A DNA stretch of 64,000 nt, taken from positions 1,617 through 65,616 of the forward strand of contig CBDVAM010000002.1 in assembly GCA_965371965.1 (NCBI GenBank), given 5' to 3'. The stretch comes from an uncultured Phycisphaerales bacterium. Lineage in GTDB: Bacteria; Planctomycetota; Phycisphaerae; Phycisphaerales; UBA1924. Numbering within the stretch: the stretch's first letter is position 1; each line of letters opens with the position of its first letter. A program made the position numbers and the translations under genes. The notes beneath the pieces are model-generated. The model was not told where the DNA came from, did no database searches, and was given only the letters and a program-made list of their open reading frames with translations. Below are positions 1 through 64,000 of this stretch, one piece after another.

Positions 1-223
1 ATCACCCCTGACTCGCGCCGACCCACGATCGGCCTCGCGCTCCCGACCCCGGAGGGGTCAACGCCTGTAGCCACGGGTGAAGCGCAGCCGCGCAAGCGGC
101 GAAACGCAACCCGTGGTAACATGATGTCTGGATTCCGCCCCGGAGGGGCGGACGAACTATTCTATCGAAGGAAACTGCCACAATAGCTGTTGACAGCATA
201 TAGTGCCATTCTGGAGCAACCCA

Positions 224-1804
224 ATGATTGTCTACTCCGCAAGTCTTCAGCTCACTAACCATGATGTGCTAACCAAGGTTGCCGGTGCTGTCGAGACTTG
301 GTTGAGCGAGAAGAAGGGACTGCTGGATATTTCGCCGCTCATGGATCAGCCGGCTCGCCGAGAGTTCGGCGACGGAGTCTACCTAGAAACCGCCAGGTCT
401 GAAGACGATGACTCCCCCGCATTTGCCGTCCGCTTCGCCCATCCTGATCGGCACGTTCGCGGTCGTGAGTGGCTAACAGAAGTCGGAGTGCGGGTTGGCA
501 AGGGAGAGTCCAACTGTACTATTGTGCTCCACACGAGTGAATCGAGCGCGCAGGTCAGTGCTCAGGTCGAAACCACGCGACCCCTCGTAGTGCCCGAAAT
601 CCTCGGGCGGTGCAGTCTCAGCAGCGGCACGGCTGGCGGCAAGCTGCGATACCTTACTGAGGCAGACTGTGAGGCCTTTGACTGGACAGTTAGGGATCCC
701 GATCGACGGCATCCTCTGGTTCTGGTCAGCCCTCGTGAGCGCGGCGGCTATTGCGTCGATCCCAACCGCCTGAATGACCTGCTCGTCGGCATAGCTGATG
801 TCGTGCTGATACCCGAGAGCACGGACACCTTTGCGATTGCCGACGCTATTGGCTCTCAGCTTTGCGCCTATCACGGCGCGGTCAACATTCTCTGGCCAGT
901 TGTCAATCGTGTGACGGGTTCGTTCGTACCCTCAACACGCCTGTTGACCGCCGATTTGGAGAATGTCTCGGCACAAGGCAAGCGGCCCGAACCGGACATA
1001 CTCGCACTGATCGGTCATCGCACCAACGCAGCAAATGCCCGAGCCCATATCTCCCCCGAGCGAGTCCAGACTCTTTCGCTCAGGGCGGCACTGACCAAGG
1101 CGGGCGAAGCCAAAACCGTGGAGGATGCCGACCTCGCTAGTTTGTACAAGCAGGTCGATGAGGACCAACGCGCGGAGATCTGCGACCTGAAGTCAACTCT
1201 GGAGATCGAGGAACGCGAGCGCAACGCTGCTGACAGCCAGGTCAAGGAGTTGGACAATACTGTCAAGGCGCTACAGGGCCAGTTGCAACGAGCGGGAAGC
1301 ACGACGTCGTTGTCAACGTCAGAGCTCTCAGATGAAGATCGAAACGCGATCGTCCAGGCGATGGCGGACAATGCCGCACTGCACGATTGTCTTGAGGCGA
1401 TTGGTCGCCTGTACCGTGGACGCGTCGTCATTCTCGACAGTGCGCTCGCCTCGGCTCGCAAAGCCAACAAATTCAACGCCCCAAGAAAGGCATTCGACCT
1501 TTTGTCACGCCTTTGTAGTGAGTACTACAACGCCATGATCACCGGAAAAGGCACCAACGCCGCAAGGCAGATCTTTGGGAAGAACGCGTTCTCTCCGAAA
1601 GAGTCCGAGACAGTCGAGGGGAACAGGCGAGCCGTCAAGCTGCGGACCTTCACCTACAAAGACGAGGATACGCCGATGATGGCACACCTGAAAATCGGTG
1701 TAAAACCCAGCGTTGCCGAGACCTTCCGCTGCCACTTCCTCTGGGATTCTGACGATCGTGTCATTGTAATCGGGCATTGTGGCAAGCATCTCGATCACAA
1801 GTGA
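224..1804 (+). CDS. hypothetical protein (~526 aa) with central coiled-coil; family not recognised
   Basis: ORF 203..1804. The ATG at 224 is preceded by GGAG (212-215) at 7-nt spacing. Central E/L/Q-rich heptad-like stretch (EICDLKSTLEIEERERNAADSQVKELDNTVKALQGQLQ). Visibly lower G+C than the rest of the window. Confidence 0.6.
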   Translation: MIVYSASLQLTNHDVLTKVAGAVETWLSEKKGLLDISPLMDQPARREFGDGVYLETARSEDDDSPAFAVRFAHPDRHVRGREWLTEVGVRVGKGESNCTIVLHTSESSAQVSAQVETTRPLVVPEILGRCSLSSGTAGGKLRYLTEADCEAFDWTVRDPDRRHPLVLVSPRERGGYCVDPNRLNDLLVGIADVVLIPESTDTFAIADAIGSQLCAYHGAVNILWPVVNRVTGSFVPSTRLLTADLENVSAQGKRPEPDILALIGHRTNAANARAHISPERVQTLSLRAALTKAGEAKTVEDADLASLYKQVDEDQRAEICDLKSTLEIEERERNAADSQVKELDNTVKALQGQLQRAGSTTSLSTSELSDEDRNAIVQAMADNAALHDCLEAIGRLYRGRVVILDSALASARKANKFNAPRKAFDLLSRLCSEYYNAMITGKGTNAARQIFGKNAFSPKESETVEGNRRAVKLRTFTYKDEDTPMMAHLKIGVKPSVAETFRCHFLWDSDDRVIVIGHCGKHLDHK

Positions 1805-2708
1805 GGGCAGGTACCACAAACCCATGCCACTGACCCTTCCAAGGACCAGTGCTCCTCATCGCAACACCTACCCACCCAAGAAGCACTGACCATCCGAATG
1901 GTCAGCGGCACATCAATCCCCAACTCCCAAACGCAACTTTTCTCGCACGACACCCATCCCTCGTCCGCCACATCACGACCCTACACACCCTCCCCGTCGA
2001 CGCCGAGCACATCTGCGAAAACAATACCCCCATGATCGCAATCCAAACCCAACTCGAACCCGACCCGACCGAAACTCCAATCGACGCCCCTCCTCAAAAC
2101 CCCAGACCCGAATCCCCAGACCCCTCCCCCGACCCTCGACCCCCTACCCCCGACCCGTCGCCGTTCGGCGACCTCAACGAAGACGCCCTCCTCCGCGACT
2201 TCCTCACCGCCGACATCGACCTCCTCGACATCTGCGACAACCACGATCTGAAAATCACCCAGCTCGACGCCTGGCTCAACCAACCACGGATCCAACAAGC
2301 CCTCGAAACCCTCGAACGCATCAACGAAACACGCGAGCGCGCCATCCTCGCCCAGGCAAGACCCATCGCCGCCTACCGACTCCAGCAGGCCGCCGCCAGA
2401 GACCCTGCGCAAATCGACCCCAAACTCCGCACCACCCACGAATCCGCGCGCAAGGCCGCCGCCCAACTCCTCCGCACCCCCGACGTGCGCAGCAACGTCC
2501 CCACAAGAGGCCCTGGCGCAAGCCTGGGCTCCAATCCACCGAAACACACCATCAACCAACACCCAACCGATACGCCATCGTGTGCCCGAAAGCACAGCAC
2601 AGCACCACCGCGCCCATCGCCCGACACTATCGACGACCCTCAAGCCTCCTCGTTCGACCGCCCGTCACCCGCCCCACGGATCCATTCAACCAACTACACT
2701 CCATTCCA

Positions 2709-3176
2709 ATGCCCGACAAGCCCCCACAACCCTGGACATCCAACGCACCCTTCTCCACCCAGCGCATCCGCGCCGCAGCCGTCTACTGCTCCGACGGACG
2801 CTTCGGCGAGCAGTTCGATGACCTCTGCCACAACGCACTCGACCTCCCCCGCTACGACCGCCTCGCCGTCCCCGGCGGCGCGGCCTGCCTCGCCGGACAC
2901 TTCTCCGCCCACAGCGAAGAGCACTCCGTCGAACAACAACTCCGCTTCCTCATCGAGGTCCACGAGATCGAGCGGGTCGTGCTCATCGCCCACCAGGGCT
3001 GCGCGTACTACACCCACCGCCTCAACATCCACACGATCGACCTGCACGCCCGCCAGCTCGACGACCTCGCCCGCGCCACCACACATGTCCGGGGGCTCAA
3101 CGCCAACCTGCAAGTCGATGCCTTCTTCGCGGCCCTCGACGACGACCAAGTCACCTTCAACCAGATCGACGCCTAA
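2709..3176 (+). CDS. small protein (155 aa) with beta-carbonic-anhydrase-like CxDxR ... HxxC motifs
   Basis: ORF 2580..3176 with an internal ATG at 2709 (MPDKPPQPW...). Contains VYCSDGRF and LIAHQGCAYY, resembling the beta-CA zinc-ligand signature (C-x-D-x-R, H-x-x-C). It is shorter than typical beta-CAs, so the function is tentative. Confidence 0.45.
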   Translation: MPDKPPQPWTSNAPFSTQRIRAAAVYCSDGRFGEQFDDLCHNALDLPRYDRLAVPGGAACLAGHFSAHSEEHSVEQQLRFLIEVHEIERVVLIAHQGCAYYTHRLNIHTIDLHARQLDDLARATTHVRGLNANLQVDAFFAALDDDQVTFNQIDA

Positions 3177-3312
3177 CTCTCCACGCTCGAACGTCTCCCT
3201 ACGAGCCCGAAGCGCAAGCGAGCCTGCGACACTCCAAGCACTCGCCCGTCCCGCCATCTCCCCGCCACAAGACCTCTCCACTCCGTGCCACTCTGTGACA
3301 CTCCGTGGTAGT

Positions 3313-3660
3313 TCATATTTTTCGCTCTTCGTTCTTCGCTTTTCGCTCTCCCCCCCAGGGATCCTCCCGCCTCGGCCCGTACCACATGTCCAACCTCTCG
3401 CGTTTCTTCAACCGCCGCGTCCCGCCGACGAAGAGCTTGCCGATCTCGACGGACATCTCCCAGAACGAGTACGTCCGCAGCTTCCGCCCCGAGGTCACGA
3501 CCGCCGATGGAACCGACACATACCGCCCCTGCTTGCGCAGCCGGCGTGCCAGCAGGAGCTCCTCGTCGTGTGCTGGGATGACAAAGCTGACGAGCACATC
3601 GTCATGCCAAGCCCGGATCACCCAGAGGCTCATAGCGCAAGGCGACACCCCCGCCTTCAA
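3313..3660 (-). pseudogene. C-terminal fragment of a family-2 glycosyltransferase (TIGR04283-like); N-terminal catalytic part absent
   Basis: ...PAHDEELLLARRLRKQGRYVSVPSAVVTSGRKLRTYSFWEMS...LDMWY resembles the C-terminal 'EDxELsxRLrrxG...vTSxRr...' region of TIGR04283-type GT2 enzymes. No upstream GT-A domain exists; the ORF opens only at 3660. Confidence 0.45.
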
Positions 3661-3707
3661 GAAGGCGGGGGTGGGCCTGGTCAGAAAACACGACAGTCAA
3701 AAAGTGA

Positions 3708-4964
3708 TCAGCAGCCGATCACGAAAAGATCCAGGTACGCAAAGAAGTCGTTGGAATCGATGGTTCCGTTGCCATCAATGTCCGCCCTCGGATCATCGGC
3801 GGCAAAGAGATCCAGAAAGTCGAAGAAGTCGTCGGCATCGGCATCGCCGTCGCCGTCGATGTCGGCACCACAGTTCTTGGGCGGCGCGATCGCGTTGAAC
3901 AGCACGCTAGTCGTATTGCTGTCGCCATTCGGCACGGCCAGGTCGGCCATGGTGTCGCCGTTGAGGTCCGCGACGGCTATCTGCTGGGGAGCTGTGCCCG
4001 TGACGAACTGGACCGGCGCACCCAGCGTGCCGCCGAGGTTCTCCAGGCCGCTGACAAAGCTCAGATCCTCGTCGCCGACGACGACGTCGAGGTCGCCATC
4101 ACCGTCGAGGTCGACCGCGGCGATGTCGCCCGGGTTCTGCCCGCCGGTCGTGAAGAATGCCGGGCCGGTGAAGGTGCCCGCACCGGTGTTACTGAAGAGG
4201 TTGAGGAAATCGCCGGAGGCGAGTACGTCAACGTCGCCGTCGCCGTCCATGTCGCCGGTCTCGATCGAGCTCGGGCGCTGATTCGGTGTCGAGATGGACT
4301 GGGACATGCTGAACACGCCGGCGTTATTGGTGAAGAACGCCACGTCGCGGAGCTGGCGACGCCCTACGGCGAAGTCCAGATCGCCATCGCCGTCAAAGTC
4401 GCCGAAGTCTGCCCCGCCGGCCTCGTCACCGACCGAGACGTTGGTGGCGGTGAACACGCCGGCGTTGTTGACCAAGACCGAGACGCTGGCGCCGCTGCGA
4501 TTGGCGGTGAGCAGATCCATATCGCCATCGCCATCAACATCGCCCATTTTCATGGCGCGCGGCTCGCTACCGGTCGCGGCATCGCCCGCCGCACCGAACA
4601 CGCCGGCGGTGTTGGTATATACCCGCACGGTGTTCATGTTCTTGAGAACGACGGCGAAGTCTGTGTCGCCGTCGCCATCGAAGTCATGGGCCTGGAGCGT
4701 GTCGGCGCCGCTGTTCGCGCCGGTGAAGATCTCTGCGGTCTGGGTGAATACACCGGCGTTGTTGGTGAAGATGAGGACGCGGTCCGGTTGGGATACCGAG
4801 ACAGCGAGATCCATGTCACCGTCGCCATCCCAATCGCCCGCGGCGACACCGCCTGGGCGCTGCGCGGTCGCGAGGTTGGTTGCCGGGTCGAACGCCGGCA
4901 CTTCTGCGACCACCGAGGCCGCCAAGCCTGCCACGAGGATCGCACTGATTGTCTTTCTGGTCAT
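3708..4964 (-). CDS. secreted 7x FG-GAP (integrin-alpha-like propeller) protein with C-terminal Gly-Cys-terminated double-dockerin module (member A)
   Basis: ATG at 4964 (MTRKTISAILVAGLAASVVAEV signal peptide, AGGAG upstream). Seven repeats of type GDWDGDGDMDLAV / HDFDGDGDTDFAV. C-terminus NCGADIDGDGDADADDFFDFLDLFAADDPRADIDGNGTIDSNDFFAYLDLFVIGC*. Confidence 0.85.
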   Translation of the reverse strand: MTRKTISAILVAGLAASVVAEVPAFDPATNLATAQRPGGVAAGDWDGDGDMDLAVSVSQPDRVLIFTNNAGVFTQTAEIFTGANSGADTLQAHDFDGDGDTDFAVVLKNMNTVRVYTNTAGVFGAAGDAATGSEPRAMKMGDVDGDGDMDLLTANRSGASVSVLVNNAGVFTATNVSVGDEAGGADFGDFDGDGDLDFAVGRRQLRDVAFFTNNAGVFSMSQSISTPNQRPSSIETGDMDGDGDVDVLASGDFLNLFSNTGAGTFTGPAFFTTGGQNPGDIAAVDLDGDGDLDVVVGDEDLSFVSGLENLGGTLGAPVQFVTGTAPQQIAVADLNGDTMADLAVPNGDSNTTSVLFNAIAPPKNCGADIDGDGDADADDFFDFLDLFAADDPRADIDGNGTIDSNDFFAYLDLFVIGC

Positions 4965-5031
4965 GACTTCATCTCCTGTGTTTGAAGAGCTCGTTGATAC
5001 GCCGCACAGCGCGGCACCGATGAGTTGCATG

Positions 5032-5046
5032 GCAACTCGCGTGCCA
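5032..5046 (-). promoter_or_regulatory. sigma54 (RpoN) -24/-12 promoter, perfect core TGGCAC-N5-TTGC
   Basis: The minus strand reads TTTGGCACGCGAGTTGCC (reverse complement of 5031-5048). It is intergenic, ~68 nt upstream of the ATG at 4964 of member A. Confidence 0.7.
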
Positions 5047-5141
5047 AAGTCGCGTCACAGGGTGCGCCGGCGTCGCTCGCTGTCACGCAGCGCCGGGTGT
5101 CAAGTGACGATCGCCCCTGGCTTGCACTGGCCATGGCGATT

Positions 5142-5155
5142 GGCCAATAGTGTGG
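5142..5155. promoter_or_regulatory. candidate enhancer/UAS motif GGCCAATAGTGTGG (copy 1)
   Basis: About 100 bp upstream of the sigma54 element at 5032-5046. Near-identical motifs occur at 8830-8841 and, inverted, at 11530-11542. Overlaps the palindrome TTGGCCAA. Confidence 0.35.
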
Positions 5156-5239
5156 AAGCAAAGAGAAGACCGGAGCCCCATGGGCACCCGGCCTCCGGGT
5201 TTGAGTTTGCGCTGTCCGTTGCGACGGATCTACAACAAC

Positions 5240-6592
5240 TCAGCATCCGGTGACGAAGAGGTCGAGATACGCAAAGAAGTCGTCGGCGTCGATGTCGCCA
5301 TCGCCGTCGATATCTGCGGCGGGGTCGTCGGCGGCGAACAGATCGAGATAGGTGAAGAAGTCGTCGGCGTCGGCATCGCCGTCACCGTCGAGATCGGCAG
5401 CGCAGCCCAGAGCCGGATCGTCGTACCCGACGAGGTGGATGTCTCCACGCCCGGCGCCGAACGACCACGCCGTCCCGCCGACGACGATCTTGTCGGTGCC
5501 GACGGCCACGGACCATGCCCGGTCGTCGGATACACCCCCGTCAGTCTCGCTCCAGAGCTCGACGCCGTTGGCGTCTGTGCGGACGATGTACATGTCCGCG
5601 CCGCCCGCGCCGAACGAGCCGGTCATGCCTACGAAGATGAACCCGCCGTCGGGCATTACACGCACGCATTGGCCCTTGTCGTCGGCGCGCCCGTCTCCGA
5701 AGATCCGCGTCCAGATGGGCTCTCCCAGGTCATCGGTGCGAACGAGGGCCATATCGGAATCGCCCGACTGGTTCGCGAAACTCCCGGCGAGGACAAAGCC
5801 CCCGTCGGCGAGTTCGCGGATCGAACTCAGGGTGCTGGAGCCCCCGCCGTTGTTGTGCGTCTGGTCCCAGATCGCAACGCCGAGCTCATCTGTGCGGATC
5901 ACCCACCAATCCCAGATTGGGCCTTGCACGAACCCGCCGATGATGTACCCGCCGGTGGAGACCTCTTCAATCGCGAGCGCAACGTCCGAGCCTGCGTTGG
6001 GGCCATCGTCGTACTCGTAGGTTTGCGCCCATTGCTGGATGCCGTTTGCGTCGGTCTTGACCACATACATGTCGTAGCTGCCGAAGTCGCCGTCGAGGAA
6101 CCACGTCTGCCCGGCGATGATGAAGCCGCCGTCGGATGTGAGAGCCAGGGCGTGCGCTCTGCTGTCTCTGCCCGCGTCGTAGGTCCTCTCCCACAGCAGG
6201 CCGCCGTTGGCGTCTGTCCGGATGAGGAAGGCTCTGAATGAGCCGTTTCTCCCGGTCCTTCCGGCGATCGCGTACCCGCCACCGGGCAGCTCTTTGACAT
6301 CGGCCCCGTAGTTATGGAAGTCCGATAGGTTATCGAATGTCCGCGACCACTCCTGGTCGCCGTTGGCGTCGGTCTTCACGAGGTACACGGCTATGCCCGA
6401 GTTGGGTGAGAACGATCTGCTGAACCCGACGGCGATGTACCCGCCATCGCGCGTCGCCTCGATCGCGAATGCCCCGTCCTCGCTTTCGCCGCCATAATCG
6501 CGTGTGAAGAGAACGTCTTGGGCGCGTGCCCCCGGGGTGCCGCCCGCGACCAGCACCGCGGCGAAGACCATGAGTTTTCTCTGAGCGTGCAT
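5240..6592 (-). CDS. secreted beta-propeller repeat protein with Gly-Cys double-dockerin module (member B)
   Basis: ATG at 6592 with AAGGAG 7 nt upstream. Signal peptide MHAQRKLMVFAAVLVAGGTPGARAQ. Six to seven ~50-aa repeats (TDANGxxxW...DGGYIxxG). C-terminus GCAADLDGDGDADADDFFTYLDLFAADDPAADIDGDGDIDADDFFAYLDLFVTGC*. Confidence 0.85.
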   Translation of the reverse strand: MHAQRKLMVFAAVLVAGGTPGARAQDVLFTRDYGGESEDGAFAIEATRDGGYIAVGFSRSFSPNSGIAVYLVKTDANGDQEWSRTFDNLSDFHNYGADVKELPGGGYAIAGRTGRNGSFRAFLIRTDANGGLLWERTYDAGRDSRAHALALTSDGGFIIAGQTWFLDGDFGSYDMYVVKTDANGIQQWAQTYEYDDGPNAGSDVALAIEEVSTGGYIIGGFVQGPIWDWWVIRTDELGVAIWDQTHNNGGGSSTLSSIRELADGGFVLAGSFANQSGDSDMALVRTDDLGEPIWTRIFGDGRADDKGQCVRVMPDGGFIFVGMTGSFGAGGADMYIVRTDANGVELWSETDGGVSDDRAWSVAVGTDKIVVGGTAWSFGAGRGDIHLVGYDDPALGCAADLDGDGDADADDFFTYLDLFAADDPAADIDGDGDIDADDFFAYLDLFVTGC

Positions 6593-6641
6593 GATGATGC
6601 TCCTTGAGACTGTCGGGTGTGGACCCGGTGCCGGTCGCTTC

Positions 6642-8774
6642 TTAGCAGCCGGCCGCGAAGAGATCGAGATACGCAAAGAAATCGTCGGCATCGATGTCGC
6701 CATCGCCATCGATGTCGGCGGCGGAGTCGCCAGCGGCGAAGAGATCAAGGTAGGCGAAGAAGTCTTCTGCGTCGGCGTCGCCATCGCCATCAAGGTCGGC
6801 CGCACAACCGATGCTCGGCATCAGGACCGTTGCCACGCCCTCGCTGATCTGGCTGAGCCAGAGACGGCCGTTCGCGTCGAACTCGACGTCGCCGAGCTGA
6901 TGGTGGGTCATGGGCGAGTCCTGCCTCGTGAAGATCGTCCACGACTCGTGGTCGTTGATGTCTCCGGAGACAAAGCAGAGCCCGTGGGGGAAGGGGGCCT
7001 GGTTCTCGAAGGTGTGCGCGCTGAGGGCCATGAGTCCGTCATCACGGAAGTCGATGCCGCTGATCGAGATGCCGGGCAGTGGCGAGTTGGTTGTGTCGTA
7101 GAGGGTGAACTGCTTGCCGTCGAATCGGACGAGGCCGTCCACCATGCCGAGCCAGAGGGTGTCGTCGGGACCGATCTTCATCGATCTGATGCCTCCGCGT
7201 TCGAAGATGATATTGAACTCAGTGGCGTCCCAGTCAGTCCAGGTTGTGCCATCGAATCGATGGAAGCTCAGTCGCGATGCGACCCACATGTTTCCTTGGC
7301 TATCAGACTCGATGCCGATGACGATCCCATGGGGAGGCAGGTCGCCAAGCGAGTGGTGCTCCCAGTCATTGCCGGCTTGGCCCCAGAGGCCGCTGTAGTC
7401 TCCGCCGATCCACATGCGCCCGTTGGGATCCTCGCCGATGGCCTGGAAGATCTCGACTCCCAGGCTGCTGTTGCGCCAGTCCCAGATCTGGAAGTCGTTG
7501 CCATCCCATGCGCCGACGCCGTTGGAGCCCATCCAGGGGATCCCATCGCTATCCTCAAAGATGCCGTGTGCCTGCTCGGCGAGGAAGGGCCAAGGATTCT
7601 GTTGCCCGTTGTGCATCCCCCAGTTTTGCCAGCTCTGGTGATCAAACCTGCTCATGCCGGCCTCGCCGGTGGCAACCCACATGTTGCCGGTGGGGCCGCT
7701 ATAGAAGTTGTCGATGAAATAGTCCGGGATGCCGGTGTTATATGAGTTGAATGCCTCGAGCCAGGCGCCGGAGGCGTTGAGATGGCGCGAGGCACCCGGG
7801 GTCGTGACCCAGATGTCGCCGTTGTCGGCGAAGGCGAGCGAGGTGATCCGGATGCCCTGATTGGTGAACTCTTGCCAGGTGCTCCCTCCGTCACGCGAGC
7901 GAGCCACCTGGCCGAACCAGTTGGCAAGATAGACCGCGCCGTCGGGCCCGACCTCAACGGCGGTCGTGGTCGTATTCGCGAGCCCGGTGACGTCGCCGAA
8001 ATAGGCCTCATACTGCCCTGTCGAGCGATCGAAACGGTAAAACCCGTTGCCGCCGCCAACGTCTGCTCTCATCCATATGTCGCCATTGTGATCTTCGTGG
8101 AGGTCGGTAAATCGCGATGGGCCGTCGTGGAAGATCCAGTCGGTGCCGTCAAACTCCGCCAAGCCGGCGAGCACCTTATTGCCGACGAAGACGTGCCCGT
8201 CGCCGGCAACGACGATTGAACTGAGCGCGTCCCAGATCTCGTCCCAGGGCATTTCAATACCCGTCTCGTACTTGGTCCAGTTCACACCGTCGAACTCGAA
8301 GATCGCGTGATTGGTCCGCTGTACGCCGGTGTTGTTGATCCAGACGTGCCCGTCGGCGTCCAGGTCGATGTCCTTGATCCTGTTGTGGCGCAGCGGCGAG
8401 TTGCTCGTGTTGTACACCGTCCACTTGTCGCCATCCTTGTGGACCAGTCCGCCCTCGGTTGCGATCCAGATCGAGCCGTCTTGTGCGAACTCGATGTCGT
8501 CTATGAACTCGCTGGGAATCGGCGTCTCCCAGTTGGCCCATGTTTCCCACGTTTGTGTGGTGAAGTCATAGATCCCGAGGCCGCCTTCGCGCCAGAAGGG
8601 CCAGCGTGCCGCAACCCAGAGGCGCCCATCTGGCCCGAAGGTGTTGAAGCGAGCTTCCTCGCCGGGTACGCCGGTGTTGCTGGGCTTGAGGATCTTCCAG
8701 TCCTGGGCCATCGCTCCGCAGGCCAGCGCCCCAAGGGACGCCGCTACCAATGTCATACTCCACTTCCGTTTCAT
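6642..8774 (-). CDS. secreted two-component-regulator-propeller (Reg_prop-like) repeat protein with Gly-Cys double-dockerin module (member C)
   Basis: ATG at 8774. Signal peptide MKRKWSMTLVAASLGALACGAMAQ. Repeats of type DGxxWIATxxGLxxxDGxxWTxY typical of Reg_prop propellers. C-terminus GCAADLDGDGDADAEDFFAYLDLFAAGDSAADIDGDGDIDADDFFAYLDLFAAGC*. Confidence 0.85.
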   Translation of the reverse strand: MKRKWSMTLVAASLGALACGAMAQDWKILKPSNTGVPGEEARFNTFGPDGRLWVAARWPFWREGGLGIYDFTTQTWETWANWETPIPSEFIDDIEFAQDGSIWIATEGGLVHKDGDKWTVYNTSNSPLRHNRIKDIDLDADGHVWINNTGVQRTNHAIFEFDGVNWTKYETGIEMPWDEIWDALSSIVVAGDGHVFVGNKVLAGLAEFDGTDWIFHDGPSRFTDLHEDHNGDIWMRADVGGGNGFYRFDRSTGQYEAYFGDVTGLANTTTTAVEVGPDGAVYLANWFGQVARSRDGGSTWQEFTNQGIRITSLAFADNGDIWVTTPGASRHLNASGAWLEAFNSYNTGIPDYFIDNFYSGPTGNMWVATGEAGMSRFDHQSWQNWGMHNGQQNPWPFLAEQAHGIFEDSDGIPWMGSNGVGAWDGNDFQIWDWRNSSLGVEIFQAIGEDPNGRMWIGGDYSGLWGQAGNDWEHHSLGDLPPHGIVIGIESDSQGNMWVASRLSFHRFDGTTWTDWDATEFNIIFERGGIRSMKIGPDDTLWLGMVDGLVRFDGKQFTLYDTTNSPLPGISISGIDFRDDGLMALSAHTFENQAPFPHGLCFVSGDINDHESWTIFTRQDSPMTHHQLGDVEFDANGRLWLSQISEGVATVLMPSIGCAADLDGDGDADAEDFFAYLDLFAAGDSAADIDGDGDIDADDFFAYLDLFAAGC

Positions 8775-8829
8775 CAGATGTACCTCGTTCGTTTCTCTCT
8801 GTGGCGAGCGGCTCTGCCGACGCCAAGAA

Positions 8830-8841
8830 CCAATAGTGTGG
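8830..8841. promoter_or_regulatory. CCAATAGTGTGG motif (copy 2)
   Basis: Exact 12-mer shared with 5144-5155. Intergenic, ~56 nt upstream of the ATG at 8774. Confidence 0.25.
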
Positions 8842-8903
8842 GCGGACGAGTCACCTCGCCTCTCACGCCCGGGACCGGCTGCCACGGCCCCTCCCCTAGA
8901 AAA

Positions 8904-10994
8904 TCAGCAGCCCGCTGCAAACAGATCTAAATACCCAAAGAAATCGTCGGCGTCGATGTCGCCATCGCCATCGATGTCGGCGGCGGGATCGCGGGTGGCG
9001 AAGAGATCGAGATACGCGAAGAAGTCGTCGGCATCGATGTCGCCGTCGCCATCGAGGTCGGCGGGACACGGGGTCGCGGTGGAGATGATGCGGCCGCCCC
9101 ACCCGGCTGCCCAGAGGTCGCCCGAGGGCGAGGCGTCGAGCTGAGCCGGGTTGTAGGGGAACAGGGAGTCGCGGCTGCGGATCCAGGTCTGCCCGCCGTT
9201 GACGGTGTGGAGCGTGATCGGTTGGATCTGGCGATCGACCCCGACGACCCAGACCTCATTGGCGCTGATGACCGCGACACCCATGGCGACGCGGACCTCG
9301 TGGTTGTTGCCGAAGTCGAAGGTCTGCCATGTCCGCCCGCCGTCGAGTGTGCGTGCGGCGTAGTCCCACCATCCGACGGCCCAGCCGACGTTCTCGTCGA
9401 TGAACTGCATGTCCTGGATGGTGGGGTTGTCGCCGAAGTAGACGTCGGGCAGCGTGACGTCCTGCCATGTGTTGCCTCCGTCATCGGTGCGGTGCAGGAT
9501 GCCGCCGAGGCGCATGATCCAGCCCTTGTCCTCACCGATGAACTGGATGAGCTCGAAGGCTGCGCCGTCGAACGGGCGGAACCAGGTTTGCCCGCCGTTG
9601 AGCGTGCGGTAGATGGATTCTTGCGTTCTGAACATGTCTCGATTGGAACCGACGACCCAGATGTCGTCGGGGGTTCGTGCGGCGATATCCCTGATGTCGA
9701 GATCGACGGGCAGGCGTCCACCACTGCTGATGGGCATCCAGTTCTGCCCCGCGTCCACAGACTTGAACACCGTGCCGCCGGGACCGGCGATAAAGGCGTT
9801 CTGATCGTCGAGAATGTCAACAGCGTTGAGTGATTCGTCGAAGCCGAACTCCTGGCCCCGGATCTCCGGCTTCTGGACGGTCCAGTGGGTGCCCCCGTCG
9901 GTGGTCCGCATCACATAGGTATTGCGGGCGACGGCGATTCCATACCTGTCGGTGTGCATCTCGATGGCGGTGATATCCATGCCGATGCCGTTGGTGATGT
10001 ACTGCCAAGTCTGCCCCCCGTCGCTGGTGCGATAGATGATGCCGCGAGCGCCCGTGAGGATCCCGACCCCTGCGTCTGTGAAGTTGAGTTCCCAGGTGTA
10101 CGGCAGATCGCCGATGGCGTCGAGCGTCTTGGTCCAGGTGGTGCCGAGGTCGTGGGAGAGCCAGACATCGCCCTGGTGGGAGGCCCCGGCGATCGTAAAC
10201 TCGTCGACGAGCGCGAGATCGTTGAGTGGGCCGTCCTCCTCGAACTCCTGCGAGACCGCGGCCCAGGATTGCCCGCCATCGGTCGAGCGATAGACCTGCC
10301 CGGGCAGGACTCCCGTCGCCACCGCCGTGTTCTGATCGACGTACATGACGTCGTTGATGACCGCATCGAGGACGTGTGTCCAGGTTCGCCCACCATCGGT
10401 AGTCCTAAAAATCCCGTCCAGATCGTCGGGGATCTGATGGCCCGACACGAGACCGATCTCGGCGTCGATGAAGTCTGAGCCCCAGGCAATCGGGCAGTCG
10501 GGCCATCCCAAGCGCAGTTCCCAGGTCTGCCCGCCGTCGGTCGTGCCCGCGCAGGCGCCGTTGGCCATGAAGATGCCGTGGGTCGGGCTCTCGAAGTCGA
10601 TGAACCTCCACGAGCCCGCCATGCCAGGCATGGGCGTCCAGGTCTGGCCGCCATCGGTGGTGCGCAGGGCGTCGGAGTTGTTGCCGGTGACCCAGCCGTG
10701 GTTCTCGTCAATGAAGAAGACGTCGTAGTAGGGATTGGTGCTGTGAGCCTCGAGGTTGCGCTCGATCCAGGTCCGCCCGCCGTCGAATGTCTCGAAGAGC
10801 GCTCGGTTGCGGCCGACCATGAAGCCGTGCAGCGGTGTGGCGAACGCCACGCTGTTGAGGTCACGGTCTGTGGGAAGCACGCTCTGCCTGGTCCATTGTG
10901 GCTGTGCGTTTGCGAGGGAGGCAGCGCCAGCGATCGCAAGCAGCCAGGAGAACGCGAGAGTGTTCAGGGTTCGGCTTGTCCGTTGGGTCTTCAC
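8904..10994 (-). CDS. secreted BNR/Asp-box (sortilin/Ycf48-like) propeller protein with Gly-Cys double-dockerin module (member D)
   Basis: Many SxDxGxTW boxes (TDGGQTW, DGGRTW, TDGGTHW...). The GTG at 10994 has a strong SD (AGAGGAGGAG) and gives a clean signal peptide (KTQRTSRTLNTLAFSWLLAIAGAASLANA/Q). An alternative ATG lies at 11024. C-terminus PCPADLDGDGDIDADDFFAYLDLFATRDPAADIDGDGDIDADDFFGYLDLFAAGC*. Confidence 0.85.
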   Translation of the reverse strand: MKTQRTSRTLNTLAFSWLLAIAGAASLANAQPQWTRQSVLPTDRDLNSVAFATPLHGFMVGRNRALFETFDGGRTWIERNLEAHSTNPYYDVFFIDENHGWVTGNNSDALRTTDGGQTWTPMPGMAGSWRFIDFESPTHGIFMANGACAGTTDGGQTWELRLGWPDCPIAWGSDFIDAEIGLVSGHQIPDDLDGIFRTTDGGRTWTHVLDAVINDVMYVDQNTAVATGVLPGQVYRSTDGGQSWAAVSQEFEEDGPLNDLALVDEFTIAGASHQGDVWLSHDLGTTWTKTLDAIGDLPYTWELNFTDAGVGILTGARGIIYRTSDGGQTWQYITNGIGMDITAIEMHTDRYGIAVARNTYVMRTTDGGTHWTVQKPEIRGQEFGFDESLNAVDILDDQNAFIAGPGGTVFKSVDAGQNWMPISSGGRLPVDLDIRDIAARTPDDIWVVGSNRDMFRTQESIYRTLNGGQTWFRPFDGAAFELIQFIGEDKGWIMRLGGILHRTDDGGNTWQDVTLPDVYFGDNPTIQDMQFIDENVGWAVGWWDYAARTLDGGRTWQTFDFGNNHEVRVAMGVAVISANEVWVVGVDRQIQPITLHTVNGGQTWIRSRDSLFPYNPAQLDASPSGDLWAAGWGGRIISTATPCPADLDGDGDIDADDFFAYLDLFATRDPAADIDGDGDIDADDFFGYLDLFAAGC

Positions 10995-11228
10995 GGTCTC
11001 CTCCTCTTTCGCAGGCACCAGCATCAACCGACCTGCGTGCGGGCACCCCACGAGCGACGCCACCCTGCGGCCCGTTCGCAGGGAGCGTGATGCGTTGGCC
11101 CCGCCCTGCGGTCTCGTCGGATGATGCCCGGCGAATCGCGCTGGGGGCGAGTTCAAGGGCGAGTCGGGCGATTTCTCATCTCGCTCGCCGGGACAGGTCG
11201 CCGGGGCTGGGTCCCGGAAGAGGAGAGA

Positions 11229-11357
11229 TTAACCTCTATCTGCAAAGAGGTCGAGGTATGCGAAGAAATCGTCGGCGTCGGTGTCGCCATCGGCAAGGGC
11301 CATTGGATCTGCGCCGACGATGACTGCTGCCAGAGCCCAACTCTTCTTACAGATCAT
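11229..11357 (-). CDS. 42-aa mini-ORF: signal-peptide-like N-terminus plus one dockerin repeat
   Basis: Hand-translated because it is below the ORF-track cutoff: MICKKSWALAAVIVGADPMALADGDTDADDFFAYLDLFADRG*. GGAGA lies 3-4 nt upstream of the ATG. It sits ~50 nt downstream of the sigma54 element at 11419-11433. It could be a functional peptide or a decayed family member. Confidence 0.4.
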   Translation of the reverse strand: MICKKSWALAAVIVGADPMALADGDTDADDFFAYLDLFADRG

Positions 11358-11418
11358 TTCCGGTCTCCATGTCGCTTGAGGACGACGGCTCGCCGAAACC
11401 TCCGACGCTTAGTCATGT

Positions 11419-11433
11419 GCAATGCGTGTGCCA
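11419..11433 (-). promoter_or_regulatory. sigma54 (RpoN) -24/-12 promoter, perfect core TGGCAC-N5-TTGC
   Basis: The minus strand reads TTTGGCACACGCATTGCA (reverse complement of 11418-11435). It is intergenic, upstream of the mini-ORF and of members D-C-B. Confidence 0.7.
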
Positions 11434-11529
11434 AACGCTCGCACATGGTCATTCCGCGATGATCCGGCCCCAAGCGGTGGTGTTCGTCTGCGAGATTCGG
11501 CCGTCTTGTTCAACCCGCGACGGGCAGCG

Positions 11530-11542
11530 CACAATATTGGCC
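11530..11542. promoter_or_regulatory. candidate enhancer/UAS motif (copy 3, inverted): CACAATATTGGCC = reverse complement GGCCAATATTGTG
   Basis: About 100 bp upstream of the sigma54 element at 11419-11433, the same spacing as copy 1 relative to 5032-5046. Contains the palindrome CAATATTG. Confidence 0.35.
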
Positions 11543-11629
11543 GGATCCGTTGTCCGGCAGCGACGGGTGCCGTGCTCTAGAACTCGCAATCGGCGTGTTC
11601 AACCGAAAGCAGGTCGCGCCGAACTCACG

Positions 11630-13189
11630 CTACGGGCATCCCATCACGAACATGTCGAGGTAGTAGAAGAAGTCGTTGGAGTCGATAATGAGATCGGGCA
11701 GGCCGTACTCCGAGGAGTCCGGGTCGGAAGACCCCGTCATGTCGGCCTCGGCCAGGCTGTCGCTCGAGAACTGGTCGAGGTAATAAAAGAAATCGTCGCC
11801 ATCGACGTCGCCGTCGGGAACGCCATAGCTTCCATCGCCAGAGTTCGATGACCCGGTGAGATCGCCCCGGCAGAAGAGACCCCGGTCTTCGAACTCAATC
11901 ACGGAGTTGCCATCAAGATCAAACAGGCTGAAGTTTGGTCCGCATCCGGGCACGACCACCCGCCCGTCCACCCGCCCGTCGGCGTCGCACGAGGTCCCGT
12001 CGAGCGCGGCGAGCGCGTCCTCATACTCTCTCACGTCCTGGCCATTGACTCGCTCGTCGGCGTTGAGATCACACGGTCGCACGTCAAAGCCGACATCGGT
12101 CCAGACATACAGCCCGTCTTCCTGCTTCGCATACGACGTGCCAAACAGCGCGGTGACGTCCCATTCGCTCGGCTCCAGTGCATCCTCGGCCTTCTTGTGT
12201 TCCCATCGCTCGGTGAGCACCTCGACCTCGCCATTGAGGCCCCCGGCATGGTCGATCAGATCCTGGACCGCCTCGATGACGCTGTGATGGCTGAACGGGC
12301 CGATCTCGTAGTCGATTGGCTCCTCGGGCTCGCCGGTGAGCTGCGCGGCACCAGCCATCGTCAGCGCCTCGACCAGCGTGATGGTCGTCGTATCGGTCGC
12401 GATGTCGTGGCTGAATCGAATGTTTACTTTCGGATCATACAGTCCGAAGTCGGTGCCGCCGAAGACCTCGCTGGCGTCCTGATATCCCGCGGCCCGCTGA
12501 AAGTACCGGCTGCGAACGACCCAGGTCTCGCCGGCCTCGAAGGTGTCGTCCTGGTCGCCGCCGGCCTTGGATTCGATCGTCACCCTATGGCAGCCGCAGA
12601 GCACCAGCGAGAAGTCCTCGCCCGATCGCTCGAAGAAGGGCTCGGTCCAGAAATCAAGATCGTGGTCCCCACATCCGCCCGGCCCGGCGCCGCTGCGCGC
12701 TGCACGCTCGCCGATGTCATCGCCGGGAAGCCCGCCGAATCGCCCGACATTCGCCAGGAATCGGAGTTCGGCGGCTCCCCCGAGCTCTCCGCCGGTGTCC
12801 TCGTCATGATCGACGTCGAACTCGAGGAACCCGAGCACGGGGCTCGGTCCAAAGATGAATGCCTCAAACGGACCGCCCCCGATGCCGACTCTGCCCGAAG
12901 GATTCACAAGGCCAACGAAGGAAACGTCCAACCGAAAGAGTTCAGCGTCGTCGTCGTCCTCCACCTCGCCGGTGTACGGATCGATAAGAGCGTCGTCCGC
13001 TCGCCAGCCGCTGAGGGTCACCCGCAGCACGTCCGGCAGATTGCTCAATGGATTCAGCGCCGCGACGCACCCGGTATCGGTCCGCCGGACTGTTGCGTCG
13101 CCGAACCCATCGACGAACCTCGCGACGTCGTCGCTCGCCGTTGCGCCGAGGCACGCCACCGCCGGAACACACCACGCCCATCGCCTCAT
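11630..13189 (-). CDS. secreted protein of unknown N-terminal fold with divergent Gly-Cys-Pro double-dockerin module (member E)
   Basis: The ATG at 13189 overlaps the TGA of the upstream response-regulator gene (ATGA). Signal peptide [19 protein letters not shown]-terminus ...FCRGDLTGSSNSGDGSYGVPDGDVDGDDFFYYLDQFSSDSLAEADMTGSSDPDSSEYGLPDLIIDSNDFFYYLDMFVMGCP*. Confidence 0.8.
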   Translation of the reverse strand: MRRWAWCVPAVACLGATASDDVARFVDGFGDATVRRTDTGCVAALNPLSNLPDVLRVTLSGWRADDALIDPYTGEVEDDDDAELFRLDVSFVGLVNPSGRVGIGGGPFEAFIFGPSPVLGFLEFDVDHDEDTGGELGGAAELRFLANVGRFGGLPGDDIGERAARSGAGPGGCGDHDLDFWTEPFFERSGEDFSLVLCGCHRVTIESKAGGDQDDTFEAGETWVVRSRYFQRAAGYQDASEVFGGTDFGLYDPKVNIRFSHDIATDTTTITLVEALTMAGAAQLTGEPEEPIDYEIGPFSHHSVIEAVQDLIDHAGGLNGEVEVLTERWEHKKAEDALEPSEWDVTALFGTSYAKQEDGLYVWTDVGFDVRPCDLNADERVNGQDVREYEDALAALDGTSCDADGRVDGRVVVPGCGPNFSLFDLDGNSVIEFEDRGLFCRGDLTGSSNSGDGSYGVPDGDVDGDDFFYYLDQFSSDSLAEADMTGSSDPDSSEYGLPDLIIDSNDFFYYLDMFVMGCP

Positions 13190-14670
13190 GACGTTCTCTC
13201 CGCGATCTCTCGAACCTTGTCCTCGAGCCCGTACCGCTCGATGCGATACCGGAAGCTGCTCCGCTGCATGCCGATGAGCTTGGAGGCCTTGGAGACGTTG
13301 CCGCGGGTGTGCTCGAGCGCCTGGAGCATGAGGGCCTGCTCGACCTGGTCCACCTTGTGCATGCCTCGCTCGAAGTCGAATCTCGGCGTGCCGCCGATGG
13401 GCGTCGCCTTGCCGTTGCTGTGCTCTATGCCCGCCCGCGGATGGGCGATCCCGATATCCGCGGCCTCGACCATCTTGGTCTCGCTCAGCATCGCGGCCCG
13501 CTGGATCGCGTTGGCCAGCTCTCTGACGTTGCCCGCCCAGCGGTGCGAGAGGATCGCCGACTCGCACGCCGGCGACAAATCCAGTCCATCGCGCCCGTAG
13601 CGAGCGCCCATGTCTTCCAGGAGTTCGCGTGCAATCAGCAAGGCATCCTGCTCCCGCTCGCGTAAGGGCGGGATCTCGATCGGGAATGCTGCGAGGCGGA
13701 AGAACAGGTCTCGCCGAAACTTGCCGTCCTCGGCGAGCGACTCAAGCTCCTGGTTTGACGCTGCGATGACCCGCGCCCGCACCTTGCGCTCGCGCGATCC
13801 GCCGACGCGCCGGAACGTGCCCTGCTCGACAACGACGAGCAGCTTGGCCTGGAGCTCCAGCGGCATCTCGCTGATCTCGTCAAGAAAGATTGTGCCGCCA
13901 TCGGCCATCTCGAACAGCCCGGTGCGCGAGGTCCGTGCGTCGGTGAAGGCGCCCTTCTCGTGCCCGAACAGCTCGCCCTCGACGAGGCTTGCCGGCAGCG
14001 CCGAGCAGTTGACGTGGACGAACGGCGGCTCGTCCTTGGTCGATGATGGCTGGCGTTCGACCGCCATGTCGTGGATGTATCGAGCGAGCACACCCTTGCC
14101 AACGCCGGTCTCGCCGAGCAGCAGGATTGTGGGCAGGGCCCCGCCGGGATCGGCGCCCAAGGGCATCTGCGCGAGGCGTGCGGACAGATCGAGGCACTTG
14201 AGCCAGGCCGCGCTCTGTCCCAGGACCTTCCGCCCCTGCTCGCGCGTCCGTTCCAGACGCTCGTACAGCTCGACCTTCTGGCTCAGTCGGCGATGCTCCA
14301 GCCACCTGGGAAGCTGGATCAGCAGCTCCTCGATGACGATGGGCTTCTGGAGATAGTCGTTGGCCCCATCGCGCATCGCCTCGACGGCGTGCTCGACGCT
14401 GCCGTAGGCCGTCATCACGATGATGACCCCGTCGAAGCCGTCGGCACGCAGCTCGCGCACGAACTCCAGCCCGTCTTCTTCGCCCAGATGTACGTCGGTG
14501 AGAACGAGGTCCAGGCTCTCCCGTTGCGACACGCCCCGCGCCGATCCGATCGACTCGCCCTCAAACACCTCGTGCCCGGCCTTTGTCAGCGATCGAGAAA
14601 CAGAGAATCTCAGGTTCTCTTCGTCCTCAATAATGAGAATCCTGGCCACCGTCTGCTCCTGACTGGCCAT
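13186..14670 (-). CDS. sigma54-dependent response regulator (NtrC family: REC + AAA+ EBP + Fis-type HTH)
   Basis: REC domain ([11 protein letters not shown]...DLVLTDVHL). Walker [18 protein letters not shown]-loop variant [28 protein letters not shown]-terminal [29 protein letters not shown]. Start taken at ATG 14670, overlapping the HK gene end by 44 nt; the start is uncertain. Confidence 0.9.
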
Positions 14671-16219
14671 TATTGGCCAGGCTTCCTGTCTGCACCTGAT
14701 CGGGCAAGACCAGGGAGAACCTCGCTCCCGTGCCATGAGCCTCGCCCGAACCACCGTCACTGGACGTACCGAGGCTCTCGACCTCGATTCGCCCGCCGTG
14801 TCCTCTCACCGCATGGAGTGCAGATGCAAGTCCGATGCCAGTCCCCTGCTTCTTCGTCGTGAACGACGGACGGAAGAGGTTCGGGAGCACTTCGTCGGAT
14901 ATTCCCGCCCCCTCGTCGGTTATCGACACTGTCCATGAGCCATCGGTCGCTGATGGGGCTATACGGACAACTCCGCCCTTTGGGGTGGCCTCGATGGCAT
15001 TGGCCAAAATAGCCGCCAAGGCGTGCCCCATGTGGTCCGGGTCGAACACGCGGGTGCTCATGGCCCGCGCGCCGCCAAGATCGCACTCGATCGCCACCCC
15101 CCTTGAGGCCGCCATCGGCTCGTGGGCCTGGATCACGCCCCGAAGCCACGATTCCACAGACACCTCACGACAATCCAAGTCGGCGGGGGAGGTCGCCCGC
15201 AGCAGGCGGTTGAGCCACTCCTCGAATCGGTCCACCGCATCGATGATCCGACGCTGGCTGTCCTTGAGATCCTGGTCCTCGACCTCCTGATGGGTCATCT
15301 CGGCGAGCCCGCGAATACCTGAAAGGGGATTGCGGATGTTGTGGACCAGGCGGCGCATCATCTGCCCGACGGCGACGAGGCGCTCTCGCTCGATGCGCTC
15401 TTCCTGGCTCCGCTCGACCAGCCCGGCCATCAGATTCACCTCGCGAGCCAGGGTCGAGAGCTCGTCCTTGCCCCGCGGATGCAGGCGATAGGAGAACTCG
15501 CCGGCACCGATGCGTTCGGCGGCGACGCGGAGCTCCTCGATCGGTCTCACGACCCAGCGACCGACCAGCGAGAGGCTGAGCAGCCCGACCAGCCCGGCGA
15601 GCACCGCGACCAGACCCAGCACCGCGATGAGGCGTACGCGGAGCTGGGACTCGAACGCCTCGGCAAAATTGGTGTCTTCGAGGACGCGCCCCTCGATCTT
15701 CTCGATCAACTCGTGGATCTCAAAGAGCGCAAGCCCGGCTCGGCGGCGAGCGACATCATCCTGGGACTCTCCCCATTTCATGGCGTCGGTGTGGGTATCC
15801 TCGATTCGCCTTCGCAGGTTCCGCTGACGCAGGATCACCGACTCGCCCTCTCTTGCACGAATGCGCCAGCGCTCTGCATGCTGGAGAACATCCAGTTGGG
15901 ACTTCATCTGGTTGGTGCGTGCACCAAACGCGTCGGCATCGAACTCCGGTGGCTCGCCAGAACGCTCGCCCCGCACGCCATGCCCCTCGGATTCTGGAGC
16001 TGTGTCGCCCCAGCTTGGCTCTCCGAGCAGCATCGTCGCCTGTGCCTCGGCACCGCGCTTTATTGTTCGCAGTGACGTCAGCACGCTCGCCATGTTCTGG
16101 GCGGGACGCGAGACCTCTCGTTCAATGATCGCGAACGACGACCACGCCGAGGCGAGGCTGACAAGCACCGCGAGGCCGAACATTGCGAGGAGGATCACGA
16201 ATCGCCGACGGATGGTCAT
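14627..16219 (-). CDS. sensor histidine kinase (2 TM, ~170-aa periplasmic region, HAMP, HisKA, HATPase)
   Basis: TM1 FVILLAMFGLAVLVSLASAW, TM2 LIAVLGLVAVLAGLVGLLSLSLVG, then a HAMP domain. H-box VHNIRNPLSGIRGLAEM. G-boxes DEGAGI / GTGIGL. Confidence 0.9.
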   Translation of the reverse strand: MTIRRRFVILLAMFGLAVLVSLASAWSSFAIIEREVSRPAQNMASVLTSLRTIKRGAEAQATMLLGEPSWGDTAPESEGHGVRGERSGEPPEFDADAFGARTNQMKSQLDVLQHAERWRIRAREGESVILRQRNLRRRIEDTHTDAMKWGESQDDVARRRAGLALFEIHELIEKIEGRVLEDTNFAEAFESQLRVRLIAVLGLVAVLAGLVGLLSLSLVGRWVVRPIEELRVAAERIGAGEFSYRLHPRGKDELSTLAREVNLMAGLVERSQEERIERERLVAVGQMMRRLVHNIRNPLSGIRGLAEMTHQEVEDQDLKDSQRRIIDAVDRFEEWLNRLLRATSPADLDCREVSVESWLRGVIQAHEPMAASRGVAIECDLGGARAMSTRVFDPDHMGHALAAILANAIEATPKGGVVRIAPSATDGSWTVSITDEGAGISDEVLPNLFRPSFTTKKQGTGIGLASALHAVRGHGGRIEVESLGTSSDGGSGEAHGTGARFSLVLPDQVQTGSLANNGQSGADGGQDSHY

Positions 16220-16246
16220 GGGCGAGGTCTGCCGAGCGGGGCGCGA

Positions 16247-17002
16247 TTATCGCAGGGGCGGCTGATAGCCCCAATCGAGCGAATCTTCGAGCGGGTGGCG
16301 GGTCGAGCGAACGCTCCCGTCGATAAACGTCAGGTTCATCGAGCCGGCGTGGCGCATGCCCGGGAACCAGTAGCGGTCTCGCGCGAACGGCCCCTGACTA
16401 TCCAACGATGGGCCGGAAAACACCGGTGACACTTCGTTCTCTTCCGCAACCGCGCCATCGACATCCCACATCAGCGGCACGAGGGAGTGTAACAGAATCT
16501 CGGAGGTCAGTTCGACGGGGCGAACCCCGACGCGTCCGTCGCGAACCTGCTCGCCCCAGTGCATCCGCACATTGAATCCGTAGGAGATGTTCTCTGGGGG
16601 CGCGACGCCGCCGCGCGAGCACGGCGCCTGACGTCGGAGCTCGACCGGGCCTTCGACTTCGGGGCAGCGCATCGGATCGCTGCCCTCGTAGGGGAGTTCC
16701 ACTAGTTGCTTCGCTCCCCAACTCCAGAACTCATCGATCCCGTATTGAGTTTCCTGGAACGTCTCAAGGCGAAAGCGGTCTCGTGAGAGTTGATCCTCGT
16801 CGTCGCCTCGGTTGCCGTGGAGTGCGTCGTCGGCGAAGATCGAGAAATCAAACGCGACGGCTCGCTGCGCCATCTGGCATCGGAACGAGCGTGCCGAGGT
16901 CCTCGCCCCACCGAGCGCAGGCAGCATGAGCGACATCAACACCGCGATGATGGCGATGGTGATGAGCAACTCGATCAGCGTGAATCCGCCGTGCCTTCTC
17001 AA
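16247..17002 (-). CDS. prepilin-type N-terminal cleavage/methylation protein with H-X9-DG motif (DUF1559-like)
   Basis: N-terminus GGFTLIELLITIAIIAVLMSLMLPAL. C-terminal HAGSMNLTFIDG (H-X9-DG). Only 27 nt upstream of the HK gene on the same strand. Confidence 0.85.
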   Translation of the reverse strand: MRRHGGFTLIELLITIAIIAVLMSLMLPALGGARTSARSFRCQMAQRAVAFDFSIFADDALHGNRGDDEDQLSRDRFRLETFQETQYGIDEFWSWGAKQLVELPYEGSDPMRCPEVEGPVELRRQAPCSRGGVAPPENISYGFNVRMHWGEQVRDGRVGVRPVELTSEILLHSLVPLMWDVDGAVAEENEVSPVFSGPSLDSQGPFARDRYWFPGMRHAGSMNLTFIDGSVRSTRHPLEDSLDWGYQPPLR

Positions 17003-17160
17003 GCGGTCTCCTGACGCAATGCCCCCCTGGACGATTCACAGAGGATACGGGGCATGGACCACGATCGCAACCGCATTATTCGTCCGAAAAGCCACAACTC
17101 GGTCATTATCTCGTTTGGCGGTAGTTCTGGCCAGTCCGAGAAAGTTCTGAGCGTCGTCGC

Positions 17161-18003
17161 TTACCCCCCTAGACGGGTGATCGAGATCGATCCGTTGCTG
17201 CTGCGGATCCGCGACTCGCCGCCCTCACCGGGCGTTCCGAGGGCGGACTGGGCGTGCAGCGTGCAGCTCCGGCGGCTCTTCTCGGTGATCTCGCCCGGCT
17301 CGAAACCAACGAGGCTGACAGACCCATTGGAGGTCCTTGCGGCCAGCTCGCCCGCGAACGCGCCGCCGACGGTCACATGGACCGAGCCGTTGGATGTGTC
17401 AATATGGACCGGCCCGCTCGAGGCGTCGGCGAGATCCACCCGAACGGCCCCGTTGCTGGTGTCCACGTTCACCGAGCCGATGATCTGGGCCAGCACGACC
17501 CGCCCGTTGCTGGTGTCGGCGACCACGTTGCCGTCGTGGTTTTCGACATGGATCCGTCCGTTGCTTGTTCTCATGGTTGCCTCGCCTGCGGCTCCAATGA
17601 GCGTCAGCGAGCCGTTGGAAGAGACGAGTGTCACGCCGTACGCGCTGGGCAGGCGGATGTCGAAGCTGCAGCCCTCGCTGCTCTTGCGCCCGCCCTCGGG
17701 CCACACGACCCGCAGGTACAGGGTCCCGTCGTCGAGGCGAGAGGCGACGACCTCGGTCAGGTCGAGGCGTTCCTGGGTCATCGCCTTGAGGTGGGCGTCG
17801 ATCTCGACGCTGTCGACCTCGACGACCTGCACGTCGATGGCACCGTTCTTGGTCTGGATATCCAGGGCGGTGCCGGGCTGGTGATCGACCATGAGCTGGC
17901 GGGTTTCCTTGAACCTCGCCTGCTGCCACGCGAAGTTGCACCCATTGAGTGCTGTGAGCGAGCAGACGAGCACGGCGTACACGCAACGGCGGGTCATGGA
18001 CAT
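17161..18003 (-). CDS. lipoprotein with DUF4097-like beta-strand repeats (putative adhesin fold)
   Basis: Lipobox LTALNGC. Repeated TSNGxV/I...V motifs (TSNGRIHVE, TSNGRVVLA, TSNGAVRVD, TSNGSVHVT, TSNGSVSLV, SSNGSISIT). Confidence 0.75.
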   Translation of the reverse strand: MSMTRRCVYAVLVCSLTALNGCNFAWQQARFKETRQLMVDHQPGTALDIQTKNGAIDVQVVEVDSVEIDAHLKAMTQERLDLTEVVASRLDDGTLYLRVVWPEGGRKSSEGCSFDIRLPSAYGVTLVSSNGSLTLIGAAGEATMRTSNGRIHVENHDGNVVADTSNGRVVLAQIIGSVNVDTSNGAVRVDLADASSGPVHIDTSNGSVHVTVGGAFAGELAARTSNGSVSLVGFEPGEITEKSRRSCTLHAQSALGTPGEGGESRIRSSNGSISITRLGG

Positions 18004-18124
18004 GGCAATCTCCTGAGGCTGATCAAGACCGGATGGCGCAGGCCATGAGCCCCACCGACAGGCGTGTTGGGATCGTCACCGGTTGGATTTCATTATCCCG
18101 GCGAGGGTCGCCGAGGTGGTGGGA

Positions 18125-18592
18125 TCAGAGAATTTCCATGATCTCGAACCTCTTGGTTCCTTTGGGGGCCTTGACGGCGACAACTTCGCCCATGCGGGAC
18201 TTCATGAGCGCGTCGCCCATGGGGCTGGAGACGGTGACCTCGACGTAGTCCAGATCGAGGTTGCCGGTCGCCTCGCCGACGAGCATGTACTCGTCCTCGT
18301 CGCCGGTATCGACCTCCTTGAGGCGGACCCGCGAGCCCAGGAACACGACGCCCGAATCTTTGGTCGCCGAGGCGTCTACGACATGGGCCGTCTCCAGGCG
18401 ATGGTTCAGGCGACGGATCTCGGCCTCTTCTAGCCCCTGCTGCTCGCGGGCGGTGTGATACTCGGCGTTCTCCTTGAGGTCACCGAGTTCCTTGGCCTCC
18501 TTGATGCGCAGGGTGATCACCGGGCGATTGGCGATGAGCTCGTTGAGGCGTTTCTTGAGCATGTCGCGTTCGTCGGGAGTAATGACGTCCAT
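18125..18592 (-). CDS. greA: transcription elongation factor GreA
   Basis: 155 aa. LKENAEYHTAREQQGLEEAEIRRL coiled-coil followed by the C-terminal FKBP-like domain (VVFLGSRVRLKEVDTGDEDEYMLVG...SSPMGDALM). Confidence 0.95.
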   Translation of the reverse strand: MDVITPDERDMLKKRLNELIANRPVITLRIKEAKELGDLKENAEYHTAREQQGLEEAEIRRLNHRLETAHVVDASATKDSGVVFLGSRVRLKEVDTGDEDEYMLVGEATGNLDLDYVEVTVSSPMGDALMKSRMGEVVAVKAPKGTKRFEIMEIL

Positions 18593-18608
18593 GAGTAATC
18601 CTCCCGCA

Positions 18609-19442
18609 TCAGACGGGCTGTTCGCGCCGGATACGCCGGGAGCGTACCGCGTTGACGATGAAGGCCATCAGCCAGACCGTTGCGCCGATCAGACCGACCG
18701 CCGAGACCCAGAGCCAGTGTATGCGACCGACGGCCGCCCCTGAGCCCAGCCAGGCGCGATCGCGGGTGACCTCGAACACCGAGAGATACGGGCTTGCCAT
18801 CCACCCCGGCTGGGCCTGGAGCCAGCCGGCTTGGTCGAGCGAGAAGATCGCCGGAACGAACAGGCCGGCGAACCCAACGACCAGGCAGGCGATCAACGAC
18901 CATGAGCGGGTTCGCCGACCGATCTCTTGCCCTTCCAGTTGCAGCGCGTGGAGGGTGCTGGGGATCTCTGCGGGGCCGAGCCCGATCGCGATGATGCCGC
19001 CGATCAGCAGGACCCAGACAAAGAAGACCGCGCCCAGCATCATCACAATTCCCAGGGGCCAGTCCGCGAGCCAGGTCTGCGGCCAGATCAGGGCCTGGGC
19101 CGGGACGAGGATCACGACGAGGTCGCGGACGGTCGAAGCGGTCCCGCCGGCTCGCGGCTTGGCCTGGCTCAGGCGGACGAGCGGCCAGAGGACGAGCCCG
19201 CCGACCATCAGCAGCACCATCGTCACGCGGGCCGTCGGGCGGAACGACTCCGCTGAGAATGTAGAGAGCGCCCCACCCTGGGCGAACATCAGAGCGACTA
19301 TGGCCATGAGATAGAGCGTCCAGCCGAACGCAAAGACGCGAGGCTCGCCCCGGCGGTGCGACCAATCTCGCGTCCTGGTCGGCGCACGCCCGAAGATGTC
19401 CCGATCGGGACCGGATTGTTTCTCGCTCTGGCTCAGGACCAT
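18609..19442 (-). CDS. multi-pass membrane protein, function unknown
   Basis: Several hydrophobic helices. The ATG at 19442 overlaps the stop of the upstream ftsQ-like gene by 1 nt (TGATG); a GTG at 19445 is also possible. Confidence 0.6.
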   Translation of the reverse strand: MVLSQSEKQSGPDRDIFGRAPTRTRDWSHRRGEPRVFAFGWTLYLMAIVALMFAQGGALSTFSAESFRPTARVTMVLLMVGGLVLWPLVRLSQAKPRAGGTASTVRDLVVILVPAQALIWPQTWLADWPLGIVMMLGAVFFVWVLLIGGIIAIGLGPAEIPSTLHALQLEGQEIGRRTRSWSLIACLVVGFAGLFVPAIFSLDQAGWLQAQPGWMASPYLSVFEVTRDRAWLGSGAAVGRIHWLWVSAVGLIGATVWLMAFIVNAVRSRRIRREQPV

Positions 19443-20395
19443 CACCCGTCGTCGGCACGGGTCATCGCGCGATCCAGCACGATGAACCCCGAGCGAAGAT
19501 CGTATCCGCCCATGCCCGCGTCGATGTGCTGGCCGAACTCCTGCTCGCCATGGAATCGCGTGAGGTGGAAGAGCTTCTCTCTGGTGGGGCGCTCGCCGGG
19601 ATGGAACCCGTTGGGGCCGGCACCCCAGATGATCCGGGTCTGGCGATCGGTGATGATGGTGAGAGAGGCGTCGGGGCCCCGCCCGCCGGCGTCGATCGCG
19701 CCGACCTGGCTAAAGAACGGCTGGGCCCGCAACAGATCGAGCAGTTCGATCGCAGACCACACCGTTGCACTGGCCCATACGCGACCGTAATCCGCCTGGC
19801 CCTCGCCCGTTTGCGGCGGTCGCATGCCGGGATTCACCACGGGGATCCGGCGCGGCAGCGGATGATCTGCCGAGAACATCAACGGCATCAGGCGTCCCTG
19901 CCCATCGATCAGGTAATCGACACCCTCGGAGCGGATCCACGCGCGCGGCACGCGCCAGTTTCCGTCGATCTCGATCGTGCCGTCGGGCAGACGCCGGAGG
20001 GTTGGCGAATCCTCGAACCAGCCCGATCGCTCGAGCGCGAGCCCGGCATCTTTCAGCCCATCGATCGAGAGTGGATCGGCGGCGGCCTCGAGGTGGGCGC
20101 GGACAAGGTCCATGAGTTCGCCCTGCTGGGTCCTTGGAACCCAGGTCTCTATCGAGTCGAGCGTCGAGCCGGTGTCGGCGGGCCAGTGGACGATGATCTC
20201 GATCGGCTCAGCGGATCGGCGGGCCCGGGCTCGATTCGCGAGCTCGCCTCGGAGCATCGCGGCCCCGCCCAGGATGATCAGGGCCACCATCCCGGCGAGC
20301 ACCGCCGGCAGGTACGGGCCGACGTGCTGGAGCCTGGAGGTCTTCTTGGCCTTGCGCGAGCGGCGCTTGGTCGGGGTCTTTTTCTTTCTCGCCAT
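19442..20395 (-). CDS. FtsQ/DivIB-like cell-division protein (basic N-tail, 1 TM, POTRA-like periplasmic part)
   Basis: Immediately follows ddl (TAATG overlap), the canonical ftsQ position in dcw clusters. MARKKKTPTKRRSRKAKK tail, TM helix AVLAGMVALIILGGAAML. The call is mainly positional. Confidence 0.55.
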   Translation of the reverse strand: MARKKKTPTKRRSRKAKKTSRLQHVGPYLPAVLAGMVALIILGGAAMLRGELANRARARRSAEPIEIIVHWPADTGSTLDSIETWVPRTQQGELMDLVRAHLEAAADPLSIDGLKDAGLALERSGWFEDSPTLRRLPDGTIEIDGNWRVPRAWIRSEGVDYLIDGQGRLMPLMFSADHPLPRRIPVVNPGMRPPQTGEGQADYGRVWASATVWSAIELLDLLRAQPFFSQVGAIDAGGRGPDASLTIITDRQTRIIWGAGPNGFHPGERPTREKLFHLTRFHGEQEFGQHIDAGMGGYDLRSGFIVLDRAMTRADDG

Positions 20396-21321
20396 TAGCG
20401 GCAGACCATCGGCTGTTTGGCGTCCCGCAACGCAAGATCGACCAATCGCGAGCACAGATCGCCAAGGTCCAGCCCCGAGGCCCTGGCGGCCATGGGCAGC
20501 AGCGAGTGGCTGGTGAACCCGGGCATGGTGTTGATCTCCAGGAATCGTCCGACGCCATCATCCCCGAGCACGAAGTCGGCCCGCGCCAGATGGCGAAGCC
20601 CGAGGTCTTGATAGATCGCCTCGGCGTGGGAAACCACGGCGCTGGCGGCCACATCGTTCAGCGGCGGAGCGACGACATACCGGGTCTTGTCGCTCTGGTA
20701 CTTGGCGTCGTAGTCGTAGAACCCTTCGCTGGGCACGATCTCGATGATCGGCAGGGGCTCGCCATCCACTAGTGACACCGTCAACTCGCGCCCCGACGCG
20801 AAGCGCTCGATGATCCACGGGGCGCTGGCGTCCCCATCGCGCGAGAGACTCTCTCGGGACTGCTTCCAGTCAGCATCAGATCGGCACACACGCACGCCGA
20901 CGCTCGATCCGTCGGCGACGGGTTTGATCACGACGGGGAACTCCAGGGGGGACTCGCTGGGGATCGTCTGAGCGATCTGATGGCCGCAGATGGGGATGCC
21001 CAGCGCGAGGGCACGCTCCAGTGTGCGTCCCTTGTCCATGGCCAATCGAGCACCGAGTGATCCGGCCCCGACAAAGGCCCTGGCGTGTTGCTCGAGGAGT
21101 TGTTGTATCTCGCCGCCCTCGCCCCAGGGGCCGTGGAGGACGGGGAAGATGACGCCCGGGGCGAGCGCCTCAATATCGTCGGCGTCGAGCAGACCGATCT
21201 CGTGAAACGACACGTCGAACTTCGGGTTTGATGCGAGCGCATCGGCGACCGCCCGCGAGCCGGCCAGCGAGACCTCGCGCTCCCCCCCCACGCCGCCGCC
21301 GAGGACGATCACGCGGGTCAT
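20395..21321 (-). CDS. ddl: D-alanine--D-alanine ligase
   Basis: MTRVIVLGGGVGGEREVSL..., HGPWGEDG-like VLHGPWGEGGEIQ, ATP-grasp motifs, C-terminal EINTMPGFTSHSL. The ATG at 21321 overlaps the murB stop (ATGA). Confidence 0.9.
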   Translation of the reverse strand: MTRVIVLGGGVGGEREVSLAGSRAVADALASNPKFDVSFHEIGLLDADDIEALAPGVIFPVLHGPWGEGGEIQQLLEQHARAFVGAGSLGARLAMDKGRTLERALALGIPICGHQIAQTIPSESPLEFPVVIKPVADGSSVGVRVCRSDADWKQSRESLSRDGDASAPWIIERFASGRELTVSLVDGEPLPIIEIVPSEGFYDYDAKYQSDKTRYVVAPPLNDVAASAVVSHAEAIYQDLGLRHLARADFVLGDDGVGRFLEINTMPGFTSHSLLPMAARASGLDLGDLCSRLVDLALRDAKQPMVCR

Positions 21322-22310
21322 TGGTGCCCTCCCCAGACGACGACCTCGGTCTCCAGGTCGATCGCGAACGCGTCGCACACGCGGGATCGGACCTGATCCA
21401 TGAGCTCGATCACGTCGCTCGCTCGCGCATCTCTCTTTGTGGTGATGAAGTTGGCGTGGCGATGGCTGACCTCCGCGCCGCCATGAGCGAGCCCCTTGCA
21501 GCCCGCGCGGTCGATGACAAGCCCGGCACCGACGCGCTCGCCCGCGACGCCGATATCGGAGATGTCTCGAGCGAGCGACGGGTTCTTGAAGCAGCAGCCG
21601 GCGCAGTTGGCGCCCATCGGCTGGCTGTGCTTCTTGTCACGCATGATGGCCAGCAGTCGTTCGCGGATCGCCGGCGCGTCATCCGGCGTGAGCGAGAACT
21701 CGACCTCGGTGATGATTAGCCCTTCAAGCCCGCTGGCTCGATAGGCAAAGGTGATCTCGTCGCGAGGGGTTTCTTGCATGGTCCCGCTGCGATCCAGTGC
21801 GCGGACGCTTGTCACATAGTCACCGATCTCGGCGTAGCGTCCCCCGGCGTTCATGCGCAGGGCGCCCCCGACGCTCGCGGGCACGCCGCCAAGATTCTCC
21901 AGACCCGCCAATCCGGCTCGCTGGCAATCCAGGATGAGGCGAGCAAGATCGGCCCCCGCCCCGGCCCGCACCCGACCGCTGTCGGCGTCGATGCGGACTT
22001 GCTGCCATGTCGGCGAATCCAGCGAGACGACCAGTTCGCTCACGCCACGGTCATCGACGAGCAGGTTTGCGCCGCTGCCGAGGATGCGGAGGCTTGGATC
22101 GATATCGAGGCACTGGCGGAGTTGCTGCTCATCGTGGGGTCTGGCCAGACGCCTTGCACCGCCGCCGACCCGAAACGAAGTCGGGATCGGTACGTCATGC
22201 TCGATGAGCGGTTCTGTGATCGCGGCGGGCACGTCGGCTCTCCCAGTCTGGGCGAGTCTACCCGCTCGCGGCGTCGGCCTCTTGCGACCAGCCGGCACGG
22301 AGATATCCAT
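21318..22310 (-). CDS. murB: UDP-N-acetylenolpyruvoylglucosamine reductase
   Basis: FAD-binding N-domain (FRVGGGARRLARP...ILGSGANLLV). C-terminal GCCFKNP / AGLVIDRAGCKG / HANFI motifs. Start uncertain: ATG 22310 or 22337 overlap the murC end, and a GTG at 22232 is possible. Confidence 0.85.
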   Translation of the reverse strand: MDISVPAGRKRPTPRAGRLAQTGRADVPAAITEPLIEHDVPIPTSFRVGGGARRLARPHDEQQLRQCLDIDPSLRILGSGANLLVDDRGVSELVVSLDSPTWQQVRIDADSGRVRAGAGADLARLILDCQRAGLAGLENLGGVPASVGGALRMNAGGRYAEIGDYVTSVRALDRSGTMQETPRDEITFAYRASGLEGLIITEVEFSLTPDDAPAIRERLLAIMRDKKHSQPMGANCAGCCFKNPSLARDISDIGVAGERVGAGLVIDRAGCKGLAHGGAEVSHRHANFITTKRDARASDVIELMDQVRSRVCDAFAIDLETEVVVWGGHQ

Positions 22311-23853
22311 GCCCGACCTGCCAGACCGGCCCGGCACCCATCACCACGAGCAGGTCGCCGCCCTGGCAGACATTTTCGAGCTGCTCGACGATCGCCTCGA
22401 AGGGGTACAGGTGCATCGCCCGCACGCCGCGCTCTCGCAGGCGATCGACCAGATCCCCCGCGGTGACCCTGTGCTGTTCCATGATGCTGTCGCGGACGAA
22501 GTAGATGTGGGGCACGATAACGACGTCGGCCTGCCCGAAGGCGCTGGCGAACTCCTCCAAGAGGAATCGCGTGCGCGAGTGCTGGTGGGGCTGGAACACG
22601 CACACGAGCTTGCCGCCATGATCCTGGGGACGCTCGAACTCTCGCAAGGCCCGCAGGGTCGCCTCTACGGCGGTCGGGTGATGCCCGTAGTCGTCGTAGA
22701 CGCGGATGGAGCCGCCTGTGGGGTCTGGGCGTTCGCCGAGCAACTGCACCCTTCGATCGAGGCCGCGAAAGGCGGTCAGGGATCGCCCGATGCGCTCGGG
22801 GTCGGCACCGAGCATCATGGCGATTGCACAACAGAACGCCGCGTTCATGGCGTTGTGTTGCCCGGGCATCCGCATGGCCCAGCTCGCGACCTGGAGGCCG
22901 TGGCGGCTCAGACGGGTGACCTGGGTGTGGGGATCGAAGACGATGACCCAGTCGGCCTCGGGGCTGAAGCCGATGGTCTCGACCTTGCATCGGATTCCGC
23001 CACACACCTCGCGCCGATGGGCACCCTCATGGGCGATCAGCAGCGTGCCGCCCTCGCGGGCGTCGGGGACGAGCTTTGCGAACTCGTGGAAGGCCTCGAC
23101 GACCTGCTCCATCGAGCCGTAGACGTCCAGGTGGTCGGCCTCGACCGATGTGATCGCCGCGACCCTTGGGCGAAGATTGTGGAACGAGCGATTGAACTCA
23201 CACGCCTCTGCGAGCAGCAGCCCGGGCTCACCCTCGAACACGCCGCTGGGCACGCTGGTCGCGCCGACGCGGTGGCCCGCGGGCGAGGCGAACACCGGCG
23301 AGCCCAAGGAGCCGTGCACGAGTTGCGGGCAGGTCGCGCCGACGATGACCGAGGGGTCCAGCCCGCAATCCACCAGCGTCGCGCCGAGCATCGCTGTGGC
23401 CGTGCTCTTGCCGTGCGTGCCCGCGATAGCCACGGCGGTCGAGCATCTGGTCAACTCGCCGAGAGCCTCGGCGTATGACAGTGTCGGGATGCCCCGATTG
23501 GTCGCCTCGATGAGCAGAGGATGCTCCGGGCGGATCGCGGCAGAACTGATGACCAGATCGACCTCGTCGTCGAGTTCCATCTCGGGCAAATCGGGGATGA
23601 CCTGGATGCCGTCGCTCTCGAGGGCGTCGGTGATGTCCCCGGTGAGCGAATCGACGCCCCGGACGCTTGCGCCCATGCGGGCGAGCATGCGGGCGAGGCC
23701 CGACATGCCGCAACCGCCGACACCGAGCATCAACAGGCGCTTGCCGCAAAACTCGACTCTCTGATCCGATTTGTTCGGCGAGCGCGCGTGAACCTCGATG
23801 GGCTCTCGCTTCACACCGTTCGTCAGCCCTCGCGTCCCTGCGGCTTGGCTCAT
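22258..23853 (-). CDS. murC: UDP-N-acetylmuramate--L-alanine ligase
   Basis: LMLGVGGCGMSGLARML, Mur ligase P-loop AIAGTHGKSTATAML, C-terminal DDYGHHP. Start taken at ATG 23853. Confidence 0.9.
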   Translation of the reverse strand: MSQAAGTRGLTNGVKREPIEVHARSPNKSDQRVEFCGKRLLMLGVGGCGMSGLARMLARMGASVRGVDSLTGDITDALESDGIQVIPDLPEMELDDEVDLVISSAAIRPEHPLLIEATNRGIPTLSYAEALGELTRCSTAVAIAGTHGKSTATAMLGATLVDCGLDPSVIVGATCPQLVHGSLGSPVFASPAGHRVGATSVPSGVFEGEPGLLLAEACEFNRSFHNLRPRVAAITSVEADHLDVYGSMEQVVEAFHEFAKLVPDAREGGTLLIAHEGAHRREVCGGIRCKVETIGFSPEADWVIVFDPHTQVTRLSRHGLQVASWAMRMPGQHNAMNAAFCCAIAMMLGADPERIGRSLTAFRGLDRRVQLLGERPDPTGGSIRVYDDYGHHPTAVEATLRALREFERPQDHGGKLVCVFQPHQHSRTRFLLEEFASAFGQADVVIVPHIYFVRDSIMEQHRVTAGDLVDRLRERGVRAMHLYPFEAIVEQLENVCQGGDLLVVMGAGPVWQVGHGYLRAGWSQEADAASG

Positions 23854-23888
23854 AGTCCCCAGGGTATCGGGTCCGAGGCCATCGGGCC

Positions 23889-24488
23889 GTGATTCCTGGA
23901 CCCTTGATGCCCGTGGGGGTCGTGGGTTCATGCGTGACTCCTGGCGGCGGCTATCCTCGACCTGTGAGCCAGAACCTGCCCCATCGCCTTGCCGTGCTCG
24001 TCGACTTGCGCGATGCGCACGGTCGGATCCTGCTTCTCACGCGATCCCAGTCGCCCAACAAAGGGCTCTGCTCGCCGATCGGGGGCAAGGTCCACGTCGA
24101 TGAGGGGGAATCTCCTGCCCAGTGTGCCCGGCGGGAGACTATGGAAGAGGCCGGGATCGATATCGAGCCCGAGCGGTTCCACCTCGCGGGTCTGATCGCC
24201 GAGCGTGGATACGAATCTCAGGGCCATTGGTTGCTTTTCTACTACCGGGTTCTCGGGACGGTCGATATCGAGCCATTCGAGATGCGTGAGGGGCGGCTGG
24301 ACTGGTTCGAGCCCGATGAGATCGACGGTCTGGCCCTGCCCGAGACGGATCGGAGGATTATCTGGCCGCTCGTGCGAAAGCTGAGCGGGCGAACCCCGAA
24401 CGATCTACCAGGGTTCTTTTCGGTGCATATCGACTGCCTGGGAGATGAGCTGACGTGGACGATCGAACAAGAGACTCCGGCGGGGTGA
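23889..24488 (+). CDS. NUDIX hydrolase
   Basis: Nudix box GGKVHVDEGESPAQCARRETMEEAGI. Start uncertain; a GTG near 23964 is also possible. Confidence 0.8.
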   Translation: MIPGPLMPVGVVGSCVTPGGGYPRPVSQNLPHRLAVLVDLRDAHGRILLLTRSQSPNKGLCSPIGGKVHVDEGESPAQCARRETMEEAGIDIEPERFHLAGLIAERGYESQGHWLLFYYRVLGTVDIEPFEMREGRLDWFEPDEIDGLALPETDRRIIWPLVRKLSGRTPNDLPGFFSVHIDCLGDELTWTIEQETPAG

Positions 24489-24580
24489 ATCTGACAGACG
24501 GGGATCGTTCGTATAATCAGAACGTGACTGGTCGCCTCGCAGCCCGAGTTGGTTTGGATTGGTCCTGGCTCTTGCAGTCC

Positions 24581-26350
24581 ATGGGGCGATTGTCGTTGCG
24601 CGGCGCGGGCGGCTTCGTCGGGCTGATCCTGCTCGCCTCGCTCGCCTGGGCCCAGGATGGGGCGTCTACGAGCAGCGTTCCACCGAGCCGCCAGGCCGAC
24701 AATGTGGCGATTATCACCATCGACACGGGCGACGGCATGATCGACTCGGTCACCGCCAAGAGTTTTATTCGCAGGCTGGAGATCGCAGAACAATCCGGGG
24801 CCGACGCGTTCGTTGTTGAACTCAACACGCCCGGCGGGCAGGTCGGCGCGGTGCTGGAGATCTGCAACGCCATCAAGTCCAGCTCGATCGAGAACTCGGC
24901 GGCGTGGATCAACACCCAGGCGTATTCCGGCGGGGCGATCATCGCCCTGGCCTGCAAGGACATCATCACGTCGGACCCGGCAACGATGGGCGACGCGCTG
25001 CCGATCTACGTGGACCCGCTCAAGGGCCTGCAGGCGCTGCCTCCTCTCGAACGCGGCAAGCTGACGATCCCGCTGATCAGCGAGGTGATCGACTCGGCTC
25101 GCCGCCAGAATAAGACCGAGTACATCTACGACGAGTACCTGGTCCAGGGCATCATCACCGGCGTCGAGCTGTGGTGGGTGCAGGACAACCGGACCGGGCT
25201 GCGCATCGCGATCAATCGCGAGGAGTATGGCGTGATCTTCGGGACCGAGCCCGTCGGGTCTCCGCCGCGGCTGGGTTCGGCGTCGCCGGGCCAGGCGCCC
25301 TCGATCGACCACACGCCGATCCCGGTGCCTCCGGGGATGCAGGGCGTGCCGGGCATCGCGACCGAGATCGAGGCGGCATCGCCCGCGCTCGGCGAGATCG
25401 CGGGTTCTGCGGCGTCGCAGCAGGAGTTCGCATCCCGGCGTCCGACGATCACGGCGGGCGATCGCGGGCAGTGGACGCTCATCGAGAAGATCTCTGACGG
25501 CTCTGCGCCGCTGCTGTTTCGCGAGGGTGATCTGCGCCACTATCGGTTCTCGGTCAATGACACCCCGATCAAAGCTGTCGAGGACGTGCAGGCGTGGTAC
25601 GGCGCGTCGAAGGTGCGCACGATGGATCCGCTGTGGTCCGAGGGGCTCGTGCGGTTCATGACCACGATCTATGTCCGTGGGATCTTGGTCGTCCTGCTGC
25701 TGCTGGCGATCTTCATCGCGATGGTGCACCCGGGCATGGTCGTGCCCGAGTCGGTGGCCGTGCTGGCGCTGTGTGCGCTGCTCATCCCCCCGTTTCTGAT
25801 CGGCATGGCCAACTGGTGGGAGATCGTGGCGATCCTGGCGGGGATCATGCTGATCGCCGGCGAGATATTCGTGTTTCCGGGCTTCGGGGTGTCTGGGATC
25901 GCGGGCCTGGTGCTGCTGTTCGGCGGGCTCGTGGGGACCTTCGTGCCCGACCAGGGCTCGGGGCTGTTTCCCGATAGCCCGAGCCAGCAGCGCGATCTGC
26001 TCTTCGGCATGCTCACGGTGCTGCTGGCGACGACGACAGCGATCGCCGGGATGTGGTTTATCTCGCGCCGGTTCGGGACGCTGCCGCTGTTCAAGCACAT
26101 GGTCCTGAAGGACCCGGAGACCTCCGGAGACTTGCTGCTGGCCATGGGCGAATCCGATGCCTTGGCGGCGAGGGTAGGTGAGGAGGGTGTGACCCTGACT
26201 GTTCTTCGCCCTGTCGGGCGGGTGGAGCTGGACGGTCGGATCATCGACGCGACCGCCGAGGGCGGCTACATTGACGCGGATCGCCCGGTGCGCGTCGTGG
26301 AGGTCACGGCGTTCGGCATTCTCGTGGCCCAACAAGAAGAGACAGCCTGA
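24581..26350 (+). CDS. membrane-bound ClpP-class serine protease, NfeD family (long form)
   Basis: Signal/TM region, ClpP-like domain (VVELNTPGGQVGAVLEICNAI...SGGAIIALAC), several TM helices and a C-terminal NfeD OB domain (VLRPVGRVELDGRIIDATAEGGYIDADRPVRVVEV). Confidence 0.8.
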   Translation: MGRLSLRGAGGFVGLILLASLAWAQDGASTSSVPPSRQADNVAIITIDTGDGMIDSVTAKSFIRRLEIAEQSGADAFVVELNTPGGQVGAVLEICNAIKSSSIENSAAWINTQAYSGGAIIALACKDIITSDPATMGDALPIYVDPLKGLQALPPLERGKLTIPLISEVIDSARRQNKTEYIYDEYLVQGIITGVELWWVQDNRTGLRIAINREEYGVIFGTEPVGSPPRLGSASPGQAPSIDHTPIPVPPGMQGVPGIATEIEAASPALGEIAGSAASQQEFASRRPTITAGDRGQWTLIEKISDGSAPLLFREGDLRHYRFSVNDTPIKAVEDVQAWYGASKVRTMDPLWSEGLVRFMTTIYVRGILVVLLLLAIFIAMVHPGMVVPESVAVLALCALLIPPFLIGMANWWEIVAILAGIMLIAGEIFVFPGFGVSGIAGLVLLFGGLVGTFVPDQGSGLFPDSPSQQRDLLFGMLTVLLATTTAIAGMWFISRRFGTLPLFKHMVLKDPETSGDLLLAMGESDALAARVGEEGVTLTVLRPVGRVELDGRIIDATAEGGYIDADRPVRVVEVTAFGILVAQQEETA

Positions 26351-26850
26351 TGGAGAGCCAGTACCTCGCGTGGGGGTTCATTCTGATCGGCGTCGCGATC
26401 CTGCTCGTGGTCGTCGAGTTGTTCGTTCCCAGCGGCGGCGTGATCGCCGTCGTCGCGGCGATCGCGGCGCTTGCCGGCGTGGTCTCGCTGTTCATGGAGG
26501 GCACGACCTGGGGGTTCATCGGCCTGAGCGGAGTCGTGATCGCGACCCCGATTGTCATCATCGGTGGGTTCAAGATCTGGTCGAGCACCAAGATCGGACG
26601 GGTGATGCTGGGCGAGGACGCGCAGGCGGAGATCCGGCGGCGCAAGGCCGAGGAACAGAGGCAACTCGATGAGATCCGCAGCCTGGTCGGTCTGGAGGGC
26701 GAGGCCTTGACGGATCTGCGCCCGATCGGAACCGTCCGCATCGACGGAAAACGCTACGACGCCCAGGCCGAGCTCAAGTTCGTGGACGCCGGATCGCGCA
26801 TCGTGGTCACCCATGCCGACGCGTTTGCGATCAAGGTCCGACCGGCTTGA
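26350..26850 (+). CDS. NfeD family protein (short form)
   Basis: Two to three TM helices, then an OB domain (LRPIGTVRIDGKRYDAQAELKFVDAGSRIVVTH). TGATG overlap with the previous gene. Confidence 0.8.
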   Translation: MESQYLAWGFILIGVAILLVVVELFVPSGGVIAVVAAIAALAGVVSLFMEGTTWGFIGLSGVVIATPIVIIGGFKIWSSTKIGRVMLGEDAQAEIRRRKAEEQRQLDEIRSLVGLEGEALTDLRPIGTVRIDGKRYDAQAELKFVDAGSRIVVTHADAFAIKVRPA

Positions 26851-26930
26851 GCCCTTGAGTTTGCTTGATGCCCACATCGGGACGCTGTTCGGGCTACACT
26901 CGGATCAGATAAAGCAAAGGGAGCTAACTC

Positions 26931-27944
26931 ATGCCGCAAACCGAAACGCTGCTCATCATCGGTGCCGTGGTCTTCGGGCTGATTCTGCTGGTGCTGATCT
27001 TCGTCTTAGGCCAGTTTTTCAAGCTCTGGCTGCAGGCGCTGCTCTCCAAGGCCGCCGTCGGCTTGCCCGAGATGATCGCGATGCGCCTTCGAAACGTCGA
27101 CGTGCGGACGATCGTGCTCAGCCGCATCCGTGCGGTCAAGGCGGGCATTGACATCGACACGAACCAGCTCGAGACGCACTATCTCGCCGGCGGGCGGGTG
27201 CCCAACGTCGTCAGCGCCCTGATCAATGCCCAGAAGGCCCGGATCGACCTGGTCTTTGATACGGCGTGCGCAATTGACCTGGCCGGGCGCGATATTCTCG
27301 ACGCCGTGCAGACCTCGGTGATCCCCAAAGTCATCGATTGCCCGAACCCGACCGGCGGGCGCGCGACGATCGACGCGGTCGCCAAGGACGGCATCCAGCT
27401 CCGGGCGAGGGCCCGGGTGACCGTGCGGACCAACCTGCCCCGCCTGGTCGGCGGCGCGGGAGAGGAGACGATCATCGCGCGTGTCGGCGAGGGCATCGTC
27501 TCGGCGATCGGCTCTGCGGACAGCCACAAGCATGTGCTCGAGAATCCAGATCGCATCTCCAAGGCGGTGATGGCCCGCGGGCTCGACGCCGGAACGGCCT
27601 TTGAGATCCTCTCGATAGATATTGCCGATATTGACGTGGGCGAGAATATCGGTGCCAAGCTCCAGGCCGATCAGGCCGAGGCCGACAAGCACCGCTTCCA
27701 GGCCGAGGCCGAGAAGCGCCGCGCGATGGCCGTCGCCCAGGAGCAGGAGTTCCACGCCGAGGTGGAGAAGAACCGGGCGCTGGTGGTGCTCGCCGAAGCC
27801 GAGGTTCCCAAGGCCATGGCCGAGGCGTTCCGCAGCGGCAACATGGGCATCATGGACTATTACAAGATGAAGAACGTCGTCGCCGACACGTCGATGCGCA
27901 ACGCGATCGGCGGCGAGAGCGATTCCGGCAACAAGCCCTCGTGA
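26931..27944 (+). CDS. floA: flotillin-like protein FloA (SPFH/UPF0365 family)
   Basis: N-terminal hairpin, then [27 protein letters not shown]...[22 protein letters not shown]-rich C-terminal helix. Classic NfeD-FloA operon context. Confidence 0.9.
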
Positions 27945-27948
27945 CCTA

Positions 27949-28587
27949 TCAGCCTGCGTCGCCGGCCTTTGCGAGCAGCGTCGCCAGGCGTGCGCGCCGG
28001 TAGCTCTCGCTCGAGAACAGCGTCGCCGGCGGACGCTCTGGTTCTCGCCGGTTCTGCACGGTTGACTCGTCTCTTCGACCATCGATCCGGGTGGCACTTA
28101 CTCGGCGCTCGAGGCGAAGATCAATGCCGTTGGAACTCTGAGGGCTCCCGTCGAGTTGCTGCGCGAGGCCGCTGGGATCATCTGCCCCGATGTGAAAGAT
28201 CGTTCCGGCGGGAATCTCGGGGATCAGCCCGTCGGCGCCAACCTGGTACACCGAACGCGGGAAGATCGCACGGATCCCGCCGTCCTGGCGCATGAGCGAT
28301 CCGTCCGGCGTTCGGTAGACCTGCTCGAATCCCACCGGCGAGCGCGGATCGATCTGCACGCTGCGGAGGCTCGCGCCGGCGGGGCCGATGTCCTCGAATC
28401 CCTGGTCGAGCGGCCTCGGCGAGGTCCACGCCTGATCGAAGGATGGGCTCCAGATTATCGGGGGTTGCCAGGGTTGCCACTGCGCCAACCGCCAGTCCTG
28501 GGTCGTCTGTGCCGAGGTCGAGGCGCAGAGCAGGCCAAGGGCACAAAGCTGCCCGGCGGGTCTCGCCATCGATCGCGAACGTCCCAT
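27949..28587 (-). CDS. secreted hypothetical protein
   Basis: The upstream part of the 381-aa ORF overlaps the TonB-like gene. An internal ATG at 28587 gives signal peptide MGRSRSMARPAGQLCALGLLCASTSAQ. Confidence 0.55.
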   Translation of the reverse strand: MGRSRSMARPAGQLCALGLLCASTSAQTTQDWRLAQWQPWQPPIIWSPSFDQAWTSPRPLDQGFEDIGPAGASLRSVQIDPRSPVGFEQVYRTPDGSLMRQDGGIRAIFPRSVYQVGADGLIPEIPAGTIFHIGADDPSGLAQQLDGSPQSSNGIDLRLERRVSATRIDGRRDESTVQNRREPERPPATLFSSESYRRARLATLLAKAGDAG

Positions 28588-28627
28588 CAACTCTCCATCG
28601 GCCTTCCGCCAGCCCGGGTTCGCCCCA

Positions 28628-29587
28628 CTACCGGGGTGGGATGAGTTCAATATACACCGTGATGACCCGATCGCCATCGAGGTTCTCAAGTGGCTTGCCC
28701 GATGCGGTCCAGCGGTACATGGCGTTGAGCCCGGCCTGATCGAGTTCGACGTTGCCGCTGGTGCGGGAGATATGCGCGTTCTTGACCGTGCCCTCCTTCG
28801 AGAACGAGACCTTGTAGACCGTCCGCCGATTGCCCGCAAGCAGGCGGGTCGGGATCGTGAGTTCCGGGGGGACTCGGGTCTGGATCTCCAGGCCCTGGGC
28901 GGCGGCGGGCTTGCCGGGCTGAACCCGCAGTGGCCTGGTCGGCGAGGTCGCCGGCGACTCCTTCTCGCTGGGGGCTCCTTCGCGCCGGGCCTCGCTCGCC
29001 GCTGCCTGCTCGGCGCTGGTCTGGCCCTTGGTGCCCTGGTCGTCAGCAGGCTGGGCGTCGTCCGAGGGCGTGGGCTTGCCCTCGGGTGTTTCAAACTCCA
29101 GTCGTTCGACCATCGCCGGCGGATCGATCGGGCCGATCTCTGCCTCGAAGGCCGGCGCTTTGGATTCGGCGTCGGCGACCGCCCTGGGCGACCTCGCCTG
29201 GGACGAGAGCGATTGCGACGAGGTGCTCGGTTCGATCAGTCCCATCGGGGTAGGGCCGGGAGACTGGGATAGGACCGCAGCCTGGATCGAGAACGACGCA
29301 AGGGCGAACGCCGCCTGCTCGACCTCGCTCTGTATCGCCTCGTGCGGCGTGGGGGCCTGGAACCCCAGCCAGGTCAGGGTCTCCACCGTCGATTCGGAGA
29401 TTCCCAGGCGGATCGTGCTGGCCTGGGGCTTGGGGATGGGCGGACGAGGGCTGCCAGAATCTCGATCCAGCGCTCCCGCGCCGATGGCCAGCACGGTGAC
29501 ATGCACCAAGAGGCTCACCAGCAGCGCAAGGGCGAGACGGATGGAGCCGCGCGTTGGGGAATCGGAGTATTCGGCTGGCCTGGGCAA
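28628..29587 (-). CDS. TonB-like energy-transducer C-terminal domain protein
   Basis: N-terminal TM helix (LALALLVSLLVHVTVLAI), Pro/Ala-rich linker and a TonB_C-like end (RTVYKVSFSKEGTVKNAHISRTSGNVELDQAGLNAMYRWTASG). Confidence 0.7.
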   Translation of the reverse strand: MPRPAEYSDSPTRGSIRLALALLVSLLVHVTVLAIGAGALDRDSGSPRPPIPKPQASTIRLGISESTVETLTWLGFQAPTPHEAIQSEVEQAAFALASFSIQAAVLSQSPGPTPMGLIEPSTSSQSLSSQARSPRAVADAESKAPAFEAEIGPIDPPAMVERLEFETPEGKPTPSDDAQPADDQGTKGQTSAEQAAASEARREGAPSEKESPATSPTRPLRVQPGKPAAAQGLEIQTRVPPELTIPTRLLAGNRRTVYKVSFSKEGTVKNAHISRTSGNVELDQAGLNAMYRWTASGKPLENLDGDRVITVYIELIPPR

Positions 29588-29750
29588 TCTCGCTCCCCGA
29601 GGCTTCGTTGATCAAACCAAGGAACACTTCGGCCCGTCGGGACGTTTAGCTGTCTGAAAAACCGAACGCCCCCATCAGAATAGATTGTTCGCGGGCAAGC
29701 GGCGGATTGCACCTCGACGGATAGAATCTCGAACTTACGGAGTAATACGC

Positions 29751-30884
29751 ATGTTTCAGCAACTCGGTCGATGCCTCGTGTACGGCACGGTCTGCGTCGC
29801 CGCGGCCGCTCATGGCCAGACACTCAAACTCGGTGACACAGCTCCGTCGATTGCAGTCGACGAGTGGATCAAGGGCGGGGATATCACGTCACTGGAACGG
29901 GGAAAGGTCTATGTCATCGAGTTCTGGGCAACCTGGTGCGCCCCGTGCATCACGAGTATCCCGCACCTGTCGGAGTTGCAGAAGAAGTACGCCGACCAGG
30001 ATGTCCACATCATCGGCACGACCAAGTTCGATCCGAACAATACCAAGCAGGGCGTCATTTCCTTTGTCGAAGACCAAGGGGACAAGATGGCCTACAACGT
30101 CGCCTGGGATGGCGACGGATCGATCTATCGGAGCTACATGGAGAACGCCCAGCAGGCCGGCATCCCGACCGCGTTCGTCGTTGACCGCGATGGCAAACTC
30201 GCGTGGCTCGGCCATCCGATGGCGATGGACCGCCCGCTGGCGATGATCGCCGGCGGGAAATGGGACATTGAGAAATACCAGAAGGGCTCGGCGATCCACG
30301 ATCGCGCCCAGCAGAGCTTCCAGAACGGCGACTTCGACGCCACCATAGACGCGGCCGACGAGCTCCTTGCAGACTACCCCAAGCTGTTCGGCGGCGACGC
30401 GCAGTATCTCAAGGTCATGATCGACCGGTACAAGGGCGAGGGCGAGCGTGTGATCGACGGGCTCGACGTGCTCATCAACGACTACCCGGATTATCTGGGC
30501 GACAACGGGCCGTTCTTCAAGTTCTCCTCGATGATCGAGTACGGCATGAGCGAGCGGGCGATGAAGCTCGGGCGCGAGCTGGTCGATGGGCGGTTCAAGG
30601 ACGATCCGGATCGGTTGGCGCAGATGGCCTGGGCCATCGCGACGACCGAGGTCGATGGGCTGGATCTGAACCTTGCGTTGCGGGCGGGCACGCGTGCCAA
30701 CGAGCTGCGCAAGGGCGAGCACGCCGACACGCTGGACACCCTCGCACGCGTTCACTTCCAGCGGGGCGATGTGGACAAGGCGATCGAGTTGCAGGCCCGG
30801 GCGGTTGAGTTGGAGACCGATCCGCAGCGCCTGCCGCACTTCAAGCGCACGCTGGGCGAGTACCGGTCGGCCAAGGACGACTGA
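29751..30884 (+). CDS. TlpA/redoxin-family thioredoxin-like protein with C-terminal TPR-like helical domain
   Basis: Signal peptide. VYVIEFWATWCAPCITSIPHL contains a WCxxC active site. GGAG lies 8 nt upstream of the ATG at 29751. Confidence 0.8.
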   Translation: MFQQLGRCLVYGTVCVAAAAHGQTLKLGDTAPSIAVDEWIKGGDITSLERGKVYVIEFWATWCAPCITSIPHLSELQKKYADQDVHIIGTTKFDPNNTKQGVISFVEDQGDKMAYNVAWDGDGSIYRSYMENAQQAGIPTAFVVDRDGKLAWLGHPMAMDRPLAMIAGGKWDIEKYQKGSAIHDRAQQSFQNGDFDATIDAADELLADYPKLFGGDAQYLKVMIDRYKGEGERVIDGLDVLINDYPDYLGDNGPFFKFSSMIEYGMSERAMKLGRELVDGRFKDDPDRLAQMAWAIATTEVDGLDLNLALRAGTRANELRKGEHADTLDTLARVHFQRGDVDKAIELQARAVELETDPQRLPHFKRTLGEYRSAKDD

Positions 30885-30913
30885 CCCTCCCATCGAGTTG
30901 GTTCGATCAGAAG

Positions 30914-30948
30914 ACGCCCCGTCGATGCTCCTTCGGCGGGGCGTTTTT
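30914..30948 (+). terminator. Rho-independent terminator
   Basis: ACGCCCCG (30914-30921) pairs with CGGGGCGT (30937-30944), followed by a TTTTT(G)TT run. Lies 30 nt after the stop at 30884. Confidence 0.75.
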
Positions 30949-30971
30949 GTTGCCTGGATCTTGCCGGCGAA

Positions 30972-31982
30972 TCAGCCCCCGGCGTCGTTGCTCGGAGCGT
31001 CGCTAACGGCGTCGCCTTCGCCCTTGCTGAGAGGACCGGGTCCGGTGCCGAAGGGCGGCGCATCGACGAGGCGTGCCTGCTTGATCGCCGGCGGATCGAA
31101 CGGACGATCGCCCTTGGCCTTGTCGACCGGGACCGACTGGATCGCGCGGATGGCCTCGGCCCCGCGCACGGCCTCGGCGAACGCCGTGTAGTTGCCGTCG
31201 AGGAAGCTGGTGCCCTGCCTGCTGAGGCAGACAAACACCTGTGAGCCGTTGCTGTTTGGGTCGCCGCTGCGGGCCATGGAGAGCACGCCGAAGTCGTGCT
31301 CCAAGGCTGTCTGTTCGAGGTCGATGAAGTAGCCCGGCCCGCCGGAGCCCGTGCCCGTGGGATCCCCGACCTGGATGACGAAGGGAGCTCCGTTGGCCTT
31401 GGCCACGACGCGATGGAAGATGACATCGGTGTAGAAGCCGCCGCCGGCCAGGTCCATGAAGTTCCGCACGGTGTTGGGCGCGTGGTCCGGTCTCATGCGA
31501 AACTCGATCTCGCCCTTTGTGGTTTCCAGGACGACGTGCTGATCGACCCACGCACGCGTGCCCGAGTAGGTGTTGCCCGTGGCGCGAGGGACGGGACCGC
31601 GGATGCCCGGCTCCATGACAAAGTTGACCGGCGAGACCATCGGCTGGAGCACCACGGGCGCTCCCAAACCCTCGCCATCAACCGTGAGCTGGGCGTAGTG
31701 GACATGGCGGTGTTCCCTGCCTGATATCTGCGGAAACAACGCCCCGAGATCGACCCGTCCAGAGGCGACGTCGACGCTGGCCAGCGCTTCACCGTCGGGG
31801 TGGAACAGCGTGATGCTCACGCCCTCGGCGTCAGCAGGAACCTCGACCGAGAATGGGATCGGGCGATCCACGCCGTAGTAGGTTCGCTCGGGAGTGAGCT
31901 GCGCATCGGCGACGCCGACGACGAGGACACAGGCTGCGAGGGCTCCGAGGCGATGCCCCACGGTGTATTGGTGGATTCTCAT
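30972..31982 (-). CDS. secreted cyclophilin-type peptidyl-prolyl cis-trans isomerase with N-terminal extra domain
   Basis: FHRVV...FVIQVGDPTGTGSGGPGY...GVLSMARSGDPNSNGSQVFV cyclophilin core. N-terminal signal peptide. Confidence 0.9.
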   Translation of the reverse strand: MRIHQYTVGHRLGALAACVLVVGVADAQLTPERTYYGVDRPIPFSVEVPADAEGVSITLFHPDGEALASVDVASGRVDLGALFPQISGREHRHVHYAQLTVDGEGLGAPVVLQPMVSPVNFVMEPGIRGPVPRATGNTYSGTRAWVDQHVVLETTKGEIEFRMRPDHAPNTVRNFMDLAGGGFYTDVIFHRVVAKANGAPFVIQVGDPTGTGSGGPGYFIDLEQTALEHDFGVLSMARSGDPNSNGSQVFVCLSRQGTSFLDGNYTAFAEAVRGAEAIRAIQSVPVDKAKGDRPFDPPAIKQARLVDAPPFGTGPGPLSKGEGDAVSDAPSNDAGG

Positions 31983-32118
31983 GGGGCCACTGTATCATCG
32001 AAATCGGCGGTTGGGTCTACGCCGGGGGCTGGAGCGTAACGAGTCGACTCCCTGATTCAGCGCAGAGCACACCCACCGCGCCCCCGAGATGGTCCCGAGT
32101 CCCGGCGTGTGTCAGGAA

Positions 32119-32937
32119 TCAGTAGTCGATCTGGCCGCTGCCACCATCATCGAGGATGTTCCAGGGGTCGGCCTCGCCGAAGTCTGTCGTCCCGTCCTCA
32201 ATCTGTGATAGCGCCGCAAGCAACTCTCCGGACCGATCGAGATACCACGTGACGCCGTAGTCCGCCCGCAGGAGGTTCGTGCCCTTGGTGTGATTGAAGT
32301 CGGTCTTTGACTCGAGGCCATCGGCGATCAACGCCGCACTGCTGGGACGAATCGCCGTGAGATGGCGTGCGCCATTGGGTCCTTGCCCGCGATAGTGGTA
32401 GTTGCCGATGACCCGCGGAGCCGGGGCCCGGCGAGGCTCGATCTGGAACTCGCCGGCGTAACGCTCGTAGGGGTTCTCTCCACGGTGTGACGGGCAGTAG
32501 AAGATCTTGGGAGCGTTGAGGTAGTCGAGTCCGACGAGGACGCCGAGCCCATCCCAATCGCCCGCAACGAGCACGCGGTTTCGGTCGGGGTTGCCGCGTT
32601 GGCCCTGACCCAGGCCACCCTCTTTCTCGACAGGGCTCAGTCGCAACGTCGTCATCTTTGCCGGGTCTGCGAACTCGCCGCGAAGGAACACGCTGCCCGG
32701 CATCGCGTCCTGACGATCTGTCGCGTAGAACGTGATGCCCATGCCGTGGTTTCTGATGTTCGAGGCGCAGTTGACCCGGCGTGCGGTCTCCTGCATCTGC
32801 GAGAGCGTCGGCAGCATGATGGACATCAGCAACGCAATCACCGCCATCGACACCAGAATATCCAGGAGCGAGAACCCCCTGCCCGCGGCCCTCAGGCAAC
32901 GACCTGACGGCAAGCTGTGACTGGCGTCAGCGACCAT
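32119..32937 (-). CDS. prepilin-type N-terminal domain protein, DUF1559-like (Asp instead of Glu at +5)
   Basis: GRGFSLLDILVSMAVIALLMSIMLPTL followed by RRVNCASNIRNHGMG. C-terminal HTKGTNLLRADYG, a near H-X9-D(G) motif. Start taken at ATG 32937. Confidence 0.7.
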   Translation of the reverse strand: MVADASHSLPSGRCLRAAGRGFSLLDILVSMAVIALLMSIMLPTLSQMQETARRVNCASNIRNHGMGITFYATDRQDAMPGSVFLRGEFADPAKMTTLRLSPVEKEGGLGQGQRGNPDRNRVLVAGDWDGLGVLVGLDYLNAPKIFYCPSHRGENPYERYAGEFQIEPRRAPAPRVIGNYHYRGQGPNGARHLTAIRPSSAALIADGLESKTDFNHTKGTNLLRADYGVTWYLDRSGELLAALSQIEDGTTDFGEADPWNILDDGGSGQIDY

Positions 32938-33214
32938 GAATCCTGTCTCCGGCTCGGGCACAATCTTCCGAGGCGTGCCCGAAGCGTCAATCCAGGGTAC
33001 ATAAATCGGACCTCGAACGCAAGTGGGATATTCCGCGATTCCAAGAATGGTATTATCGGACGATAACGTTCGGTCAGTTCGTGTGTTGAAATCTGAACTT
33101 GTCCGAATCCCGGGGCAGGGTCTCTGCGTATCAGGTTCTTGTACAGGGTGCTCGCACCGGGGAGAAAGGAACTTTGACACGGGCCACTCGGCCCAGCCCA
33201 AGTCGAGGCGATAC

Positions 33215-33787
33215 ATGGCTGTTGACAAGCCCACTCAGGGACGGATAGACCTCGATCTCATGACCCGCATCGCGTCGGGAGAGGAGAAGGCTGTAGAGGA
33301 TTTATACGACCGCTTTGGATCCCTGGTGTATCGACTTGCGTATCAGTCGATGCCGACGAGGGCAGAGGCGGAGGATGCTGTTCAGGAAGTGTTCGTGCGT
33401 TTGTGGAAGACCGCGGATCGGTTTGATCCCAAGAGGGCGGCACTGGTAACCTGGGTCATGCTGATCACCAGACGACACCTTGTGGACAAGCTTCGGCGGA
33501 CCCGGGCGCGGGTGAAGGCATCGACACTGGATGAGGCGCCACAGCCCGGAGTTGGTGCCGACGAGAGCGAACGATACGAGCAGGACGAGCGGTTCGAGGC
33601 GCTCATGGAGCGGGTGAACACGCTTCCAGAACTGCAACGGACGGTGATAGTGCGGGCCTATCTCGGTGGGCAGACACTTCGGCAGATTGGTGAGGAGTTG
33701 GACACCCCATTGGGTACGATCAAATCCGCGTTGAGCCGGGCACTGGTCCGCCTTCGCGAGCGAGTGGGTGAGGAGTTTGTGGTATGA
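33215..33787 (+). CDS. ECF-type RNA polymerase sigma factor
   Basis: Region 2 (AEDAVQEVFVRLWKTADRFDPKRAALVTWVMLITRRHLVDKLRR). Region 4 (LPELQRTVIVRAYLGGQTLRQIGEELDTPLGTIKSALSRAL). Confidence 0.9.
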   Translation: MAVDKPTQGRIDLDLMTRIASGEEKAVEDLYDRFGSLVYRLAYQSMPTRAEAEDAVQEVFVRLWKTADRFDPKRAALVTWVMLITRRHLVDKLRRTRARVKASTLDEAPQPGVGADESERYEQDERFEALMERVNTLPELQRTVIVRAYLGGQTLRQIGEELDTPLGTIKSALSRALVRLRERVGEEFVV

Positions 33788-34599
33788 CGATTCAAGAGAT
33801 GATTGAGAACGCGGTCTTGGACGCCGTCGGCTTGCTCGACGACGACGAGCAGGTGGAGTTTGAGCGAGCGTTCGACTCGGCGTCGCCGAAGATCCAGGCG
33901 ATGGTGCGCGCAGAACAGACGCGATTGTCGAATATCAGCGGGCTGCTTCCGTGCGTCGAGCCGCCGGTCTCGCTGAAGGCCGAGGTCATCGGTCGCGTGC
34001 GTGAGGCGATCGCGGCGGCGTATCTGGCCCAGGAGACCACGCTCGCCAAGCGTCCCCTGCTGGAACTGATTCCGAGCAGGAAGGTCTCGCCGATCTGGCG
34101 TGCGGCTGCGATCGGGTCGCTGGCGGCGGCGGTCGTGTTCGGCGTCAGCGTCACCCGAATGACCGACGAGTACGACAGGCTGCGCGACGCGATCGGCAAG
34201 GACCAGCTCCTCGAGCAGATCACCCAGCAGTTCGGGTCGCGCTATGTCGAAGACATGATCTACGATCCCGACGTGGTGCGGGTGGTGTTTGGGTCCGCTT
34301 CTACGGACTTTGTCGGCAAGGCCGCGGTGTTCTTCAGCGATTCATGGGACGAACAGTCCCGGTTCTTTTCGACGAAGCTCTCGTCGAAGGACGGCCAGCG
34401 TTTTCGCCTTGTGGTCGTCGACCAGAACGACTCTGTGGTCAAGGAGTTGGCCTCTTTCGAGGCTTCGGGCGGGCTCGTGGACGCGGAGATGATCGACTTT
34501 GATCCTCGCGACCTCTCTCGCGATAATGTGCGCCTGGCGGTCTTTGCTGAGGGCGGCGAAGACGGTGAGGACAAGCTGCTGCTCCGCTCGATCGTCTGA
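33784..34599 (+). CDS. putative anti-sigma factor
   Basis: ATGA overlap with the sigma gene. N-terminal anti-sigma-like helix region, one TM helix (AAAIGSLAAAVVFGVSV) and an extracytoplasmic domain. Confidence 0.6.
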   Translation: MTIQEMIENAVLDAVGLLDDDEQVEFERAFDSASPKIQAMVRAEQTRLSNISGLLPCVEPPVSLKAEVIGRVREAIAAAYLAQETTLAKRPLLELIPSRKVSPIWRAAAIGSLAAAVVFGVSVTRMTDEYDRLRDAIGKDQLLEQITQQFGSRYVEDMIYDPDVVRVVFGSASTDFVGKAAVFFSDSWDEQSRFFSTKLSSKDGQRFRLVVVDQNDSVVKELASFEASGGLVDAEMIDFDPRDLSRDNVRLAVFAEGGEDGEDKLLLRSIV

Positions 34600-34685
34600 G
34601 CAGCGGGACATATCGACTTTCGCCGACCGGCTCGTTGCATAGAGACGCATGTGTGTGTCCCGCGTGGTTGGTGACGGCGTTGTGG

Positions 34686-37049
34686 TCAACTCGCCTGCGA
34701 GGGGGCGATCCACCGCGTGTCGTCGAGCACGAGGTCGAGCCCCGCCGCCTGCTCGAAGTCAGACTTCACCTTCGCGAGCTTTCGGTAGAGCACGAGCATC
34801 AGCAGGACGCAGAACAGTGCGCCGAGTGCGACGCCGACAGCGGCGTAATACAGATGCTGTGACTCGATGGGCTCGCCGACTTCGACCGGCCCGGCGAGTT
34901 GGGCCGCGGCACTCGAGATTTGTGTGCCCCCGCTGCGATTCGCGGCGCTGACGACCGCTCTTGAATAGGTGTCCAGTACGCGTTCGGTCTCTCGCTTGCC
35001 GTCGCCTCGCAGCTCGAGCGTGATCTGATCGGCGCTGGTATCAAGAACCGCCAGGTCCTTCTCCAGTCGCAACGCGAGCGAGATCGGGTCGGACAGATCC
35101 TCGATGCCGCGATCGCCCATGCGGTTGGCGGCGCTGCTGATCACGCCCGGATCCAGGAGGATCTGCTGCGTGGCTTCTTTCCATACCCGCATCTGCTCAT
35201 CGGTCAGCGTTCGCCCGCTGACATGCGGCTCGATGCCGACGACCGCCGCGAACCGGGCGGGCGCGATCGAGCCGGCGCTGATCCACGCGAAGGACCCGAC
35301 GATCGCCAGGCTCAAGACCATGCAGATGAGGCCGATGCCGGCCTTTGCGCCGGCCTGGCGCTGGTGGAGCCTCTTGTCCATCGCCCGCAGCCGATGGGTG
35401 GCCTGGACGACCTCGCCGCGCTGCTTGATGAGCGCCTCGGCTTCTTCCATGCGCCGAATGAGTGCGCCGCTTGCGGTCTTGAACTTCCTGGCCCGATCCT
35501 TGAGCATCCGCTTGGCGATGCGCAGGCGGTCTCGGCGCGTCTCGGTAAAGTCATCGGAGCGGGCGATCGTGACGATCTCGGGCTCTGGCGAGGCGTTCGA
35601 ATCTTCGCGGGCCTGCTCCAACTCGCGGCGAGTCTGTTCGAGTTCCGACCGCAGGTCCTCGACCTCCGGCGGCCCTTGCTCAGACTCAAGGCGCAGGCGC
35701 TGGTTTTCCTTGGCGAAGTTCTCCAGGTCGGCCTGGGTCCGATCGCGCTGTTCGACGAGTTCCTTGATCCGCTCGGCGACCTCTTCGTCGATGCCGCCCT
35801 CGCCCTGAGCCGCGTCCAGACGCTGCTCGAAGTCGTTCGCCTTGGCCTCGGCGACCCGCTCGCGAGCCACGGACTGCGCGAGGGCCTCTTCGAGCATGCC
35901 GCACTGGCTCTGCTGGCGAGTGATCTGCTCGCGCGACTCGCCCAGCTCTCTCTCCATACTCTCGGTGGCGGACTGGGCCTCGCCCAGGCCATCGCGAGCG
36001 ACCTTGTATTCACCGGCCACGGTCCGCAGCTCTTCGGTGCGGGTCTGGAGTTCGATCATCGCGTCATCGAGCTTGGCCTTTGCGGTGTCGATCTCGGCGC
36101 GGAGCGACTGACGCTCCTTTTCGATCAACTCTTGAGCCTCTGACGCGGCTCCATCCAGGCGCTGGCGGGCCTCCTGGATTTCGACCTTCAGGGCCTCGAT
36201 CTGATCGGATCCCTCGCGGTTGGCCGTGACCAGCGCCTCGCGGGTGCCGTCCAGCTCGACTCGCAGCTGATCGGCCTGCTCGCCGGCGGCGGCCTCGGCC
36301 TGTTCCAGGCGAGACTGCAACTGGGAGAGCGTGTTCTGGAGATCGGCCTGAGAGGCTTGGGCCTGTTTGAGCTCGCCCTGACGCGCGCCTAGAGCCTCCT
36401 CGCGAGAGTGGATGTCGGACTCAAGAGTCTGGATCCGGTGTTCGAGCTTCTGAATCCTGCTCTGGGCGTCGTCGCGAGCGCCGTCGCGGTCGTTGCGTGC
36501 GGACTTGGATTCCCGCTTGAGATTCTCGCGTTCCTTGTGGAGCACGTCGATCTGGTCGCGCAGCGACTGGCCCTCGGCACGCCAGGATTCCTCGCGCGCC
36601 TCGCGGTCTTGCTGGCGCTGGGCCGCGAGGTCGTGGGCGGTCCGCAGGTCCTCGCGAGCCCCGGCGTGCTCCTCGGTGAGGCGCTGGAACTTGGAGCGGG
36701 CGTCCTTGAGGTCGTGCTCGAGGTCGGCGGCGCGGGTCTGGGCCGCGGAGTGCTCGCGCTCGCGGTTGGAAGCATCGCGTTCCAGTTGGGCGACCTTCTG
36801 GCGGGCCTCATCGAGTTCGTGCTGGCGGTCCTTGAGCGTGGCGGCACGCGACTCGAACTCGCGTTCCTTCTCGCTGATCGAGTCCGCGAGTTCCTTGAGG
36901 CGGGCCGACTCACGCCGACGGGCCTCGTGGGCCTCCTTGAGCGTCTTGAGCTGGCTCTCGACGTCGGCGAGGAGCGCGACGACATCTTCGCGGGACTTGG
37001 GTGCCGCGGACGAGCCAACGCTTCCTTGGGGCGGGTTGCCTGATCCCAT
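34686..37049 (-). CDS. large coiled-coil protein (~560 aa of heptads) with C-terminal TM / Wzz-like loop / TM
   Basis: E/R/A/Q/L-rich heptad sequence throughout the N-terminal two thirds. TM helix GIGLICMVLSLAIVGSFAWI, a ~190-aa loop, then TM helix YYAAVGVALGALFCVLLMLVLY. Start taken at ATG 37049. Confidence 0.7.
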   Translation of the reverse strand: MGSGNPPQGSVGSSAAPKSREDVVALLADVESQLKTLKEAHEARRRESARLKELADSISEKEREFESRAATLKDRQHELDEARQKVAQLERDASNREREHSAAQTRAADLEHDLKDARSKFQRLTEEHAGAREDLRTAHDLAAQRQQDREAREESWRAEGQSLRDQIDVLHKERENLKRESKSARNDRDGARDDAQSRIQKLEHRIQTLESDIHSREEALGARQGELKQAQASQADLQNTLSQLQSRLEQAEAAAGEQADQLRVELDGTREALVTANREGSDQIEALKVEIQEARQRLDGAASEAQELIEKERQSLRAEIDTAKAKLDDAMIELQTRTEELRTVAGEYKVARDGLGEAQSATESMERELGESREQITRQQSQCGMLEEALAQSVARERVAEAKANDFEQRLDAAQGEGGIDEEVAERIKELVEQRDRTQADLENFAKENQRLRLESEQGPPEVEDLRSELEQTRRELEQAREDSNASPEPEIVTIARSDDFTETRRDRLRIAKRMLKDRARKFKTASGALIRRMEEAEALIKQRGEVVQATHRLRAMDKRLHQRQAGAKAGIGLICMVLSLAIVGSFAWISAGSIAPARFAAVVGIEPHVSGRTLTDEQMRVWKEATQQILLDPGVISSAANRMGDRGIEDLSDPISLALRLEKDLAVLDTSADQITLELRGDGKRETERVLDTYSRAVVSAANRSGGTQISSAAAQLAGPVEVGEPIESQHLYYAAVGVALGALFCVLLMLVLYRKLAKVKSDFEQAAGLDLVLDDTRWIAPSQAS

Positions 37050-37280
37050 CTGCGAGGCCACTCCGATCGCCCGGGGCAAATGGCCCGGTCCCGCGGATAT
37101 CGGCAGGACCCCAGGGCGTCTGAACCGATGCGGACGCTTGCCCTGCTTTGCTCGCCCGCACATCCGGTCGCCGGCAACCTTCTGGGACCCTTAGGGGAAT
37201 ACTGGTACGCGTGGGCGGGTTGCTGTACGCTGACAGACAACCAGACGCGGGGCTCAGAGCCCCATATTCAGGAGTCTTCC

Positions 37281-37739
37281 ATGTTGAAGCGTCACGGATT
37301 TGGTGTGAGTGGGGCAATCGGCGCGGTTATCGCGCTTGGCGTCACCGGGGTCGTCGGCTACTCGATGGTCTCGGGTCAGTGCCTCCTGGGCGGATGCGAC
37401 GCCGGCAAGGCGAGCTCGGCGGCGGCATTGGCGACGGCGACGGTCGTCAGCGCCGACGAGAGCTCCACCTGCTCCACGGGCGGGGGCGAACTGGCAGACA
37501 GCGGGTTGATCCTCGCCAGTGATGCCACCACAGACGAGGGCTTCGTGGCCTGCGAGGGCGGCCCGGAGAACGCCATTGCGTGCGAGTCGTCTTGCCAGAG
37601 CGACGTGCCGGCCACCATCGACGGCGGGGAATCGAATCTCACCGTGGTCCACGCGGAGACCGAGGGCGAGTGCTCGGCGGCGGGCGCGTGCTCCGAGGCA
37701 TCCAAGAGTGCGTGCCAGAACGAGAAGCCCCTCGAATAG
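37281..37739 (+). CDS. small membrane-anchored Cys-rich protein (152 aa, 11 Cys)
   Basis: AGGAG lies 6 nt upstream of the ATG at 37281. TM helix GAIGAVIALGVTGVVGYSMV. Cys-rich, acidic ectodomain. Confidence 0.55.
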   Translation: MLKRHGFGVSGAIGAVIALGVTGVVGYSMVSGQCLLGGCDAGKASSAAALATATVVSADESSTCSTGGGELADSGLILASDATTDEGFVACEGGPENAIACESSCQSDVPATIDGGESNLTVVHAETEGECSAAGACSEASKSACQNEKPLE

Positions 37740-37848
37740 GGCTGGTTGACCGACGGACAAGTTCGAGCAGCAAGAGCCCCCCACTTCGGGGGGTTCTTCT
37801 ATAGGACAAGCGGTGAGGCTCAATGCACCGGCGACTTACACTGGCGTG

Positions 37849-38277
37849 ATGGCAACATTTCTCTTCAAGACAGAGCCGGGCGATTACTCCTGGGACGACC
37901 TCGTGCGCGACAAACGCACCGAATGGGACGGAATCACCAACCCCGCGGCGCTGAAGCACCTGCGGGCGGCGCGCAAGGGCGATGAGGCGTTCATCTATCA
38001 CACCGGCGATGAGCGACGCATCGTGGGCCTGGCGAGCATCGTCAAGGGCCCCTACCCAGACCCCGCACGCCCGGAGAACACCAAGGCCGGGGACACCAAG
38101 TTTCCGCTCGTGGATATAAAGGCGTTGCGGGCGGTGCAGACGCCGGTGACGTTGGGCGAGATCAAGGCTGATGCGCGGTTCGAGGGGTTTGTGTTGTTGC
38201 GGGAGTCGAGGCTGAGTGTGGTGCCGGTGCCTGCGGAGATGGATAAGGCGATACGGAAGATGGCGGGGCTTTCCTAA
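37849..38277 (+). CDS. EVE (PUA-like, DUF55) domain protein
   Basis: MATFLFKTEPGDYSWDDL...WDGITNPAALKHLRAARKGDEAFIYHTG...IVGLASIVK is a typical EVE domain. Confidence 0.85.
   Translation: MATFLFKTEPGDYSWDDLVRDKRTEWDGITNPAALKHLRAARKGDEAFIYHTGDERRIVGLASIVKGPYPDPARPENTKAGDTKFPLVDIKALRAVQTPVTLGEIKADARFEGFVLLRESRLSVVPVPAEMDKAIRKMAGLS
38081..38277 (+). repeat. direct repeat, left copy (3' ~200 bp of the EVE gene)
   Basis: Roughly 90% identical by eye to 42585..42784, e.g. GACACCAAGTTTCCGCT.GTGGATAT.AAGGCGTTGCGGGC.GTGCAGACGCCGGTGACG. Confidence 0.85.
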
Positions 38278-38297
38278 GCTGGCCCGCACGGCAGGGG

Positions 38298-38326
38298 TTG
38301 CACCCAGTCGGCAAAGTGTGTATATT
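38298..38326 (+). promoter_or_regulatory. sigma70-like promoter TTGCAC-N17-TATATT
   Basis: -35 TTGCAC (38298-38303) and -10 TATATT (38321-38326) with a 17-nt spacer. About 35 nt upstream of the SD/ATG at 38348/38361. Confidence 0.5.
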
Positions 38327-38399
38327 CGGACTTGGCCACAACGGCCAAAGGAGATCTCCGATGGAACGGATTGAACGATTGAACGATGGAGCAGTTCGA

Positions 38400-38415
38400 G
38401 GGGGGGGGGGGGGGG
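38400..38415 (+). repeat. G16 homopolymer inside the 5' end of a coding region
   Basis: 16 consecutive G counted (38400-38415). Lies between the SD-preceded ATG 38361 and the long ORF beginning at 38432. Confidence 0.9.
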
Positions 38416-38431
38416 TAAAACCCTGGTTCTC

Positions 38432-39742
38432 GTGAGCCTTGCCCTGCTGACGGCGACGCTTGCCACAGGCGCGGCGAGCGCGCAGGAAATCGTCCCAACC
38501 TTCCAAGATCCTGTGGTCTTTGACACGGGTAGCTACCCCTACGGGCTGGCGGCGGCGGACCTGATCGGCGACGACGGGCTGCCGGAGATCGTGGTCGCAA
38601 ACGGCGCTTACAACGCGTTCGATTGTATCGAAGACGGGACGACCGGCACGATCTCGGTCTTTCGCAACACCGGAAACTGGGATCCCGGCCCCGGTGCCGG
38701 ACTCGTGCTCGAACAAACGATCGACATCTGCGACGACTGTGTGCCGGCGGAGATCGTCGTCGCCGACATCGACATGATGGATGGACCCGATCTGGTCATC
38801 AGCGCCGCGGGCGTGAACGACCCGGGCATTTATGTCTGCTACAACGATGGCACGGGGAACTTCGCTCGGATCGAGTACTTCGAGACGCCGCTGCCCGTGC
38901 GCGGGCTTGTCGCTCGCGACGTTGATAACGACGGCTGGATCGATGTCGCAGCGGGCGTCGACTACTGCGACCGGGTTCTCGACACCGACAAGGTGTACTT
39001 CCTGTTCAACGATGCCACCGGCTCCGGCTTATTCGAGCCTGAGATTCTCGAGGTGGACCTCGGCACGGATGAGCGCCTGCCGGGGTGCGACATCGTGGCG
39101 GCGGACTTCTTCCGGCTCGCGCTGGGCCCGCCGATCGTAGACGTCGTCAGCGCCAACATGTGGGACGACTCGTTCACAGAGATCCGCAATCTCGGTAATC
39201 GCCAGTTGAATCCGCACACGACCGAGAGCGGCGGCTGTGGAGACGTGAGTTGGGAGTTCGAGACGATCACTGCAGGGCGGTTCGACAGCAACTCCTTCGA
39301 CGATTTCGCCGTCACCGAGTTTAGGGCCGACTTCGTGGACATCTTCCTCGGCAACGGGGCGGGCGGCTACACGTCCTACTGCGACAACCCCGACCTGCGG
39401 ATGGCGACAGGCGGGACCTTCTGCTGGGGCGTGGAAAACGGACACCTCAACGGACCGGCGAACAAGACCGACCTCGCCGCGGCGCTCGTTCTCAGCAACC
39501 AGGTCTCGGTCATGCTGGGCAGGGGCGACGGCACGTTTCAGACGTTCGAGGACGACGACAGCCAACTGGTGAGCGTCGAGCCCCCGGGCGGCCCTCTCTT
39601 TGAAGCCGATGGCACCATCATGGTCATCGTGGCAGACATGGACCAGGACGGCTTCGGCGACATCGTGACGACCAATCACTTCTCCGACAACATCAGTGTC
39701 CTGATCAACGAGCTCAAGATCGTGCCGGGCCAGGGATCCTGA
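38432..39742 (+). CDS. secreted FG-GAP/VCBS-type propeller protein (no dockerin module); 5' end apparently frameshifted at the G16 tract
   Basis: FG-GAP-like blades (AAADLIGDDGLPEIVVANG, VVADIDMMDGPDLVISAAG, VARDVDNDGWIDVAAG, IVADMDQDGFGDIVTTN). The ORF as sequenced opens at a GTG with no SD. ATG 38361 has a perfect AAGGAG 7 nt upstream but is in another frame (see findings). Confidence 0.75.
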   Translation: MSLALLTATLATGAASAQEIVPTFQDPVVFDTGSYPYGLAAADLIGDDGLPEIVVANGAYNAFDCIEDGTTGTISVFRNTGNWDPGPGAGLVLEQTIDICDDCVPAEIVVADIDMMDGPDLVISAAGVNDPGIYVCYNDGTGNFARIEYFETPLPVRGLVARDVDNDGWIDVAAGVDYCDRVLDTDKVYFLFNDATGSGLFEPEILEVDLGTDERLPGCDIVAADFFRLALGPPIVDVVSANMWDDSFTEIRNLGNRQLNPHTTESGGCGDVSWEFETITAGRFDSNSFDDFAVTEFRADFVDIFLGNGAGGYTSYCDNPDLRMATGGTFCWGVENGHLNGPANKTDLAAALVLSNQVSVMLGRGDGTFQTFEDDDSQLVSVEPPGGPLFEADGTIMVIVADMDQDGFGDIVTTNHFSDNISVLINELKIVPGQGS

Positions 39743-39759
39743 CCGATGGGAGTGCAGCG

Positions 39760-41034
39760 ATGATCCGGCGATGCGGAAACAGATGCAGGGGCACGCTGCG
39801 CATCAGGTTGCTTGTGCTGGCGGTGGGCGTTCTCGCGATCGCGGGATCGCCCGCCCCGGCGCAGGACGATGAGCCCCACTTCATCAGGCTCGGGCATTTC
39901 CCCGACGGGCTCTCTGCCAGTGGCGCGAACGATATCTCGCCGGAGGGCTCGGTCGTCGTCGGCTCCGCCCCGCATGCCGGCTTTGGCGACTTCGAGGCCT
40001 TCCGGTGGACCGAGCAAACGGGATTGGTCGGCCTGGGCAGGCTGGTTGCATGGGGCATCTCAAAGGCGCGGGCGACATCGTCGGACGGCGAGGTCGTCGT
40101 CGGGTGGTCGCACTCCGCGCAGGGTCCCGAGGCATTCCGCTGGACCGAGCAGACGGGCATGGTCGGGCTCGGGGACCTGCCCGGCGGGAAGTTCAACTCC
40201 ATGGCGTTCGGCGTCTCGTGGGACGGACGGGTCATCGTCGGGCACGGACGTTCGCCAGACCTCGAGGCCTACAGGTGGACGCCCGAGGAAGGCATGGTTG
40301 GACTTGGGGACCTGCCCGGCGGGAGCGTTTGGAGCGCGGCGATCGCCGTTTCTGCCGACGGCTCGGTCATCGCCGGGCACAGCAGTTCCGCCAACGGCCG
40401 CGAAGCGTTCCGCTGGACGCCCGAGGAAGGCATGGTTGCCCTGGACCAATCCGATGACTGGTCAAGTACGGCCGTATACGGCATTTCAGCGGATGGTCGA
40501 ACCGTGGTCGGGTTTGGGTTTTTTCGCGGCGAACGTTCAGAGGCGTTCCGCTGGACGCGGGCAACGGGCTTTGAGGGGCTCGGCGACCTGCCCGGCGGGC
40601 GGTTCCAGAGCACCGCAAGGGCCACCAACGCCAACGGCTCGATCGTCGTCGGCGAGAGCATCACCGAGACCGGCAACCAGCCGTTCATTTGGACCAAACG
40701 CCACGGCCTGCGCAACCTACGCGACCTGATCGTCGACGGACTCGGTCTGGATGTCGAAGACATGGAACTCAAGTACGCCAGCGCCGTCTCCGCCGACGGG
40801 CGATGGATCACCGGCGGCGCCTGGACCGACGACGGCTCGGAGGGATGGGTGGTGTATCTGGGCCCGGGCTGCCCCGCCGACTTCGACGGAGACGCCGACA
40901 CCGACGCGGAGGACTTCTTCCTCTACCTCGATCTCTTCGCCGCGGGCGACATGCGCGCCGACATCGACGACGACGGCGACATCGACCAGGACGACTTCTT
41001 CGGGTACCTGGATCTGTTCAGCGCGGGCTGTTAG
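39760..41034 (+). CDS. secreted HAF-family extracellular repeat protein with Gly-Cys double-dockerin module (member F)
   Basis: Six to seven ~45-aa repeats (EAFRWTxxxGMVGLGDLPGGxxxSxAxxVSADGSVIxG), matching the HAF repeat pattern as I recall it. C-terminus GCPADFDGDADTDAEDFFLYLDLFAAGDMRADIDDDGDIDQDDFFGYLDLFSAGC*. Confidence 0.8.
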   Translation: MIRRCGNRCRGTLRIRLLVLAVGVLAIAGSPAPAQDDEPHFIRLGHFPDGLSASGANDISPEGSVVVGSAPHAGFGDFEAFRWTEQTGLVGLGRLVAWGISKARATSSDGEVVVGWSHSAQGPEAFRWTEQTGMVGLGDLPGGKFNSMAFGVSWDGRVIVGHGRSPDLEAYRWTPEEGMVGLGDLPGGSVWSAAIAVSADGSVIAGHSSSANGREAFRWTPEEGMVALDQSDDWSSTAVYGISADGRTVVGFGFFRGERSEAFRWTRATGFEGLGDLPGGRFQSTARATNANGSIVVGESITETGNQPFIWTKRHGLRNLRDLIVDGLGLDVEDMELKYASAVSADGRWITGGAWTDDGSEGWVVYLGPGCPADFDGDADTDAEDFFLYLDLFAAGDMRADIDDDGDIDQDDFFGYLDLFSAGC

Positions 41035-41083
41035 CGAAGCGGTGGGCGGGCGGAGACGGCCCTGACCAAAAGGAGGCGGCGAC

Positions 41084-42556
41084 ATGTTTCAGCGTGGAAG
41101 CCAGCGAAGAACGAGGCGAAGAATCTCGCGGAGCGGGATCGGAGCGCCGTGCATGGGTCCGACGCGGAGCATCTGCGTGTCCGTTGCGGTGGCCGCCCTC
41201 GTGGCGGCGGGCGCGCAGGCACAGCAGCTCGCAAAGTTCACACCGGAGGACGGCGTGAGATGGGGAGACTTTGGCAGCAGCGTCTCGATCAGCGGGTTCA
41301 CGGTGGTCGTTGGGTCTCGGAACGGGCGTGCAGCGGGGCTTGCCAGCGGTTTCGCGTCCGTGTACCGAGCATTGGGCGGAGACTGGCGGCAGATCGCCCT
41401 GATCACCGCTGACGACGCCGCACGCGGCGATGAGTTCGGCTTCAGCGTCTCGATCAGCGGGGACACCATGATCGCCGGGTCGATTCATGACAACGAGCAA
41501 GGAGACGGGAACCGCCACACAGGCCGTGGAGCGGCGTACATCTTCCGCGAGATCGATGGGCTGTGGCGGCAGGTCGCCAAGCTCAGCGCCGATGACGGCG
41601 AGGCCCGCGACAGTTTCGGCACCAGCGTCTCGATCAGTGGTGATACGGCCGTCGTTGGAGCCCCTTTCGACAGCGATGCGGGCAGGTTGAGCGGCTCAGC
41701 GTACGTCTTTCGGGAGGAGGATGGGCTGTGGCGGCAGGTCGCCAAACTCACCGCCGACGACGCCGAGGCCGGCGATTGGTTCGGTACCAGCGTCTCGATC
41801 AGCGGGGACACGGTGGTCGTCGGGGCTCACAGAGACAACGGCGCGGGCGGGAACAGCGGCTCGGCGTATGTCTTCCGCGAGGTAGATGGACTGTGGGGGC
41901 AGATCGCCAAACTCACCGCCGACGACGCCGAGGCATCGGACCATTTCGGCATCAGCGTCTCGATCGGCGGTGATACGGCGGTGGTCGGGATTCGCAGAGA
42001 TCAGCAGGGGGATCCCGACAGCGGATCGGCGTATGTCTTCCGCGAGGTTGACGGGGTGTGGCGACAAATCGACCAGCTTCGGCCCGACGATGGGATGCCT
42101 CACGACCACTTTGGCACCAGCGTGTCGATCGATAGAAACGCCATTGTCGTCGGTGCCTCGGGAAGCGATGGCGCGGGCCTGAACAGCGGCTCGGCGTATT
42201 TGTTCCGCGAGTTCGATGGCGTGTGGGAGCAGGTTGAGAGAGTCTTCCCGCAGGACGGCCAGTCCTCCGATTTGTTCGGCGAGAGTATCGCGATCAGCGG
42301 TGATGTGGCTGCGATCGGAGCTAGTGGTGACGACGATGAGGGTCCGCTCACGGGTTCGGCATACGTCTTCTGGGTCGGGTCGAGCTGCCCGGCCGATTTG
42401 GATGGAGACGCCGACGCCGATGCCGACGACTTTTTCGCCTACCTCGACGCCTTCGTCGCCGGCAACCTCGACGTCTGCGACATCGACAATGACGGCGACT
42501 GCGACGCCGAGGACTTCTTGGGCTTTCTGAACCTGTTTGCTTCGGGGTGTCCGTGA
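41084..42556 (+). CDS. secreted FG-GAP repeat protein (8 blades) with Gly-Cys-Pro double-dockerin module (member G)
   Basis: AAAGGAGG lies 7 nt upstream of the ATG at 41084. Repeats DxFGxSVSISGDTxVVGA...GSAYVFRExDGxWxQ. C-terminus SCPADLDGDADADADDFFAYLDAFVAGNLDVCDIDNDGDCDAEDFLGFLNLFASGCP*. Confidence 0.85.
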   Translation: MFQRGSQRRTRRRISRSGIGAPCMGPTRSICVSVAVAALVAAGAQAQQLAKFTPEDGVRWGDFGSSVSISGFTVVVGSRNGRAAGLASGFASVYRALGGDWRQIALITADDAARGDEFGFSVSISGDTMIAGSIHDNEQGDGNRHTGRGAAYIFREIDGLWRQVAKLSADDGEARDSFGTSVSISGDTAVVGAPFDSDAGRLSGSAYVFREEDGLWRQVAKLTADDAEAGDWFGTSVSISGDTVVVGAHRDNGAGGNSGSAYVFREVDGLWGQIAKLTADDAEASDHFGISVSIGGDTAVVGIRRDQQGDPDSGSAYVFREVDGVWRQIDQLRPDDGMPHDHFGTSVSIDRNAIVVGASGSDGAGLNSGSAYLFREFDGVWEQVERVFPQDGQSSDLFGESIAISGDVAAIGASGDDDEGPLTGSAYVFWVGSSCPADLDGDADADADDFFAYLDAFVAGNLDVCDIDNDGDCDAEDFLGFLNLFASGCP

Positions 42557-42580
42557 ACTTATCCGCCCCTGCGCCCCGAG

Positions 42581-42784
42581 TTGCCCAAGGCGGGCGACAC
42601 CAAGTTTCCGCTGGTGGATATCAAGGCGTTGCGGGCCGTGCAGACGCCGGTGACGCTAGCGGAGATCAAGGCAGATGCGCGGTTCGAGGGGTTTGTGTTG
42701 TTGCGGGAGGCGAGGCTGAGCGTGGTGCCGGTGGCGGGGGAGATGGATCGGGTGCTGCGGCGGAGGCGGGGTTGTAGCGGCTAG
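42581..42784 (+). pseudogene. displaced 3' fragment of an EVE-domain gene (right direct repeat 42585..42784)
   Basis: Encodes ...KAGDTKFPLVDIKALRAVQTPVTLAEIKADARFEGFVLLREARLSVVPVAGEMD..., which is near-identical to residues ~80-140 of the intact EVE protein at 37849..38277. It has no N-terminal half. Confidence 0.8.
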
Positions 42785-42791
42785 CCCGGGA

Positions 42792-43541
42792 CTACTCATC
42801 CTCTGATGGCTCTGCAATGGCATCGCCTACACGGACGAACTGGCCCCCCTCTTCGCTCTCCCAGAGCCGATCGTCGTCGGCGTATCGCCCGAAGAACTGG
42901 ATGAGCCGGTCGATCGAGCTGGTATATGAAAAACCGAGACTGTCTGATCCCTTGGCTTGCTCATACAGCTCCAGCAACTCGTCGAGATCGATCGGGTTCG
43001 GGTCAACCTCGCGCGGGGCATCAAGCGATCGGAGCTGCGGCATCCAGAAGATCGGCACTGCGGGTTGTGTGAGCGTGACGCGGTCGGCGTCACGCTCGAG
43101 CTTCACGACCATGTGAACGGGCAGCGCGAGTCCGGCCTTGGCGAGTTGCGAGAGCGTGGGCTGAAGAGACAGGAATCGGGCCCCCCCGGCCTTGAAGACG
43201 TAGGCGTTGAAAATGATCGGGCCGCGGAACTCCTCGTCATCGATGGGAATGGCGACGGTGTAGACATCGACAAGCTCGTCGTCGGAGGGTTTGGTGGCGA
43301 AAAAGCCCTTCCCCTCGACGTCCCGGATTGGATCGACTCGATCGCCCTCGAAGGCCATCTTCCGCCTGGAAACAACGATTCCCGCTTGTTTCGCCTGATC
43401 CACCTCGCGCCACTCGCCGAGCAATCCTTCGTCCCAGACGAGCGAGGCTGTGGGATAGGCCGGATCGAGCGTCGTCTCGGTGCATGCCGAGAGACCACAT
43501 CCGACGGCGACCGCCACGAGTGCGAGTATGAGCCTGGTCAT
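42792..43541 (-). CDS. lipoprotein, function unknown
   Basis: MTRLILALVAVAVGCGLSAC lipobox. 249-aa ORF with no recognised domain. Confidence 0.65.
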   Translation of the reverse strand: MTRLILALVAVAVGCGLSACTETTLDPAYPTASLVWDEGLLGEWREVDQAKQAGIVVSRRKMAFEGDRVDPIRDVEGKGFFATKPSDDELVDVYTVAIPIDDEEFRGPIIFNAYVFKAGGARFLSLQPTLSQLAKAGLALPVHMVVKLERDADRVTLTQPAVPIFWMPQLRSLDAPREVDPNPIDLDELLELYEQAKGSDSLGFSYTSSIDRLIQFFGRYADDDRLWESEEGGQFVRVGDAIAEPSEDE

Positions 43542-43600
43542 CCGGTGCTCCTTGAGATTGCACGCCGATCAGGTCTTTAGGGTCTTCGGCCCCGTTTCGT

Positions 43601-44152
43601 TCAACCCGCCCTCTCGATCGCCGCGGATCGGAGATAGTCTGACAGGCCCCGGAAGCCGTCGCGTCTGGCGGCTTCTTCGAGTCGGAGCTTCTCCTCGGCG
43701 GTGAGGCGGATGTTGACCTGCTGGTCGCGCTTGCCCTCGCGCGCGGCACTCGGTGGCGTATCGCCCATTTCAAGGATTGTGGCGACCGCGGCGGTTGTTG
43801 CTTCGAGCACGTTCTTTGCGCAGGCACTGATCGTCTTGCCGCCACCCATGACCAGCGGAAGCTCGACGGTGCTGCCGAAGTAGCCTTCGTCCTGGTCTTC
43901 TTCTATGACGAGGCGGTATGCCTTGGCGATCCTCTCAGCTCGCCGCAGGATGTCTTTATCGAACGGGCGGCTGAGGTGTTTGCGCTCGGCGGCGGTCAGG
44001 CCGTCAGCGGAGCGGGATGGCGAGGCGCTTTTCGAGGCGGCGGATGTACCCCGGCCCGACCCGCCCTTTGTGGACCGGGACCGAGATGTGGTCTTCGCCT
44101 TCTTTGACGAAGATGTGGTGCGATCCCGAGATTCTGTCGAGCGTCCAGCCAT
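43601..44152 (-). CDS. hicB: HicB-family antitoxin with C-terminal RHH (CopG-like) domain; true start uncertain
   Basis: YRLVIEEDQDEGYFGSTVELPLVMGGGKTISACAKNVLEATTAAVATILEMGDTPP (HicB fold) plus QVNIRLTAEEKLRLEEAARRDGFRGLSDYLR (RHH). The only ATG (44152) overlaps hicA by 149 nt, and the overlapping part is low-complexity S/T/R/K. The real start is probably near 43999. Confidence 0.7.
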   Translation of the reverse strand: MAGRSTESRDRTTSSSKKAKTTSRSRSTKGGSGRGTSAASKSASPSRSADGLTAAERKHLSRPFDKDILRRAERIAKAYRLVIEEDQDEGYFGSTVELPLVMGGGKTISACAKNVLEATTAAVATILEMGDTPPSAAREGKRDQQVNIRLTAEEKLRLEEAARRDGFRGLSDYLRSAAIERAG

Positions 44153-44201
44153 GTTCCTCTAGTCGGCGCTTTAGCGCGGCAAATCGAACCTCTGACGGCA
44201 T
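44004..44201 (-). CDS. hicA: HicA-family mRNA interferase toxin
   Basis: MPSEVRFAALKRRLEEHGWTLDRISGSHHIFVKEGEDHISVPVHKGRVGPGYIRRLEKRL (65 aa). GGAG lies 7 nt upstream of the ATG at 44201. Confidence 0.8.
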   Translation of the reverse strand: MPSEVRFAALKRRLEEHGWTLDRISGSHHIFVKEGEDHISVPVHKGRVGPGYIRRLEKRLAIPLR

Positions 44202-44469
44202 TGTGCAGCTCCAGAAGTGAAACTGGATTCCAGCGATGGCGTCTGCGCGGCACGACCGCGACATCGCCATATCTGGCAAACCGAATCACCTCAGGAGCGT
44301 GCTGCCCGGCGCGAATGGCTTATGGATCGCCAGCAAGCCCTGAGAACATATGTGCCTAACACTCGTGCGCTACCGATGACCAGCCGGGTCGACCGTATCG
44401 GTGGAAACTACTGTTACTGTCTCGGAGCCAGTATAGCAAAGCGTATACGAAAAATCAAGTCCAATTCGA

Positions 44470-45603
44470 CTAACGAATCAAAGAGATGATCGAAGCCACG
44501 CTCGCCTTCGCCCGCTCGCCTTCGATCCCCGTCAGCGCATTCGCCTGCACGTCCGCGTGGTAGCTGGACCGCACCAGCGGCCCGGATTCGACGACCTTGA
44601 ACCCTCGATTCAACCCCTCCTCGCGGTACATCTCGAAGGTGTCGGGGTGGACCCAGCGGTGGATGGGCAGGTGGTTGCGGGTGGGCTGGAGGTATTGGCC
44701 GATGGTGAGAATGTCGCAGGCGTCTGGGGTCGGGGTGAGGGTCTGGGGTCTGGGGTCTGGGGTCTGGGGTTGGGAGGGGGAGCGCTTCGTTGCCTCGATC
44801 ACCTCGTCTAACAATCTCAACACCTCGGAATCCTTTTCGCCGATGCCGACCATGATGCCGGTCTTGGCGACGCAGCCCTGCTCCTTGACCCGGCGGAGCA
44901 GTTCCAGGCTTCGGTCGAACTTGGCGCTGGGACGCACGGCGGGGTACATCCGGCGGACGGTCTCGAGGTTGTGATTGATAATGTGCGGCTGGGCGTCGAT
45001 CACCATCTGCAAGGCACCCCAATCGCCCTTGAAGTCGGGAATCAGGACTTCGATCGACATCTCCGGGCAGGCTTCGCGGGTGCGGATGATGGTCTCGGCC
45101 CAGATGCCGGCCCCGCCGTCGCTGAGGTCGTCGCGGTCGACACTGGTGATGACGACGTGCTTGAGGCCCATGAGGGCGAGGGTGCCGGCGACGCGCCGGG
45201 GCTCGTCGCGGTCGGGAGGCGCGGGCCTGCCGGTCTTGATGTTGCAGAACCCGCACGAGCGGGTGCAGGTGTCACCCAGGATCATGATGGTGGCGATGCC
45301 GCGAGCCCAGCACTCGCCCATGTTGGGGCAGCCCGCCTCTCGACAGACTGTGTGGAGCCCGTGGTCGGCGAGTCGATTGCGTAGTTTTTCGTATTCCGGG
45401 CCCCCAGGGAGCTTTGCCTTGAGCCACTTTGGCTTGCGCTTGAAAAGGGCGTGCTCGGGGCCGCGGTGGTTATTGAGGACCATGCCCGAGAGGCTGTGGA
45501 GGCTGCCCAGGTCTCTGCGGAGGGGATCGCCTCCCAGAGGGCGCGGATGGCGCACGTTAGGAGGATTTTTCAGGCTACTTGCTGGGCGGACGGGCGGGCT
45601 CAT
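44470..45603 (-). CDS. lipA: lipoyl synthase, with ~20-aa Pro/Thr/Asp/Gln-rich insertion
   Basis: Radical-SAM CTRSCGFC and auxiliary-cluster CREAGCPNMGEC motifs, plus ITSVDRDD, NHNLETV, TIGQYLQPT and RSSYHAD. The start is uncertain: ATG 45603 or 45483, and the ORF extends to 45888. Confidence 0.9.
   Translation of the reverse strand: MSPPVRPASSLKNPPNVRHPRPLGGDPLRRDLGSLHSLSGMVLNNHRGPEHALFKRKPKWLKAKLPGGPEYEKLRNRLADHGLHTVCREAGCPNMGECWARGIATIMILGDTCTRSCGFCNIKTGRPAPPDRDEPRRVAGTLALMGLKHVVITSVDRDDLSDGGAGIWAETIIRTREACPEMSIEVLIPDFKGDWGALQMVIDAQPHIINHNLETVRRMYPAVRPSAKFDRSLELLRRVKEQGCVAKTGIMVGIGEKDSEVLRLLDEVIEATKRSPSQPQTPDPRPQTLTPTPDACDILTIGQYLQPTRNHLPIHRWVHPDTFEMYREEGLNRGFKVVESGPLVRSSYHADVQANALTGIEGERAKASVASIISLIR
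44742..44769. repeat. heptanucleotide tandem repeat (TCTGGGG)x4 = (CCCCAGA)x4 on the coding strand, inside lipA
   Basis: Four perfect copies read directly at 44742-44769, with degenerate copies flanking (44722-44741 and 44770-44776). Encodes PQTPDPRPQT. Confidence 0.9.
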
Positions 45604-45902
45604 GGCAGACTGTAGTCGGTTGGACGGAGCGTCTAAGTTCTCTGAGATGGAATCGCCGCTGTTCATTGGCGTGCGATCCTGCCGATTGAGTCCGAGAAGG
45701 TTCTGGGCGCGAACCCGCGTGGGTTTCGGCTCGTCTGATGGTCTCGATTGACTGTCGCGATGGACGCGATAGGTTTGGTCTGACGGACCGATATTTGGTG
45801 CGTTCGCGGGTTGGGATGGATGGGGGCGGGGTGAGAGCCGAAGACCGTTTTCGGGCGTGTATCGTGCGGCGAGCAGCCCCATGAGCAAAAGAGGAGCTCG
45901 GC

Positions 45903-47423
45903 ATGAGAGCCGATCGGCATAGATTTGCGATTCGTCTGGCCTGCGGTGCGGCTCTCTCGGCGAGTGCGCTGATGATGGGCGGCTGCAACTGGGACTCGTA
46001 TCTCAATCCCAGCACGGTCGGGCGTTGGGAGATGACGCCGACGACGGTGCCGATTCTGACCAGCCTGGCGGTGATCGAGGACCAGCCCACGACGCAGGTC
46101 GAGTACACGGATGTGACGCCGGATGATCTGATCCCCGAGATCCGGGAGTATCGGATCAGTACCGGTGAACAGCTCGAGGTCACGATCTTTGGCCTCTTCG
46201 TTCCCGGCAACCCCGAGAGGTTCCTCCGCATCATCGATGCGCGAGGGTTCGTGGATCTGCCGCAGATCGGGCCGGTCTATGTGGTGGGGCTGACGCGTGA
46301 CGAGTCGGAGACTGCGATCCAGCAGGCGGCCCAGCCGATCGTGGCGGATGCGGTGGTGTCGGTGGTGTTGCTGTCGCGGCGCCAGGAGACCTACAGCCTG
46401 ATCGGTTCGGTGTCCGGACCGGGGTCGTTTGTGATCCCCGAGCCTGATTTTCGCCTGCTCGAGGCCCTGAGCCTGAGCGGTGCGTTCAACGAGGACGCGC
46501 AGTGGCTCTTCGTCATTCGCCAGGTGCCCCTGACGGGTGCGGCGGCGGGCGAGACCCAGCCGCCCACGCCACCGGGTGAGCGGACGCTGCCGGGGGCGGA
46601 TCCGGCGGGCGAGGATGAGCAGGTGCCGGGCGAGGCCGGCGAAGATCTGCTGAAGATCATTGACGACCTTTCGAATCCTCCAGGCGGCGGTGGAGGGTCT
46701 CCGGGAGCGTTTGCGAGCACGGAAGATGCGGGCGGGAGACGGTCGGGCTTCCAGCCGGGGCGGGAGCCTGCGGTGGCGCTAGTTGATGACAATCGCCAGG
46801 AGGCGGAGCGCGTCCAGCCTACGCGTCCGGCGTCGGAGCGTGGCGCGACCTGGATGTACCTGGATGGCAAGTGGGTGATGGTTCGGCGGGATGGCGTCGA
46901 GAGTCAGGGCGGGGGCGAGGGCGAGGCGATCGTGACCCAGCGGGTCATCCGCGTGCCGGTCCAGCCGCTGATCGAGGGCGATGCGCGGTACAACATCGTG
47001 ATCCGCCCTGGCGACGTCGTGCGGGTGCCGAGGGCACCGTTCGGCAACGTGTTCTTGCGTGGCGAGGTCGCCAGGCCCGGGGTCTACAACCTCGCCAAGC
47101 AGTTCACGCTGACGCGGGCGATCGACTCTGCGGGAGGGCTGGGCGGGCTGGCGATCCCCGAGCGGGTCGATATTGTGCGGATGCTGCCCGGCGATCGCCA
47201 GGCGTGGGTTCGGGTGAACCTGCGAGCGATCGAGGAGGGCACCCAGCCGGATATCTACCTGAAGGCGAACGACCGCGTGATCGTGGGGACGAGCTTCTGG
47301 GCGTTGCCGCTGGCGGTCCTGCGGGGTGGATTCCGGACGAGCTACGGGTTTGGGTTTCTTTTGGACCGGAACTTCGGTAACGACGTGTTCGGGGCGCCGC
47401 CGTCGAACAATAGGAACTTCTAG
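45903..47423 (+). CDS. polysaccharide export outer-membrane lipoprotein (Wza/EpsE-like: Poly_export + SLBB)
   Basis: Lipobox MMGGC. YRISTGEQLEVTIFG...IDARGFVDLPQIGPVYVVGLTRDESETAI. SLBB-like IRPGDVVRVP...VFLRGEVARPGVYNL. AGAGGAG SD. Confidence 0.8.
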   Translation: MRADRHRFAIRLACGAALSASALMMGGCNWDSYLNPSTVGRWEMTPTTVPILTSLAVIEDQPTTQVEYTDVTPDDLIPEIREYRISTGEQLEVTIFGLFVPGNPERFLRIIDARGFVDLPQIGPVYVVGLTRDESETAIQQAAQPIVADAVVSVVLLSRRQETYSLIGSVSGPGSFVIPEPDFRLLEALSLSGAFNEDAQWLFVIRQVPLTGAAAGETQPPTPPGERTLPGADPAGEDEQVPGEAGEDLLKIIDDLSNPPGGGGGSPGAFASTEDAGGRRSGFQPGREPAVALVDDNRQEAERVQPTRPASERGATWMYLDGKWVMVRRDGVESQGGGEGEAIVTQRVIRVPVQPLIEGDARYNIVIRPGDVVRVPRAPFGNVFLRGEVARPGVYNLAKQFTLTRAIDSAGGLGGLAIPERVDIVRMLPGDRQAWVRVNLRAIEEGTQPDIYLKANDRVIVGTSFWALPLAVLRGGFRTSYGFGFLLDRNFGNDVFGAPPSNNRNF

Positions 47424-47766
47424 GCCTGGGCGCTGGGCGGCGTGTGGCTTGCCATTCTGGCTGTGACGGGGTGATTGCGCGCTGCATCCACCTAACATGG
47501 GGCGGTGGGAGTGTGGATCGGCATGGGCGTTGGCCTCTGTCCCGACAGTGAACCTGTGGAACTCGCTTGAAGTCGGGACTTGTGAGGCCCGACAGAGGGT
47601 GCGAAGGGCGAACCTGCGCCCGGGCGGGCGACGTAGGAGTCGTTCCAGGTCTGAGGGCGATTCAGTTCGCCAGGCGGGGCGGCATTTTCAGGGGAGTTCG
47701 TTGACCAGGGTCCAGACACCAGCACAGGCGACCGAGGCGCGCGTTTCGAGCGTGGAGCGGTCGGTG

Positions 47767-48642
47767 ATGGGCCTGTTCACGCCGGGCGGGGCGATGATGG
47801 GCGGCGTCATCGCGTTGGCGCTGGTGGCGCTGTTCTATCGTTGGATCGCTCAACAGAACGCGTTCAGCTCGACCAAGATCGAGGACTGGGGGCACGCGTA
47901 TGTGATCCCGTTCATCAGCGGCTACATGGTGTGGCTTCGCAAGGATGAGCTTGCGAGGATTTGCCCGGCGGTGTTCTGGCCCGGGTTGATTCCGATCTTC
48001 CTCGGGCTTGTCTGCTACGCGTTCTTCACGCTGCTGCTGCCGAATCACATGCTCGGGGGCGCAGCGTTCGTGCTGACGGTCTTCGGCGTGGCGCTGACGC
48101 TGTTGGGTACGGCGACGATGCGGATCTTGTTCCTGCCGATCGCGTATCTGGTCTTTGCGATCACGCTGTCTGAGCAGATCATGAACGATCTGACATTCCG
48201 GCTGCAGCTGATCGCGTCGGAGGGCGCGTACGTCATCTTGAGCCTGGGCAGCGCGGTGTTTCCCTACGGGGTCAACATCCAGGGAAATCAACTGGAGATC
48301 CTGTTCGCGGGCGAGAGCCGGATGATGAACGTCGCCGAGGCGTGCAGCGGCATGCGGATGGTGGTGGCGTTTGTGGCTCTCGCGGGCGCGGTGGCGTTGC
48401 TGGGGGCTCGGGAGTGGTGGCAGCGGCTTGCGCTCTTGCTGCTTGCGGTGCCCATCGCGGTCTTCATGAATATTGTGCGCGTGGGGGTGCTGGGCTTCGT
48501 GACCCTGTATGACCCGGACATGGCGACGGGCGACTCGCACACGCTGATCGGCACGCTGCTCTTGCTGCCGGCGCTGGGGCTGTACATGCTCATTGCGTGG
48601 GTGCTCAATCGGATCATCGCGACCGACGGGGCCAAGGCATGA
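47767..48642 (+). CDS. exosortase (EpsH/Xrt family)
   Basis: Multi-TM protein. Conserved NVAEACSGMRM (catalytic Cys region), PIAVFMNIVRVGVL (Arg) and HTLIGTLL. Start taken at ATG 47767; TTG 47701 is possible. Confidence 0.8.
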   Translation: MGLFTPGGAMMGGVIALALVALFYRWIAQQNAFSSTKIEDWGHAYVIPFISGYMVWLRKDELARICPAVFWPGLIPIFLGLVCYAFFTLLLPNHMLGGAAFVLTVFGVALTLLGTATMRILFLPIAYLVFAITLSEQIMNDLTFRLQLIASEGAYVILSLGSAVFPYGVNIQGNQLEILFAGESRMMNVAEACSGMRMVVAFVALAGAVALLGAREWWQRLALLLLAVPIAVFMNIVRVGVLGFVTLYDPDMATGDSHTLIGTLLLLPALGLYMLIAWVLNRIIATDGAKA

Positions 48643-49514
48643 TCGGGCGTACCAGACACACCATCGCGTACGGCGTCGTGCTCGGCCTGCTTGTGAGTTC
48701 GGCGTTGGCGCTGACGGTGGGAATCGGTGCGGCGCGGGTGTACCTGAAGAAGGAGCGTGTCGAGGCGCCCCGGGTGCTGCCACTGATCTTCCCGGAGACC
48801 GAGTCGTTTATCCAGGTTGGCCAGGACCAGATCATCACGCCGGAGGTCGAGGAGGTCCTTGGCACGGACAACCATGTGACTCGCTCGTTCAGGCATAAGG
48901 ACAGCACGAATCCGTCGTACTTCACGTTCCACGCGGCATACTACACGGGGATGATCGACACGGTGCCGCACGTTCCTGATCGCTGTTTCATCGGCGCGGG
49001 GATGCAGAAGGCGTCGAACTCGGTGATCGTGCCGATTGTGCTCGACACGGACTTGCGATCGCGGCTGAGGCTGGAGGAGAACGGCATCCCGCGGGCAACG
49101 CCAGAGGAATATCGCCCGATCGAGAACGAGGACGGCAGCCGCGACATTTACTGGTACCGGGCGTCGAACACCTACTCTGCGCGCAAGGGTGCGTTCGTCC
49201 GTGTTCCGTTCGATCCTCGGACACTGCGGATGCAGGTCTCGGAGTTTCTCAACGCGGATGGGACGCTGTTCTCGGGGTATTTCTTCCTTGCCAACGGTGG
49301 GATCACACCGACCGCCGAGGGCGTCCGCCAGTTGGCGTTCAAGCTCAAGGACAAGCACGCATACTACCTCAAGGTGCAGTTCACCAGCTCGCAGGTGGGC
49401 AGTGCGGAGGAGTTGGCGTTATTGGCGGGTGAGTATCTCGATGAGGCGCTGGGCGAGTTGCTGTTGTGCGCACCGGACTGGGTCGAGATTCAGATGGACG
49501 AGGATGGTCTATGA
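48639..49514 (+). CDS. EpsI-family exosortase-associated protein
   Basis: ATGA overlap with the exosortase gene. N-terminal TM helix. FTFHAAYYTG...VPHVPDRCFIGAGM matches the EpsI 'Y..Q....HSPE.CLPG.GW' region. Confidence 0.7.
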   Translation: MIGRTRHTIAYGVVLGLLVSSALALTVGIGAARVYLKKERVEAPRVLPLIFPETESFIQVGQDQIITPEVEEVLGTDNHVTRSFRHKDSTNPSYFTFHAAYYTGMIDTVPHVPDRCFIGAGMQKASNSVIVPIVLDTDLRSRLRLEENGIPRATPEEYRPIENEDGSRDIYWYRASNTYSARKGAFVRVPFDPRTLRMQVSEFLNADGTLFSGYFFLANGGITPTAEGVRQLAFKLKDKHAYYLKVQFTSSQVGSAEELALLAGEYLDEALGELLLCAPDWVEIQMDEDGL

Positions 49515-49547
49515 GCCGGGCGAGGGTCTCGGAATGATGAGGTAGGC

Positions 49548-52500
49548 ATGGGCTCGAAGGTAAATATCAAGTTCGTCGCGATCCTCAGCGCGGTGGTCGT
49601 GGGTGTGGTCGGGTTGCTCGCGGTGCCGGCGTACTTGGTGTTGACCAAGTCCGCCAAGGACCATGTGCGCGCCGGTGACAAGGCGATCGAGAGCGGCGAT
49701 ATCAAGAAGGCCATCTCCGAGTATGGCAAGGCGGTGAGCGACGAGCGATCGAACGTCGGGTATGTCACGAAGTGGCGCAACGCGATCGAGAGCTTCACGC
49801 CCGAGGATCAGACCGAGTACCGCAAGTACTTCTTCCAGCTGTACGGAGCGATCTACGAGATTGCGTTCGCGGCGCGGACGGATCTGGAGGCCTGGGAAGA
49901 GTATTTCGAGCTCGCGAGCACCCTGGATACTGCGGCGCGGATCGAGGAACGAGCGAGGGCGGCGGCGGATGTGATGGGGCGGACCGACCCCCGGTCCGCC
50001 GCGATCATCCGGCGATATGTCGCCCTGCCCAAGGTCGCAGCATGGGCGAGAGGCAGTCGCCAGATGGAGCCCGATGAGATAGACCTCATGGCGAGCAACC
50101 TGCGATCGGCTCTGGAGTCTCGCAGCGATGACCACGAGGTTGTGCGCGGCCTGGTCACGTTGCACAGAGTGCTCGCGGCTCAGGCACTCGACAGCTTTGA
50201 CGAGGACGCCGCTCGCACGCACGCCCGATCTGCGGCGGGCGTGGTCGAGGCGGCGCTGGGCAAGCACCCGAATCACCCGGTGCTGCGGATGATCGATCTT
50301 GAGATGAAGTCGAACGCGGCGATGCGTCGGCTTCTGGATATCGAGATTCCTGAGGGCACGCATCCGGTCGGTTCGGCAGCCGTCGACGAGGTGGCTTCGT
50401 TGCTTTCTGAATGGCCCGCCGAGCAGATCACGCTGGACAGTGTGCTAATGCTGCGGGCGCTGGAGATTCTGTCTGGATCCGGGAAGATTGCCCACACGCT
50501 GGCATTGACCGAGCGGTTGGTCGGCGAGGCGCCGGAAGACATGATGGTGCGGTGGGGGCGGGCGTACGCGCTTCGAATGGGCGGGAGGCCCGACGACGCG
50601 TATGACGAACTCCAGCACCTGCTGGACAGGCCGATCCAGACGGTGTCGTGGGACGGGTACCGGCTCTTCAGTCTCAAGAATCAGGCGCTGGCTACCCAGT
50701 CGAGCCTGGCGTACAGCCAATGGGAGCAGAGCGCGGGCGACGAGGCGGCTCAGGGGGTCGCGGTCGCGCGCCTTCGGTCGCGGATCGAAGAGATGACCCG
50801 CCGGCTGCCGACGGATTCTCCGATGTTGCTGATCGCCCGAGCGCGGATCGCGTATGCGGATGGTGAGCTCGGAGAGGCGAGTCGGCTGCTTCGCGAGTAC
50901 GAGGGTCGTATCGGGGTGGCGGACGCGGACGCGAACTGGATGCTGACCCAGCTCGCGTTGCGGGCGGGCAACCTTACCGAGGCGGCCAGGCGCATGGACG
51001 CGTATCAGGAGCAGAGTCCGGGCGAGCTTCGCGCTCTGCTGATTCGCGCGGATATCCATGTTCGCCTCAACGAGTTCGAGGAGGCAATCGAGATATTGAC
51101 CGCACTCGCGAGGGCGCTGCCGGATAACCAGCAGATCAAGGTCATCATCAATGGGATCAGGGAGCAGAGCGGCGAGATCGTGTCCAGTGATCCGGTATTG
51201 GCGGCAATCAACGCGTCGATGAGTGCAGAACAGGGCACCGGCGACGAGCCCGGAGATTCCGAGGCCGCGGCGGCGATCATCGAGGGCGCGATTAGCGAGG
51301 GGCTGACTTCCCCACAGCTGTACCGGCGGCTTGCCCAGATTCGGATGAATCAAGGAGATGTCCCTGGCGCCCGGGACGCGATCGAGCGGGGGCTCTCGGC
51401 CAACGCCGGCGACGCGGATCTTCGCAGGTTTGCTGACGCGCTCGTCTCGGGCGAGACGATCTTGGAAATCTCGATTTGGTTTATCGATACGGGCGACGGG
51501 ACCGAAGTTGAGAAGCTGACTCGCAAGGCCGCGGTGTGCTGGCAGGCCCAGGCGTTTGAGCGAGCACAGGGGTTTGTTGATCAGGCCGGCGAGATCGAGC
51601 CGGAGAATCCGGCGGTTGTGGAGTGGGACTTCCGGTTGGCGGTCAGACGCGGGGATGCGGTGCGGGCGGGCGAACTCGCGCAAACCGCTCAACGGTTGGA
51701 TATCGACGGTGTGGGCGGGCGGACGTTTCTGGCGGACGTTTTGGAGATGAGCGACGATCGGACCGGGGCGATTGCGCTGCTGAAGGAGGCGGTCGATCTG
51801 CGCCCCGAGCGGGTCATTCTGCTCCGACGGCTCGGACAGCAGCAGCTGGCGGCCGGCCAGATTACCGAGGGGCTCTCGACCTTCGACGACGCGATTCGGC
51901 TTCGCGGCAACGATCAATCCCTGATCCTCGACTATGCGACCCAGCTTCGTAGCATCGGGCGATCCGAGCAAGCCCTGCGCCTTATCCTGGACAAGCAGGA
52001 CGCGGCGCGCGGCAACGGCGCAATCTTCGACCTCAGGATCGATCTCGAGGCGGAGGTTGGGAATCGCCAATGGGCGCTCGAAACGAGACAGACGCTCGCC
52101 CAGCGCGATCCAACGGATAGCGCGAACATGACGAAGCTGGCTCGTCTGTACATGGACCTCTCGGCGTGGGACGAGGCCAAGCCGCTCCTGGACGCGTTGC
52201 GTGCGGAGGGAGATTCATTGGAGCTCGCGACGCTCGCGGCGCAATGGCACGGCGACCAGGGTGACATCGACAGCGCTCATCAGGAGTTTAGCCAGTACAT
52301 CGCGGCGCTGTTCGCGAGTGAGGGTGACTTGAGTGACCCGACGCCGTATCTGCAACTCGGGCATTTGCTCATCCGGTACGGGGATATTGAAGGTGGCCTG
52401 CTGGCGATGGGCCAGGCCCGGAGGTGGGAGGATCCACAGACTCTCCGGGTGGAGAAGTTCCTGGCAGATCGGCTTGCGGGGCTGAACCGGTGGGATGATG

Positions 52501-54098
52501 CGATCGAGTCCTTCCGGAAGATCGTGGACGCGGGGATGGACACCTCCGACGCCACCTACGCGCTTCGGCTTGCCGAGGGTCTCAGTCGGATGGGACGCCC
52601 ACAGGAGGCCGCGGAGGTTCTTGCATCGCTGGACCACCTGGCCGATCGCAACGTGACGATCCTGCTCTTGGGTTCGCAAAATGCGATGACGATGGGCGAG
52701 GACGAGAGGGCTCGGGAGTTGGTCGAGCGCGCGATCGAGCTCTTCCCGGACTCCGCGCGGGCGTATCTCCAACGGGCGCGCCTGGCGCGCGTCCAGGCGC
52801 TCGAAACGGGCATCCAGCGATTGCTGCTGGACGCTCGCGAGGATCTGAACACGGCGACGGCCCTGGATCCGACGTTTGTTGAAGCGTTCCGTCTGCGTTC
52901 GCAGGTGAACGGGAATCTGGGCGAGTTAGACGCGATGCTCAGTGACCTGCGGTTGTCGGTCTTCGCCCGCCCGCCGACCAACGCAACGGTGGCGCAGGTC
53001 ATCGGGGTATTTATTCGCGCCGATCGAAGCGGGGGCGCCGTCGAGGTTGCTGACTACGCGATCTCCACCAGGCCAAATGACATAGGCCTGAAGCGGGATA
53101 TTGGCGGTGCATTTGGACGCGGCGGGGACTGGGGGCGAGCGTCCATCTACTACGAGCAGGCCTGGGAGCGCACGAAGGACGTCGTGACCTCGTCGCAGTA
53201 TGTGCAGAGCCTGCTCTTGACCGATCCGCCGCGACATCGTGTGGCGCTCAACGTACTGAGCGGCCTGGGCGAGGAGGTCCGAGACATTCCCGGGCTGCTG
53301 ATCTGGCGGGCCGAGGCCTTGAAACTGGGCGGGCAGAATGACCTCGCGATCGAGGACGTTCGCAGGGCGTTCACGCTGCTGGTCGATAATCCGCAGGGCA
53401 TGGAGCTCTGGTTTAGGGAGATCAGTCGGATCTTTGAGAGCACGAGCGATCTCATGGCGGTGATCGATGCGGCCAAACGCGGCGGTCAGCGCAGATTGCA
53501 GTTGGATCTATTCGCCGCGCGTGGGCTTGCGATGAACTCGCAGACGATCGCGCAGAGCCTGCAGGTATTCGATCGGCTCATCGTACAAACGGCGGATCCT
53601 GCCATGCAGCGGAGCGCGTACCTGTTCAAGGGTGCCGCGCTGATGGAGCACGAACGATTCGAGGAGGCGGTGAGTGTCTGGACCGAGGGCTTGTCGCACT
53701 GGGCGAACGAATGGCAGTTTCACAACAACATCGCCTATGTGCTTGGCGAGCGTCTGAAGAGACCTCAGGAAGCTCTGCCCTATGCGAGATCGGCGTTCGA
53801 GTTGGCTCCGAGGGTTCCGGCGGTGCTCGACACGCTGGGCTGGATACAGCATCTTGTCGGCGAGGATGCGGCGGCCGAGCAGTCGCTGGATCAGGCCATG
53901 CTGCTTATCGGATTGCCCGAGAACGACCCGACGATCGCGCTGCATCTGGCGATCGTGCGGGCTGCGATGGGCAAAAAAGAGCAGGCACAGAATCTGGTAC
54001 GGACGATTCGTGTCCGGAACCGGAATGGCGCGAACCTTAGTGTGACGGATCGAGAACTTCTGGCCGAGGCGAGCGAGCGGATCGACTCACTACCCTGA
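49548..54098 (+). CDS. giant (1516 aa) membrane-anchored TPR-repeat protein (PrsT-like position in an exosortase locus)
   Basis: N-terminal TM helix IKFVAILSAVVVGVVGLLAVPAYLVL. TPR-like A/L/R-rich helical repeats throughout. Confidence 0.75.
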   Translation: MGSKVNIKFVAILSAVVVGVVGLLAVPAYLVLTKSAKDHVRAGDKAIESGDIKKAISEYGKAVSDERSNVGYVTKWRNAIESFTPEDQTEYRKYFFQLYGAIYEIAFAARTDLEAWEEYFELASTLDTAARIEERARAAADVMGRTDPRSAAIIRRYVALPKVAAWARGSRQMEPDEIDLMASNLRSALESRSDDHEVVRGLVTLHRVLAAQALDSFDEDAARTHARSAAGVVEAALGKHPNHPVLRMIDLEMKSNAAMRRLLDIEIPEGTHPVGSAAVDEVASLLSEWPAEQITLDSVLMLRALEILSGSGKIAHTLALTERLVGEAPEDMMVRWGRAYALRMGGRPDDAYDELQHLLDRPIQTVSWDGYRLFSLKNQALATQSSLAYSQWEQSAGDEAAQGVAVARLRSRIEEMTRRLPTDSPMLLIARARIAYADGELGEASRLLREYEGRIGVADADANWMLTQLALRAGNLTEAARRMDAYQEQSPGELRALLIRADIHVRLNEFEEAIEILTALARALPDNQQIKVIINGIREQSGEIVSSDPVLAAINASMSAEQGTGDEPGDSEAAAAIIEGAISEGLTSPQLYRRLAQIRMNQGDVPGARDAIERGLSANAGDADLRRFADALVSGETILEISIWFIDTGDGTEVEKLTRKAAVCWQAQAFERAQGFVDQAGEIEPENPAVVEWDFRLAVRRGDAVRAGELAQTAQRLDIDGVGGRTFLADVLEMSDDRTGAIALLKEAVDLRPERVILLRRLGQQQLAAGQITEGLSTFDDAIRLRGNDQSLILDYATQLRSIGRSEQALRLILDKQDAARGNGAIFDLRIDLEAEVGNRQWALETRQTLAQRDPTDSANMTKLARLYMDLSAWDEAKPLLDALRAEGDSLELATLAAQWHGDQGDIDSAHQEFSQYIAALFASEGDLSDPTPYLQLGHLLIRYGDIEGGLLAMGQARRWEDPQTLRVEKFLADRLAGLNRWDDAIESFRKIVDAGMDTSDATYALRLAEGLSRMGRPQEAAEVLASLDHLADRNVTILLLGSQNAMTMGEDERARELVERAIELFPDSARAYLQRARLARVQALETGIQRLLLDAREDLNTATALDPTFVEAFRLRSQVNGNLGELDAMLSDLRLSVFARPPTNATVAQVIGVFIRADRSGGAVEVADYAISTRPNDIGLKRDIGGAFGRGGDWGRASIYYEQAWERTKDVVTSSQYVQSLLLTDPPRHRVALNVLSGLGEEVRDIPGLLIWRAEALKLGGQNDLAIEDVRRAFTLLVDNPQGMELWFREISRIFESTSDLMAVIDAAKRGGQRRLQLDLFAARGLAMNSQTIAQSLQVFDRLIVQTADPAMQRSAYLFKGAALMEHERFEEAVSVWTEGLSHWANEWQFHNNIAYVLGERLKRPQEALPYARSAFELAPRVPAVLDTLGWIQHLVGEDAAAEQSLDQAMLLIGLPENDPTIALHLAIVRAAMGKKEQAQNLVRTIRVRNRNGANLSVTDRELLAEASERIDSLP

Positions 54099-54166
54099 CG
54101 GATCGGGCCGATTATGGGCCTACGGAATCGAACCGGGTGAATGGACCCGTGAAAAGAGGATCAGAG

Positions 54167-56419
54167 ATGCCAACCGCACCCGCCGCCCGAATCATGCCCC
54201 CTAGCAGCGTTCGACCTCGCAGCGCCGCCCAGGCGAGTCAGGCCTCGAGCGTTGGGACCGTCACGATTGACCCGGTCCGATTGCTCAAGAAGTATCGCTG
54301 GGTGTTCGCCGGTGCGATCGCGGTCGGGGCCGTGATCGGAGTGGTCGCACATTACGCGTTCTTGAACTTCTACCCGATCTACAAGTCGTCGGCGATCTTT
54401 GAGCTTGAGGGACCAAAGTCCGAAGCGGCGGAGGCGTTCGAGAACGTTGACTCTGAAGAGCTCGAGAGATTCATGAAGACCCAGGCGGTCGCGATGACCT
54501 CCCAGCGCGTCCTGGTGTCGTTCCTTGAGCTGACCGACCCGCGCAGGCTCGCGGAGGAGGCCCGTAGCTGGGCGAGCAACTTCAACGATGGCGGGGGCAA
54601 CTTCGATCGCGTCGCGGCCTTCGAGGACCTCGAAAACATCTCCAGGGCCAGCGTCATCCCCGAGACCCAGTACATCGAGCTGAGCGTGAAGACGCAGGAT
54701 GGCGGCGACGCCGCGTATCTCTGCGGGAAGATCCGCGAGTTCTACATGGCCGACCTCGGGGAACATGAGAAGGTCGGTAACGACAAGCAGCTGGCCAGTA
54801 TCAAGAAGCAGATCTCGGATCTGAACACCGAAATCACGACGCTCCAGGCGGAGCGCGAAGAGATCATGCGCGACAAGGGCATCCAGTCGGTACAGGAGAA
54901 CGCGAACCAGAAGTACCAGGAGATCCAGCTGGTCAACTTCAATCTGGCCGAGATCATGGTCGAGCGGGACGCGATTCTCCAGGAACTCTCTCGCTATCAG
55001 CAGATGCTCGAAGCCCCGGGCGGCGTGCAGTACCCCGATGACATCCGCATGGCGATCGATGGTCTCCCAACGATCCAGATGTTTATCCAGAACATCGCGC
55101 AGGTCGAGGCCCAGATTCGCACACTCAAGCTTGCGGTCGGCGCAGAGCACATGATGCTCAAACAACTTGAGGACACCCTCGCGGGCCAGAAGGCCCAGCT
55201 CGAGGCCACCCGTGAGGAGGAGATGCCCCGCTTCTTCGGCGCCCAGATCGAGCAGATGCGTGCGGGAGTCGCGATCGCGGACCGTCAGGTCGGCGAGCTC
55301 GACGTCCGCAAGGAGCAACTCGGCAAGGATCTCAACGAGCTCACCAGGATCCTCCGCGACATCAACGACATGACCAAGTCGATCGAAGACAAGCAGTCTC
55401 GACTCAACGAGTTGGAAGCAAAGAAGGCAAACCTGGACGCGCTGGAACACATCGCATTATTGATCGATAGCGACCAGCGCCGGCTCTACATCTCGCGGGT
55501 TCGCGTCGTGCAGTACGAGAGCATCCCCGACCTGCCGAGCTTCCCACAGCTCAAGCTCATGGTCCCCGCCGGCGTGTTTCTCTTCGGCGGCATCGTCGGC
55601 GTCGTCGTCATCCTCCGTGAGCTGCTCGACCAGCGGGTCAAGGGAGCGGCGGATATCGCGCTGATCCCCAAGACCCGCGTCGTGGGCGTCATTACCCAAG
55701 CCGCGAATGACCCGAGCAAGCCCAAGGCGATCGAGACGGCGTTCCGCGATCATCCGACCGGCGTGATCGCCGAGCAGTTCCGCCAGGTCCGCACGCACCT
55801 CCAGAAGAGGATGCAGCAATCCGGACACCGGACCCTGCTCATCGCCGCGGGCATGCCCGAGTCGGGCGCGACCACGACCGCGATCAACCTCGCGATGACA
55901 TTCGCGGCGGCGGACAAGAAGGTCTTGCTAATCGACGCGAACCTGAGGCGTCCGGCCATTCACCGCGTGCTGGCTCGCAGTGAGCAGCCGGGGCTCTGCG
56001 ACGTGCTCGCCGGCGCCGAGACGCTCTCTTCGGCTATCCAGCGGACCGATCGCGAGAACCTCGATGTGCTCTCGGTCGGGTCTCGCCAGAATCGTCTGGC
56101 CGAGTATCTCGCGGCAGAGGTGATGGGGCGATTGCTCGCCGAGGCATCCACCGAGTACGACCTGGTGCTCATCGACACGAGCCCGGCGATCGTCTCTGGC
56201 GACGCGATGGCACTGGCCAACCGCTGCGACGCGAGCATGCTCGTCGTGCGAGCGCTCAGCGAGAAGCGAGGCCTGGTCGCCCGCCTCCGCAACGAGCTCG
56301 ATGAGAGCCGGGGCGAGTTCATGGGTGTGCTGATCAACGGCGTGCGCCACGCCGCGGGCGGATACCTCAAGAAGAACATCCAGGTGACCCACGCCTACCA
56401 GCAGAACGCGGAGGGTTGA
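54167..56419 (+). CDS. polysaccharide co-polymerase (Wzz/GNVR) fused to a BY-kinase-like P-loop domain with degenerate Walker A
   Basis: Wzz N-terminal region (YRWVFAGAIAVGAVIGVVAHY...YKSSAIFEL), long coiled-coil, second TM helix. C-terminal domain TLLIAAGMPESGATTTAINLA...VLLIDANLRRP...LVLIDTSP. The ATG at 54167 has AGAGGA upstream; a GTG at 54137 is also possible. Confidence 0.8.
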   Translation: MPTAPAARIMPPSSVRPRSAAQASQASSVGTVTIDPVRLLKKYRWVFAGAIAVGAVIGVVAHYAFLNFYPIYKSSAIFELEGPKSEAAEAFENVDSEELERFMKTQAVAMTSQRVLVSFLELTDPRRLAEEARSWASNFNDGGGNFDRVAAFEDLENISRASVIPETQYIELSVKTQDGGDAAYLCGKIREFYMADLGEHEKVGNDKQLASIKKQISDLNTEITTLQAEREEIMRDKGIQSVQENANQKYQEIQLVNFNLAEIMVERDAILQELSRYQQMLEAPGGVQYPDDIRMAIDGLPTIQMFIQNIAQVEAQIRTLKLAVGAEHMMLKQLEDTLAGQKAQLEATREEEMPRFFGAQIEQMRAGVAIADRQVGELDVRKEQLGKDLNELTRILRDINDMTKSIEDKQSRLNELEAKKANLDALEHIALLIDSDQRRLYISRVRVVQYESIPDLPSFPQLKLMVPAGVFLFGGIVGVVVILRELLDQRVKGAADIALIPKTRVVGVITQAANDPSKPKAIETAFRDHPTGVIAEQFRQVRTHLQKRMQQSGHRTLLIAAGMPESGATTTAINLAMTFAAADKKVLLIDANLRRPAIHRVLARSEQPGLCDVLAGAETLSSAIQRTDRENLDVLSVGSRQNRLAEYLAAEVMGRLLAEASTEYDLVLIDTSPAIVSGDAMALANRCDASMLVVRALSEKRGLVARLRNELDESRGEFMGVLINGVRHAAGGYLKKNIQVTHAYQQNAEG

Positions 56420-56425
56420 TCCCAG

Positions 56426-57445
56426 GTGCCCACGCACGGCACAGACTCCATCGAGCCCAAGCCCCGGCGTGTCCTCGTGACCGGCGGGGCTGGTTTCATC
56501 GGCTCGCACCTGGTCGAGCACCTGCTCGGCGAGGGCGCATCGGTCACCGTCGTCGACGACCTCTCGACCGGGCGACGCGACAACCTCCCGGGGCGCCACG
56601 AGGGCCTGCGATTCATCGAGGCCGATCTCGCCCACGAGCTGGACGCGTTCGGTCCCGGTGAGACGTTCGAGGAGGTCTACCACCTCGCCGCGGCCGTTGG
56701 GGTGCAGCTTGTGATCGACGATCCGATCCGGGCGATCGAGATCAACGTCGAGCAGACGGCGGCGCTGCTGCGATTCGCCGCGACCCATGGGGGCGGATCG
56801 GGCGGCGCGCCCACGCTGATCGCCTCCAGCAGCGAGGTCTACGGCAAGGGCACCCGCTGCCCGTTTCGCGAGGACGACGACGTGGTCTACGGGCCGTCGA
56901 CCGTCGCCCGCTGGTCCTACGCGCAGGCGAAGGCGGTCGATGAGCACCTTGCTCTGGCCCACGCGCACGCGGGATCGGTCCCGACGGTCGTCGCGAGGTT
57001 CTTCAACACGATCGGACCGCGCCAGGTCGGGTCCTACGGCATGGTGGTGCCGCGATTTGTGGCTGCGGCGCTCTGCGGTGAGTCGCTGGTCGTCCATGGC
57101 GACGGCACACAGTCTCGGTGCTTCGCGGACGTCCGCGATGTCGCGCCGACGCTGCCCAGATTGCTGCGGTCGCGCGAGTGTCGCGCACGGGTGTTCAACG
57201 TCGGCTCGGATCGCGAGGTCTCGATCCGTGAACTCGCAGACATCGTCATCAGGACCCTTGGATCGGGATCGGGCGTGACGACAATTCCCTACAGCGAGGC
57301 GTTCGCCAGCGGGTTTGAGGATCTTCAGCGGCGGGTGCCGGATCTGACGAGGGTTCGCGAGGCGATCGGCTTCGATGCATCTATCTCGCTGGAGCAGTCC
57401 ATTCTTGATGTCGCGGCATGTATCAACGACCGGGTTGGGCCATGA
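56426..57445 (+). CDS. NAD-dependent epimerase/dehydratase (extended SDR)
   Basis: VLVTGGAGFIGSHLVEHL Rossmann motif, SSSEVYG, YAQAK (YxxxK). Confidence 0.85.
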   Translation: MPTHGTDSIEPKPRRVLVTGGAGFIGSHLVEHLLGEGASVTVVDDLSTGRRDNLPGRHEGLRFIEADLAHELDAFGPGETFEEVYHLAAAVGVQLVIDDPIRAIEINVEQTAALLRFAATHGGGSGGAPTLIASSSEVYGKGTRCPFREDDDVVYGPSTVARWSYAQAKAVDEHLALAHAHAGSVPTVVARFFNTIGPRQVGSYGMVVPRFVAAALCGESLVVHGDGTQSRCFADVRDVAPTLPRLLRSRECRARVFNVGSDREVSIRELADIVIRTLGSGSGVTTIPYSEAFASGFEDLQRRVPDLTRVREAIGFDASISLEQSILDVAACINDRVGP

Positions 57446-58878
57446 GCGCCGTCCAGAGTTCCATCACGGATCCGTCACCCGGCGTGGGCGATATGTCGGG
57501 CCTGATTCCCCCGGTCGATCCGTCGTTTGGTTTGCCTGCCAATGACCCCATGCAGGTAGTGACCGGTCCGCTCGATATCTTTCACGGGTACTTTGGTGTT
57601 TTCATCATCGCATTCCTCGTGGCGCTGCTCACGACACCGGTCATGCGGTGGATCGCCATCCGTCAGGGGATCGTGGACTATCCAGACGATCTGCGCAAGG
57701 GCCATAAGCGGCCGGTGGCGTATCTCGGCGGCGTCGCGGTGTTCCTGGGCATCGCCTCGGGCATCGTGTTCACGTATCTCGCGCCCGCGCTACCGGCACC
57801 GCTGGACAATCTGCTTCAGTTCCACGAGGCCCAGTACGGAGGGGGAGAAGGGGTCTTTCCCCAACCGGTCCCGCTCTCGGTTCTTCTCGGCATGATGATC
57901 GTGTTCGTCCTCGGTCTCATCGACGATACCGTCGGAACAATTCCGCGCCTGAAGATCGCCGGCATGTTGGTCGCCGCCGCCGCCCTGGCATGGGAGAATG
58001 TGGGCGTCGAGTTGGCCAGGGGTTTGCTTGGGCCGACCCTCGGCATGCTGCTCGGCAACGAAGATCTGCTGTTCAATGTCCCCCTGCCGTTCTCGCTCGG
58101 CGGGGCCGATGCCATGCAGATCAACCTCATCTATTGGGCGGGCGCGGCGATCATCGCGATCTTCGTCATCGGCGGGTGCAATGCGGCGAATCTCGTGGAT
58201 GGGCTCGATGGGCTGCTCAGCGGCGTGACCGCGATCGCCACCGCCGGCCTGCTGGTCATCGCATTAACTCTCACGGTGATCGACGAGGGATCGCATACCG
58301 CCCAGGGCCAGGGGATCATCCTTAGCATGGCGCTGCTGGGCGCGTGTTTGGGGTTCTTGCCCCACAACTTCAGACCGGCATCGATCTTCCTGGGTGACGC
58401 CGGGTCCTTGCTGATGGGCTTCACCATCATCGTGATTATCCTGACCCTGGGAGACACGGGGCGGACACAACTCGTCGTCGCCGGGCTGGTGATCTACGCG
58501 ATCCCGATCATCGACACGGTGCTTGCGATCGTGCGTCGGAAGCTGGCGGGAAAGAGCATCTCCGGTGCCGACGACCAGCACCTGCACCACATGCTCAAGC
58601 GCCATCTAGGCGTCCAGGGCGCCGTGTTTACGCTCTACGCCATCGGCACTGGATTCGCAGTTCTCGGTGTCCTGATGACGCTGTGGCGAGCGCGGGTGAT
58701 CTACGCCCTGGCACTGATCTTCGCGTCCTACATCGTCGTGGTCGCGATCAAGGTCGCCCGCAGGCAGCACATCGAACAAGCCCCCGTCAAGGCACGCAAG
58801 CTCCACAAGGCCAAGCCCGGCGATGAGCCAGCCGGGGCGCGCGACGACAAGCCTGTCGGTGGCGGCACGGGCAAGTAG
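57442..58878 (+). CDS. MraY/WecA-family polyprenyl-phosphate N-acetylhexosamine-1-phosphate transferase (GT4 family)
   Basis: ATGA overlap with the epimerase gene. About 10 TM helices. LIDD, NAANLVDGLDGL and FLGDAGSLLMGF motifs. Confidence 0.85.
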   Translation: MSAVQSSITDPSPGVGDMSGLIPPVDPSFGLPANDPMQVVTGPLDIFHGYFGVFIIAFLVALLTTPVMRWIAIRQGIVDYPDDLRKGHKRPVAYLGGVAVFLGIASGIVFTYLAPALPAPLDNLLQFHEAQYGGGEGVFPQPVPLSVLLGMMIVFVLGLIDDTVGTIPRLKIAGMLVAAAALAWENVGVELARGLLGPTLGMLLGNEDLLFNVPLPFSLGGADAMQINLIYWAGAAIIAIFVIGGCNAANLVDGLDGLLSGVTAIATAGLLVIALTLTVIDEGSHTAQGQGIILSMALLGACLGFLPHNFRPASIFLGDAGSLLMGFTIIVIILTLGDTGRTQLVVAGLVIYAIPIIDTVLAIVRRKLAGKSISGADDQHLHHMLKRHLGVQGAVFTLYAIGTGFAVLGVLMTLWRARVIYALALIFASYIVVVAIKVARRQHIEQAPVKARKLHKAKPGDEPAGARDDKPVGGGTGK

Positions 58879-58900
58879 GCGAATCCGCTATACTCCGGGC

Positions 58901-60102
<1,202 letters not shown>

Positions 60103-60106
<4 letters not shown>

Positions 60107-60495
60107 GGCACGCCCGCCATTGGCGTTTGTTGTTCGCGGCGTACGTGGTGCTGATCGGCGTGCTGACCCATTGGCCGGGCATGAAGATCGAGAGTCCGGT
60201 GCCTCGCCCGGATCTGATCGCCCACGCGGGGGTCTTCGCACTCTGGACGGTCCTGTGCGCTCGCTCGCAGCTCGTTGGACGATGGGGGTCGTGGAAGACT
60301 GTCGGCGTCGCCGCGCTAGTCTCGGCAGCGTACGCCGGGCTGGACGAGTGGACCCAGAGATTCGTCCATCGGTACTCGGCGTGGGACGACTATCTCGCCA
60401 ATCTGCTGGGGATCGCTCTGGGCACCGCGGCGGTTGCGATCTGGACCAGGCTGGGGCGTGTGCGTTCAGACTCCGATAACACGGGGCCATCTTGA
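60103..60495 (+). CDS. VanZ-family membrane protein
   Basis: 130 aa with 4 TM helices. ...YAGLDEWTQRFVHRYSAWDDYLANLLG is a typical VanZ motif. The TTG start overlaps the parA-like stop. Confidence 0.7.
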
Positions 60496-60595
60496 GCAAT
60501 CGAGCCTACAACCGCGCGGTTTGGGCGTGGGAAGGTGGGTTGAGGCGTGTGACGGGCCGATACCAATGTCGTACCCTCAATCGAGAGCATGAGAC

Positions 60596-62275
60596 ATGAG
60601 TAACGCGAGCCATCAGCTTGGTCGGCGGGGGATTCAAGGCCCCTGGATGTGGGCCGCGAGTCTGGCTTTGGGGGCCTTGCTGGGATGGGGACTGGTGCTG
60701 ATGGCACCGCCGGAATATGCCTCTCACGACGCGCCCGGTGGAACCGACTCGCACGCGGATGGAGCGCCTTCACACGCCATCGAGATCGCGACGGCGGGCG
60801 ACGAGATGGACACGACGATCGGTGCGATTCCCGTCCAAAGGCACGCCGAGGATGCGGGCGACCAGGGCGATGGGCACGCGGCTGATTCTGAGACGGGCGA
60901 GGATGAGCACGCCGGTTCGGAGCACGGGCCTTCGCCGTCGATCCCGCTGTGGCTCCTGGTGCCGTTTGCGGTGTTGCTGGGCTCGATCGCTCTGATGCCG
61001 TTTGTCAACGAGGCGTTCTGGCACCACCATTTCCCGGACTTTGCGTTCTTCCTGGGCGGGATCACGCTTGCGTACTACCTCTTTGGGTTCAACGCCCCGG
61101 ACTTCTCCCACGGCATGACCTACGGGCAGTACCAGATGAAGCACGTCGCGCTGGAGTATTTCCAGTTCATCGCGCTCATCGGCGGGCTCTACGTCGCCTC
61201 TGGGGGCATCCTCATCAACGTCTCGGGTCGAGGCACGCCGGCGGTCAACACCGGCATGCTGGCGGTCGGCGCGATCATCGCGAATATCGTCGGCACCACC
61301 GGCGCCAGCGTCCTGCTGATCCGCCCGTTCATGCGGGTGAACAAGGGACGCCTCAAGCCGATCCACGTCGTGATGTTCATCTTCATCGTGAGCAACTGCG
61401 GCGGGGCGCTCACGCCGATTGGCGATCCTCCGCTGTATCTGGGCTTCCTCAAGGGCGTGCCGTTCTTCTGGACGCTGACCCACCTGTGGCCCATGTGGGC
61501 TGTGGGCGTGGGCTTGCTGCTGGCGATCTTCTTCGTGATCGATTTGAAGATCGGACCCGCTCGCAGCCCACCCGGCGACACGGACGGCGACGCGACCCCA
61601 CGCGAGCGGTTCGGGGTCTCGATCAAGGGCATGAGCGGCATCATCGCGCTGGCGCTGATCATCGGCGGGGTGTTCATCGACCCCCTCTTGAGGCCGATCG
61701 CGCCGGCCTTGTCGGGCATACCCGTCGGGGCGGCATTCCAGATCGTCGTCGCGATCGGCGCGTACAAGATTGCCAACCCCGCGTACCACGAGGCCAACGA
61801 GTTCTCGTTCTTCCCGGTCAAGGAGGTCGGGCTGTTGTTCATCGGGATCTTCGCGACCATGGCCCCGGCGCTGGGCTATCTCGCGTCGCACGGGGCCGAG
61901 CTTGGCCTGGATTCACCCACGAAGTTCTACTTCGCGACCGGGGCTCTCTCGGGCGTGCTCGACAACGCCCCGACGTACCTGAACTTCCTGCAGGTGGCGC
62001 TGTCGGCGGCGGGCGAGGAGCTCAACGCTGAGGGTATCCACGCCTTCATCGACCACGAGCCGGGGGTCCACGAGCTCATGGCGATCAGCCTGGGGGCGGT
62101 GTTCTTCGGCGCGATGACCTACATCGGCAACGGCCCGAACTTCATGGTCCGGGCGATCGCCGAGGCCCAGGGCCTGAAGATGCCGTCGTTCTTCGGATAC
62201 ATGGCCCGGGCGATCGTGGTGCTGCTTCCGGTGCTGATTGTCGTCTGGGTGCTGTTCTTCGTTGTGCTCAAATAG
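60596..62275 (+). CDS. ArsB/NhaD-superfamily ion transporter (sodium:proton antiporter-like) with His/Asp-rich N-terminal loop
   Basis: More than 10 TM helices. LLIRPFMRVNKGR...FIVSNCGGALTPIGDPPLYLGF. N-terminal HDAPGGTDSHADGAPSH...HAEDAGDQGDGHAADSETGEDEH. Confidence 0.6.
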   Translation: MSNASHQLGRRGIQGPWMWAASLALGALLGWGLVLMAPPEYASHDAPGGTDSHADGAPSHAIEIATAGDEMDTTIGAIPVQRHAEDAGDQGDGHAADSETGEDEHAGSEHGPSPSIPLWLLVPFAVLLGSIALMPFVNEAFWHHHFPDFAFFLGGITLAYYLFGFNAPDFSHGMTYGQYQMKHVALEYFQFIALIGGLYVASGGILINVSGRGTPAVNTGMLAVGAIIANIVGTTGASVLLIRPFMRVNKGRLKPIHVVMFIFIVSNCGGALTPIGDPPLYLGFLKGVPFFWTLTHLWPMWAVGVGLLLAIFFVIDLKIGPARSPPGDTDGDATPRERFGVSIKGMSGIIALALIIGGVFIDPLLRPIAPALSGIPVGAAFQIVVAIGAYKIANPAYHEANEFSFFPVKEVGLLFIGIFATMAPALGYLASHGAELGLDSPTKFYFATGALSGVLDNAPTYLNFLQVALSAAGEELNAEGIHAFIDHEPGVHELMAISLGAVFFGAMTYIGNGPNFMVRAIAEAQGLKMPSFFGYMARAIVVLLPVLIVVWVLFFVVLK

Positions 62276-62297
62276 TTGACAGTCTCGCGGAGCCCGC

Positions 62298-63923
62298 TTG
62301 CCTTGGGGGGCTGTGGGTGCGGACAATCTGCACAACGTGGCACGAACGGACTCGACGCCAGAAACCTCGGACACCTCGCTCGGCGGTGCCGTGCGCACTC
62401 TCTCGGGGCTGACGCTGATCTCAAGAGTCTGCGGGCTTGTCCGCGATCTGATCACGGCCCGGGTGTTCCAGGACACGCTGGTGGGCTCGGCGTTCGCCGC
62501 CGCCTTCGCCATCCCGAACCTGTTCCGGCGTCTGCTGGGTGAAGGGGCGCTAGCGGCGGCGTTCTTGCCCGAATACGCCCGGGAGGTCGAGGAAGATCCG
62601 GCTCGGGCGGGTTCGCTGATCGCCGTCACGCTCTACGCCCTGCTCGCGCTGACCAGCCTGCTCACGCTCGTCGGCGAGATCGCGCTGCTGGCGATCTTGA
62701 TGCTCTTCGAGCACGACGCGGACCGATTGCTCTCGCTCCGCCTGGTCATGGTGATGCTGCCGTTCATGCCGATGGTCTGCCTCGCGGCGATCATGGCTTC
62801 GGCGCTGCAGGTGCACGGCAGGTTTGGGCCGGGCGCGGCGAGCCCGATCATTCTCAACGCGCTGATCATCGCCGCCGCCGCGTTGCACTTCGTCGGCCCG
62901 GGTTGGGATCGGGTTTCGTCGGCGTACGCGATCGGGGTGGGCGCGTTGATCGCCGGGGTTGTTCAGGTGGCATGGTGTGCGGCGGCGCTGCGCGGGCGGG
63001 TGCGATGGCGCGGGGCGCTGCACGAGGCCCACGAGCCGCTGCGACGGGTGCTGGGCAGGTTTCTTCCCGTTGCCATCGGACTTGGCGCGATCCAGCTCAA
63101 CGCCCTGCTGGACACGATCATCGCGATGTGGCCGACATGGGTGGGGCCGACGATGTTCGGGATGGAGACGCCGCTGGACGCGAGTTCCAACGCGGTCCTT
63201 TCGTATACCCAGCGTCTCTATCAGTTCCCGCTGGGGGTCTTCGGCATCGCGGTCGCAACCGCGGCGTTCCCGGCGCTCGCCCGCCTTGCCGGCAACCGCG
63301 AGGCGTTCAGCCGGGCGCTCCACGAGGCGATCAGGCTCAGCGTCTTTATCGCGGTGCCCGCGTCGGTCGGCCTCGTGCTGGTGCGTGAGGATCTGACGCG
63401 CGTGCTGTTCGGCGGGGCATCGGGATTCAGTGACGCCGGGCTCGAGCGTTCGAGCGCCGTGCTGCTTGGCTACTCGGTGGGTGTGTGGGCGTATTCGCTG
63501 AACCATGTGCTGGTTCGGGCGTTCTATGCCCAGGGCGACACGCGGACGCCGATGTGGGTGGCGCTGCTGGCCGTTGCGCTCAACCTGGTGCTGAATCTTG
63601 CGCTGATCTGGCCGTTGGGCGAGGCGGGGCTGGCGTGGTCGACGGCGGCGGCGCAGATCATGCAGGTCGGGATTCTCGCGGTGCTGCTGCGGCGTCGGGG
63701 CGAGACGCTGCGACCATCGAAGCGCCTGGCGTTCCTGCTTGGAGCGTCGGCGGCGATGGGGCTGGCGGTGCTCGGCGTGGGGTGGCTCTTGCCGACATCG
63801 ACGACCTGGTCGGGGTCGCTTGTCCGCTTGGCGGCGATGACCACGACCGGCATCGCGGCCTACCTGATCATCTCGATCGCAGGACGCTCGCCGGAACTGC
63901 GGGCCTTGCTGAGACGCCACTGA
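62298..63923 (+). CDS. murJ: lipid II flippase MurJ (MviN)
   Basis: LISRVCGLVRDLITARVFQDTLVGSAFAAAFAIPNLFRRLLGEGALAAAFLPEY is a canonical MurJ N-terminus; 14 TM helices. Start TTG 62298 or GTG 62337. Confidence 0.9.
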   Translation: MPWGAVGADNLHNVARTDSTPETSDTSLGGAVRTLSGLTLISRVCGLVRDLITARVFQDTLVGSAFAAAFAIPNLFRRLLGEGALAAAFLPEYAREVEEDPARAGSLIAVTLYALLALTSLLTLVGEIALLAILMLFEHDADRLLSLRLVMVMLPFMPMVCLAAIMASALQVHGRFGPGAASPIILNALIIAAAALHFVGPGWDRVSSAYAIGVGALIAGVVQVAWCAAALRGRVRWRGALHEAHEPLRRVLGRFLPVAIGLGAIQLNALLDTIIAMWPTWVGPTMFGMETPLDASSNAVLSYTQRLYQFPLGVFGIAVATAAFPALARLAGNREAFSRALHEAIRLSVFIAVPASVGLVLVREDLTRVLFGGASGFSDAGLERSSAVLLGYSVGVWAYSLNHVLVRAFYAQGDTRTPMWVALLAVALNLVLNLALIWPLGEAGLAWSTAAAQIMQVGILAVLLRRRGETLRPSKRLAFLLGASAAMGLAVLGVGWLLPTSTTWSGSLVRLAAMTTTGIAAYLIISIAGRSPELRALLRRH

Positions 63924-64000
63924 GCGGCGATCCTCGCTATCATCGCGGAGATTCCTGGGCGGTGGAGCCCGGGGGGTACACCCGCTAGCCAAGGAGACTG

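Follow-up and report, generated by a model that had tools for sequence, protein, structure and literature searches.

A Phycisphaerales-specific signalling cassette, together with a local sigma-54 regulon of beta-propeller proteins carrying a GC-dockerin tag, is the best explanation we can offer for this locus, and one we hold to be reasonably probable. The window, a 64-kb stretch of DNA from an uncultured Phycisphaerales bacterium (Planctomycetota), carries both cassette and propeller array on its minus strand, to which the coordinates of their parts refer. The cassette encodes a pseudopilin-like protein (PP), a histidine kinase (HK), a response regulator (RR) and a secreted protein of orphan fold (E), and most likely switches on the neighbouring propeller genes. 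Comparative genomics strongly backs the prediction that a set of GC-dockerin proteins, exported by Sec, is under local, sigma-54-dependent control. The tag family is already known and the regulatory cassette appears to be undescribed; if this reading is true, a poorly understood tag gains its first candidate regulator. The gene order given in a preliminary description, PP, HK and RR followed by E, D, C, B and A plus a mini-ORF, agrees with our coordinates, while its reading of the array as a sigma-54 regulon is supported by comparative genomics for A–D and has to be given up for E, which is a cassette gene and not an array member.

The PP-HK-RR-E operon

The first cassette gene encodes PP (251 aa; 16247..17002), which has a prepilin-type G|FTLIE motif and matches N_methyl PF07963 (34 bits) and TIGR02532. 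The N_methyl/prepilin motif was the only profile matched: the protein had been described as DUF1559 pseudopilin-like, an assignment we could not uphold, as the Pfam DUF1559 model gave no match at E <= 0.01, and an H-X9-DG motif was seen by eye at its C-terminus. The next two products have the domain sets of a sensor kinase and an NtrC-type activator, as first proposed. HK (14627..16219) is a membrane sensor histidine kinase (HAMP, HisKA and HATPase_c) with two transmembrane (TM) segments and a periplasmic region of ~190 aa matching no family, and it scores under every NCBIfam equivalog cutoff. RR (13186..14670) is an NtrC-type sigma-54 enhancer-binding response regulator (REC, Sigma54_activat, AAA_lid_14 and HTH_8) with a GAFTDA loop in its AAA+ domain, which is kept in every orthologue found and present in 12 of 66 unrelated enhancer-binding proteins (EBPs).

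The fourth gene encodes E (519 aa; 11630..13189), a Sec-exported protein matching NF041540, and its ATG does overlap the RR TGA in the ATGA reported at 13189-13186. HK and RR overlap by 44 nt, and the four genes are throughout separated by gaps of <= 27 nt or overlap. A PP orthologue lies upstream of HK in L001-L009 and most metagenome loci, RR is directly 5' of E in 36/40 testable metagenomic loci, E follows RR in all eight genome loci having sequence downstream, and the order PP-HK-RR-E is kept down to ~38% E identity. Judged from spacing and conserved order, PP, HK, RR and E are one operon. Its presumed promoter is a weak sigma-70-like candidate (TGGCCA-17-GATAAT; 17105..17133) in the gap upstream of PP, with a 9/12 consensus match that is no better than shuffle expectation. 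We rejected E as a sigma-54 target and as a member of the sigma-54 array: it shares an operon with RR, its translation is coupled to that of RR, and it is the conserved fourth gene of this operon.

E is built from an orphan domain of ~370 aa at its N-terminus, a segment resembling an EF-hand, and a GC(P)-ending dockerin that is divergent and has 12-aa insertions in both calcium loops. The model of its N-terminal domain (pLDDT 95) found no fold match in the PDB. The E-family profile matches dockerin 2y3n_B (E 9.7e-6), many E homologues bear a precomputed PF00404 hit, and homologues in other Phycisphaerales MAGs carry the NCBI name 'GC-type dockerin domain-anchored protein'. Across loci, the cassette stands without a sigma-54 site or dockerin gene beside E in about half of cases. 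As far as gene neighbourhoods tell, the propeller array is a variable, optional accompaniment of the cassette.

Tagged propellers and the GC-dockerin module

The array encodes four propellers, each ending in a GC dockerin: A (3708..4964; seven FG-GAP repeats), B (5240..6592; SBBP/DUF5122-like repeats, with sub-threshold propeller scores), C (6642..8774; Reg_prop-type) and D (8904..10994; BNR/Asp-box, a Ycf48/sortilin-like double propeller). The FG-GAP, Reg_prop and BNR folds proposed earlier stand for A, C and D, and the PQQ-like fold found no confirmation in B. Translation of D likely starts at GTG 10994 behind GGAGGAG, with an in-frame ATG at 11024 as the alternative; the C orthologue in L001 shares 73% identity. 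A is the commonest downstream cargo and, of the predicted sigma-54 targets of the cassette, the best conserved. Sec signal peptides were called by eye only. The 42-aa mini-ORF MICKKSWALAAVIVGADPMALADGDTDADDFFAYLDLFADRG (11229..11357) joins a signal-like N-terminus to half a dockerin module, the first, and scores 22.9 bits against NF041540 (under the cutoff of 29). In L001 nothing comparable follows the corresponding promoter; the mini-ORF, which lies in the leader of promoter P1, is probably what remains of an array gene that was deleted. No enzyme domain scored above cutoff in the 64-kb window, in line with the earlier statement that no enzyme is attached, which does not extend to other loci: in L007 the tag occurs on a GH57 + CBM53/25 protein. 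D itself reaches 97.6 bits against a 'glycosylhydrolase' BNR family with a cutoff of 175, and on this sub-threshold score catalysis is not strictly excluded.

The RefSeq family name first suggested for these proteins is correct and corresponds to NCBIfam NF041540 (dockerin_GC, curated cutoff 29 bits), which A–E match at 45-73 bits. Two plus-strand proteins are also above cutoff, the HAF-repeat protein F (39760..41034; 46 bits) and the FG-GAP_2 propeller G (41084..42556; 41.5 bits), ending in a GC and a GC(P) dockerin, respectively. The shared C-terminal module is therefore real for A–E, and also for F and G, and the mini-ORF has half a module only. The HMM comparison proposed for these C-termini succeeded with NF041540 for A–G and failed with Pfam Dockerin_1, which matched no window protein at E <= 0.01. 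All seven tails have a Cys at the start and end in G-C or G-C-P, and the 54-aa module has two loops and two helices and is predicted to bind calcium. Its AF2 model (pLDDT 86.7) bears out the dockerin-like fold: among compact Foldseek matches, the highest-ranking are the dockerins 2y3n_B, 2ozn_B and 2vn5_D (TM 0.56-0.62, rmsd 2.3-2.6 A), with E-values of 0.27-2.9 for a 64-aa module, which are not significant. Structure prediction and profile together thus point to a dockerin-like two-helix module. Both cysteines occur in 99 modules, neither in 6 and a single one in 6, and A has just two cysteines, the first and last residues of its module. This co-occurrence and the modelled fold suggest that a Cys-Cys disulfide probably clamps the module at its first and last residues, which would be why these proteins end in 'GC'.

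An unlikely alternative is that the GC module is not a cohesin-binding dockerin and instead directs sorting or processing from the C-terminus, in the manner of PEP-CTERM/exosortase, GlyGly-CTERM/rhombosortase, LPXTG/sortase or the T9SS CTD. The module would then be recognised by machinery dedicated to it, the terminal Cys might serve covalent or lipid attachment, and PP could be part of a T2SS-like export route for tagged proteins. Such a role would fit the placement of the module, since 108 of 111 full-length hits end <=3 residues from the protein end, as well as the word 'anchored' in NCBI's own family name, the prepilin-type PP co-encoded with the cassette, an exosortase locus in the same window (47.5-49.5 kb), and the lack of a cohesin or other receptor in these 64 kb. 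However, the tail has neither the hydrophobic/TM segment nor the basic tail of sortase, exosortase and rhombosortase signals, and its terminal Cys co-varies with another that lies 53 residues before it, in keeping with an intramolecular disulfide. Further, E orthologues that have lost both cysteines still have double-dockerin repeats, fold and profile matches go to true dockerins, and the exosortase locus, at a distance of 30 kb, is not a conserved companion of the cassette.

Sigma-54 promoters beside the cassette

Exact TGGCAC-N5-TTGC elements occur only twice in the window, against 0.06 expected (two or more in 0/100 shuffles), and both lie in the two longest array gaps, where they had been placed, and on the array strand. 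P1 (TGGCACACGCATTGC; 11419..11433), 197 nt past the E stop, precedes the mini-ORF and D-C-B and has a CGGCCA box at -110, while P2 (TGGCACGCGAGTTGC; 5032..5046), 68 nt 5' of the A start codon, has TGGCCA boxes at -100 and -87. The D-C and C-B gaps hold no further -24/-12 site at <=2 mismatches, and a terminator-like hairpin with T-run (3704..3722) at the A stop codon ends the unit. No sigma-54 site was found at the distant genes F and G, which are not part of the cassette; sigma-54 control thus appears to belong to the cassette neighbourhood, not to the tag family. The window holds no rpoN; sigma-54 regulons have been reported for Planctomycetota including Phycisphaerae (PMC12316311).

The same arrangement recurs in related loci. 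Their 313 kb contain six exact -24/-12 sites, every one of them just past E, at the end of the cassette, and on the cassette strand. A -24/-12 element also precedes each A orthologue that was found, in about 11 lineages (with orthologues in L005/6, L008, L081, L083, L085, L086, L089, L090, L092 and L126). After 9 of 12 metagenomic sites following E, the next protein has a double-dockerin tail ending in Cys, and at a tenth the ORF is the L090 A orthologue, which runs off its contig. Paired TGGCCA boxes, often spaced 20-22 bp, lie ~65-110 bp upstream of the elements before A orthologues. An unbiased k-mer screen of the first seven promoters returned nothing significant, and the motif was defined post hoc; in held-out loci fetched after its definition, 8/11 had one box or more (p 4e-5) and 5/11 two or more (p 3e-6). 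Boxes upstream of the putative promoters are thus statistically supported, and from adjacency and motif we infer the link from RR to these promoters.

It is less likely still that the sigma-54 promoters are real and are activated by another EBP encoded elsewhere, with the adjacent HK-RR controlling something else, for instance its own genes and E alone, or genes far away. Planctomycetes have many EBPs, and where no sigma-54 site adjoins the cassette, the targets of RR must be different ones or lie at a distance. Against this, at least 15 lineages, spanning 38-80% protein identity, have promoter and dockerin gene directly behind the cassette, and a common upstream box travels with the promoters.

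Proposed mechanism and known systems

In the local regulon that we favour, HK would sense an extracytoplasmic cue and phosphorylate RR, as their domain architecture suggests. RR would then bind the TGGCCA-type boxes and activate the sigma-54 promoters directly past the operon, P1 driving the mini-ORF relic and D-C-B, and P2 driving A. The predicted products are Sec-exported, binding-type beta-propellers (BNR, Reg_prop, SBBP-like and FG-GAP), which, by analogy with dockerins, the C-terminal tag would most likely dock non-covalently and calcium-dependently on an envelope receptor. E would be a constitutive component made with RR, serving as adaptor, co-sensor or founding cargo, and not an induced target. 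We give little credence to the module being a partnerless EF-hand-like element for calcium-dependent folding or stability, or a calcium buffer, on periplasmic propellers that form a calcium- or envelope-stress-responsive set: in sequence, the A2 profile does match the EF-hands of calmodulin and calcineurin-B no worse than dockerins, or even better, C has a weak EF-hand_6 match and the window offers no receptor, but the structural matches are dockerins and not four-helix EF-hand pairs, and a module that is strictly C-terminal and nearly the same on folds that are unrelated (mean column identity of 56% between the proteins, while the DNA has many synonymous differences) points to a common interaction partner under selection.

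Among known systems, NF041540 describes a C-terminal domain with a Gly-Cys end, but the model covers the tag alone and records no regulation, partner, Cys-Cys pairing or cassette; a literature search for the term 'GC-type dockerin domain-anchored protein' found no paper containing it. In structure and in profile, the module is best matched by the type I/II dockerins of Clostridial/Bacteroides cellulosomes (for example 2y3n, 2vn5 and 2ozn), which share the duplicated calcium loop and helix, the length of ~55-60 aa and the location at secreted C-termini. Unlike in cellulosomes, the window holds no cohesin or scaffoldin, the cargo consists of non-enzymatic beta-propellers, the host is a Gram-negative-type planctomycete, the module has a terminal Cys pair and fails Pfam Dockerin_1, and a dedicated sigma-54 two-component control is predicted. 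Another is the 'Planctosome' hypothesis for Nemodlikiaceae (Phycisphaerae; Andrei et al. 2019, ISME J; PMC6461901), by which freshwater Phycisphaerae would have a cohesin/dockerin assembly that is not a cellulosome. In that model the cargo consists of peptidases, cohesins are explicitly assigned to anchor and adaptor proteins, and no regulator is included, whereas here we find propeller cargo, no cohesin in the window and a conserved cassette of two-component system and E. The regulators resemble NtrC-family two-component systems (ZraSR, AtoSC and PrsK/PrsR) in pairing a HAMP-HisKA kinase with a REC-AAA+-HTH_8 activator beside a sigma-54 operon whose promoter is of the -24/-12 type and has an activator site upstream, near -100; PrsK/PrsR, at PEP-CTERM/exosortase loci, also go with a family of secreted proteins that bear a C-terminal tag. 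However, equivalog scores are all far below cutoff (AtoC 339 vs 714, ZraR 237 vs 760, PrsR 291 vs 503 and PrsK 76 vs 300), and the present system differs from them in its GAFTDA loop variant and in the pseudopilin-like PP and orphan E fixed in the operon.

The PP-HK-RR-E operon

The cassette lies on the minus strand of a chromosomal region (G+C of the window ~64%), with the genes for MurC, MurB, Ddl and GreA just upstream. It consists of PP (16247-17002), which has a prepilin-type N-terminus, the kinase HK (14627-16219; HAMP-HisKA-HATPase_c), the regulator RR (13186-14670; REC, sigma-54 AAA+, HTH_8), and E (11630-13189), an orphan domain followed by a divergent dockerin. A 27-nt gap separates PP from HK, the HK and RR genes have 44 nt in common, and the RR stop and E start share the ATGA at 13189-13186 noted in the preliminary description. 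A sigma-70-like hexamer pair is found 5' of PP. On the same strand follow a 42-aa mini-ORF (11229-11357) and the array genes D (8904-10994; BNR/Ycf48-like), C (6642-8774; Reg_prop), B (5240-6592; SBBP/DUF5122-like, with a sub-threshold score), and A (3708-4964; FG-GAP), whose stop codon is overlain by a hairpin and T-run. No Rfam family was detected anywhere in the window.

Scanning genomes with RR identified nine Phycisphaerales loci at 53-80% identity, with PP-HK-RR preserved in all nine and an E orthologue directly after RR in all eight that had downstream sequence. Five look-ups initiated from E (40-47% E identity), drawn from TARA marine, soil, and further metagenomes, each displayed the order small protein-HK-RR-E, with the 4-nt RR/E overlap kept in four of them. 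Scanning metagenomes with the E family recovered 56 loci, and of the 40 that could be tested, 36 have RR directly 5' of E; in the other four, either the locus is rearranged (one case) or E is a distant paralogue at 33-35% identity (three cases). Hence, E is not the sigma-54 array member it was initially taken for: it belongs to a conserved PP-HK-RR-E operon, and is expressed together with the regulator rather than from a sigma-54 promoter. The genes after E are variable, namely D, C, B, and A in the window, A alone in many loci, and unrelated genes in about half; in one locus (L001), three other dockerin proteins are followed by the orthologue of C and this by a Kelch+Ig protein. The FG-GAP protein A probably represents the core target, with the remaining array as a variable accessory set. 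In another related locus (L083), positions 1-1916 encode an RHS/YD-repeat toxin whose nuclease domain is of the AHH type, along with an Imm11-like immunity protein, ~3 kb upstream of the cassette.

RR displays the full NtrC architecture (REC 193, Sigma54_activat AAA+ 80, and HTH_8 47.5 bits), and the regulatory logic is like that of classical NtrC/sigma-54 systems. RR falls under every NCBIfam equivalog cutoff (AtoC, NtrC, ZraR, PrsR and others), and therefore forms a distinct orthologous group. The window does not include rpoN; sigma-54 regulons have been reported in Planctomycetota including Phycisphaerae (PMC12316311). For PP, previously called DUF1559 pseudopilin-like, the pseudopilin part was upheld by the prepilin cleavage/methylation motif (PF07963, 34 bits; TIGR02532, 28.8 bits), but neither DUF1559 (PF07596) nor the TIGR04294 H-X9-DG HMM matched at E <= 0.01; an H-X9-DG motif, HAGSMNLTFIDG, was seen by eye in the translation. 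A link to PEP-CTERM/exosortase systems was considered and rejected, as HK and RR score below the PrsK and PrsR cutoffs (TIGR02916, 76 vs 300 bits; TIGR02915, 291 vs 503 bits) and the exosortase locus at 47.5-49.5 kb is not syntenic with the cassette. This exosortase, an EpsH (47467-48642) scoring below all specific Xrt cutoffs, belongs to a complete-looking exosortase/EPS locus on the plus strand (45885-60106) that also encodes a polysaccharide export protein, an epimerase, a GT4, and DUF3485/EpsI-like, 1527-aa TPR, and chain-length/AAA_31 kinase-like proteins.

Predicted sigma-54 promoters and candidate activator boxes

Exact TGGCAC-N5-TTGC elements occur only twice in the 64 kb when both strands are scanned, against 0.06 expected, and both are intergenic, as the preliminary description had it, and on the coding strand. 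The first, P1 (11419-11433, minus strand), lies 197 nt past the E stop, and the second, P2 (5032-5046, minus strand), 68 nt before the A start. Since the D-C (129 nt) and C-B (49 nt) gaps contain no such site even at two mismatches, the likely transcription units are the mini-ORF with D-C-B from P1, and A from P2. A third sigma-54-like site with one mismatch (3551-3537) was judged to be a chance occurrence because it lies inside a coding remnant past the A terminator.

Such elements are conserved in related loci. Across 313 kb of these loci, six exact sites occur, all of them after E on the cassette strand, and a -24/-12 element is present at every A orthologue found (W, L005/6, L008, L081, L083, L085, L086, L089, L090, L092/96, and L126, W being the window locus), exact in five and with one mismatch in the rest. 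Within the metagenome set, 12 sites were identified no more than 700 nt after E, nine of which precede a complete double-dockerin ORF with terminal Cys; the module HMM detects six of these nine ORFs, and most have a signal-peptide-like N-terminus. A tenth site precedes the L090 orthologue of A, which leaves the contig before its tail.

Inspection by eye revealed recurrent (T/C)GGCC(A/G) boxes 65-110 bp 5' of the -24 element; P2 has a pair of TGGCCA boxes at -100 and -87. In the first seven promoters, an unbiased k-mer screen did not yield a shared upstream motif significant against shuffles, and the TGGCCA box was afterwards tested as a specific hypothesis, with held-out loci included. The box was present in 9/9 promoters of the first set vs 19% in the background, while 11 promoters fetched later included eight with one or more boxes (p 4e-5) and five with two or more (p 3e-6), paired boxes often being 20-22 bp apart. 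Both position and geometry fit an upstream activating site of an EBP, making these boxes putative RR binding sites. A main rival explanation is that these promoters are driven by a different EBP. The sigma-54 contact loop of RR reads GAFTDA instead of GAFTGA, with the F and T kept; this variant is conserved in all RR orthologues found, and also occurs in 12 of the 66 further EBPs that were retrieved.

The GC-type dockerin tag and its cargo

The family name given in the preliminary description, “GC-type dockerin domain-anchored protein”, proved correct: it designates NCBIfam NF041540 (dockerin_GC), on which all five tagged proteins of the cassette and array score 45-73 bits (A 45.5, B 50.9, C 53.9, D 55.9, and E 73.5), above the curated cutoff of 29 bits. 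Two further genes on the plus strand, F (39760-41034; HAF repeats) and G (41084-42556; FG-GAP_2), located 25 kb off and on the opposite strand to the array, also exceed this cutoff (46.0 and 41.5 bits), while the mini-ORF falls below it (22.9 vs 29 bits). Short matches to the module mostly look like gene-calling fragments rather than stand-alone mini-dockerin proteins, and thus provide no support for the mini-ORF belonging to a genuine gene class. The C-terminal HMM comparison proposed earlier had a divided outcome, with NF041540 recognizing A-G but Pfam Dockerin_1 (PF00404) providing no match in A-E at E <= 0.01; many E homologues do have precomputed PF00404 matches.

All seven modules are located at the extreme C-terminus and begin with a Cys; the last residues are GCP in E and G and GC in the other five. 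Six are collinear and 54-55 aa long, with the pattern C-x-A-D-x-D-G-D-x-D-x-D-x-(D/E)-D-F-F-x-Y-L-D-x-F occurring twice, and the E module includes 12-residue insertions in both loops. At the DNA level, modules are ~75% identical with scattered synonymous differences, and they are kept by protein-level selection, not recent gene conversion. When modelled with AF2, the D tail (pLDDT 86.7) consists of two helices, each preceded by an Asp-rich loop, and the best compact Foldseek matches of the module are dockerins (2y3n_B, 2ozn_B, and 2vn5_D; TM ~0.6, rmsd 2.3-2.6 A), with E-values of 0.27-2.9 that are not significant because the query is so short. A profile of the E family matches dockerin 2y3n_B at E 9.7e-6.

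Across 111 full-length module matches, 108 end at most three residues from the protein C-terminus, and the terminal Cys pair is complete in 99, absent in six, and reduced to a single Cys in six. The only two cysteines of A (C365 and C418) are the terminal ones of its module. Because the dockerin fold brings the start of loop 1 beside the end of the last helix, we infer that the pair forms a disulfide clamp, which would explain the “GC” ending and imply an oxidising, extracytoplasmic location. The N-termini of A-E, judged by eye, resemble Sec signal peptides (AxA then Q/E/S). By analogy, the tag may dock to an envelope receptor. Two main rivals interpret the same module differently, either as a sorting signal or as a mere EF-hand-like stabiliser.

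The absence of attached enzyme domains, from which a cellulosome-like arrangement had been discounted, holds for A-G, none of which includes an enzyme domain above cutoff. It does not hold in a related Phycisphaerae MAG (L007), in which a GH57 + CBM53/CBM25 protein and a 1092-aa PD40/HZS_alpha-like protein (L007:13198-16233, minus strand, and L007:16286-19561, plus strand) have dockerin tails ending in GC or CP; the tagged GH57 protein shows that the tag also occurs on enzymatic cargo. Unlike cellulosomes, which combine CAZyme cargo with a cohesin partner, the tagged proteins A-G are free of enzyme domains, and no scanned ORF of the window matched cohesin. Among published concepts, the closest is the “planctosome” of Nemodlikiaceae (PMC6461901), which differs in having cohesins, peptidase cargo, and no regulator.

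Protein E, overall reading, and neighbouring loci

The AF2 model of E, built with 93 homologues, is of high confidence (pLDDT 94.8, pTM 0.92), yet a fold search of its N-domain against the PDB returned no match (best E 0.57, TM < 0.2), and E has no PDB sequence relative beyond the dockerin/EF-hand tail. A phmmer search with residues 1-370 against 1.84 billion representatives retrieved only 203 proteins, at which the family was closed; nearly all are 480-530 aa long with the same architecture, and the C-G-C motif at 198-200 is invariant, as are several Gly, Trp, and Asp positions. E thus constitutes a compact orphan family that is restricted to this lineage and genetically tied to the regulator. 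It is conceivable, but rather unlikely, that E is a receptor or adaptor whose orphan N-domain (~370 aa) offers a non-cohesin platform for the dockerins of A-D while its own divergent dockerin binds a second anchor, for which the co-encoded pseudopilin PP is a possibility. If so, the system would amount to a two-tier inducible “planctosome”, with a scaffold made together with its own sigma-54 switch.

Taken together, the best-supported reading is that a Phycisphaerales-specific two-component/sigma-54 cassette induces adjacent genes for exported beta-propellers with a disulfide-clamped dockerin. In the literature, “GC-type dockerin” was found in no paper, and none combined dockerin, Planctomycetes, and sigma-54. 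What is known is the curation of the tag family as NF041540, with no paper on the tag found; new are the orphan fold of E, the proposed explanation of the “GC” ending by a Cys pair, the candidate activator box, and a conserved PP-HK-RR-E operon that is linked to GC-dockerin cargo. Many Phycisphaerae genomes include annotated GC-type dockerin proteins, for which we found no published function, partner, or regulator, and a conserved switch with defined promoters and a candidate box provides an experimental handle on a small set of them. More broadly, non-cellulosomal dockerins are widespread and poorly understood, and a tractable regulon would help explain signal-driven envelope or surface remodelling in planctomycetes.

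Bordering the array, the 1-3700 region displays an unusual composition (58% G+C at 1-2000; GC skew -0.30 and AT skew +0.19 at 2001-4000). It includes a 533-aa ORF without family match (203-1804), a spurious-looking Pro/Ser/Thr-rich frame of 810 codons, and an ORF (3313-3660) that by eye resembles a C-terminal glycosyltransferase remnant, and may be an inserted or decayed region. On the other side of the cassette, F and G belong to a second small cluster, of secreted FG-GAP/HAF-repeat proteins (38375-42556, plus strand), in which they follow an untagged FG-GAP_3 protein; this cluster includes no two-component system or sigma-54 site, and neither F nor G has a TGGCAC-N5-TTGC-type site. An 834-aa protein (34686-37190, minus strand) has no Pfam match and only weak coiled-coil-type (SMC/Rad50-like) NCBIfam matches. 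Finally, a small protein (43601-44158, minus strand) includes a NikA-like mobilisation-protein domain (33 bits); it is encoded beside a radical-SAM/lipoyl-synthase-like gene and may be the trace of a mobile element.

Follow-up and report, generated by a model that had tools for sequence, protein, structure and literature searches.

Seven C-terminal GC-type dockerins in a Phycisphaerales locus and a putative disulfide form of the dockerin clasp

Among the closest known counterparts of the modules analysed here are the cellulosomal type I and type II dockerins (PF00404; structures 2Y3N, 2VN5, 2CCL, 2OZN and 6KG9), which are C-terminal on secreted passengers and composed of two duplicated segments, each a Ca2+ loop followed by a helix. 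The N- and C-termini of dockerins, including 2Y3N, form an intramolecular clasp, in which residues at positions -3 to -1 ahead of the first loop interact with the C-terminal end and which in the type-II dockerin of C. thermocellum uses position -2 relative to G0 (Slutzki et al. 2013, PMC3821032). As for planctomycetes, the "planctosome" hypothesis proposes non-cellulosomal cohesin-dockerin assemblies that carry M12B reprolysin-like peptidases in freshwater Phycisphaerae (Andrei et al. 2019, PMC6461901); this model, a hypothesis in itself, deals with proteins of Nemodlikiaceae in which Pfam detects cohesins and dockerins. In addition, NCBIfam holds a family named "dockerin_GC" (NF041540, "GC-type dockerin domain-anchored protein"), with a model of 67 positions and a curated cutoff of 29 bits. 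Our literature search found no paper describing this family, the function of which therefore stands at the level of annotation only.

The window, i.e., the whole stretch of 64,000 nucleotides from an uncultured Phycisphaerales bacterium that we analysed, encodes exactly seven full modules (members A to G, Table 1), each of them C-terminal in a long ORF, as determined by a six-frame motif scan, translations and a six-frame HMM scan. They share the architecture C-x-A-[Ca loop + DFFxYLDLF helix] x2-G-C(P)-stop, in which each repeat, an F-hand segment, consists of an EF-hand-like, Asp-rich loop of 12 residues (D1-x-D3-x-D5-G-D7-x-D9-x-x-D12) and, after it, the helix DFFxYLDLF. The sequence thus displays the two tandem loop-helix segments of about 22 residues, with predicted Ca2+ ligands at positions 1, 3, 5, 9 and 12, by which dockerins are recognized. 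A previous, sequence-only reading of this DNA had derived such a consensus by eye, and our MAFFT alignment of the seven modules reproduces it, with 20 invariant columns, among them both bracketing Cys, the Gly-Cys of the terminus and the DFF/L/D/F residues of both helices. That reading correctly placed the terminal Cys at the last or penultimate position, which we find to be the last in A-D and F and the penultimate in E and G, and correctly noted the expanded loops of E (12 extra residues in each) and the extra Cys pair of G, all four Cys of which lie inside the module. It had put the first Cys one or two residues before the first Ca loop, while it actually lies three residues before the first loop Asp (C-x-A-D). 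The passengers in the window are β-propellers of five kinds. Two of the proteins, B and F, are 100% identical to database proteins P0033 and P0037, respectively. Finally, a tiny ORF in which a signal-peptide-like N-terminus is fused to one loop-helix half-module is probably the leftover of a deleted family member.

Table 1. Positions of the modules, their genes and neighboring features in the window
Feature	Coordinates	Strand	Remarks
Gene A	3708-4964	-	Passenger with FG-GAP_3 repeats (1.2e-41)
Module of A	3711..3872	-	54 aa from Cys to terminal Cys; NF041540 45.5 bits
Exact sigma-54 -24/-12 consensus	5032..5046	-	TGGCACGCGAGTTGC; about 70 nt upstream of gene A start
Gene B	5240-6592	-	Passenger resembles SBBP/delta-60-type propeller
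Module of B	5243..5404	-	NF041540 50.5 bits
Gene C	6642-8774	-	Passenger Reg_prop propeller
Module of C	6645..6806	-	NF041540 53.7 bits
Gene D	8904-10994	-	Passenger BNR/Ycf48/sortilin-type propeller
Module of D	8907..9068	-	NF041540 55.7 bits
Tiny ORF, half-module remnant	11229..11357	-	42 aa, without Cys; HMM match 27 bits, profile positions 8-25
Exact sigma-54 -24/-12 consensus	11419..11433	-	TGGCACACGCATTGC; precedes the tiny ORF as well as genes D, C and B
Gene E	11630-13189	-	ATG overlaps response-regulator stop codon (ATGA)
Module of E, expanded loops	11633..11872	-	80 aa, ends GCP; NF041540 73.1 bits
Histidine kinase-response regulator pair	13186..16219	-	Directly upstream of E, same strand
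Sigma-54-activating response regulator	13186-14805	-	Sigma54_activat (4.7e-57), Response_reg and HTH_8 (Pfam)
Sensor histidine kinase	14627-16219	-	HK of HK-RR-E
Gene F	39760-41034	+	Passenger with HAF repeats (HAF_rpt 1.1e-36)
Module of F	40870..41031	+	NF041540 46.0 bits
Gene G	about 41153-42556	+	Passenger with FG-GAP_2 repeats
Module of G, four Cys	42386..42553	+	Ends GCP; NF041540 41.5 bits
Exosortase-family gene	47467-48642		Within the EPS locus

Judged by their sequences, the tails of A-G are GC-type dockerins and thus belong to a family that is already catalogued, an identity that the sequence-only reading had missed. All seven proteins score above the curated cutoff of NF041540 (41.5-73.1 bits), and NCBI names some E orthologues from Phycisphaerales MAGs "GC-type dockerin domain-anchored protein." Member E matches the 67-position model end to end, while the compact 54-residue form (A-D, F and G) skips 13 of the 67 positions. 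In comparison with the catalogued family, A-G differ in nothing essential, all being C-terminal and ending in Gly-Cys. None of the seven modules is significant with Pfam PF00404 (Dockerin_1), the E-values being 0.3-6 and the scores 7.5-11.7 bits against a cutoff of 22.9, with no match whatever for E, F and G. Among the 120 listed orthologues of E, however, 33 have a PF00404 dockerin at the same C-terminal position (precomputed hits), in the place that the GC-type module occupies in other orthologues. This is evidence, at the sequence level, that GC-type and Pfam-type dockerins swap for one another within a single orthologous family.

The predicted structure strengthens this assignment. An AlphaFold prediction, which the sequence-only reading had suggested as a check, gives for the module of C a confident two-helix model (AF2, pLDDT of 93.1), in which residues 16-28 and 43-54 are helical; for the module of E, with its expanded loops, confidence is low (pLDDT of 55). 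The best Foldseek match of the C model in the PDB is the dockerin 2y3n_B, with a TM score of 0.66 and an RMSD of 2.1 Å over 54 columns (probability of 0.97), followed by the dockerins 6kg9, 2vn5_B, 2ozn_B and 2ccl_B (TM of 0.59-0.63). Only dockerins match with low RMSD (2.1-3.0 Å); owing to the small size of the domain, they do so with weak Foldseek E-values (0.26 or worse). The module is thus confidently predicted to adopt a dockerin-like fold. Its loops are reminiscent of EF-hand pairs, with 12 Asp-rich residues, ligands at positions 1, 3, 5, 7, 9 and 12 and a helix that follows, but the module has no entering helix and the folds do not superpose, calmodulin-type pairs giving a TM of about 0.3 and an RMSD of about 10 Å. 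EF-hand profiles are at or below cutoff (EF-hand_6 at 25.0 and 24.9 bits versus 25, in C and D only, with weak EF-hand_1 matches), and EF-hand sequences in the PDB match with E-values of 1e-3 or worse. We therefore rejected a canonical EF-hand pair.

Like cellulosomal dockerins, GC-type modules have near-identical internal repeats, as found in dual-binding-mode dockerins, and their termini may likewise meet in an intramolecular clasp. In contrast to them, the linker between the repeats is much shorter (about six residues), the helix carries the signature DFFxYLDLF where dockerin helices are usually Leu-rich, Cys-Cys bonding would make the clasp covalent, propellers and proteases stand in place of passengers that are mainly CAZymes, and the host is a Gram-negative planctomycete. 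In a scan of genomes, the family came almost entirely from Phycisphaerales. In 136 of 140 genomic modules, the module ends no more than four residues from the stop codon, as it does in nearly all of the best 150 matches among 5634 cluster representatives. The carriers are many unrelated proteins with Sec-type signal peptides, which outside the window also include M12B and S8 proteases, β-helices and one GH18. Reprolysin (M12B) domains, present in 4 of 98 passengers surveyed, are a feature shared with the planctosome, from which our locus differs in that no cohesin was found among the window ORFs scanned and in that a GC/Cys-clasp is not discussed in PMC6461901.

The lack of a cohesin or other candidate receptor among these ORFs could mean that the module is a Ca2+-binding fold without a protein receptor, either a tag for Ca2+-triggered folding and stability during export or a means of Ca2+-bridged binding to anionic exopolysaccharide or the envelope. 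The extremely Asp-rich loops with their weak EF-hand matches, the very varied passengers and the EPS biosynthesis and export locus in the window are all compatible with this explanation. However, the fold resembles dockerins rather than EF-hand pairs, in E orthologues a PF00404 dockerin can stand in the place of the module, and the helix motif DFFxYLDxF, invariant and surface-capable, is far more strongly conserved than loop chemistry would require, which suggests a conserved protein interface. Moreover, cohesin-dockerin pairs have been reported in freshwater Phycisphaerae, albeit as a hypothesis only (PMC6461901), and our search for cohesins covered this window plus 1 Mb of related loci, where a low-sensitivity phmmer scan with an approximate query sequence gave no match. 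On balance, we consider a receptor-free module unlikely.

Next, we considered the two Cys, which the sequence-only reading had interpreted either as a clamping disulfide or as a site of covalent attachment or processing. In a census of 1.05 Mb of Phycisphaerales loci with an HMM in which the Cys columns were masked, 130 of 140 full modules have both Cys, six have neither, three have only the N-side Cys and one only the C-terminal Cys (Fisher P = 6e-8 for co-occurrence, kinship ignored). Among E orthologues, both are present in 76 and neither in 30, while seven retain only the N-side Cys (mostly at other positions) and one only the C-terminal Cys (P = 1e-19, kinship again ignored). Both sets of counts avoid the bias of the list of the top 150 representatives, which was chosen with a profile containing the Cys columns. 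The 30 or so E orthologues with neither Cys still keep the dockerin. The extra pair of G, located at positions -1 and 8 of loop 2, behaves in the same all-or-none fashion, being complete in 46 and absent in 93 of 139 representatives, with no single Cys, and it marks a recurrent subtype. Mature A and F contain exactly two Cys, those of the module. In our alignment, the first Cys falls at -2 relative to the G0-equivalent, which is the clasp position of the type-II dockerin, and the other is the C-terminal end. Cys that are gained and lost together favor a disulfide clasp and disfavor covalent attachment via the terminal Cys. Taken with the predicted fold and the analogy to the dockerin clasp, this covariation points to a disulfide between the two module Cys as the most likely arrangement, by which the tail would be held closed.

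The alternative sees in the terminal Gly-Cys a signal for sorting or processing, the Cys being lipidated, thioester- or thioether-linked, or cleaved in order to attach the protein covalently to the envelope, with the exosortase-family protein encoded 5 kb downstream (TIGR04178, 65 bits, under every subtype cutoff) as the candidate enzyme. In its favor are the extreme C-terminal position of the module in almost all members, the strong conservation of Gly-Cys and the placement of the exosortase-family gene in the EPS locus of the same window. In PEP-CTERM/exosortase systems, too, C-terminal tags occur on many secreted proteins of one genome, and besides the exosortase-family gene and the EPS locus the window contains a sigma-54 two-component system. 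However, the GC-type module is predicted to be a folded helical domain, and the tails (...DLFAAGC*) have no PEP-like motif, hydrophobic transmembrane segment or basic cluster, consisting instead of an amphipathic helix and Gly-Cys. Searching the window by regular expression gave no genuine PEP-CTERM tail, and we therefore rejected these proteins as PEP-CTERM exosortase substrates. Furthermore, the terminal Cys may be trailed by zero, one or two varied residues (P, D, G, A, S or L), often by one or two, it disappears only along with its N-side partner, and a dockerin persists with neither Cys in the above E orthologues and six genomic modules. In other lineages, the partner Cys has shifted to position 6 of loop 1 while the pair is retained, which is how a disulfide behaves and not a single reactive residue. 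A sorting signal is accordingly very improbable, and the disulfide remains our preferred reading.

We then examined the DNA of the modules, which the sequence-only reading had described as nearly identical between paralogues and taken to suggest module shuffling or gene conversion. The C/D stretch that it cited is indeed identical at 55 of 61 positions, with an exact run of 34 nt, and the passenger domains of C and D, which it called unrelated, share only marginal similarity (24-28% over short stretches). As a general description, near-identity is overstated. Similarity between paralogues covers only the final ~160 nt of a gene, with identities of 69-85% (137/162 for C-D) that are mostly expected, since resampling codons for the same peptides yields 126-130/162 (about 78-81%). 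Only C-D exceeds this null (identity, P = 0.002-0.03; run length, P = 0.001-0.012; no correction for the 10 pairs), while same-codon counts and identity in the other nine pairs are at codon-usage expectation. Likewise, repeat 1 of D and repeat 2 of C are 94% identical over 67 nt and form the best unit pair (C2-D1, 61/66), a similarity that is not significant after correction for 45 comparisons. Judged from this genome alone, the case for gene conversion is therefore weak, and strong purifying selection on a low-complexity Asp-rich peptide, combined with codon bias, could explain the similarity without conversion or shuffling.

Comparison with a syntenic MAG, OFTM8, points the other way. The module of C is closer to those of D (0.85) and B (0.83) than to its own orthologue C' in OFTM8 (0.79), and C' is nearest to its own neighbor X2 (0.88). 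In the quartet wC, wD, oC' and oX2, 15 sites support same-genome pairing versus one for orthologue pairing. When only synonymous third positions are counted, the ratio is 10:1, against a codon-usage null of 2.6 +/- 1.5 (P < 0.001). In addition, three loop-2 residues are species-specific across neighbors, I-G-I here and L-N-T in OFTM8. These sequence comparisons support concerted evolution of the C/D modules, and we regard selection and codon bias without any exchange as a rather unlikely explanation.

The neighborhood suggests how the locus might be controlled. The window contains two exact matches to the sigma-54 consensus (Table 1) versus 0.06 expected, and OFTM8 has an equivalent site about 80 nt upstream of its A orthologue. 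The response regulator is NtrC/AtoC-like, under every equivalog cutoff, and the HK-RR-E synteny is retained in L053 and L028. The genes of the locus thus appear to be sigma-54-dependent and under the adjacent two-component system.

Together, these findings lead us to propose the following mechanism. After export, Ca2+ binding would fold both loops, the helices would pack antiparallel and the N- and C-termini of the module would meet. A disulfide would then join the Cys located three residues ahead of loop 1 to that of the terminal Gly-Cys. This bond would be the covalent counterpart of the non-covalent clasp in cellulosomal dockerins, and the four-Cys subtype would have a second one around loop 2. 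The clasped module would dock its passenger non-covalently on a cell-surface partner, a cohesin-like scaffold or another receptor, resulting in a planctosome-like surface display of propellers and proteases, and the modules of neighboring paralogues would be homogenized within the genome by gene conversion or module exchange. We consider this account as a whole, from GC-type dockerin, disulfide clasp and receptor docking to within-genome homogenization and sigma-54/two-component control, to be probable. Far more speculative, and in our view doubtful, is the broader idea of a planctomycetal surface-display system, so far undescribed, with GC-type dockerins as its cargo arm. Dozens of secreted, sigma-54-controlled propellers and proteases per genome, each bearing a disulfide-clasped dockerin, would bind a receptor other than a canonical cohesin (the conserved HK-RR-linked E-family protein, an envelope protein or exosortase-dependent exopolysaccharide), and species-specific gene conversion of the modules would keep all cargo matched to it.

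As ordinary members of a family already in the catalogue, the seven genes reveal no new kind of element. What our analysis contributes is a testable structural reading of the Gly-Cys terminus as a covalent, disulfide form of the dockerin clasp, a recurrent second disulfide proposed for the four-Cys subtype, evidence for the interchange of GC-type and Pfam-type dockerins within one orthologous family, a concerted-evolution signal among neighboring modules, and a connection with sigma-54 promoters and the neighboring two-component system. Phycisphaerales harbor this experimentally untouched family in abundance, each genome having many copies. Its receptor, once found, would tell how these planctomycetes organize their cell surface.

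The window encodes seven secreted proteins (A to G) that end in the same module, which consists of a Cys, two Ca-loop/helix repeats and a terminal Gly-Cys. A search for the helix motif in all six frames, full translations and a module HMM run on all stop-to-stop segments agree on these seven C-terminal modules and bear out the reading made from the sequence alone. A MAFFT alignment returns the consensus previously drawn up by eye, with 20 invariant columns including both Cys and the terminal Gly-Cys. It also bears out the expanded loops of E, which has 12 additional residues in each of its two loops, and the second Cys pair of G. The remainders of the seven proteins, their passengers, are mutually unrelated, and the 420-aa passenger of E has neither a Pfam match nor a PDB sequence match. 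Each of the seven starts with a Sec-type signal peptide, as judged from sequence. Once this is removed, all Cys are within the module in A and F (exactly two each) and in G (four); the totals are four for D, three each for B and C, and nine for E. Directly downstream of a sigma-54 promoter motif, a 42-aa ORF with a signal-peptide-like start and a single loop-helix unit lacking Cys looks like what is left of a deleted member of the cluster.

Features of the dockerin gene clusters and their surroundings (window positions unless a locus is named; HK, sensor histidine kinase; RR, sigma-54-activating response regulator)
Feature	Position	Strand	Remarks
A	3708-4964	-	long ORF, module at end; passenger FG-GAP_3
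B	5240-6592	-	long ORF, module at end; passenger SBBP/delta-60-like propeller
C	6642-8774	-	long ORF, module at end; passenger Reg_prop
D	8904-10994	-	long ORF, module at end; passenger BNR/Ycf48/sortilin
E	11630-13189	-	long ORF, module at end; passenger without known domain
F	39760-41034	+	long ORF, module at end; passenger HAF repeats
G	~41153-42556	+	long ORF, module at end; passenger FG-GAP_2
Partial module copy, 42-aa ORF	11357-11229	-	
HK	14627-16219	-	upstream of A-E
RR	13186-14805	-	upstream of A-E
Exact sigma-54 consensus	5046-5032	-	upstream of A
Exact sigma-54 consensus	11433-11419	-	upstream of 42-aa ORF and D-C-B
Sigma-54 site with one mismatch (9/10)	~14840	-	precedes RR gene
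HK-RR-E locus, related MAG OFTM8	L053 2-4093		
HK-RR-E locus, more distant MAG	L028 5287-9829	-	
Exopolysaccharide locus	45885-58878	+	~3-5 kb downstream of G
Exosortase-family gene	47467-48642	+	passes exosortase/archaeosortase signature model, 65 bits

The module belongs to an already catalogued family, the GC-type dockerin. All seven proteins match the NCBIfam model NF041540 (dockerin_GC, GC-type dockerin domain-anchored protein) with 41.5-73.1 bits, the curated cutoff being 29 bits. E covers the 67-position model end to end; the compact form of 54 residues leaves out its loop insertions. The module falls outside Pfam coverage: Dockerin_1 reaches only E = 0.3-6 on the modules, and EF-hand_6 is exactly at threshold for those of C and D. 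AlphaFold2, run on the seven-sequence alignment, confidently predicts two helices (pLDDT 93.1); its model of the expanded-loop module of E is of low confidence (pLDDT 55). When the model was compared with the PDB using Foldseek, dockerins were the only low-rmsd matches, headed by 2y3n_B (TM 0.66, rmsd 2.1 Å across 54 columns, probability 0.97) and including 6kg9, 2vn5_B, 2ozn_B and 2ccl_B (TM 0.59-0.63); calmodulin-like EF-hand pairs gave a TM of ~0.3 and an rmsd of ~10 Å. At the sequence level, the module profile found marginal EF-hand loops and no dockerin in the PDB, and no solved structure of any GC-type dockerin appears to exist. Neither the name nor the accession occurs in any paper of the literature searched. 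Two other C-terminal signals were considered and rejected: an RTX/T1SS signal because these proteins carry their signal peptides at the N-terminus and lack GGxGxD nonapeptides, and a T9SS C-terminal domain because the module is helical rather than a β-sandwich.

With the short module as query, a word-indexed search of proteins gave only 30 matches, mostly fragments. An exhaustive profile search was used in its place; among 1.84 billion cluster representatives, it found 5634 proteins at E ≤ 1e-3, of which 565 reached E ≤ 1e-10. With few exceptions, the matches of the 150 top-scoring proteins among these 5634 extend to the last residue or to the one before it. Scanning one genome per species revealed at least 71 loci with the family; among the loci listed, almost all are in Phycisphaerales/Phycisphaeraceae MAGs, with one in Pirellulales and one in an unclassified planctomycetote, and single 20-kb loci often carry several modules, up to ten. 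Complete Phycisphaerales genomes with the family include CP053450 and OZ245777. B and F are each 100% identical to a database protein from a 65.8-kb NCBI/ENA contig, and the window is accordingly a MAG contig of Phycisphaerales type. The passengers of 98 representatives include FG-GAP variants, DUF7453, DUF3466, LVIVD, reprolysin-type M12B peptidases, subtilases, β-helices, Kelch and one GH18. The GC-type dockerin is a promiscuous tag of secreted proteins, not a CAZyme system. For other Phycisphaerae, a hypothesis has been put forward of a "planctosome" that combines M12B peptidases with cohesin-dockerin pairs (PMC6461901).

A search with full-length E uncovered a widespread orthologous family of ~500-aa proteins, some of which are named "GC-type dockerin domain-anchored protein" by NCBI. 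Since 33 of the 120 E orthologues listed have a PF00404 dockerin at the same C-terminal position, the GC type is tied to classical dockerins by descent. Within these orthologues (P0172-P0291), the C-terminal dockerin occurs in an expanded-loop GC form, a compact Cys-clasped form, a form whose partner Cys is the sixth residue of loop 1 (GDxNxDC...C) and a Cys-free Pfam-type form, and a third conserved EF-hand-like loop (NFSLYDLNGDG) is found upstream of the module. Some family members (P0031, P0032) have three loop-helix units rather than two; in P0031, two compact units and one expanded unit lie between the first Cys and a terminal GCG.

For the two invariant Cys, the sequence-only reading had offered either a clamping disulfide or a terminal Cys used for covalent attachment or processing. 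Both Cys are present in 137 of the 139 best compact representatives, and the first lies three residues ahead of the loop Asp1 in 132 of these 137. Since the profile used to select this set contained the Cys columns, we rebuilt the HMM with the Cys masked and ran it on 1.05 Mb of related loci. Among the 140 full-length modules thus found, 130 have both Cys, six neither, three only the N-side Cys and one only the terminal Cys (Fisher P = 6e-8, kinship ignored), and two of the three N-side-only modules have a Cys at a non-canonical position. The E orthologues, GC-type and Pfam-type dockerins together, show the same co-occurrence (76 both, 30 neither, seven N-side only, one terminal only; P = 1e-19, kinship ignored). 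Four of the N-side-only proteins have a Cys in an upstream loop and three have a different Cys pattern, and the single terminal-only case is a parsing miss. In one group of E orthologues (GDxNxDC...C-COOH), the terminal Cys still has a partner, which has shifted into loop 1, at position 6. Joint losses of the Cys are spread over several different genomes and lineages. The extra pair of the G type (positions -1 and 8 of loop 2) defines a recurrent subtype with perfect co-occurrence, both Cys being present in 46 and absent in 93 of the 139 representatives, with no single occurrence (kinship ignored).

This covariation makes the disulfide the better of the two alternatives. In dockerins, the N- and C-termini meet in an "intramolecular clasp" that stabilizes the Ca2+-bound form; such a clasp has been reported for 2Y3N and for the type-II dockerin of C. 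thermocellum, where its position is -2, counted from the conserved G0 (PMC3821032). 2Y3N is the best structural match of our module model, and in our own alignment the first Cys of the module falls at -2 relative to G0. The Cys pair most likely forms a disulfide clasp. Attachment or processing at the terminal Cys fits poorly because many orthologues retain a dockerin that lacks both Cys, the terminal Cys may be followed by one or two variable residues, and neither a PEP motif nor a transmembrane segment nor a basic tail is present. A regex search of the window for PEP-CTERM tails gave out-of-frame noise only.

We then considered how the modules of the cluster have evolved. At the DNA level, the paralogues resemble one another only over the final ~160 nt of their genes, where identity is 69-85%. 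The description of these stretches as near-identical was an overstatement, because a null in which codons were resampled for the same peptides, using the codon usage of the genome or of the modules themselves, already yields 78-81%. C and D are the only pair to stand out from this null, by identity (137/162, P = 0.002-0.03), by longest exact run (34 nt, P = 0.001-0.012) and by use of the same codon at 33 of 47 identical residues versus 23.3 expected (P = 0.003), all P values being uncorrected for ten pairs. An out-of-register match between repeat 2 of C and repeat 1 of D (94% identity across 67 nt) fails multiple-test correction. Each of the within-genome tests, whether of same-codon use, identity, run length or repeat units, is weak after such correction.

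Gene conversion or module shuffling, proposed on the basis of that DNA likeness, is nevertheless supported for the central paralogues by different evidence, a syntenic comparison with OFTM8. Its contig JAJDDM010000032 (loci L012 and L053) is ~77% identical to the window in nucleotide sequence and has the gene order HK'-RR'-E'-X1-X2-C'-X3-X4-X5-X6-A', where primes denote orthologues; A, C and E have orthologues with 79, 73.5 and 73% amino-acid identity, and the central part of the cluster is different. The C module is nearer to those of D (0.85) and B (0.83) in the same genome than to that of C' (0.79), and the C' module is closest to that of its own neighbour X2 (0.88). In the quartet formed by C and D with C' and X2, 15 informative sites favour the same-genome pairing, one the orthologue pairing and three the third pairing. 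At synonymous third positions, the same-genome pairing prevails over the orthologue pairing by 10 to 1, versus 2.6 ± 1.5 under a null drawn from the codon usage of each species (P < 0.001). Neighbours also have three species-specific loop-2 residues in common (ADIDGDGDID in the window, ADLDNDGDTD in OFTM8). The A module keeps more orthologue signal, with 10 orthologue-type versus six same-genome sites. This pattern is as expected if the central tandem paralogues have undergone gene conversion or exchanged modules.

The genes for a sensor kinase and a sigma-54-activating response regulator are followed directly by A-E, which are arranged head to tail; the stop codon of the regulator overlaps the start of E (ATGA). 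The order kinase, regulator, E (11630-16219, minus strand) is kept in two further MAGs of Phycisphaerales. Only two exact matches to the sigma-54 -24/-12 consensus, TGGCAC-N5-TTGC, occur in the 64-kb window versus 0.06 expected; both are on the minus strand, ahead of GC-dockerin genes and near the two-component system. In the OFTM8 cluster, GC-dockerin genes are preceded at close range by four exact sites, and the one before the A orthologue is as far from it as its counterpart in the window is from A.

As for the wider surroundings, F and G come after an FG-GAP protein without the module. Downstream is an exopolysaccharide locus encoding a polysaccharide export protein, a PrsT-like 1527-aa TPR protein, a tyrosine autokinase, sugar-modifying enzymes, an epimerase/dehydratase and a WecA/MraY-like transferase. 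The exosortase-family gene of this locus scores below all subtype cutoffs (XrtA, XrtD, XrtW and others), and no PEP-CTERM substrate was seen in the window. Pfam cohesin was absent from all window ORFs scanned; a phmmer search of 1 Mb of related loci with a CipA cohesin query, which has low sensitivity and does not establish absence, gave no match. Between the two clusters of dockerin genes lie a redoxin/AhpC-TSA thioredoxin-fold-TPR fusion (29658-30884, plus strand) and a cyclophilin-type prolyl isomerase (30972-31994, minus strand), either of which could serve to fold or oxidize envelope proteins. Directly downstream of G, a small ORF with a NikA-like mobilization-protein domain (43601-44158, minus strand) hints at mobile-element-derived DNA nearby. 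At 1849-3700, the plus strand is strongly C-/A-rich (GC skew -0.30, AT skew +0.19) and holds an ORF without any Pfam match, parts of which are of low complexity and rich in Pro/Ser/Thr. This sequence is conserved, since 2188-2474 and 2730-3222 are 81% identical to the OFTM8 region downstream of the A orthologue.

We propose the following mechanism for the GC-type dockerin. GC-dockerin proteins would be exported by Sec, and Ca2+ would fold both loops and pack the helices. The termini would then meet and be locked by a disulfide between Cys(-3) and the C-terminal Cys, with a second disulfide around loop 2 in the four-Cys subtype. The clasped dockerin would dock its passenger onto a putative surface partner.

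Follow-up and report, generated by a model that had tools for sequence, protein, structure and literature searches.

A probable sigma-54 promoter with upstream activator sites before a secreted FG-GAP GC-type dockerin gene of an uncultured Phycisphaerales bacterium

A promoter served by sigma-54 gives no transcription as long as its closed complex has not been remodeled by an AAA+ activator. At enteric glnAp2, the sites for the activator NtrC (NRI) lie at about -140 and -108, and NtrC binds near its own operon too, an arrangement for autoregulation. The PEP-CTERM system pairs a kinase, PrsK, with an NtrC-like activator, PrsR, for secreted proteins that carry a C-terminal sorting domain (Haft et al. 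2006, PMC1569441), and its pepA is RpoN-dependent (PMC9850573). There, an activator motif is followed by a ~63-nt spacer, the sigma-54 motif and ~71 nt to the start codon (PMC1569441; PMC9850573). For Planctomycetota, in-silico surveys predict sigma-54 together with many NtrC-type activators throughout the phylum, with promoters called from -24/-12 matrices, and the accessible part of this literature, which includes the Pirellula study, reports chaperone, flagellar, secretion and regulator genes (PMC12316311). That same part makes no mention of GC-type dockerin proteins, of the regulator module described here or of a TGGCCA operator (PMC12316311). No relevant paper came up in a literature search that combined dockerin, Phycisphaerae and sigma-54.

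We analyzed a stretch of 64,000 nucleotides (the window) of a 65.8-kb contig, the organism being represented by metagenome assemblies alone. In the window, the minus-strand element 5046..5032 is very probably, as judged from sequence, a sigma-54 promoter that, with an upstream activator site, drives a secreted FG-GAP GC-dockerin gene. The comparison with described systems draws on the following features.

3708..4964, minus strand: member A (g1), 418 amino acids, whose signal peptide and FG-GAP repeats are joined by a GC-type dockerin domain at the C terminus
5032..5046, minus strand: predicted sigma-54 promoter TGGCACGCGAGTTGC, a perfect match to TGGCAC-N5-TTGC with 0 mismatches
11630..13189, minus strand: g6, a conserved GC-dockerin protein of 519 amino acids, whose start overlaps the activator stop (ATGA)
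13186..14649, minus strand: NtrC-family sigma-54 activator with Pfam REC, AAA+ and HTH_8 domains
14627..16219, minus strand: membrane histidine kinase with HAMP, HisKA and HATPase_c domains

As with NtrC at glnAp2, a regulator composed of REC, AAA+ and Fis-type HTH domains is accompanied by a histidine kinase and a -24/-12 sigma-54 promoter. The dyad-type sites of NtrC, which work in either orientation, lie ~100-140 nt upstream; the two candidate sites here are at predicted positions of ~-128 and ~-105. Unlike NtrC, the activator scores 327 bits against TIGR01818, whose equivalog cutoff is 558.6, and has GAFTDA as its sigma-54 contact loop. The candidate site is TGGCCA-N4-TGGCCAG rather than the TGCACC-N5-GGTGCA of NtrC, and its strongest copy lies within the 3' end of the kinase gene. 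Where NtrC serves nitrogen-assimilation genes, the predicted targets here encode GC-dockerin beta-propeller proteins that are secreted.

The likeness to PrsK/PrsR is one of organization. Both systems, the present one by prediction, dedicate a kinase and an NtrC-like activator to a protein family defined by a C-terminal sorting or anchoring domain, both have targets that are mostly single-gene operons behind large intergenic regions, the promoter-to-ATG distances are similar (~71 nt there, ~68 nt here), and accessory genes are linked to each (PrsT there, g6 and a pseudopilin-like gene here). By contrast, the activator reaches 291 bits against a TIGR02915 cutoff of 502.6 and the kinase 76 bits against a TIGR02916 cutoff of 300. 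The targets here bear NF041540 GC-type dockerin domains, the PEP-CTERM motif 1 ends in TTTACA whereas a TGGCCA dyad is found here, and the hosts are Proteobacteria there and Phycisphaerae here. The pair thus does not belong to PrsK/PrsR, and the resemblance is an analogy of logic only.

AtoS/AtoC and ZraS/ZraR share the domain order and give the top named NCBIfam matches (AtoC 338, AtoS 146 and ZraS 139 bits), but these scores are far under the equivalog cutoffs of 714, 646 and 479, respectively, and there are no ato or zra target genes. The names 'AtoC' and 'ZraR' on database homologs are generic family labels.

The promoter and the gene behind it

Member A encodes a GC-type dockerin domain-anchored protein. 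It matches NCBIfam NF041540 at 45.6 bits (cutoff 29), ends in ...YLDLFVIGC* and matches Pfam FG-GAP_3 at 5e-42, in line with a previous reading of the sequence alone (the sequence-only reading), which had called it an FG-GAP dockerin gene. Its true ortholog, 63% identical, lies in locus L007. The gene is flanked as follows.

3704..3722, minus strand: terminator-like hairpin with a T-run, located at the g1 stop codon
4972..4977, minus strand: Shine-Dalgarno sequence AGGAGA, found by sequence reading, with a 7-nt spacer to ATG 4964..4962
5165..5196, minus strand: terminator-like hairpin with a U-rich tract behind it, directly ahead of the putative activator site

The RNA fold of 5245..5156 contains a 14-pair hairpin (fold positions 50-81) followed by UCUUUGCUU, with an MFE of -36.3 kcal/mol and z = -2.1; this hairpin, 5196..5165, is predicted to end the upstream g3-g2 transcript. 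Because member A has a terminator-like hairpin of its own at 3704..3722, it would form a single-gene unit. A search of Rfam over 3000-18000 returned no RNA family.

From 5048 to 5031, the minus strand reads TTTGGCACGCGAGTTGCC. TGGCAC occupies 5046..5041 and TTGC 5035..5032, so that the GG of the -24 element (5045-5044) and the GC of the -12 element (5033-5032) are exactly 10 nt apart. The 3' end of the element lies 67-68 nt from ATG 4964, as the sequence-only reading had stated in placing TGGCAC-N5-TTGC ~68 nt upstream. The extended context, TTTGGCACG...TTGCC, agrees with YTGGCACG; the base after the -12 GC is C, not A or T, and is A in nearly all related promoters. Transcription is predicted to start at ~5020. 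We rejected ATG 5030, the mechanical limit of the open reading frame, as the start codon: it lies upstream of this predicted start and has no Shine-Dalgarno sequence. The promoter is intergenic, has the orientation of g1 and sits between the hairpin 5196..5165 and the start backed by the Shine-Dalgarno sequence.

The window contains two perfect matches to TGGCAC-N5-TTGC where 0.06 are expected, a number that none of 100 shuffles reached, and both are intergenic and point at GC-type dockerin genes. Among homologs of member A, the three closest, 46-63% identical to it, also have the perfect consensus before their ATG, at 88 nt in L007 (TGGCACGGGTATTGC), 82 nt in L026 and 91 nt in L028. The absence of mismatches bears out the earlier description of the promoter as perfect. 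More distant FG-GAP homologs in ECF-sigma contexts (L111-L114 and L029) show no sigma-54 promoter; TGGAACGAGACTTGC, before the L029 homolog and next to an ECF sigma/CHAT/S8 cluster, was not counted as one because it more likely contains an ECF-type GGAAC -35 element. As a negative control we used 80 loci of many phyla (568 kb), collected in a metagenome scan with a generic FG-GAP peptide pattern. These loci, at ~30% identity, were rejected as orthologs of member A and served solely as the control; they contain only 2 perfect matches.

We read 5046..5032 as a sigma-54 promoter on account of its perfect consensus, its intergenic position between hairpin and Shine-Dalgarno-backed start, the NtrC-type activator in the same cluster and its conservation before homologs. 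Computation thus supports a sigma-54 promoter plus upstream activator site for g1. Among the 20 open reading frames scanned in the window, none is rpoN or has Sigma54 domains.

The regulator module and its candidate operators

Kinase, activator and g6 lie in the same cluster, ~8 kb upstream of member A. The protein encoded at 13186..14649 is an NtrC-family activator with REC, AAA+ and Fis-type HTH domains (Sigma54_activat 4e-57, Response_reg 1.6e-22, HTH_8 1.5e-12; Pfam PF00072, PF00158, PF25601 and PF02954), and both Walker motifs are present, with Walker A GETGVGK at residue 186 and DEI at residue 264. Its sigma-54 contact loop reads GAFTDA instead of GAFTGA, as it does in 116 of the 120 best homologs; GAFTDA figures in a list of variants that should remain active, and D. 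vulgaris DVU2106 has it (PMC4641369). The activator probably starts at GTG 14649, with ATG 14670 as the alternative. The kinase at 14627..16219 is its likely partner on sequence grounds. For g6, modeling gives a confidently predicted fold that has no relative in the PDB.

The kinase/activator/g6 module recurs in more than 20 loci of Phycisphaerae MAGs, in most cases with a sigma-54 promoter and then an FG-GAP dockerin gene behind it, and g6 comes after the activator gene in every related locus in which the region upstream of g6 was read. The full four-gene module (pseudopilin-like gene, kinase, activator and g6) is found in L001, L002, L005, L028 and L116. A g6 scan, whose matches come without gene context, found homologs in 20 genome loci, and in at least 12 of these the kinase/activator junction immediately precedes g6. 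In the window and in L006, L007, L002, L010, L012, L013, L115 and L116, g6 is followed at 100-250 nt by a sigma-54 promoter; the gene behind the post-g6 promoter is an FG-GAP dockerin gene in L007, L010, L013, L116 and L028. Ancestrally, the module appears to have targeted the FG-GAP gene. In the genome of the window, three other dockerin genes and a remnant ORF lie between g6 and the FG-GAP gene, and promoter plus activator site are present twice. With 2 mismatches allowed, L008 is the only locus that has a sigma-54 consensus ahead of the module's first gene. We rejected TGGCATCGGACTTGC at 14826-14840 as a third promoter: it lies inside the kinase gene and is found in every kinase ortholog because it codes for the ATP-lid motif G-T-G-I-G-L.

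11419..11433, minus strand: first sigma-54 promoter of the window, TGGCACACGCATTGC, predicted from a perfect consensus
11527..11545, no strand assigned: putative activator site C, containing GGCCAATATTGTG (11542..11530), located by matrix and alignment
14662..14680, no strand assigned: near-perfect dyad CTGGCCAATAATGGCCAGT, lying within the kinase gene's 3' tail and ~20 nt before the activator start codon
17112..17134, no strand assigned: TGGCCA-type site CTGGCCAGAACTACCGCCAAACG (minus strand), in front of the pseudopilin-like gene with which the module begins

The promoter 11419..11433 precedes a dockerin-remnant ORF of 42 amino acids (11357..11229) and then g4, g3 and g2. Site C scores 12.3-12.8 bits and is centered ~-129 from the predicted start of this promoter, near 11407. 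When the orthologous regions of L007, L002 and L006 were aligned with it (four genomes), only motif and promoter were invariant, and site C is the invariant motif block.

Sites were scored with a matrix trained only on the dyads at kinase/activator junctions. The junction dyad 14662..14680 is the top match in the window (28-30 bits) and is kept in more than 12 loci, with wobble G and T fixed and the amino acids varying; we presume it to be the activator's high-affinity operator. The site at 17112..17134 scores 9.6 bits and shares 18 of 23 positions with a site in L006 that precedes the second sigma-54 promoter there by 143 nt. In 435 kb there are 35 other matches of at least 9 bits, 7 of which lie 40-103 nt upstream of sigma-54 promoters, against ~0.5 expected. 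A site with p < 0.05 is present in the interval -130..-30 of 11 of the 12 system-linked promoters. None of the 7 controls, five consensus matches plus the two from the unrelated FG-GAP loci (-1.7 and -5.0 bits), scores comparably. The hypothesis predates the retrieval of L115 and L116, both of which agree with the site prediction, and L026 and L028 each have three YGGCCR hexamers at -108..-54. Site positions differ among genomes, from -40 to -143, with no fixed architecture. The sites are likely those of the activator 13186-14649, a tie drawn from co-occurrence only.

The sites upstream of member A

5116..5134, no strand assigned: putative activator site A2, ATGGCCAGTGCAAGCCAGG on the minus strand, a matrix match centered at ~-105
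5139..5158, no strand assigned: putative activator site A1, the motif of the sequence-only reading, containing GGCCAATAGTGTGG at 5142-5155 (plus strand)
8830..8841, no strand assigned: third, partial motif copy CCACACTATTGG (minus strand), 56 nt before the g3 ATG

The 14-mer at 5142-5155 is present on the plus strand as reported. In A1 as a whole, an AT-rich spacer separates a palindromic TTGGCCAA core from TGTGGA, a weak second half; the site is centered ~-128 from the predicted start and scores 5.8 bits with the junction-trained matrix. The 14-mer can be described as a variant of the dyad TGGCCA-N4-TGGCCAG with one and a half half-sites (TGGCCA-ATAG-TGTGGA). Of the two palindromes said to overlap it, TTGGCCAA (5140-5147) does so, and GCCATGGC (5130-5137) lies only beside it. 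From the motif center to the T of TGGCAC we measured 102.5 nt here and 103 nt at the other promoter, close to the ~103 and ~102 nt given before. Of 13 positions, 12 agree between the motif and the copy in site C; the two are equally far from their promoters and, as previously noted, opposite in orientation (GGCCAATATTGTG being on the minus strand, 11542..11530). The palindromic TGGCCA core is a likely reason for which the motif could work in either orientation, and it would account for the motif facing opposite ways at the window's two promoters.

The 13-mer, when 2 mismatches are allowed, occurs 5 times in the window (1.08 expected). Its 11-mer core, CCAATAKTGTG, occurs 3 times when 1 mismatch is allowed (0.56 expected; 3 of 100 shuffles gave 3). 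A 12/13 match in either orientation between the two upstream regions of ~195 nt arose in 17 of 300 dinucleotide shuffles (~6%). The motif match alone is therefore only marginally significant, and the weight falls on the shared position, since a match at the same distance (±3 nt) arose in 0 of 300 dinucleotide shuffles, and on comparative data. In L007, CTGGCCAATATTGTC lies ~97 nt upstream of the perfect promoter of the member A ortholog. At the orthologous site, L007 retains GGCCAATATTGT, and L002 and L006 have variants of it, all between fully diverged flanks. The earlier proposal that the motif is an upstream activator site is thus favored by its presence at the L007 ortholog, by the invariant alignment block and by the TGGCCA family that accompanies the system's sigma-54 promoters.

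A2 adjoins A1, 24 nt away, and scores better. At 10.6-11.2 bits, it is the best TGGCCA-N4-TGGCCAG match of the g1 intergenic region and the 6th best of 128,000 window positions (empirical p = 0.0065 for a 100-nt window). The third copy, at 8830-8841, has lost the GGCC core and is not followed by a sigma-54 consensus; TGGCGT-N5-GAGC beside it (GG-N10-GC, 8825..8811) was rejected as a promoter for its 4 mismatches. Between activator site and g1 promoter, no IHF-like consensus was seen by eye. GTCAC/GTGAC repeats occupy 5060-5110 in the same interval and are absent at the other promoter.

The higher matrix score of 5116-5134 over 5140-5158 raises an alternative that we hold unlikely, namely that the promoter is real and the 14-mer is not a working site, the enhancer being the 5116-5134 site(s) and the 12/13 likeness a relic of duplication or rearrangement. 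The promoter region is indeed present twice in this genome, relatives have g6 directly before the FG-GAP gene, and shuffling alone yields the 12/13 match at the rate given above. However, the two copies are in opposite orientation with no further similarity around them, unlike a simple duplication, GGCCAATATTGT is retained between diverged flanks, and no shuffle reproduced the match at the same distance.

It is improbable, too, that the TGGCCA motif is bound by another sigma-54 activator, a repressor or a nucleoid-type protein, or that its AT-rich center is a sigma-70-type -10 element. The spacers AATAAT, AATATT and AATACT look like -10 hexamers, the dyad at the activator start could mark an internal promoter, and some sites lie upstream of the module, where most loci show no sigma-54 consensus. 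A -10 element, however, is orientation-dependent, which fails for the inverted copy at 5142-5155, and a sigma-70 scan of the g1 intergenic region found nothing. Against another protein speaks the company that the motif keeps: in over 14 genomes it occurs together with the module, both where the activator gene starts and before adjacent sigma-54 promoters, and the recognition-helix region of the activator is nearly invariant among orthologs.

That promoter consensus and motif are both chance matches without a regulatory role is very improbable: although a perfect consensus occurs inside coding sequence in L018 and L024, and the 1-mismatch match at 14826-14840 is conserved in the kinase gene for coding reasons alone, the window holds two intergenic, co-oriented matches where 0.06 are expected, three homologs keep the promoter 82-91 nt before their ATG, and perfect matches are rare in the unrelated FG-GAP loci.

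Proposed mechanism and meaning

The explanation that we consider probable as a whole combines a sigma-54 promoter of g1, the module's activator at A1 and A2, and DNA looping. RNA polymerase with sigma-54 would start near 5020 from 5046..5032 and leave a leader of 56 nt, as anatomy and conservation of the promoter indicate, and g1 would be transcribed alone, from the terminator of the upstream operon to its own. The activator acting here would most likely be the NtrC-type response regulator 13186-14649, which the adjacent membrane kinase may phosphorylate on an envelope or extracellular signal. Its Fis-type helix-turn-helix would recognize the TGGCCA-N4-TGGCCAG dyads at A1 (~-128) and A2 (~-105), where the protein would oligomerize and reach the promoter through a DNA loop, as NtrC does at glnAp2. 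Probably it would also bind the dyad 14680..14662 at the start of its own gene, an arrangement that predicts autoregulation.

The g1 switch is ordinary in kind; the conserved regulon to which it would belong has no description that we know of. Belief and doubt are evenly balanced on the wider proposal, in which an undescribed regulon, spread through the Phycisphaerae and linked to the sorting domain, would count this promoter among its outputs and comprise a four-gene module, TGGCCA-N4-TGGCCAG operators and an autoregulatory site at the junction. If true, the module would be a planctomycete counterpart of PEP-CTERM PrsK/PrsR, controlling GC-type dockerin-anchored beta-propeller surface proteins, and would be, with PEP-CTERM as the first, the second case in which a C-terminal sorting domain has a sigma-54 regulon dedicated to it. 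It would also provide a concrete predicted binding motif for an activator of an uncultured lineage. GC-type dockerin proteins are abundant in Phycisphaerae, and we know of no description of their function or regulation. Since the mechanism itself is textbook, the gain would be in the biology of the lineage and not in principle: the predicted operator and its two-component/sigma-54 circuit would offer a first handle on when GC-dockerin surface proteins are produced.

The cluster and its two predicted sigma-54 promoters

Every relevant gene of the GC-type dockerin cluster lies on the minus strand, and in transcription order the arrangement is:

17002..16247, minus: pseudopilin-like gene, first in transcription order
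16219..14627, minus: kinase with HAMP, HisKA and HATPase domains
14649 or 14670..13186, minus: NtrC-type activator with REC, AAA+ sigma-54-interaction and HTH_8 domains
13189..11630, minus: g6, its ATG overlapping the activator stop codon
Intergenic region after g6, 273 nt: motif copy C and the first sigma-54 promoter
Minus: 42-aa apparent dockerin-remnant ORF, then g4 (BNR/Ycf48-like), g3 (Reg_prop) and g2
Intergenic region before member A, 275 nt: terminator-like hairpin, a 14-nt motif and the second promoter
Minus: g1, member A (FG-GAP), with its own terminator

Member A is laid out as a single-gene sigma-54 unit. On the minus strand, 5048..5031 reads TTTGGCACGCGAGTTGCC, in which TGGCAC-N5-TTGC spans 5046..5032, upstream of the member A ATG at 4964, where the sequence-only reading had placed it; AGGAGA (4977..4972) precedes the ATG, and the encoded N-terminus, MTRKTISAILVAGLAASVVA, is signal-peptide-like. 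The sole other perfect consensus match in the window is the first promoter (11433..11419), giving two observed against 0.06 expected. The motif proposed as an upstream activator site, GGCCAATAGTGTGG, lies on the plus strand at 5142-5155, and copy C, GGCCAATATTGTG, on the minus strand at 11542..11530, so that both the opposite orientation and the equal motif-to-promoter distance (about 103 nt in each pair) are confirmed as described. The 11-mer core of the motif occurs three times in the window against 0.56 expected. Shuffling gave a 12/13 match between the two upstream sequences in 17 of 300 trials, and in none of 300 once equal distance was also required. Given these chance levels, the promoter match is strong by itself, whereas the motif match required outside evidence.

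The kinase and activator are intact and belong to member A's own cluster. Five proteins of this cluster (g1, g2, g3, g4 and g6) score above the NCBIfam cutoff for GC-type dockerin domain-anchored proteins. Walker A and Walker B motifs are present in the activator, as is a GAFTDA loop, a variant expected to remain active according to a Desulfovibrio listing (PMC4641369) and shared by 116 of the activator's 120 best homologs. Its start is probably GTG 14649 rather than ATG 14670 of the database gene call, because AGGAG lies 6 nt upstream and orthologs start MA(K/R)IL.IEDE. No rpoN was found among the 20 window ORFs that were domain-scanned.

The 519-aa GC-dockerin protein g6 is translationally coupled to the activator, which it follows in every related locus read upstream of g6. 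Its AlphaFold2 model is confident (pLDDT 91.9, pTM 0.90), no Pfam domain covers residues 1-430, and a Foldseek search of the PDB gave no structural neighbour (best E 0.48, TM up to 0.11); the model may represent a new fold. Beyond the 3' end of member A, window 1800-3450 has an extreme strand composition skew (GC skew -0.3 to -0.55; AT skew up to +0.5). A convergent plus-strand ORF from 1849, which as mechanically called overlaps the member A 3' end, encodes a Pro/Ser/Thr-rich low-complexity protein without a Pfam match.

Conservation of the promoter in related loci

Among related Phycisphaerae MAG loci, the complete four-gene module (pseudopilin-like gene, kinase, activator and g6) is found in L001, L002, L005, L028 and L116. 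Homologs of g6 occur in 20 genome loci, and in at least 12 of these the kinase/activator junction immediately precedes g6. At 100-250 nt 3' of g6, a sigma-54 promoter is present in the window, L006, L007, L002, L010, L012, L013, L115 and L116 (one mismatch each in L010 and L115), and an FG-GAP GC-dockerin gene follows the post-g6 promoter in L007, L010, L013, L116 and L028. Identity of 63% over 374 residues makes the L007 protein the ortholog of member A; in L007, TGGCACGGGTATTGC lies 88 nt upstream of the ATG. Homologs in L026 and L028 (46-48% identity) each have a perfect promoter, 82 nt before the ATG of a gene unlinked to the module in L026 and 91 nt before the ATG of a gene directly 3' of g6 in L028. 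By comparison, 568 kb of unrelated FG-GAP loci contain just two perfect consensus matches. Because the promoter precedes it in relatives, the FG-GAP gene appears to be the module's ancestral sigma-54 target. In this genome it is separated from g6 by g4-g3-g2 and the remnant ORF, and the promoter region is present twice.

The 42-aa ORF behind the first promoter (11229-11357, minus) combines a signal-like N-terminus with one dockerin repeat, and L002 carries a similar 39-aa dockerin-only ORF (13237-13356) between its promoter and a hairpin. These ORFs could be read as small functional peptides; to us they look more like FG-GAP target genes reduced by internal deletion.

No sigma-54 promoter precedes the more distant member A homologs in L029 and L111-L114, which mostly lie beside ECF-sigma/CHAT/S8 clusters; the neighbours conserved in L029, L111, L113 and L114 are an ECF-type sigma factor, a 200-aa protein, a CHAT/TPR protein and an S8 peptidase. 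This adjacency suggests a second, ECF-dependent route of regulation for the FG-GAP GC-dockerin family.

A TGGCCA site family and the junction dyad

Upon alignment of the post-g6 regions of the window, L007 (motif region CTGGCCAATATTGTC), L002 and L006, only GGCCA..A.T.T and TGGCAC...TTGC remain as invariant blocks. All system-linked promoters have a TGGCCA (YGGCCR) hexamer upstream, in many cases as repeats spaced 10 or about 20 nt apart. Its clearest instance is a dyad, nGGCCA-N4-TGGCCAG, in the last kinase codons about 20 nt before the activator start, found in more than 12 loci; the window copy, CTGGCCAATAATGGCCAGT (14680..14662, minus), is a near-perfect TGGCCA-N4-TGGCCAG. A third TGGCCA hexamer includes the activator start codon. 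In the kinase frame the dyad encodes x-A-x-x-G-Q, of which the first (L/T/S/M/V) and fourth (N/S/G/I/T) residues vary. Their third bases nonetheless remain G and T, against a genome background of about 80% G or C at third codon positions. Conservation of wobble bases under varying amino acids reflects constraint on the DNA, not the protein, and the dyad is probably an autoregulatory operator within coding sequence.

With a weight matrix trained on junction dyads alone, we scanned all fetched sequence. Four of the top eight window matches fall in cluster regulatory regions, namely at the junction, at copy C, at 5116-5134 between g2 and member A, and upstream of the module. Of 35 non-junction matches reaching at least 9 bits across 435 kb, 7 sit 40-103 nt ahead of a sigma-54 promoter, against an expectation of about 0.5. 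For the best score between -130 and -30, 11 of the 12 system-linked promoters gave an empirical p below 0.05, 8 of them below 0.01, whereas five control consensus matches gave p > 0.07 and two additional controls, from unrelated FG-GAP loci, scored below zero. L026, L028, L115 and L116 were obtained after the hypothesis was set, and all four fit.

The computation thus supports reading the region as a sigma-54 promoter with an activator site, and refines it: the best member A site is 5116-5134 (10.6 bits), and the motif first singled out (5.8 bits) is a weaker dyad variant, TGGCCA-ATAG-TGTGGA, with a good half-site, an AT-rich spacer and a weak second half. Judged from these matches, the member A enhancer is probably a pair of sites with centres near -105 and -128 relative to the predicted start.

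Further motif and consensus matches lie elsewhere. A third motif copy, CCACACTATTGG (8830-8841, 56 nt before the g3 ATG), shares 12 identical nt with 5144-5155; TTGGTT stands in place of its GGCC core, and the copy is not followed by a sigma-54 consensus. A site ahead of the pseudopilin-like gene, CTGGCCAGAACTACCGCCAAACG (17112-17134), matches L006 17617-17639 (OFTM8 MAG) at 18 of 23 positions. The L006 site lies 143 nt upstream of that locus's second sigma-54 promoter, ahead of a Kelch dockerin gene; in the window no sigma-54 consensus follows, and a sigma-70-like pair (TTGCGA-N17-TATCCT) lies downstream. We rejected TGGCATCGGACTTGC (14826-14840) as a promoter: this one-mismatch match is kinase coding sequence for the G-T-G-I-G-L ATP-lid motif and recurs at the equivalent position in every related locus as a false positive of promoter scans. 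In L002, a perfect consensus, TGGCACGGCCTTTGC (16743-16757), precedes an HSP70/DnaK gene by about 115 nt and lacks an upstream TGGCCA site, in agreement with PMC12316311, which reports chaperone genes enriched among predicted Planctomycetota sigma-54 promoters.

Proposed regulation and related systems

Promoter and site family are conserved. We propose that the activator at 13186-14649 binds TGGCCA-type sites, that the kinase would control it through phosphorylation, and that the junction dyad would serve autoregulation. NtrC/glnAp2 is of the same functional type, an enhancer-dependent promoter. Closest in logic is the PEP-CTERM box with PrsK/PrsR, where a dedicated kinase and NtrC-like activator serve mostly single-gene operons whose products share a C-terminal sorting domain, in the order activator motif, spacer, sigma-54 motif, about 71 nt and start codon (PMC1569441; PMC9850573). 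The PEP-CTERM motif is unlike the one found here, and we rejected membership in that system, since kinase and activator score far under the PrsK and PrsR cutoffs; scores for NtrC, AtoC and ZraR identities are also under cutoffs. We found no paper joining dockerin, Phycisphaerae and sigma-54. The mechanism is ordinary; what is new is the proposed regulon and its predicted operator.
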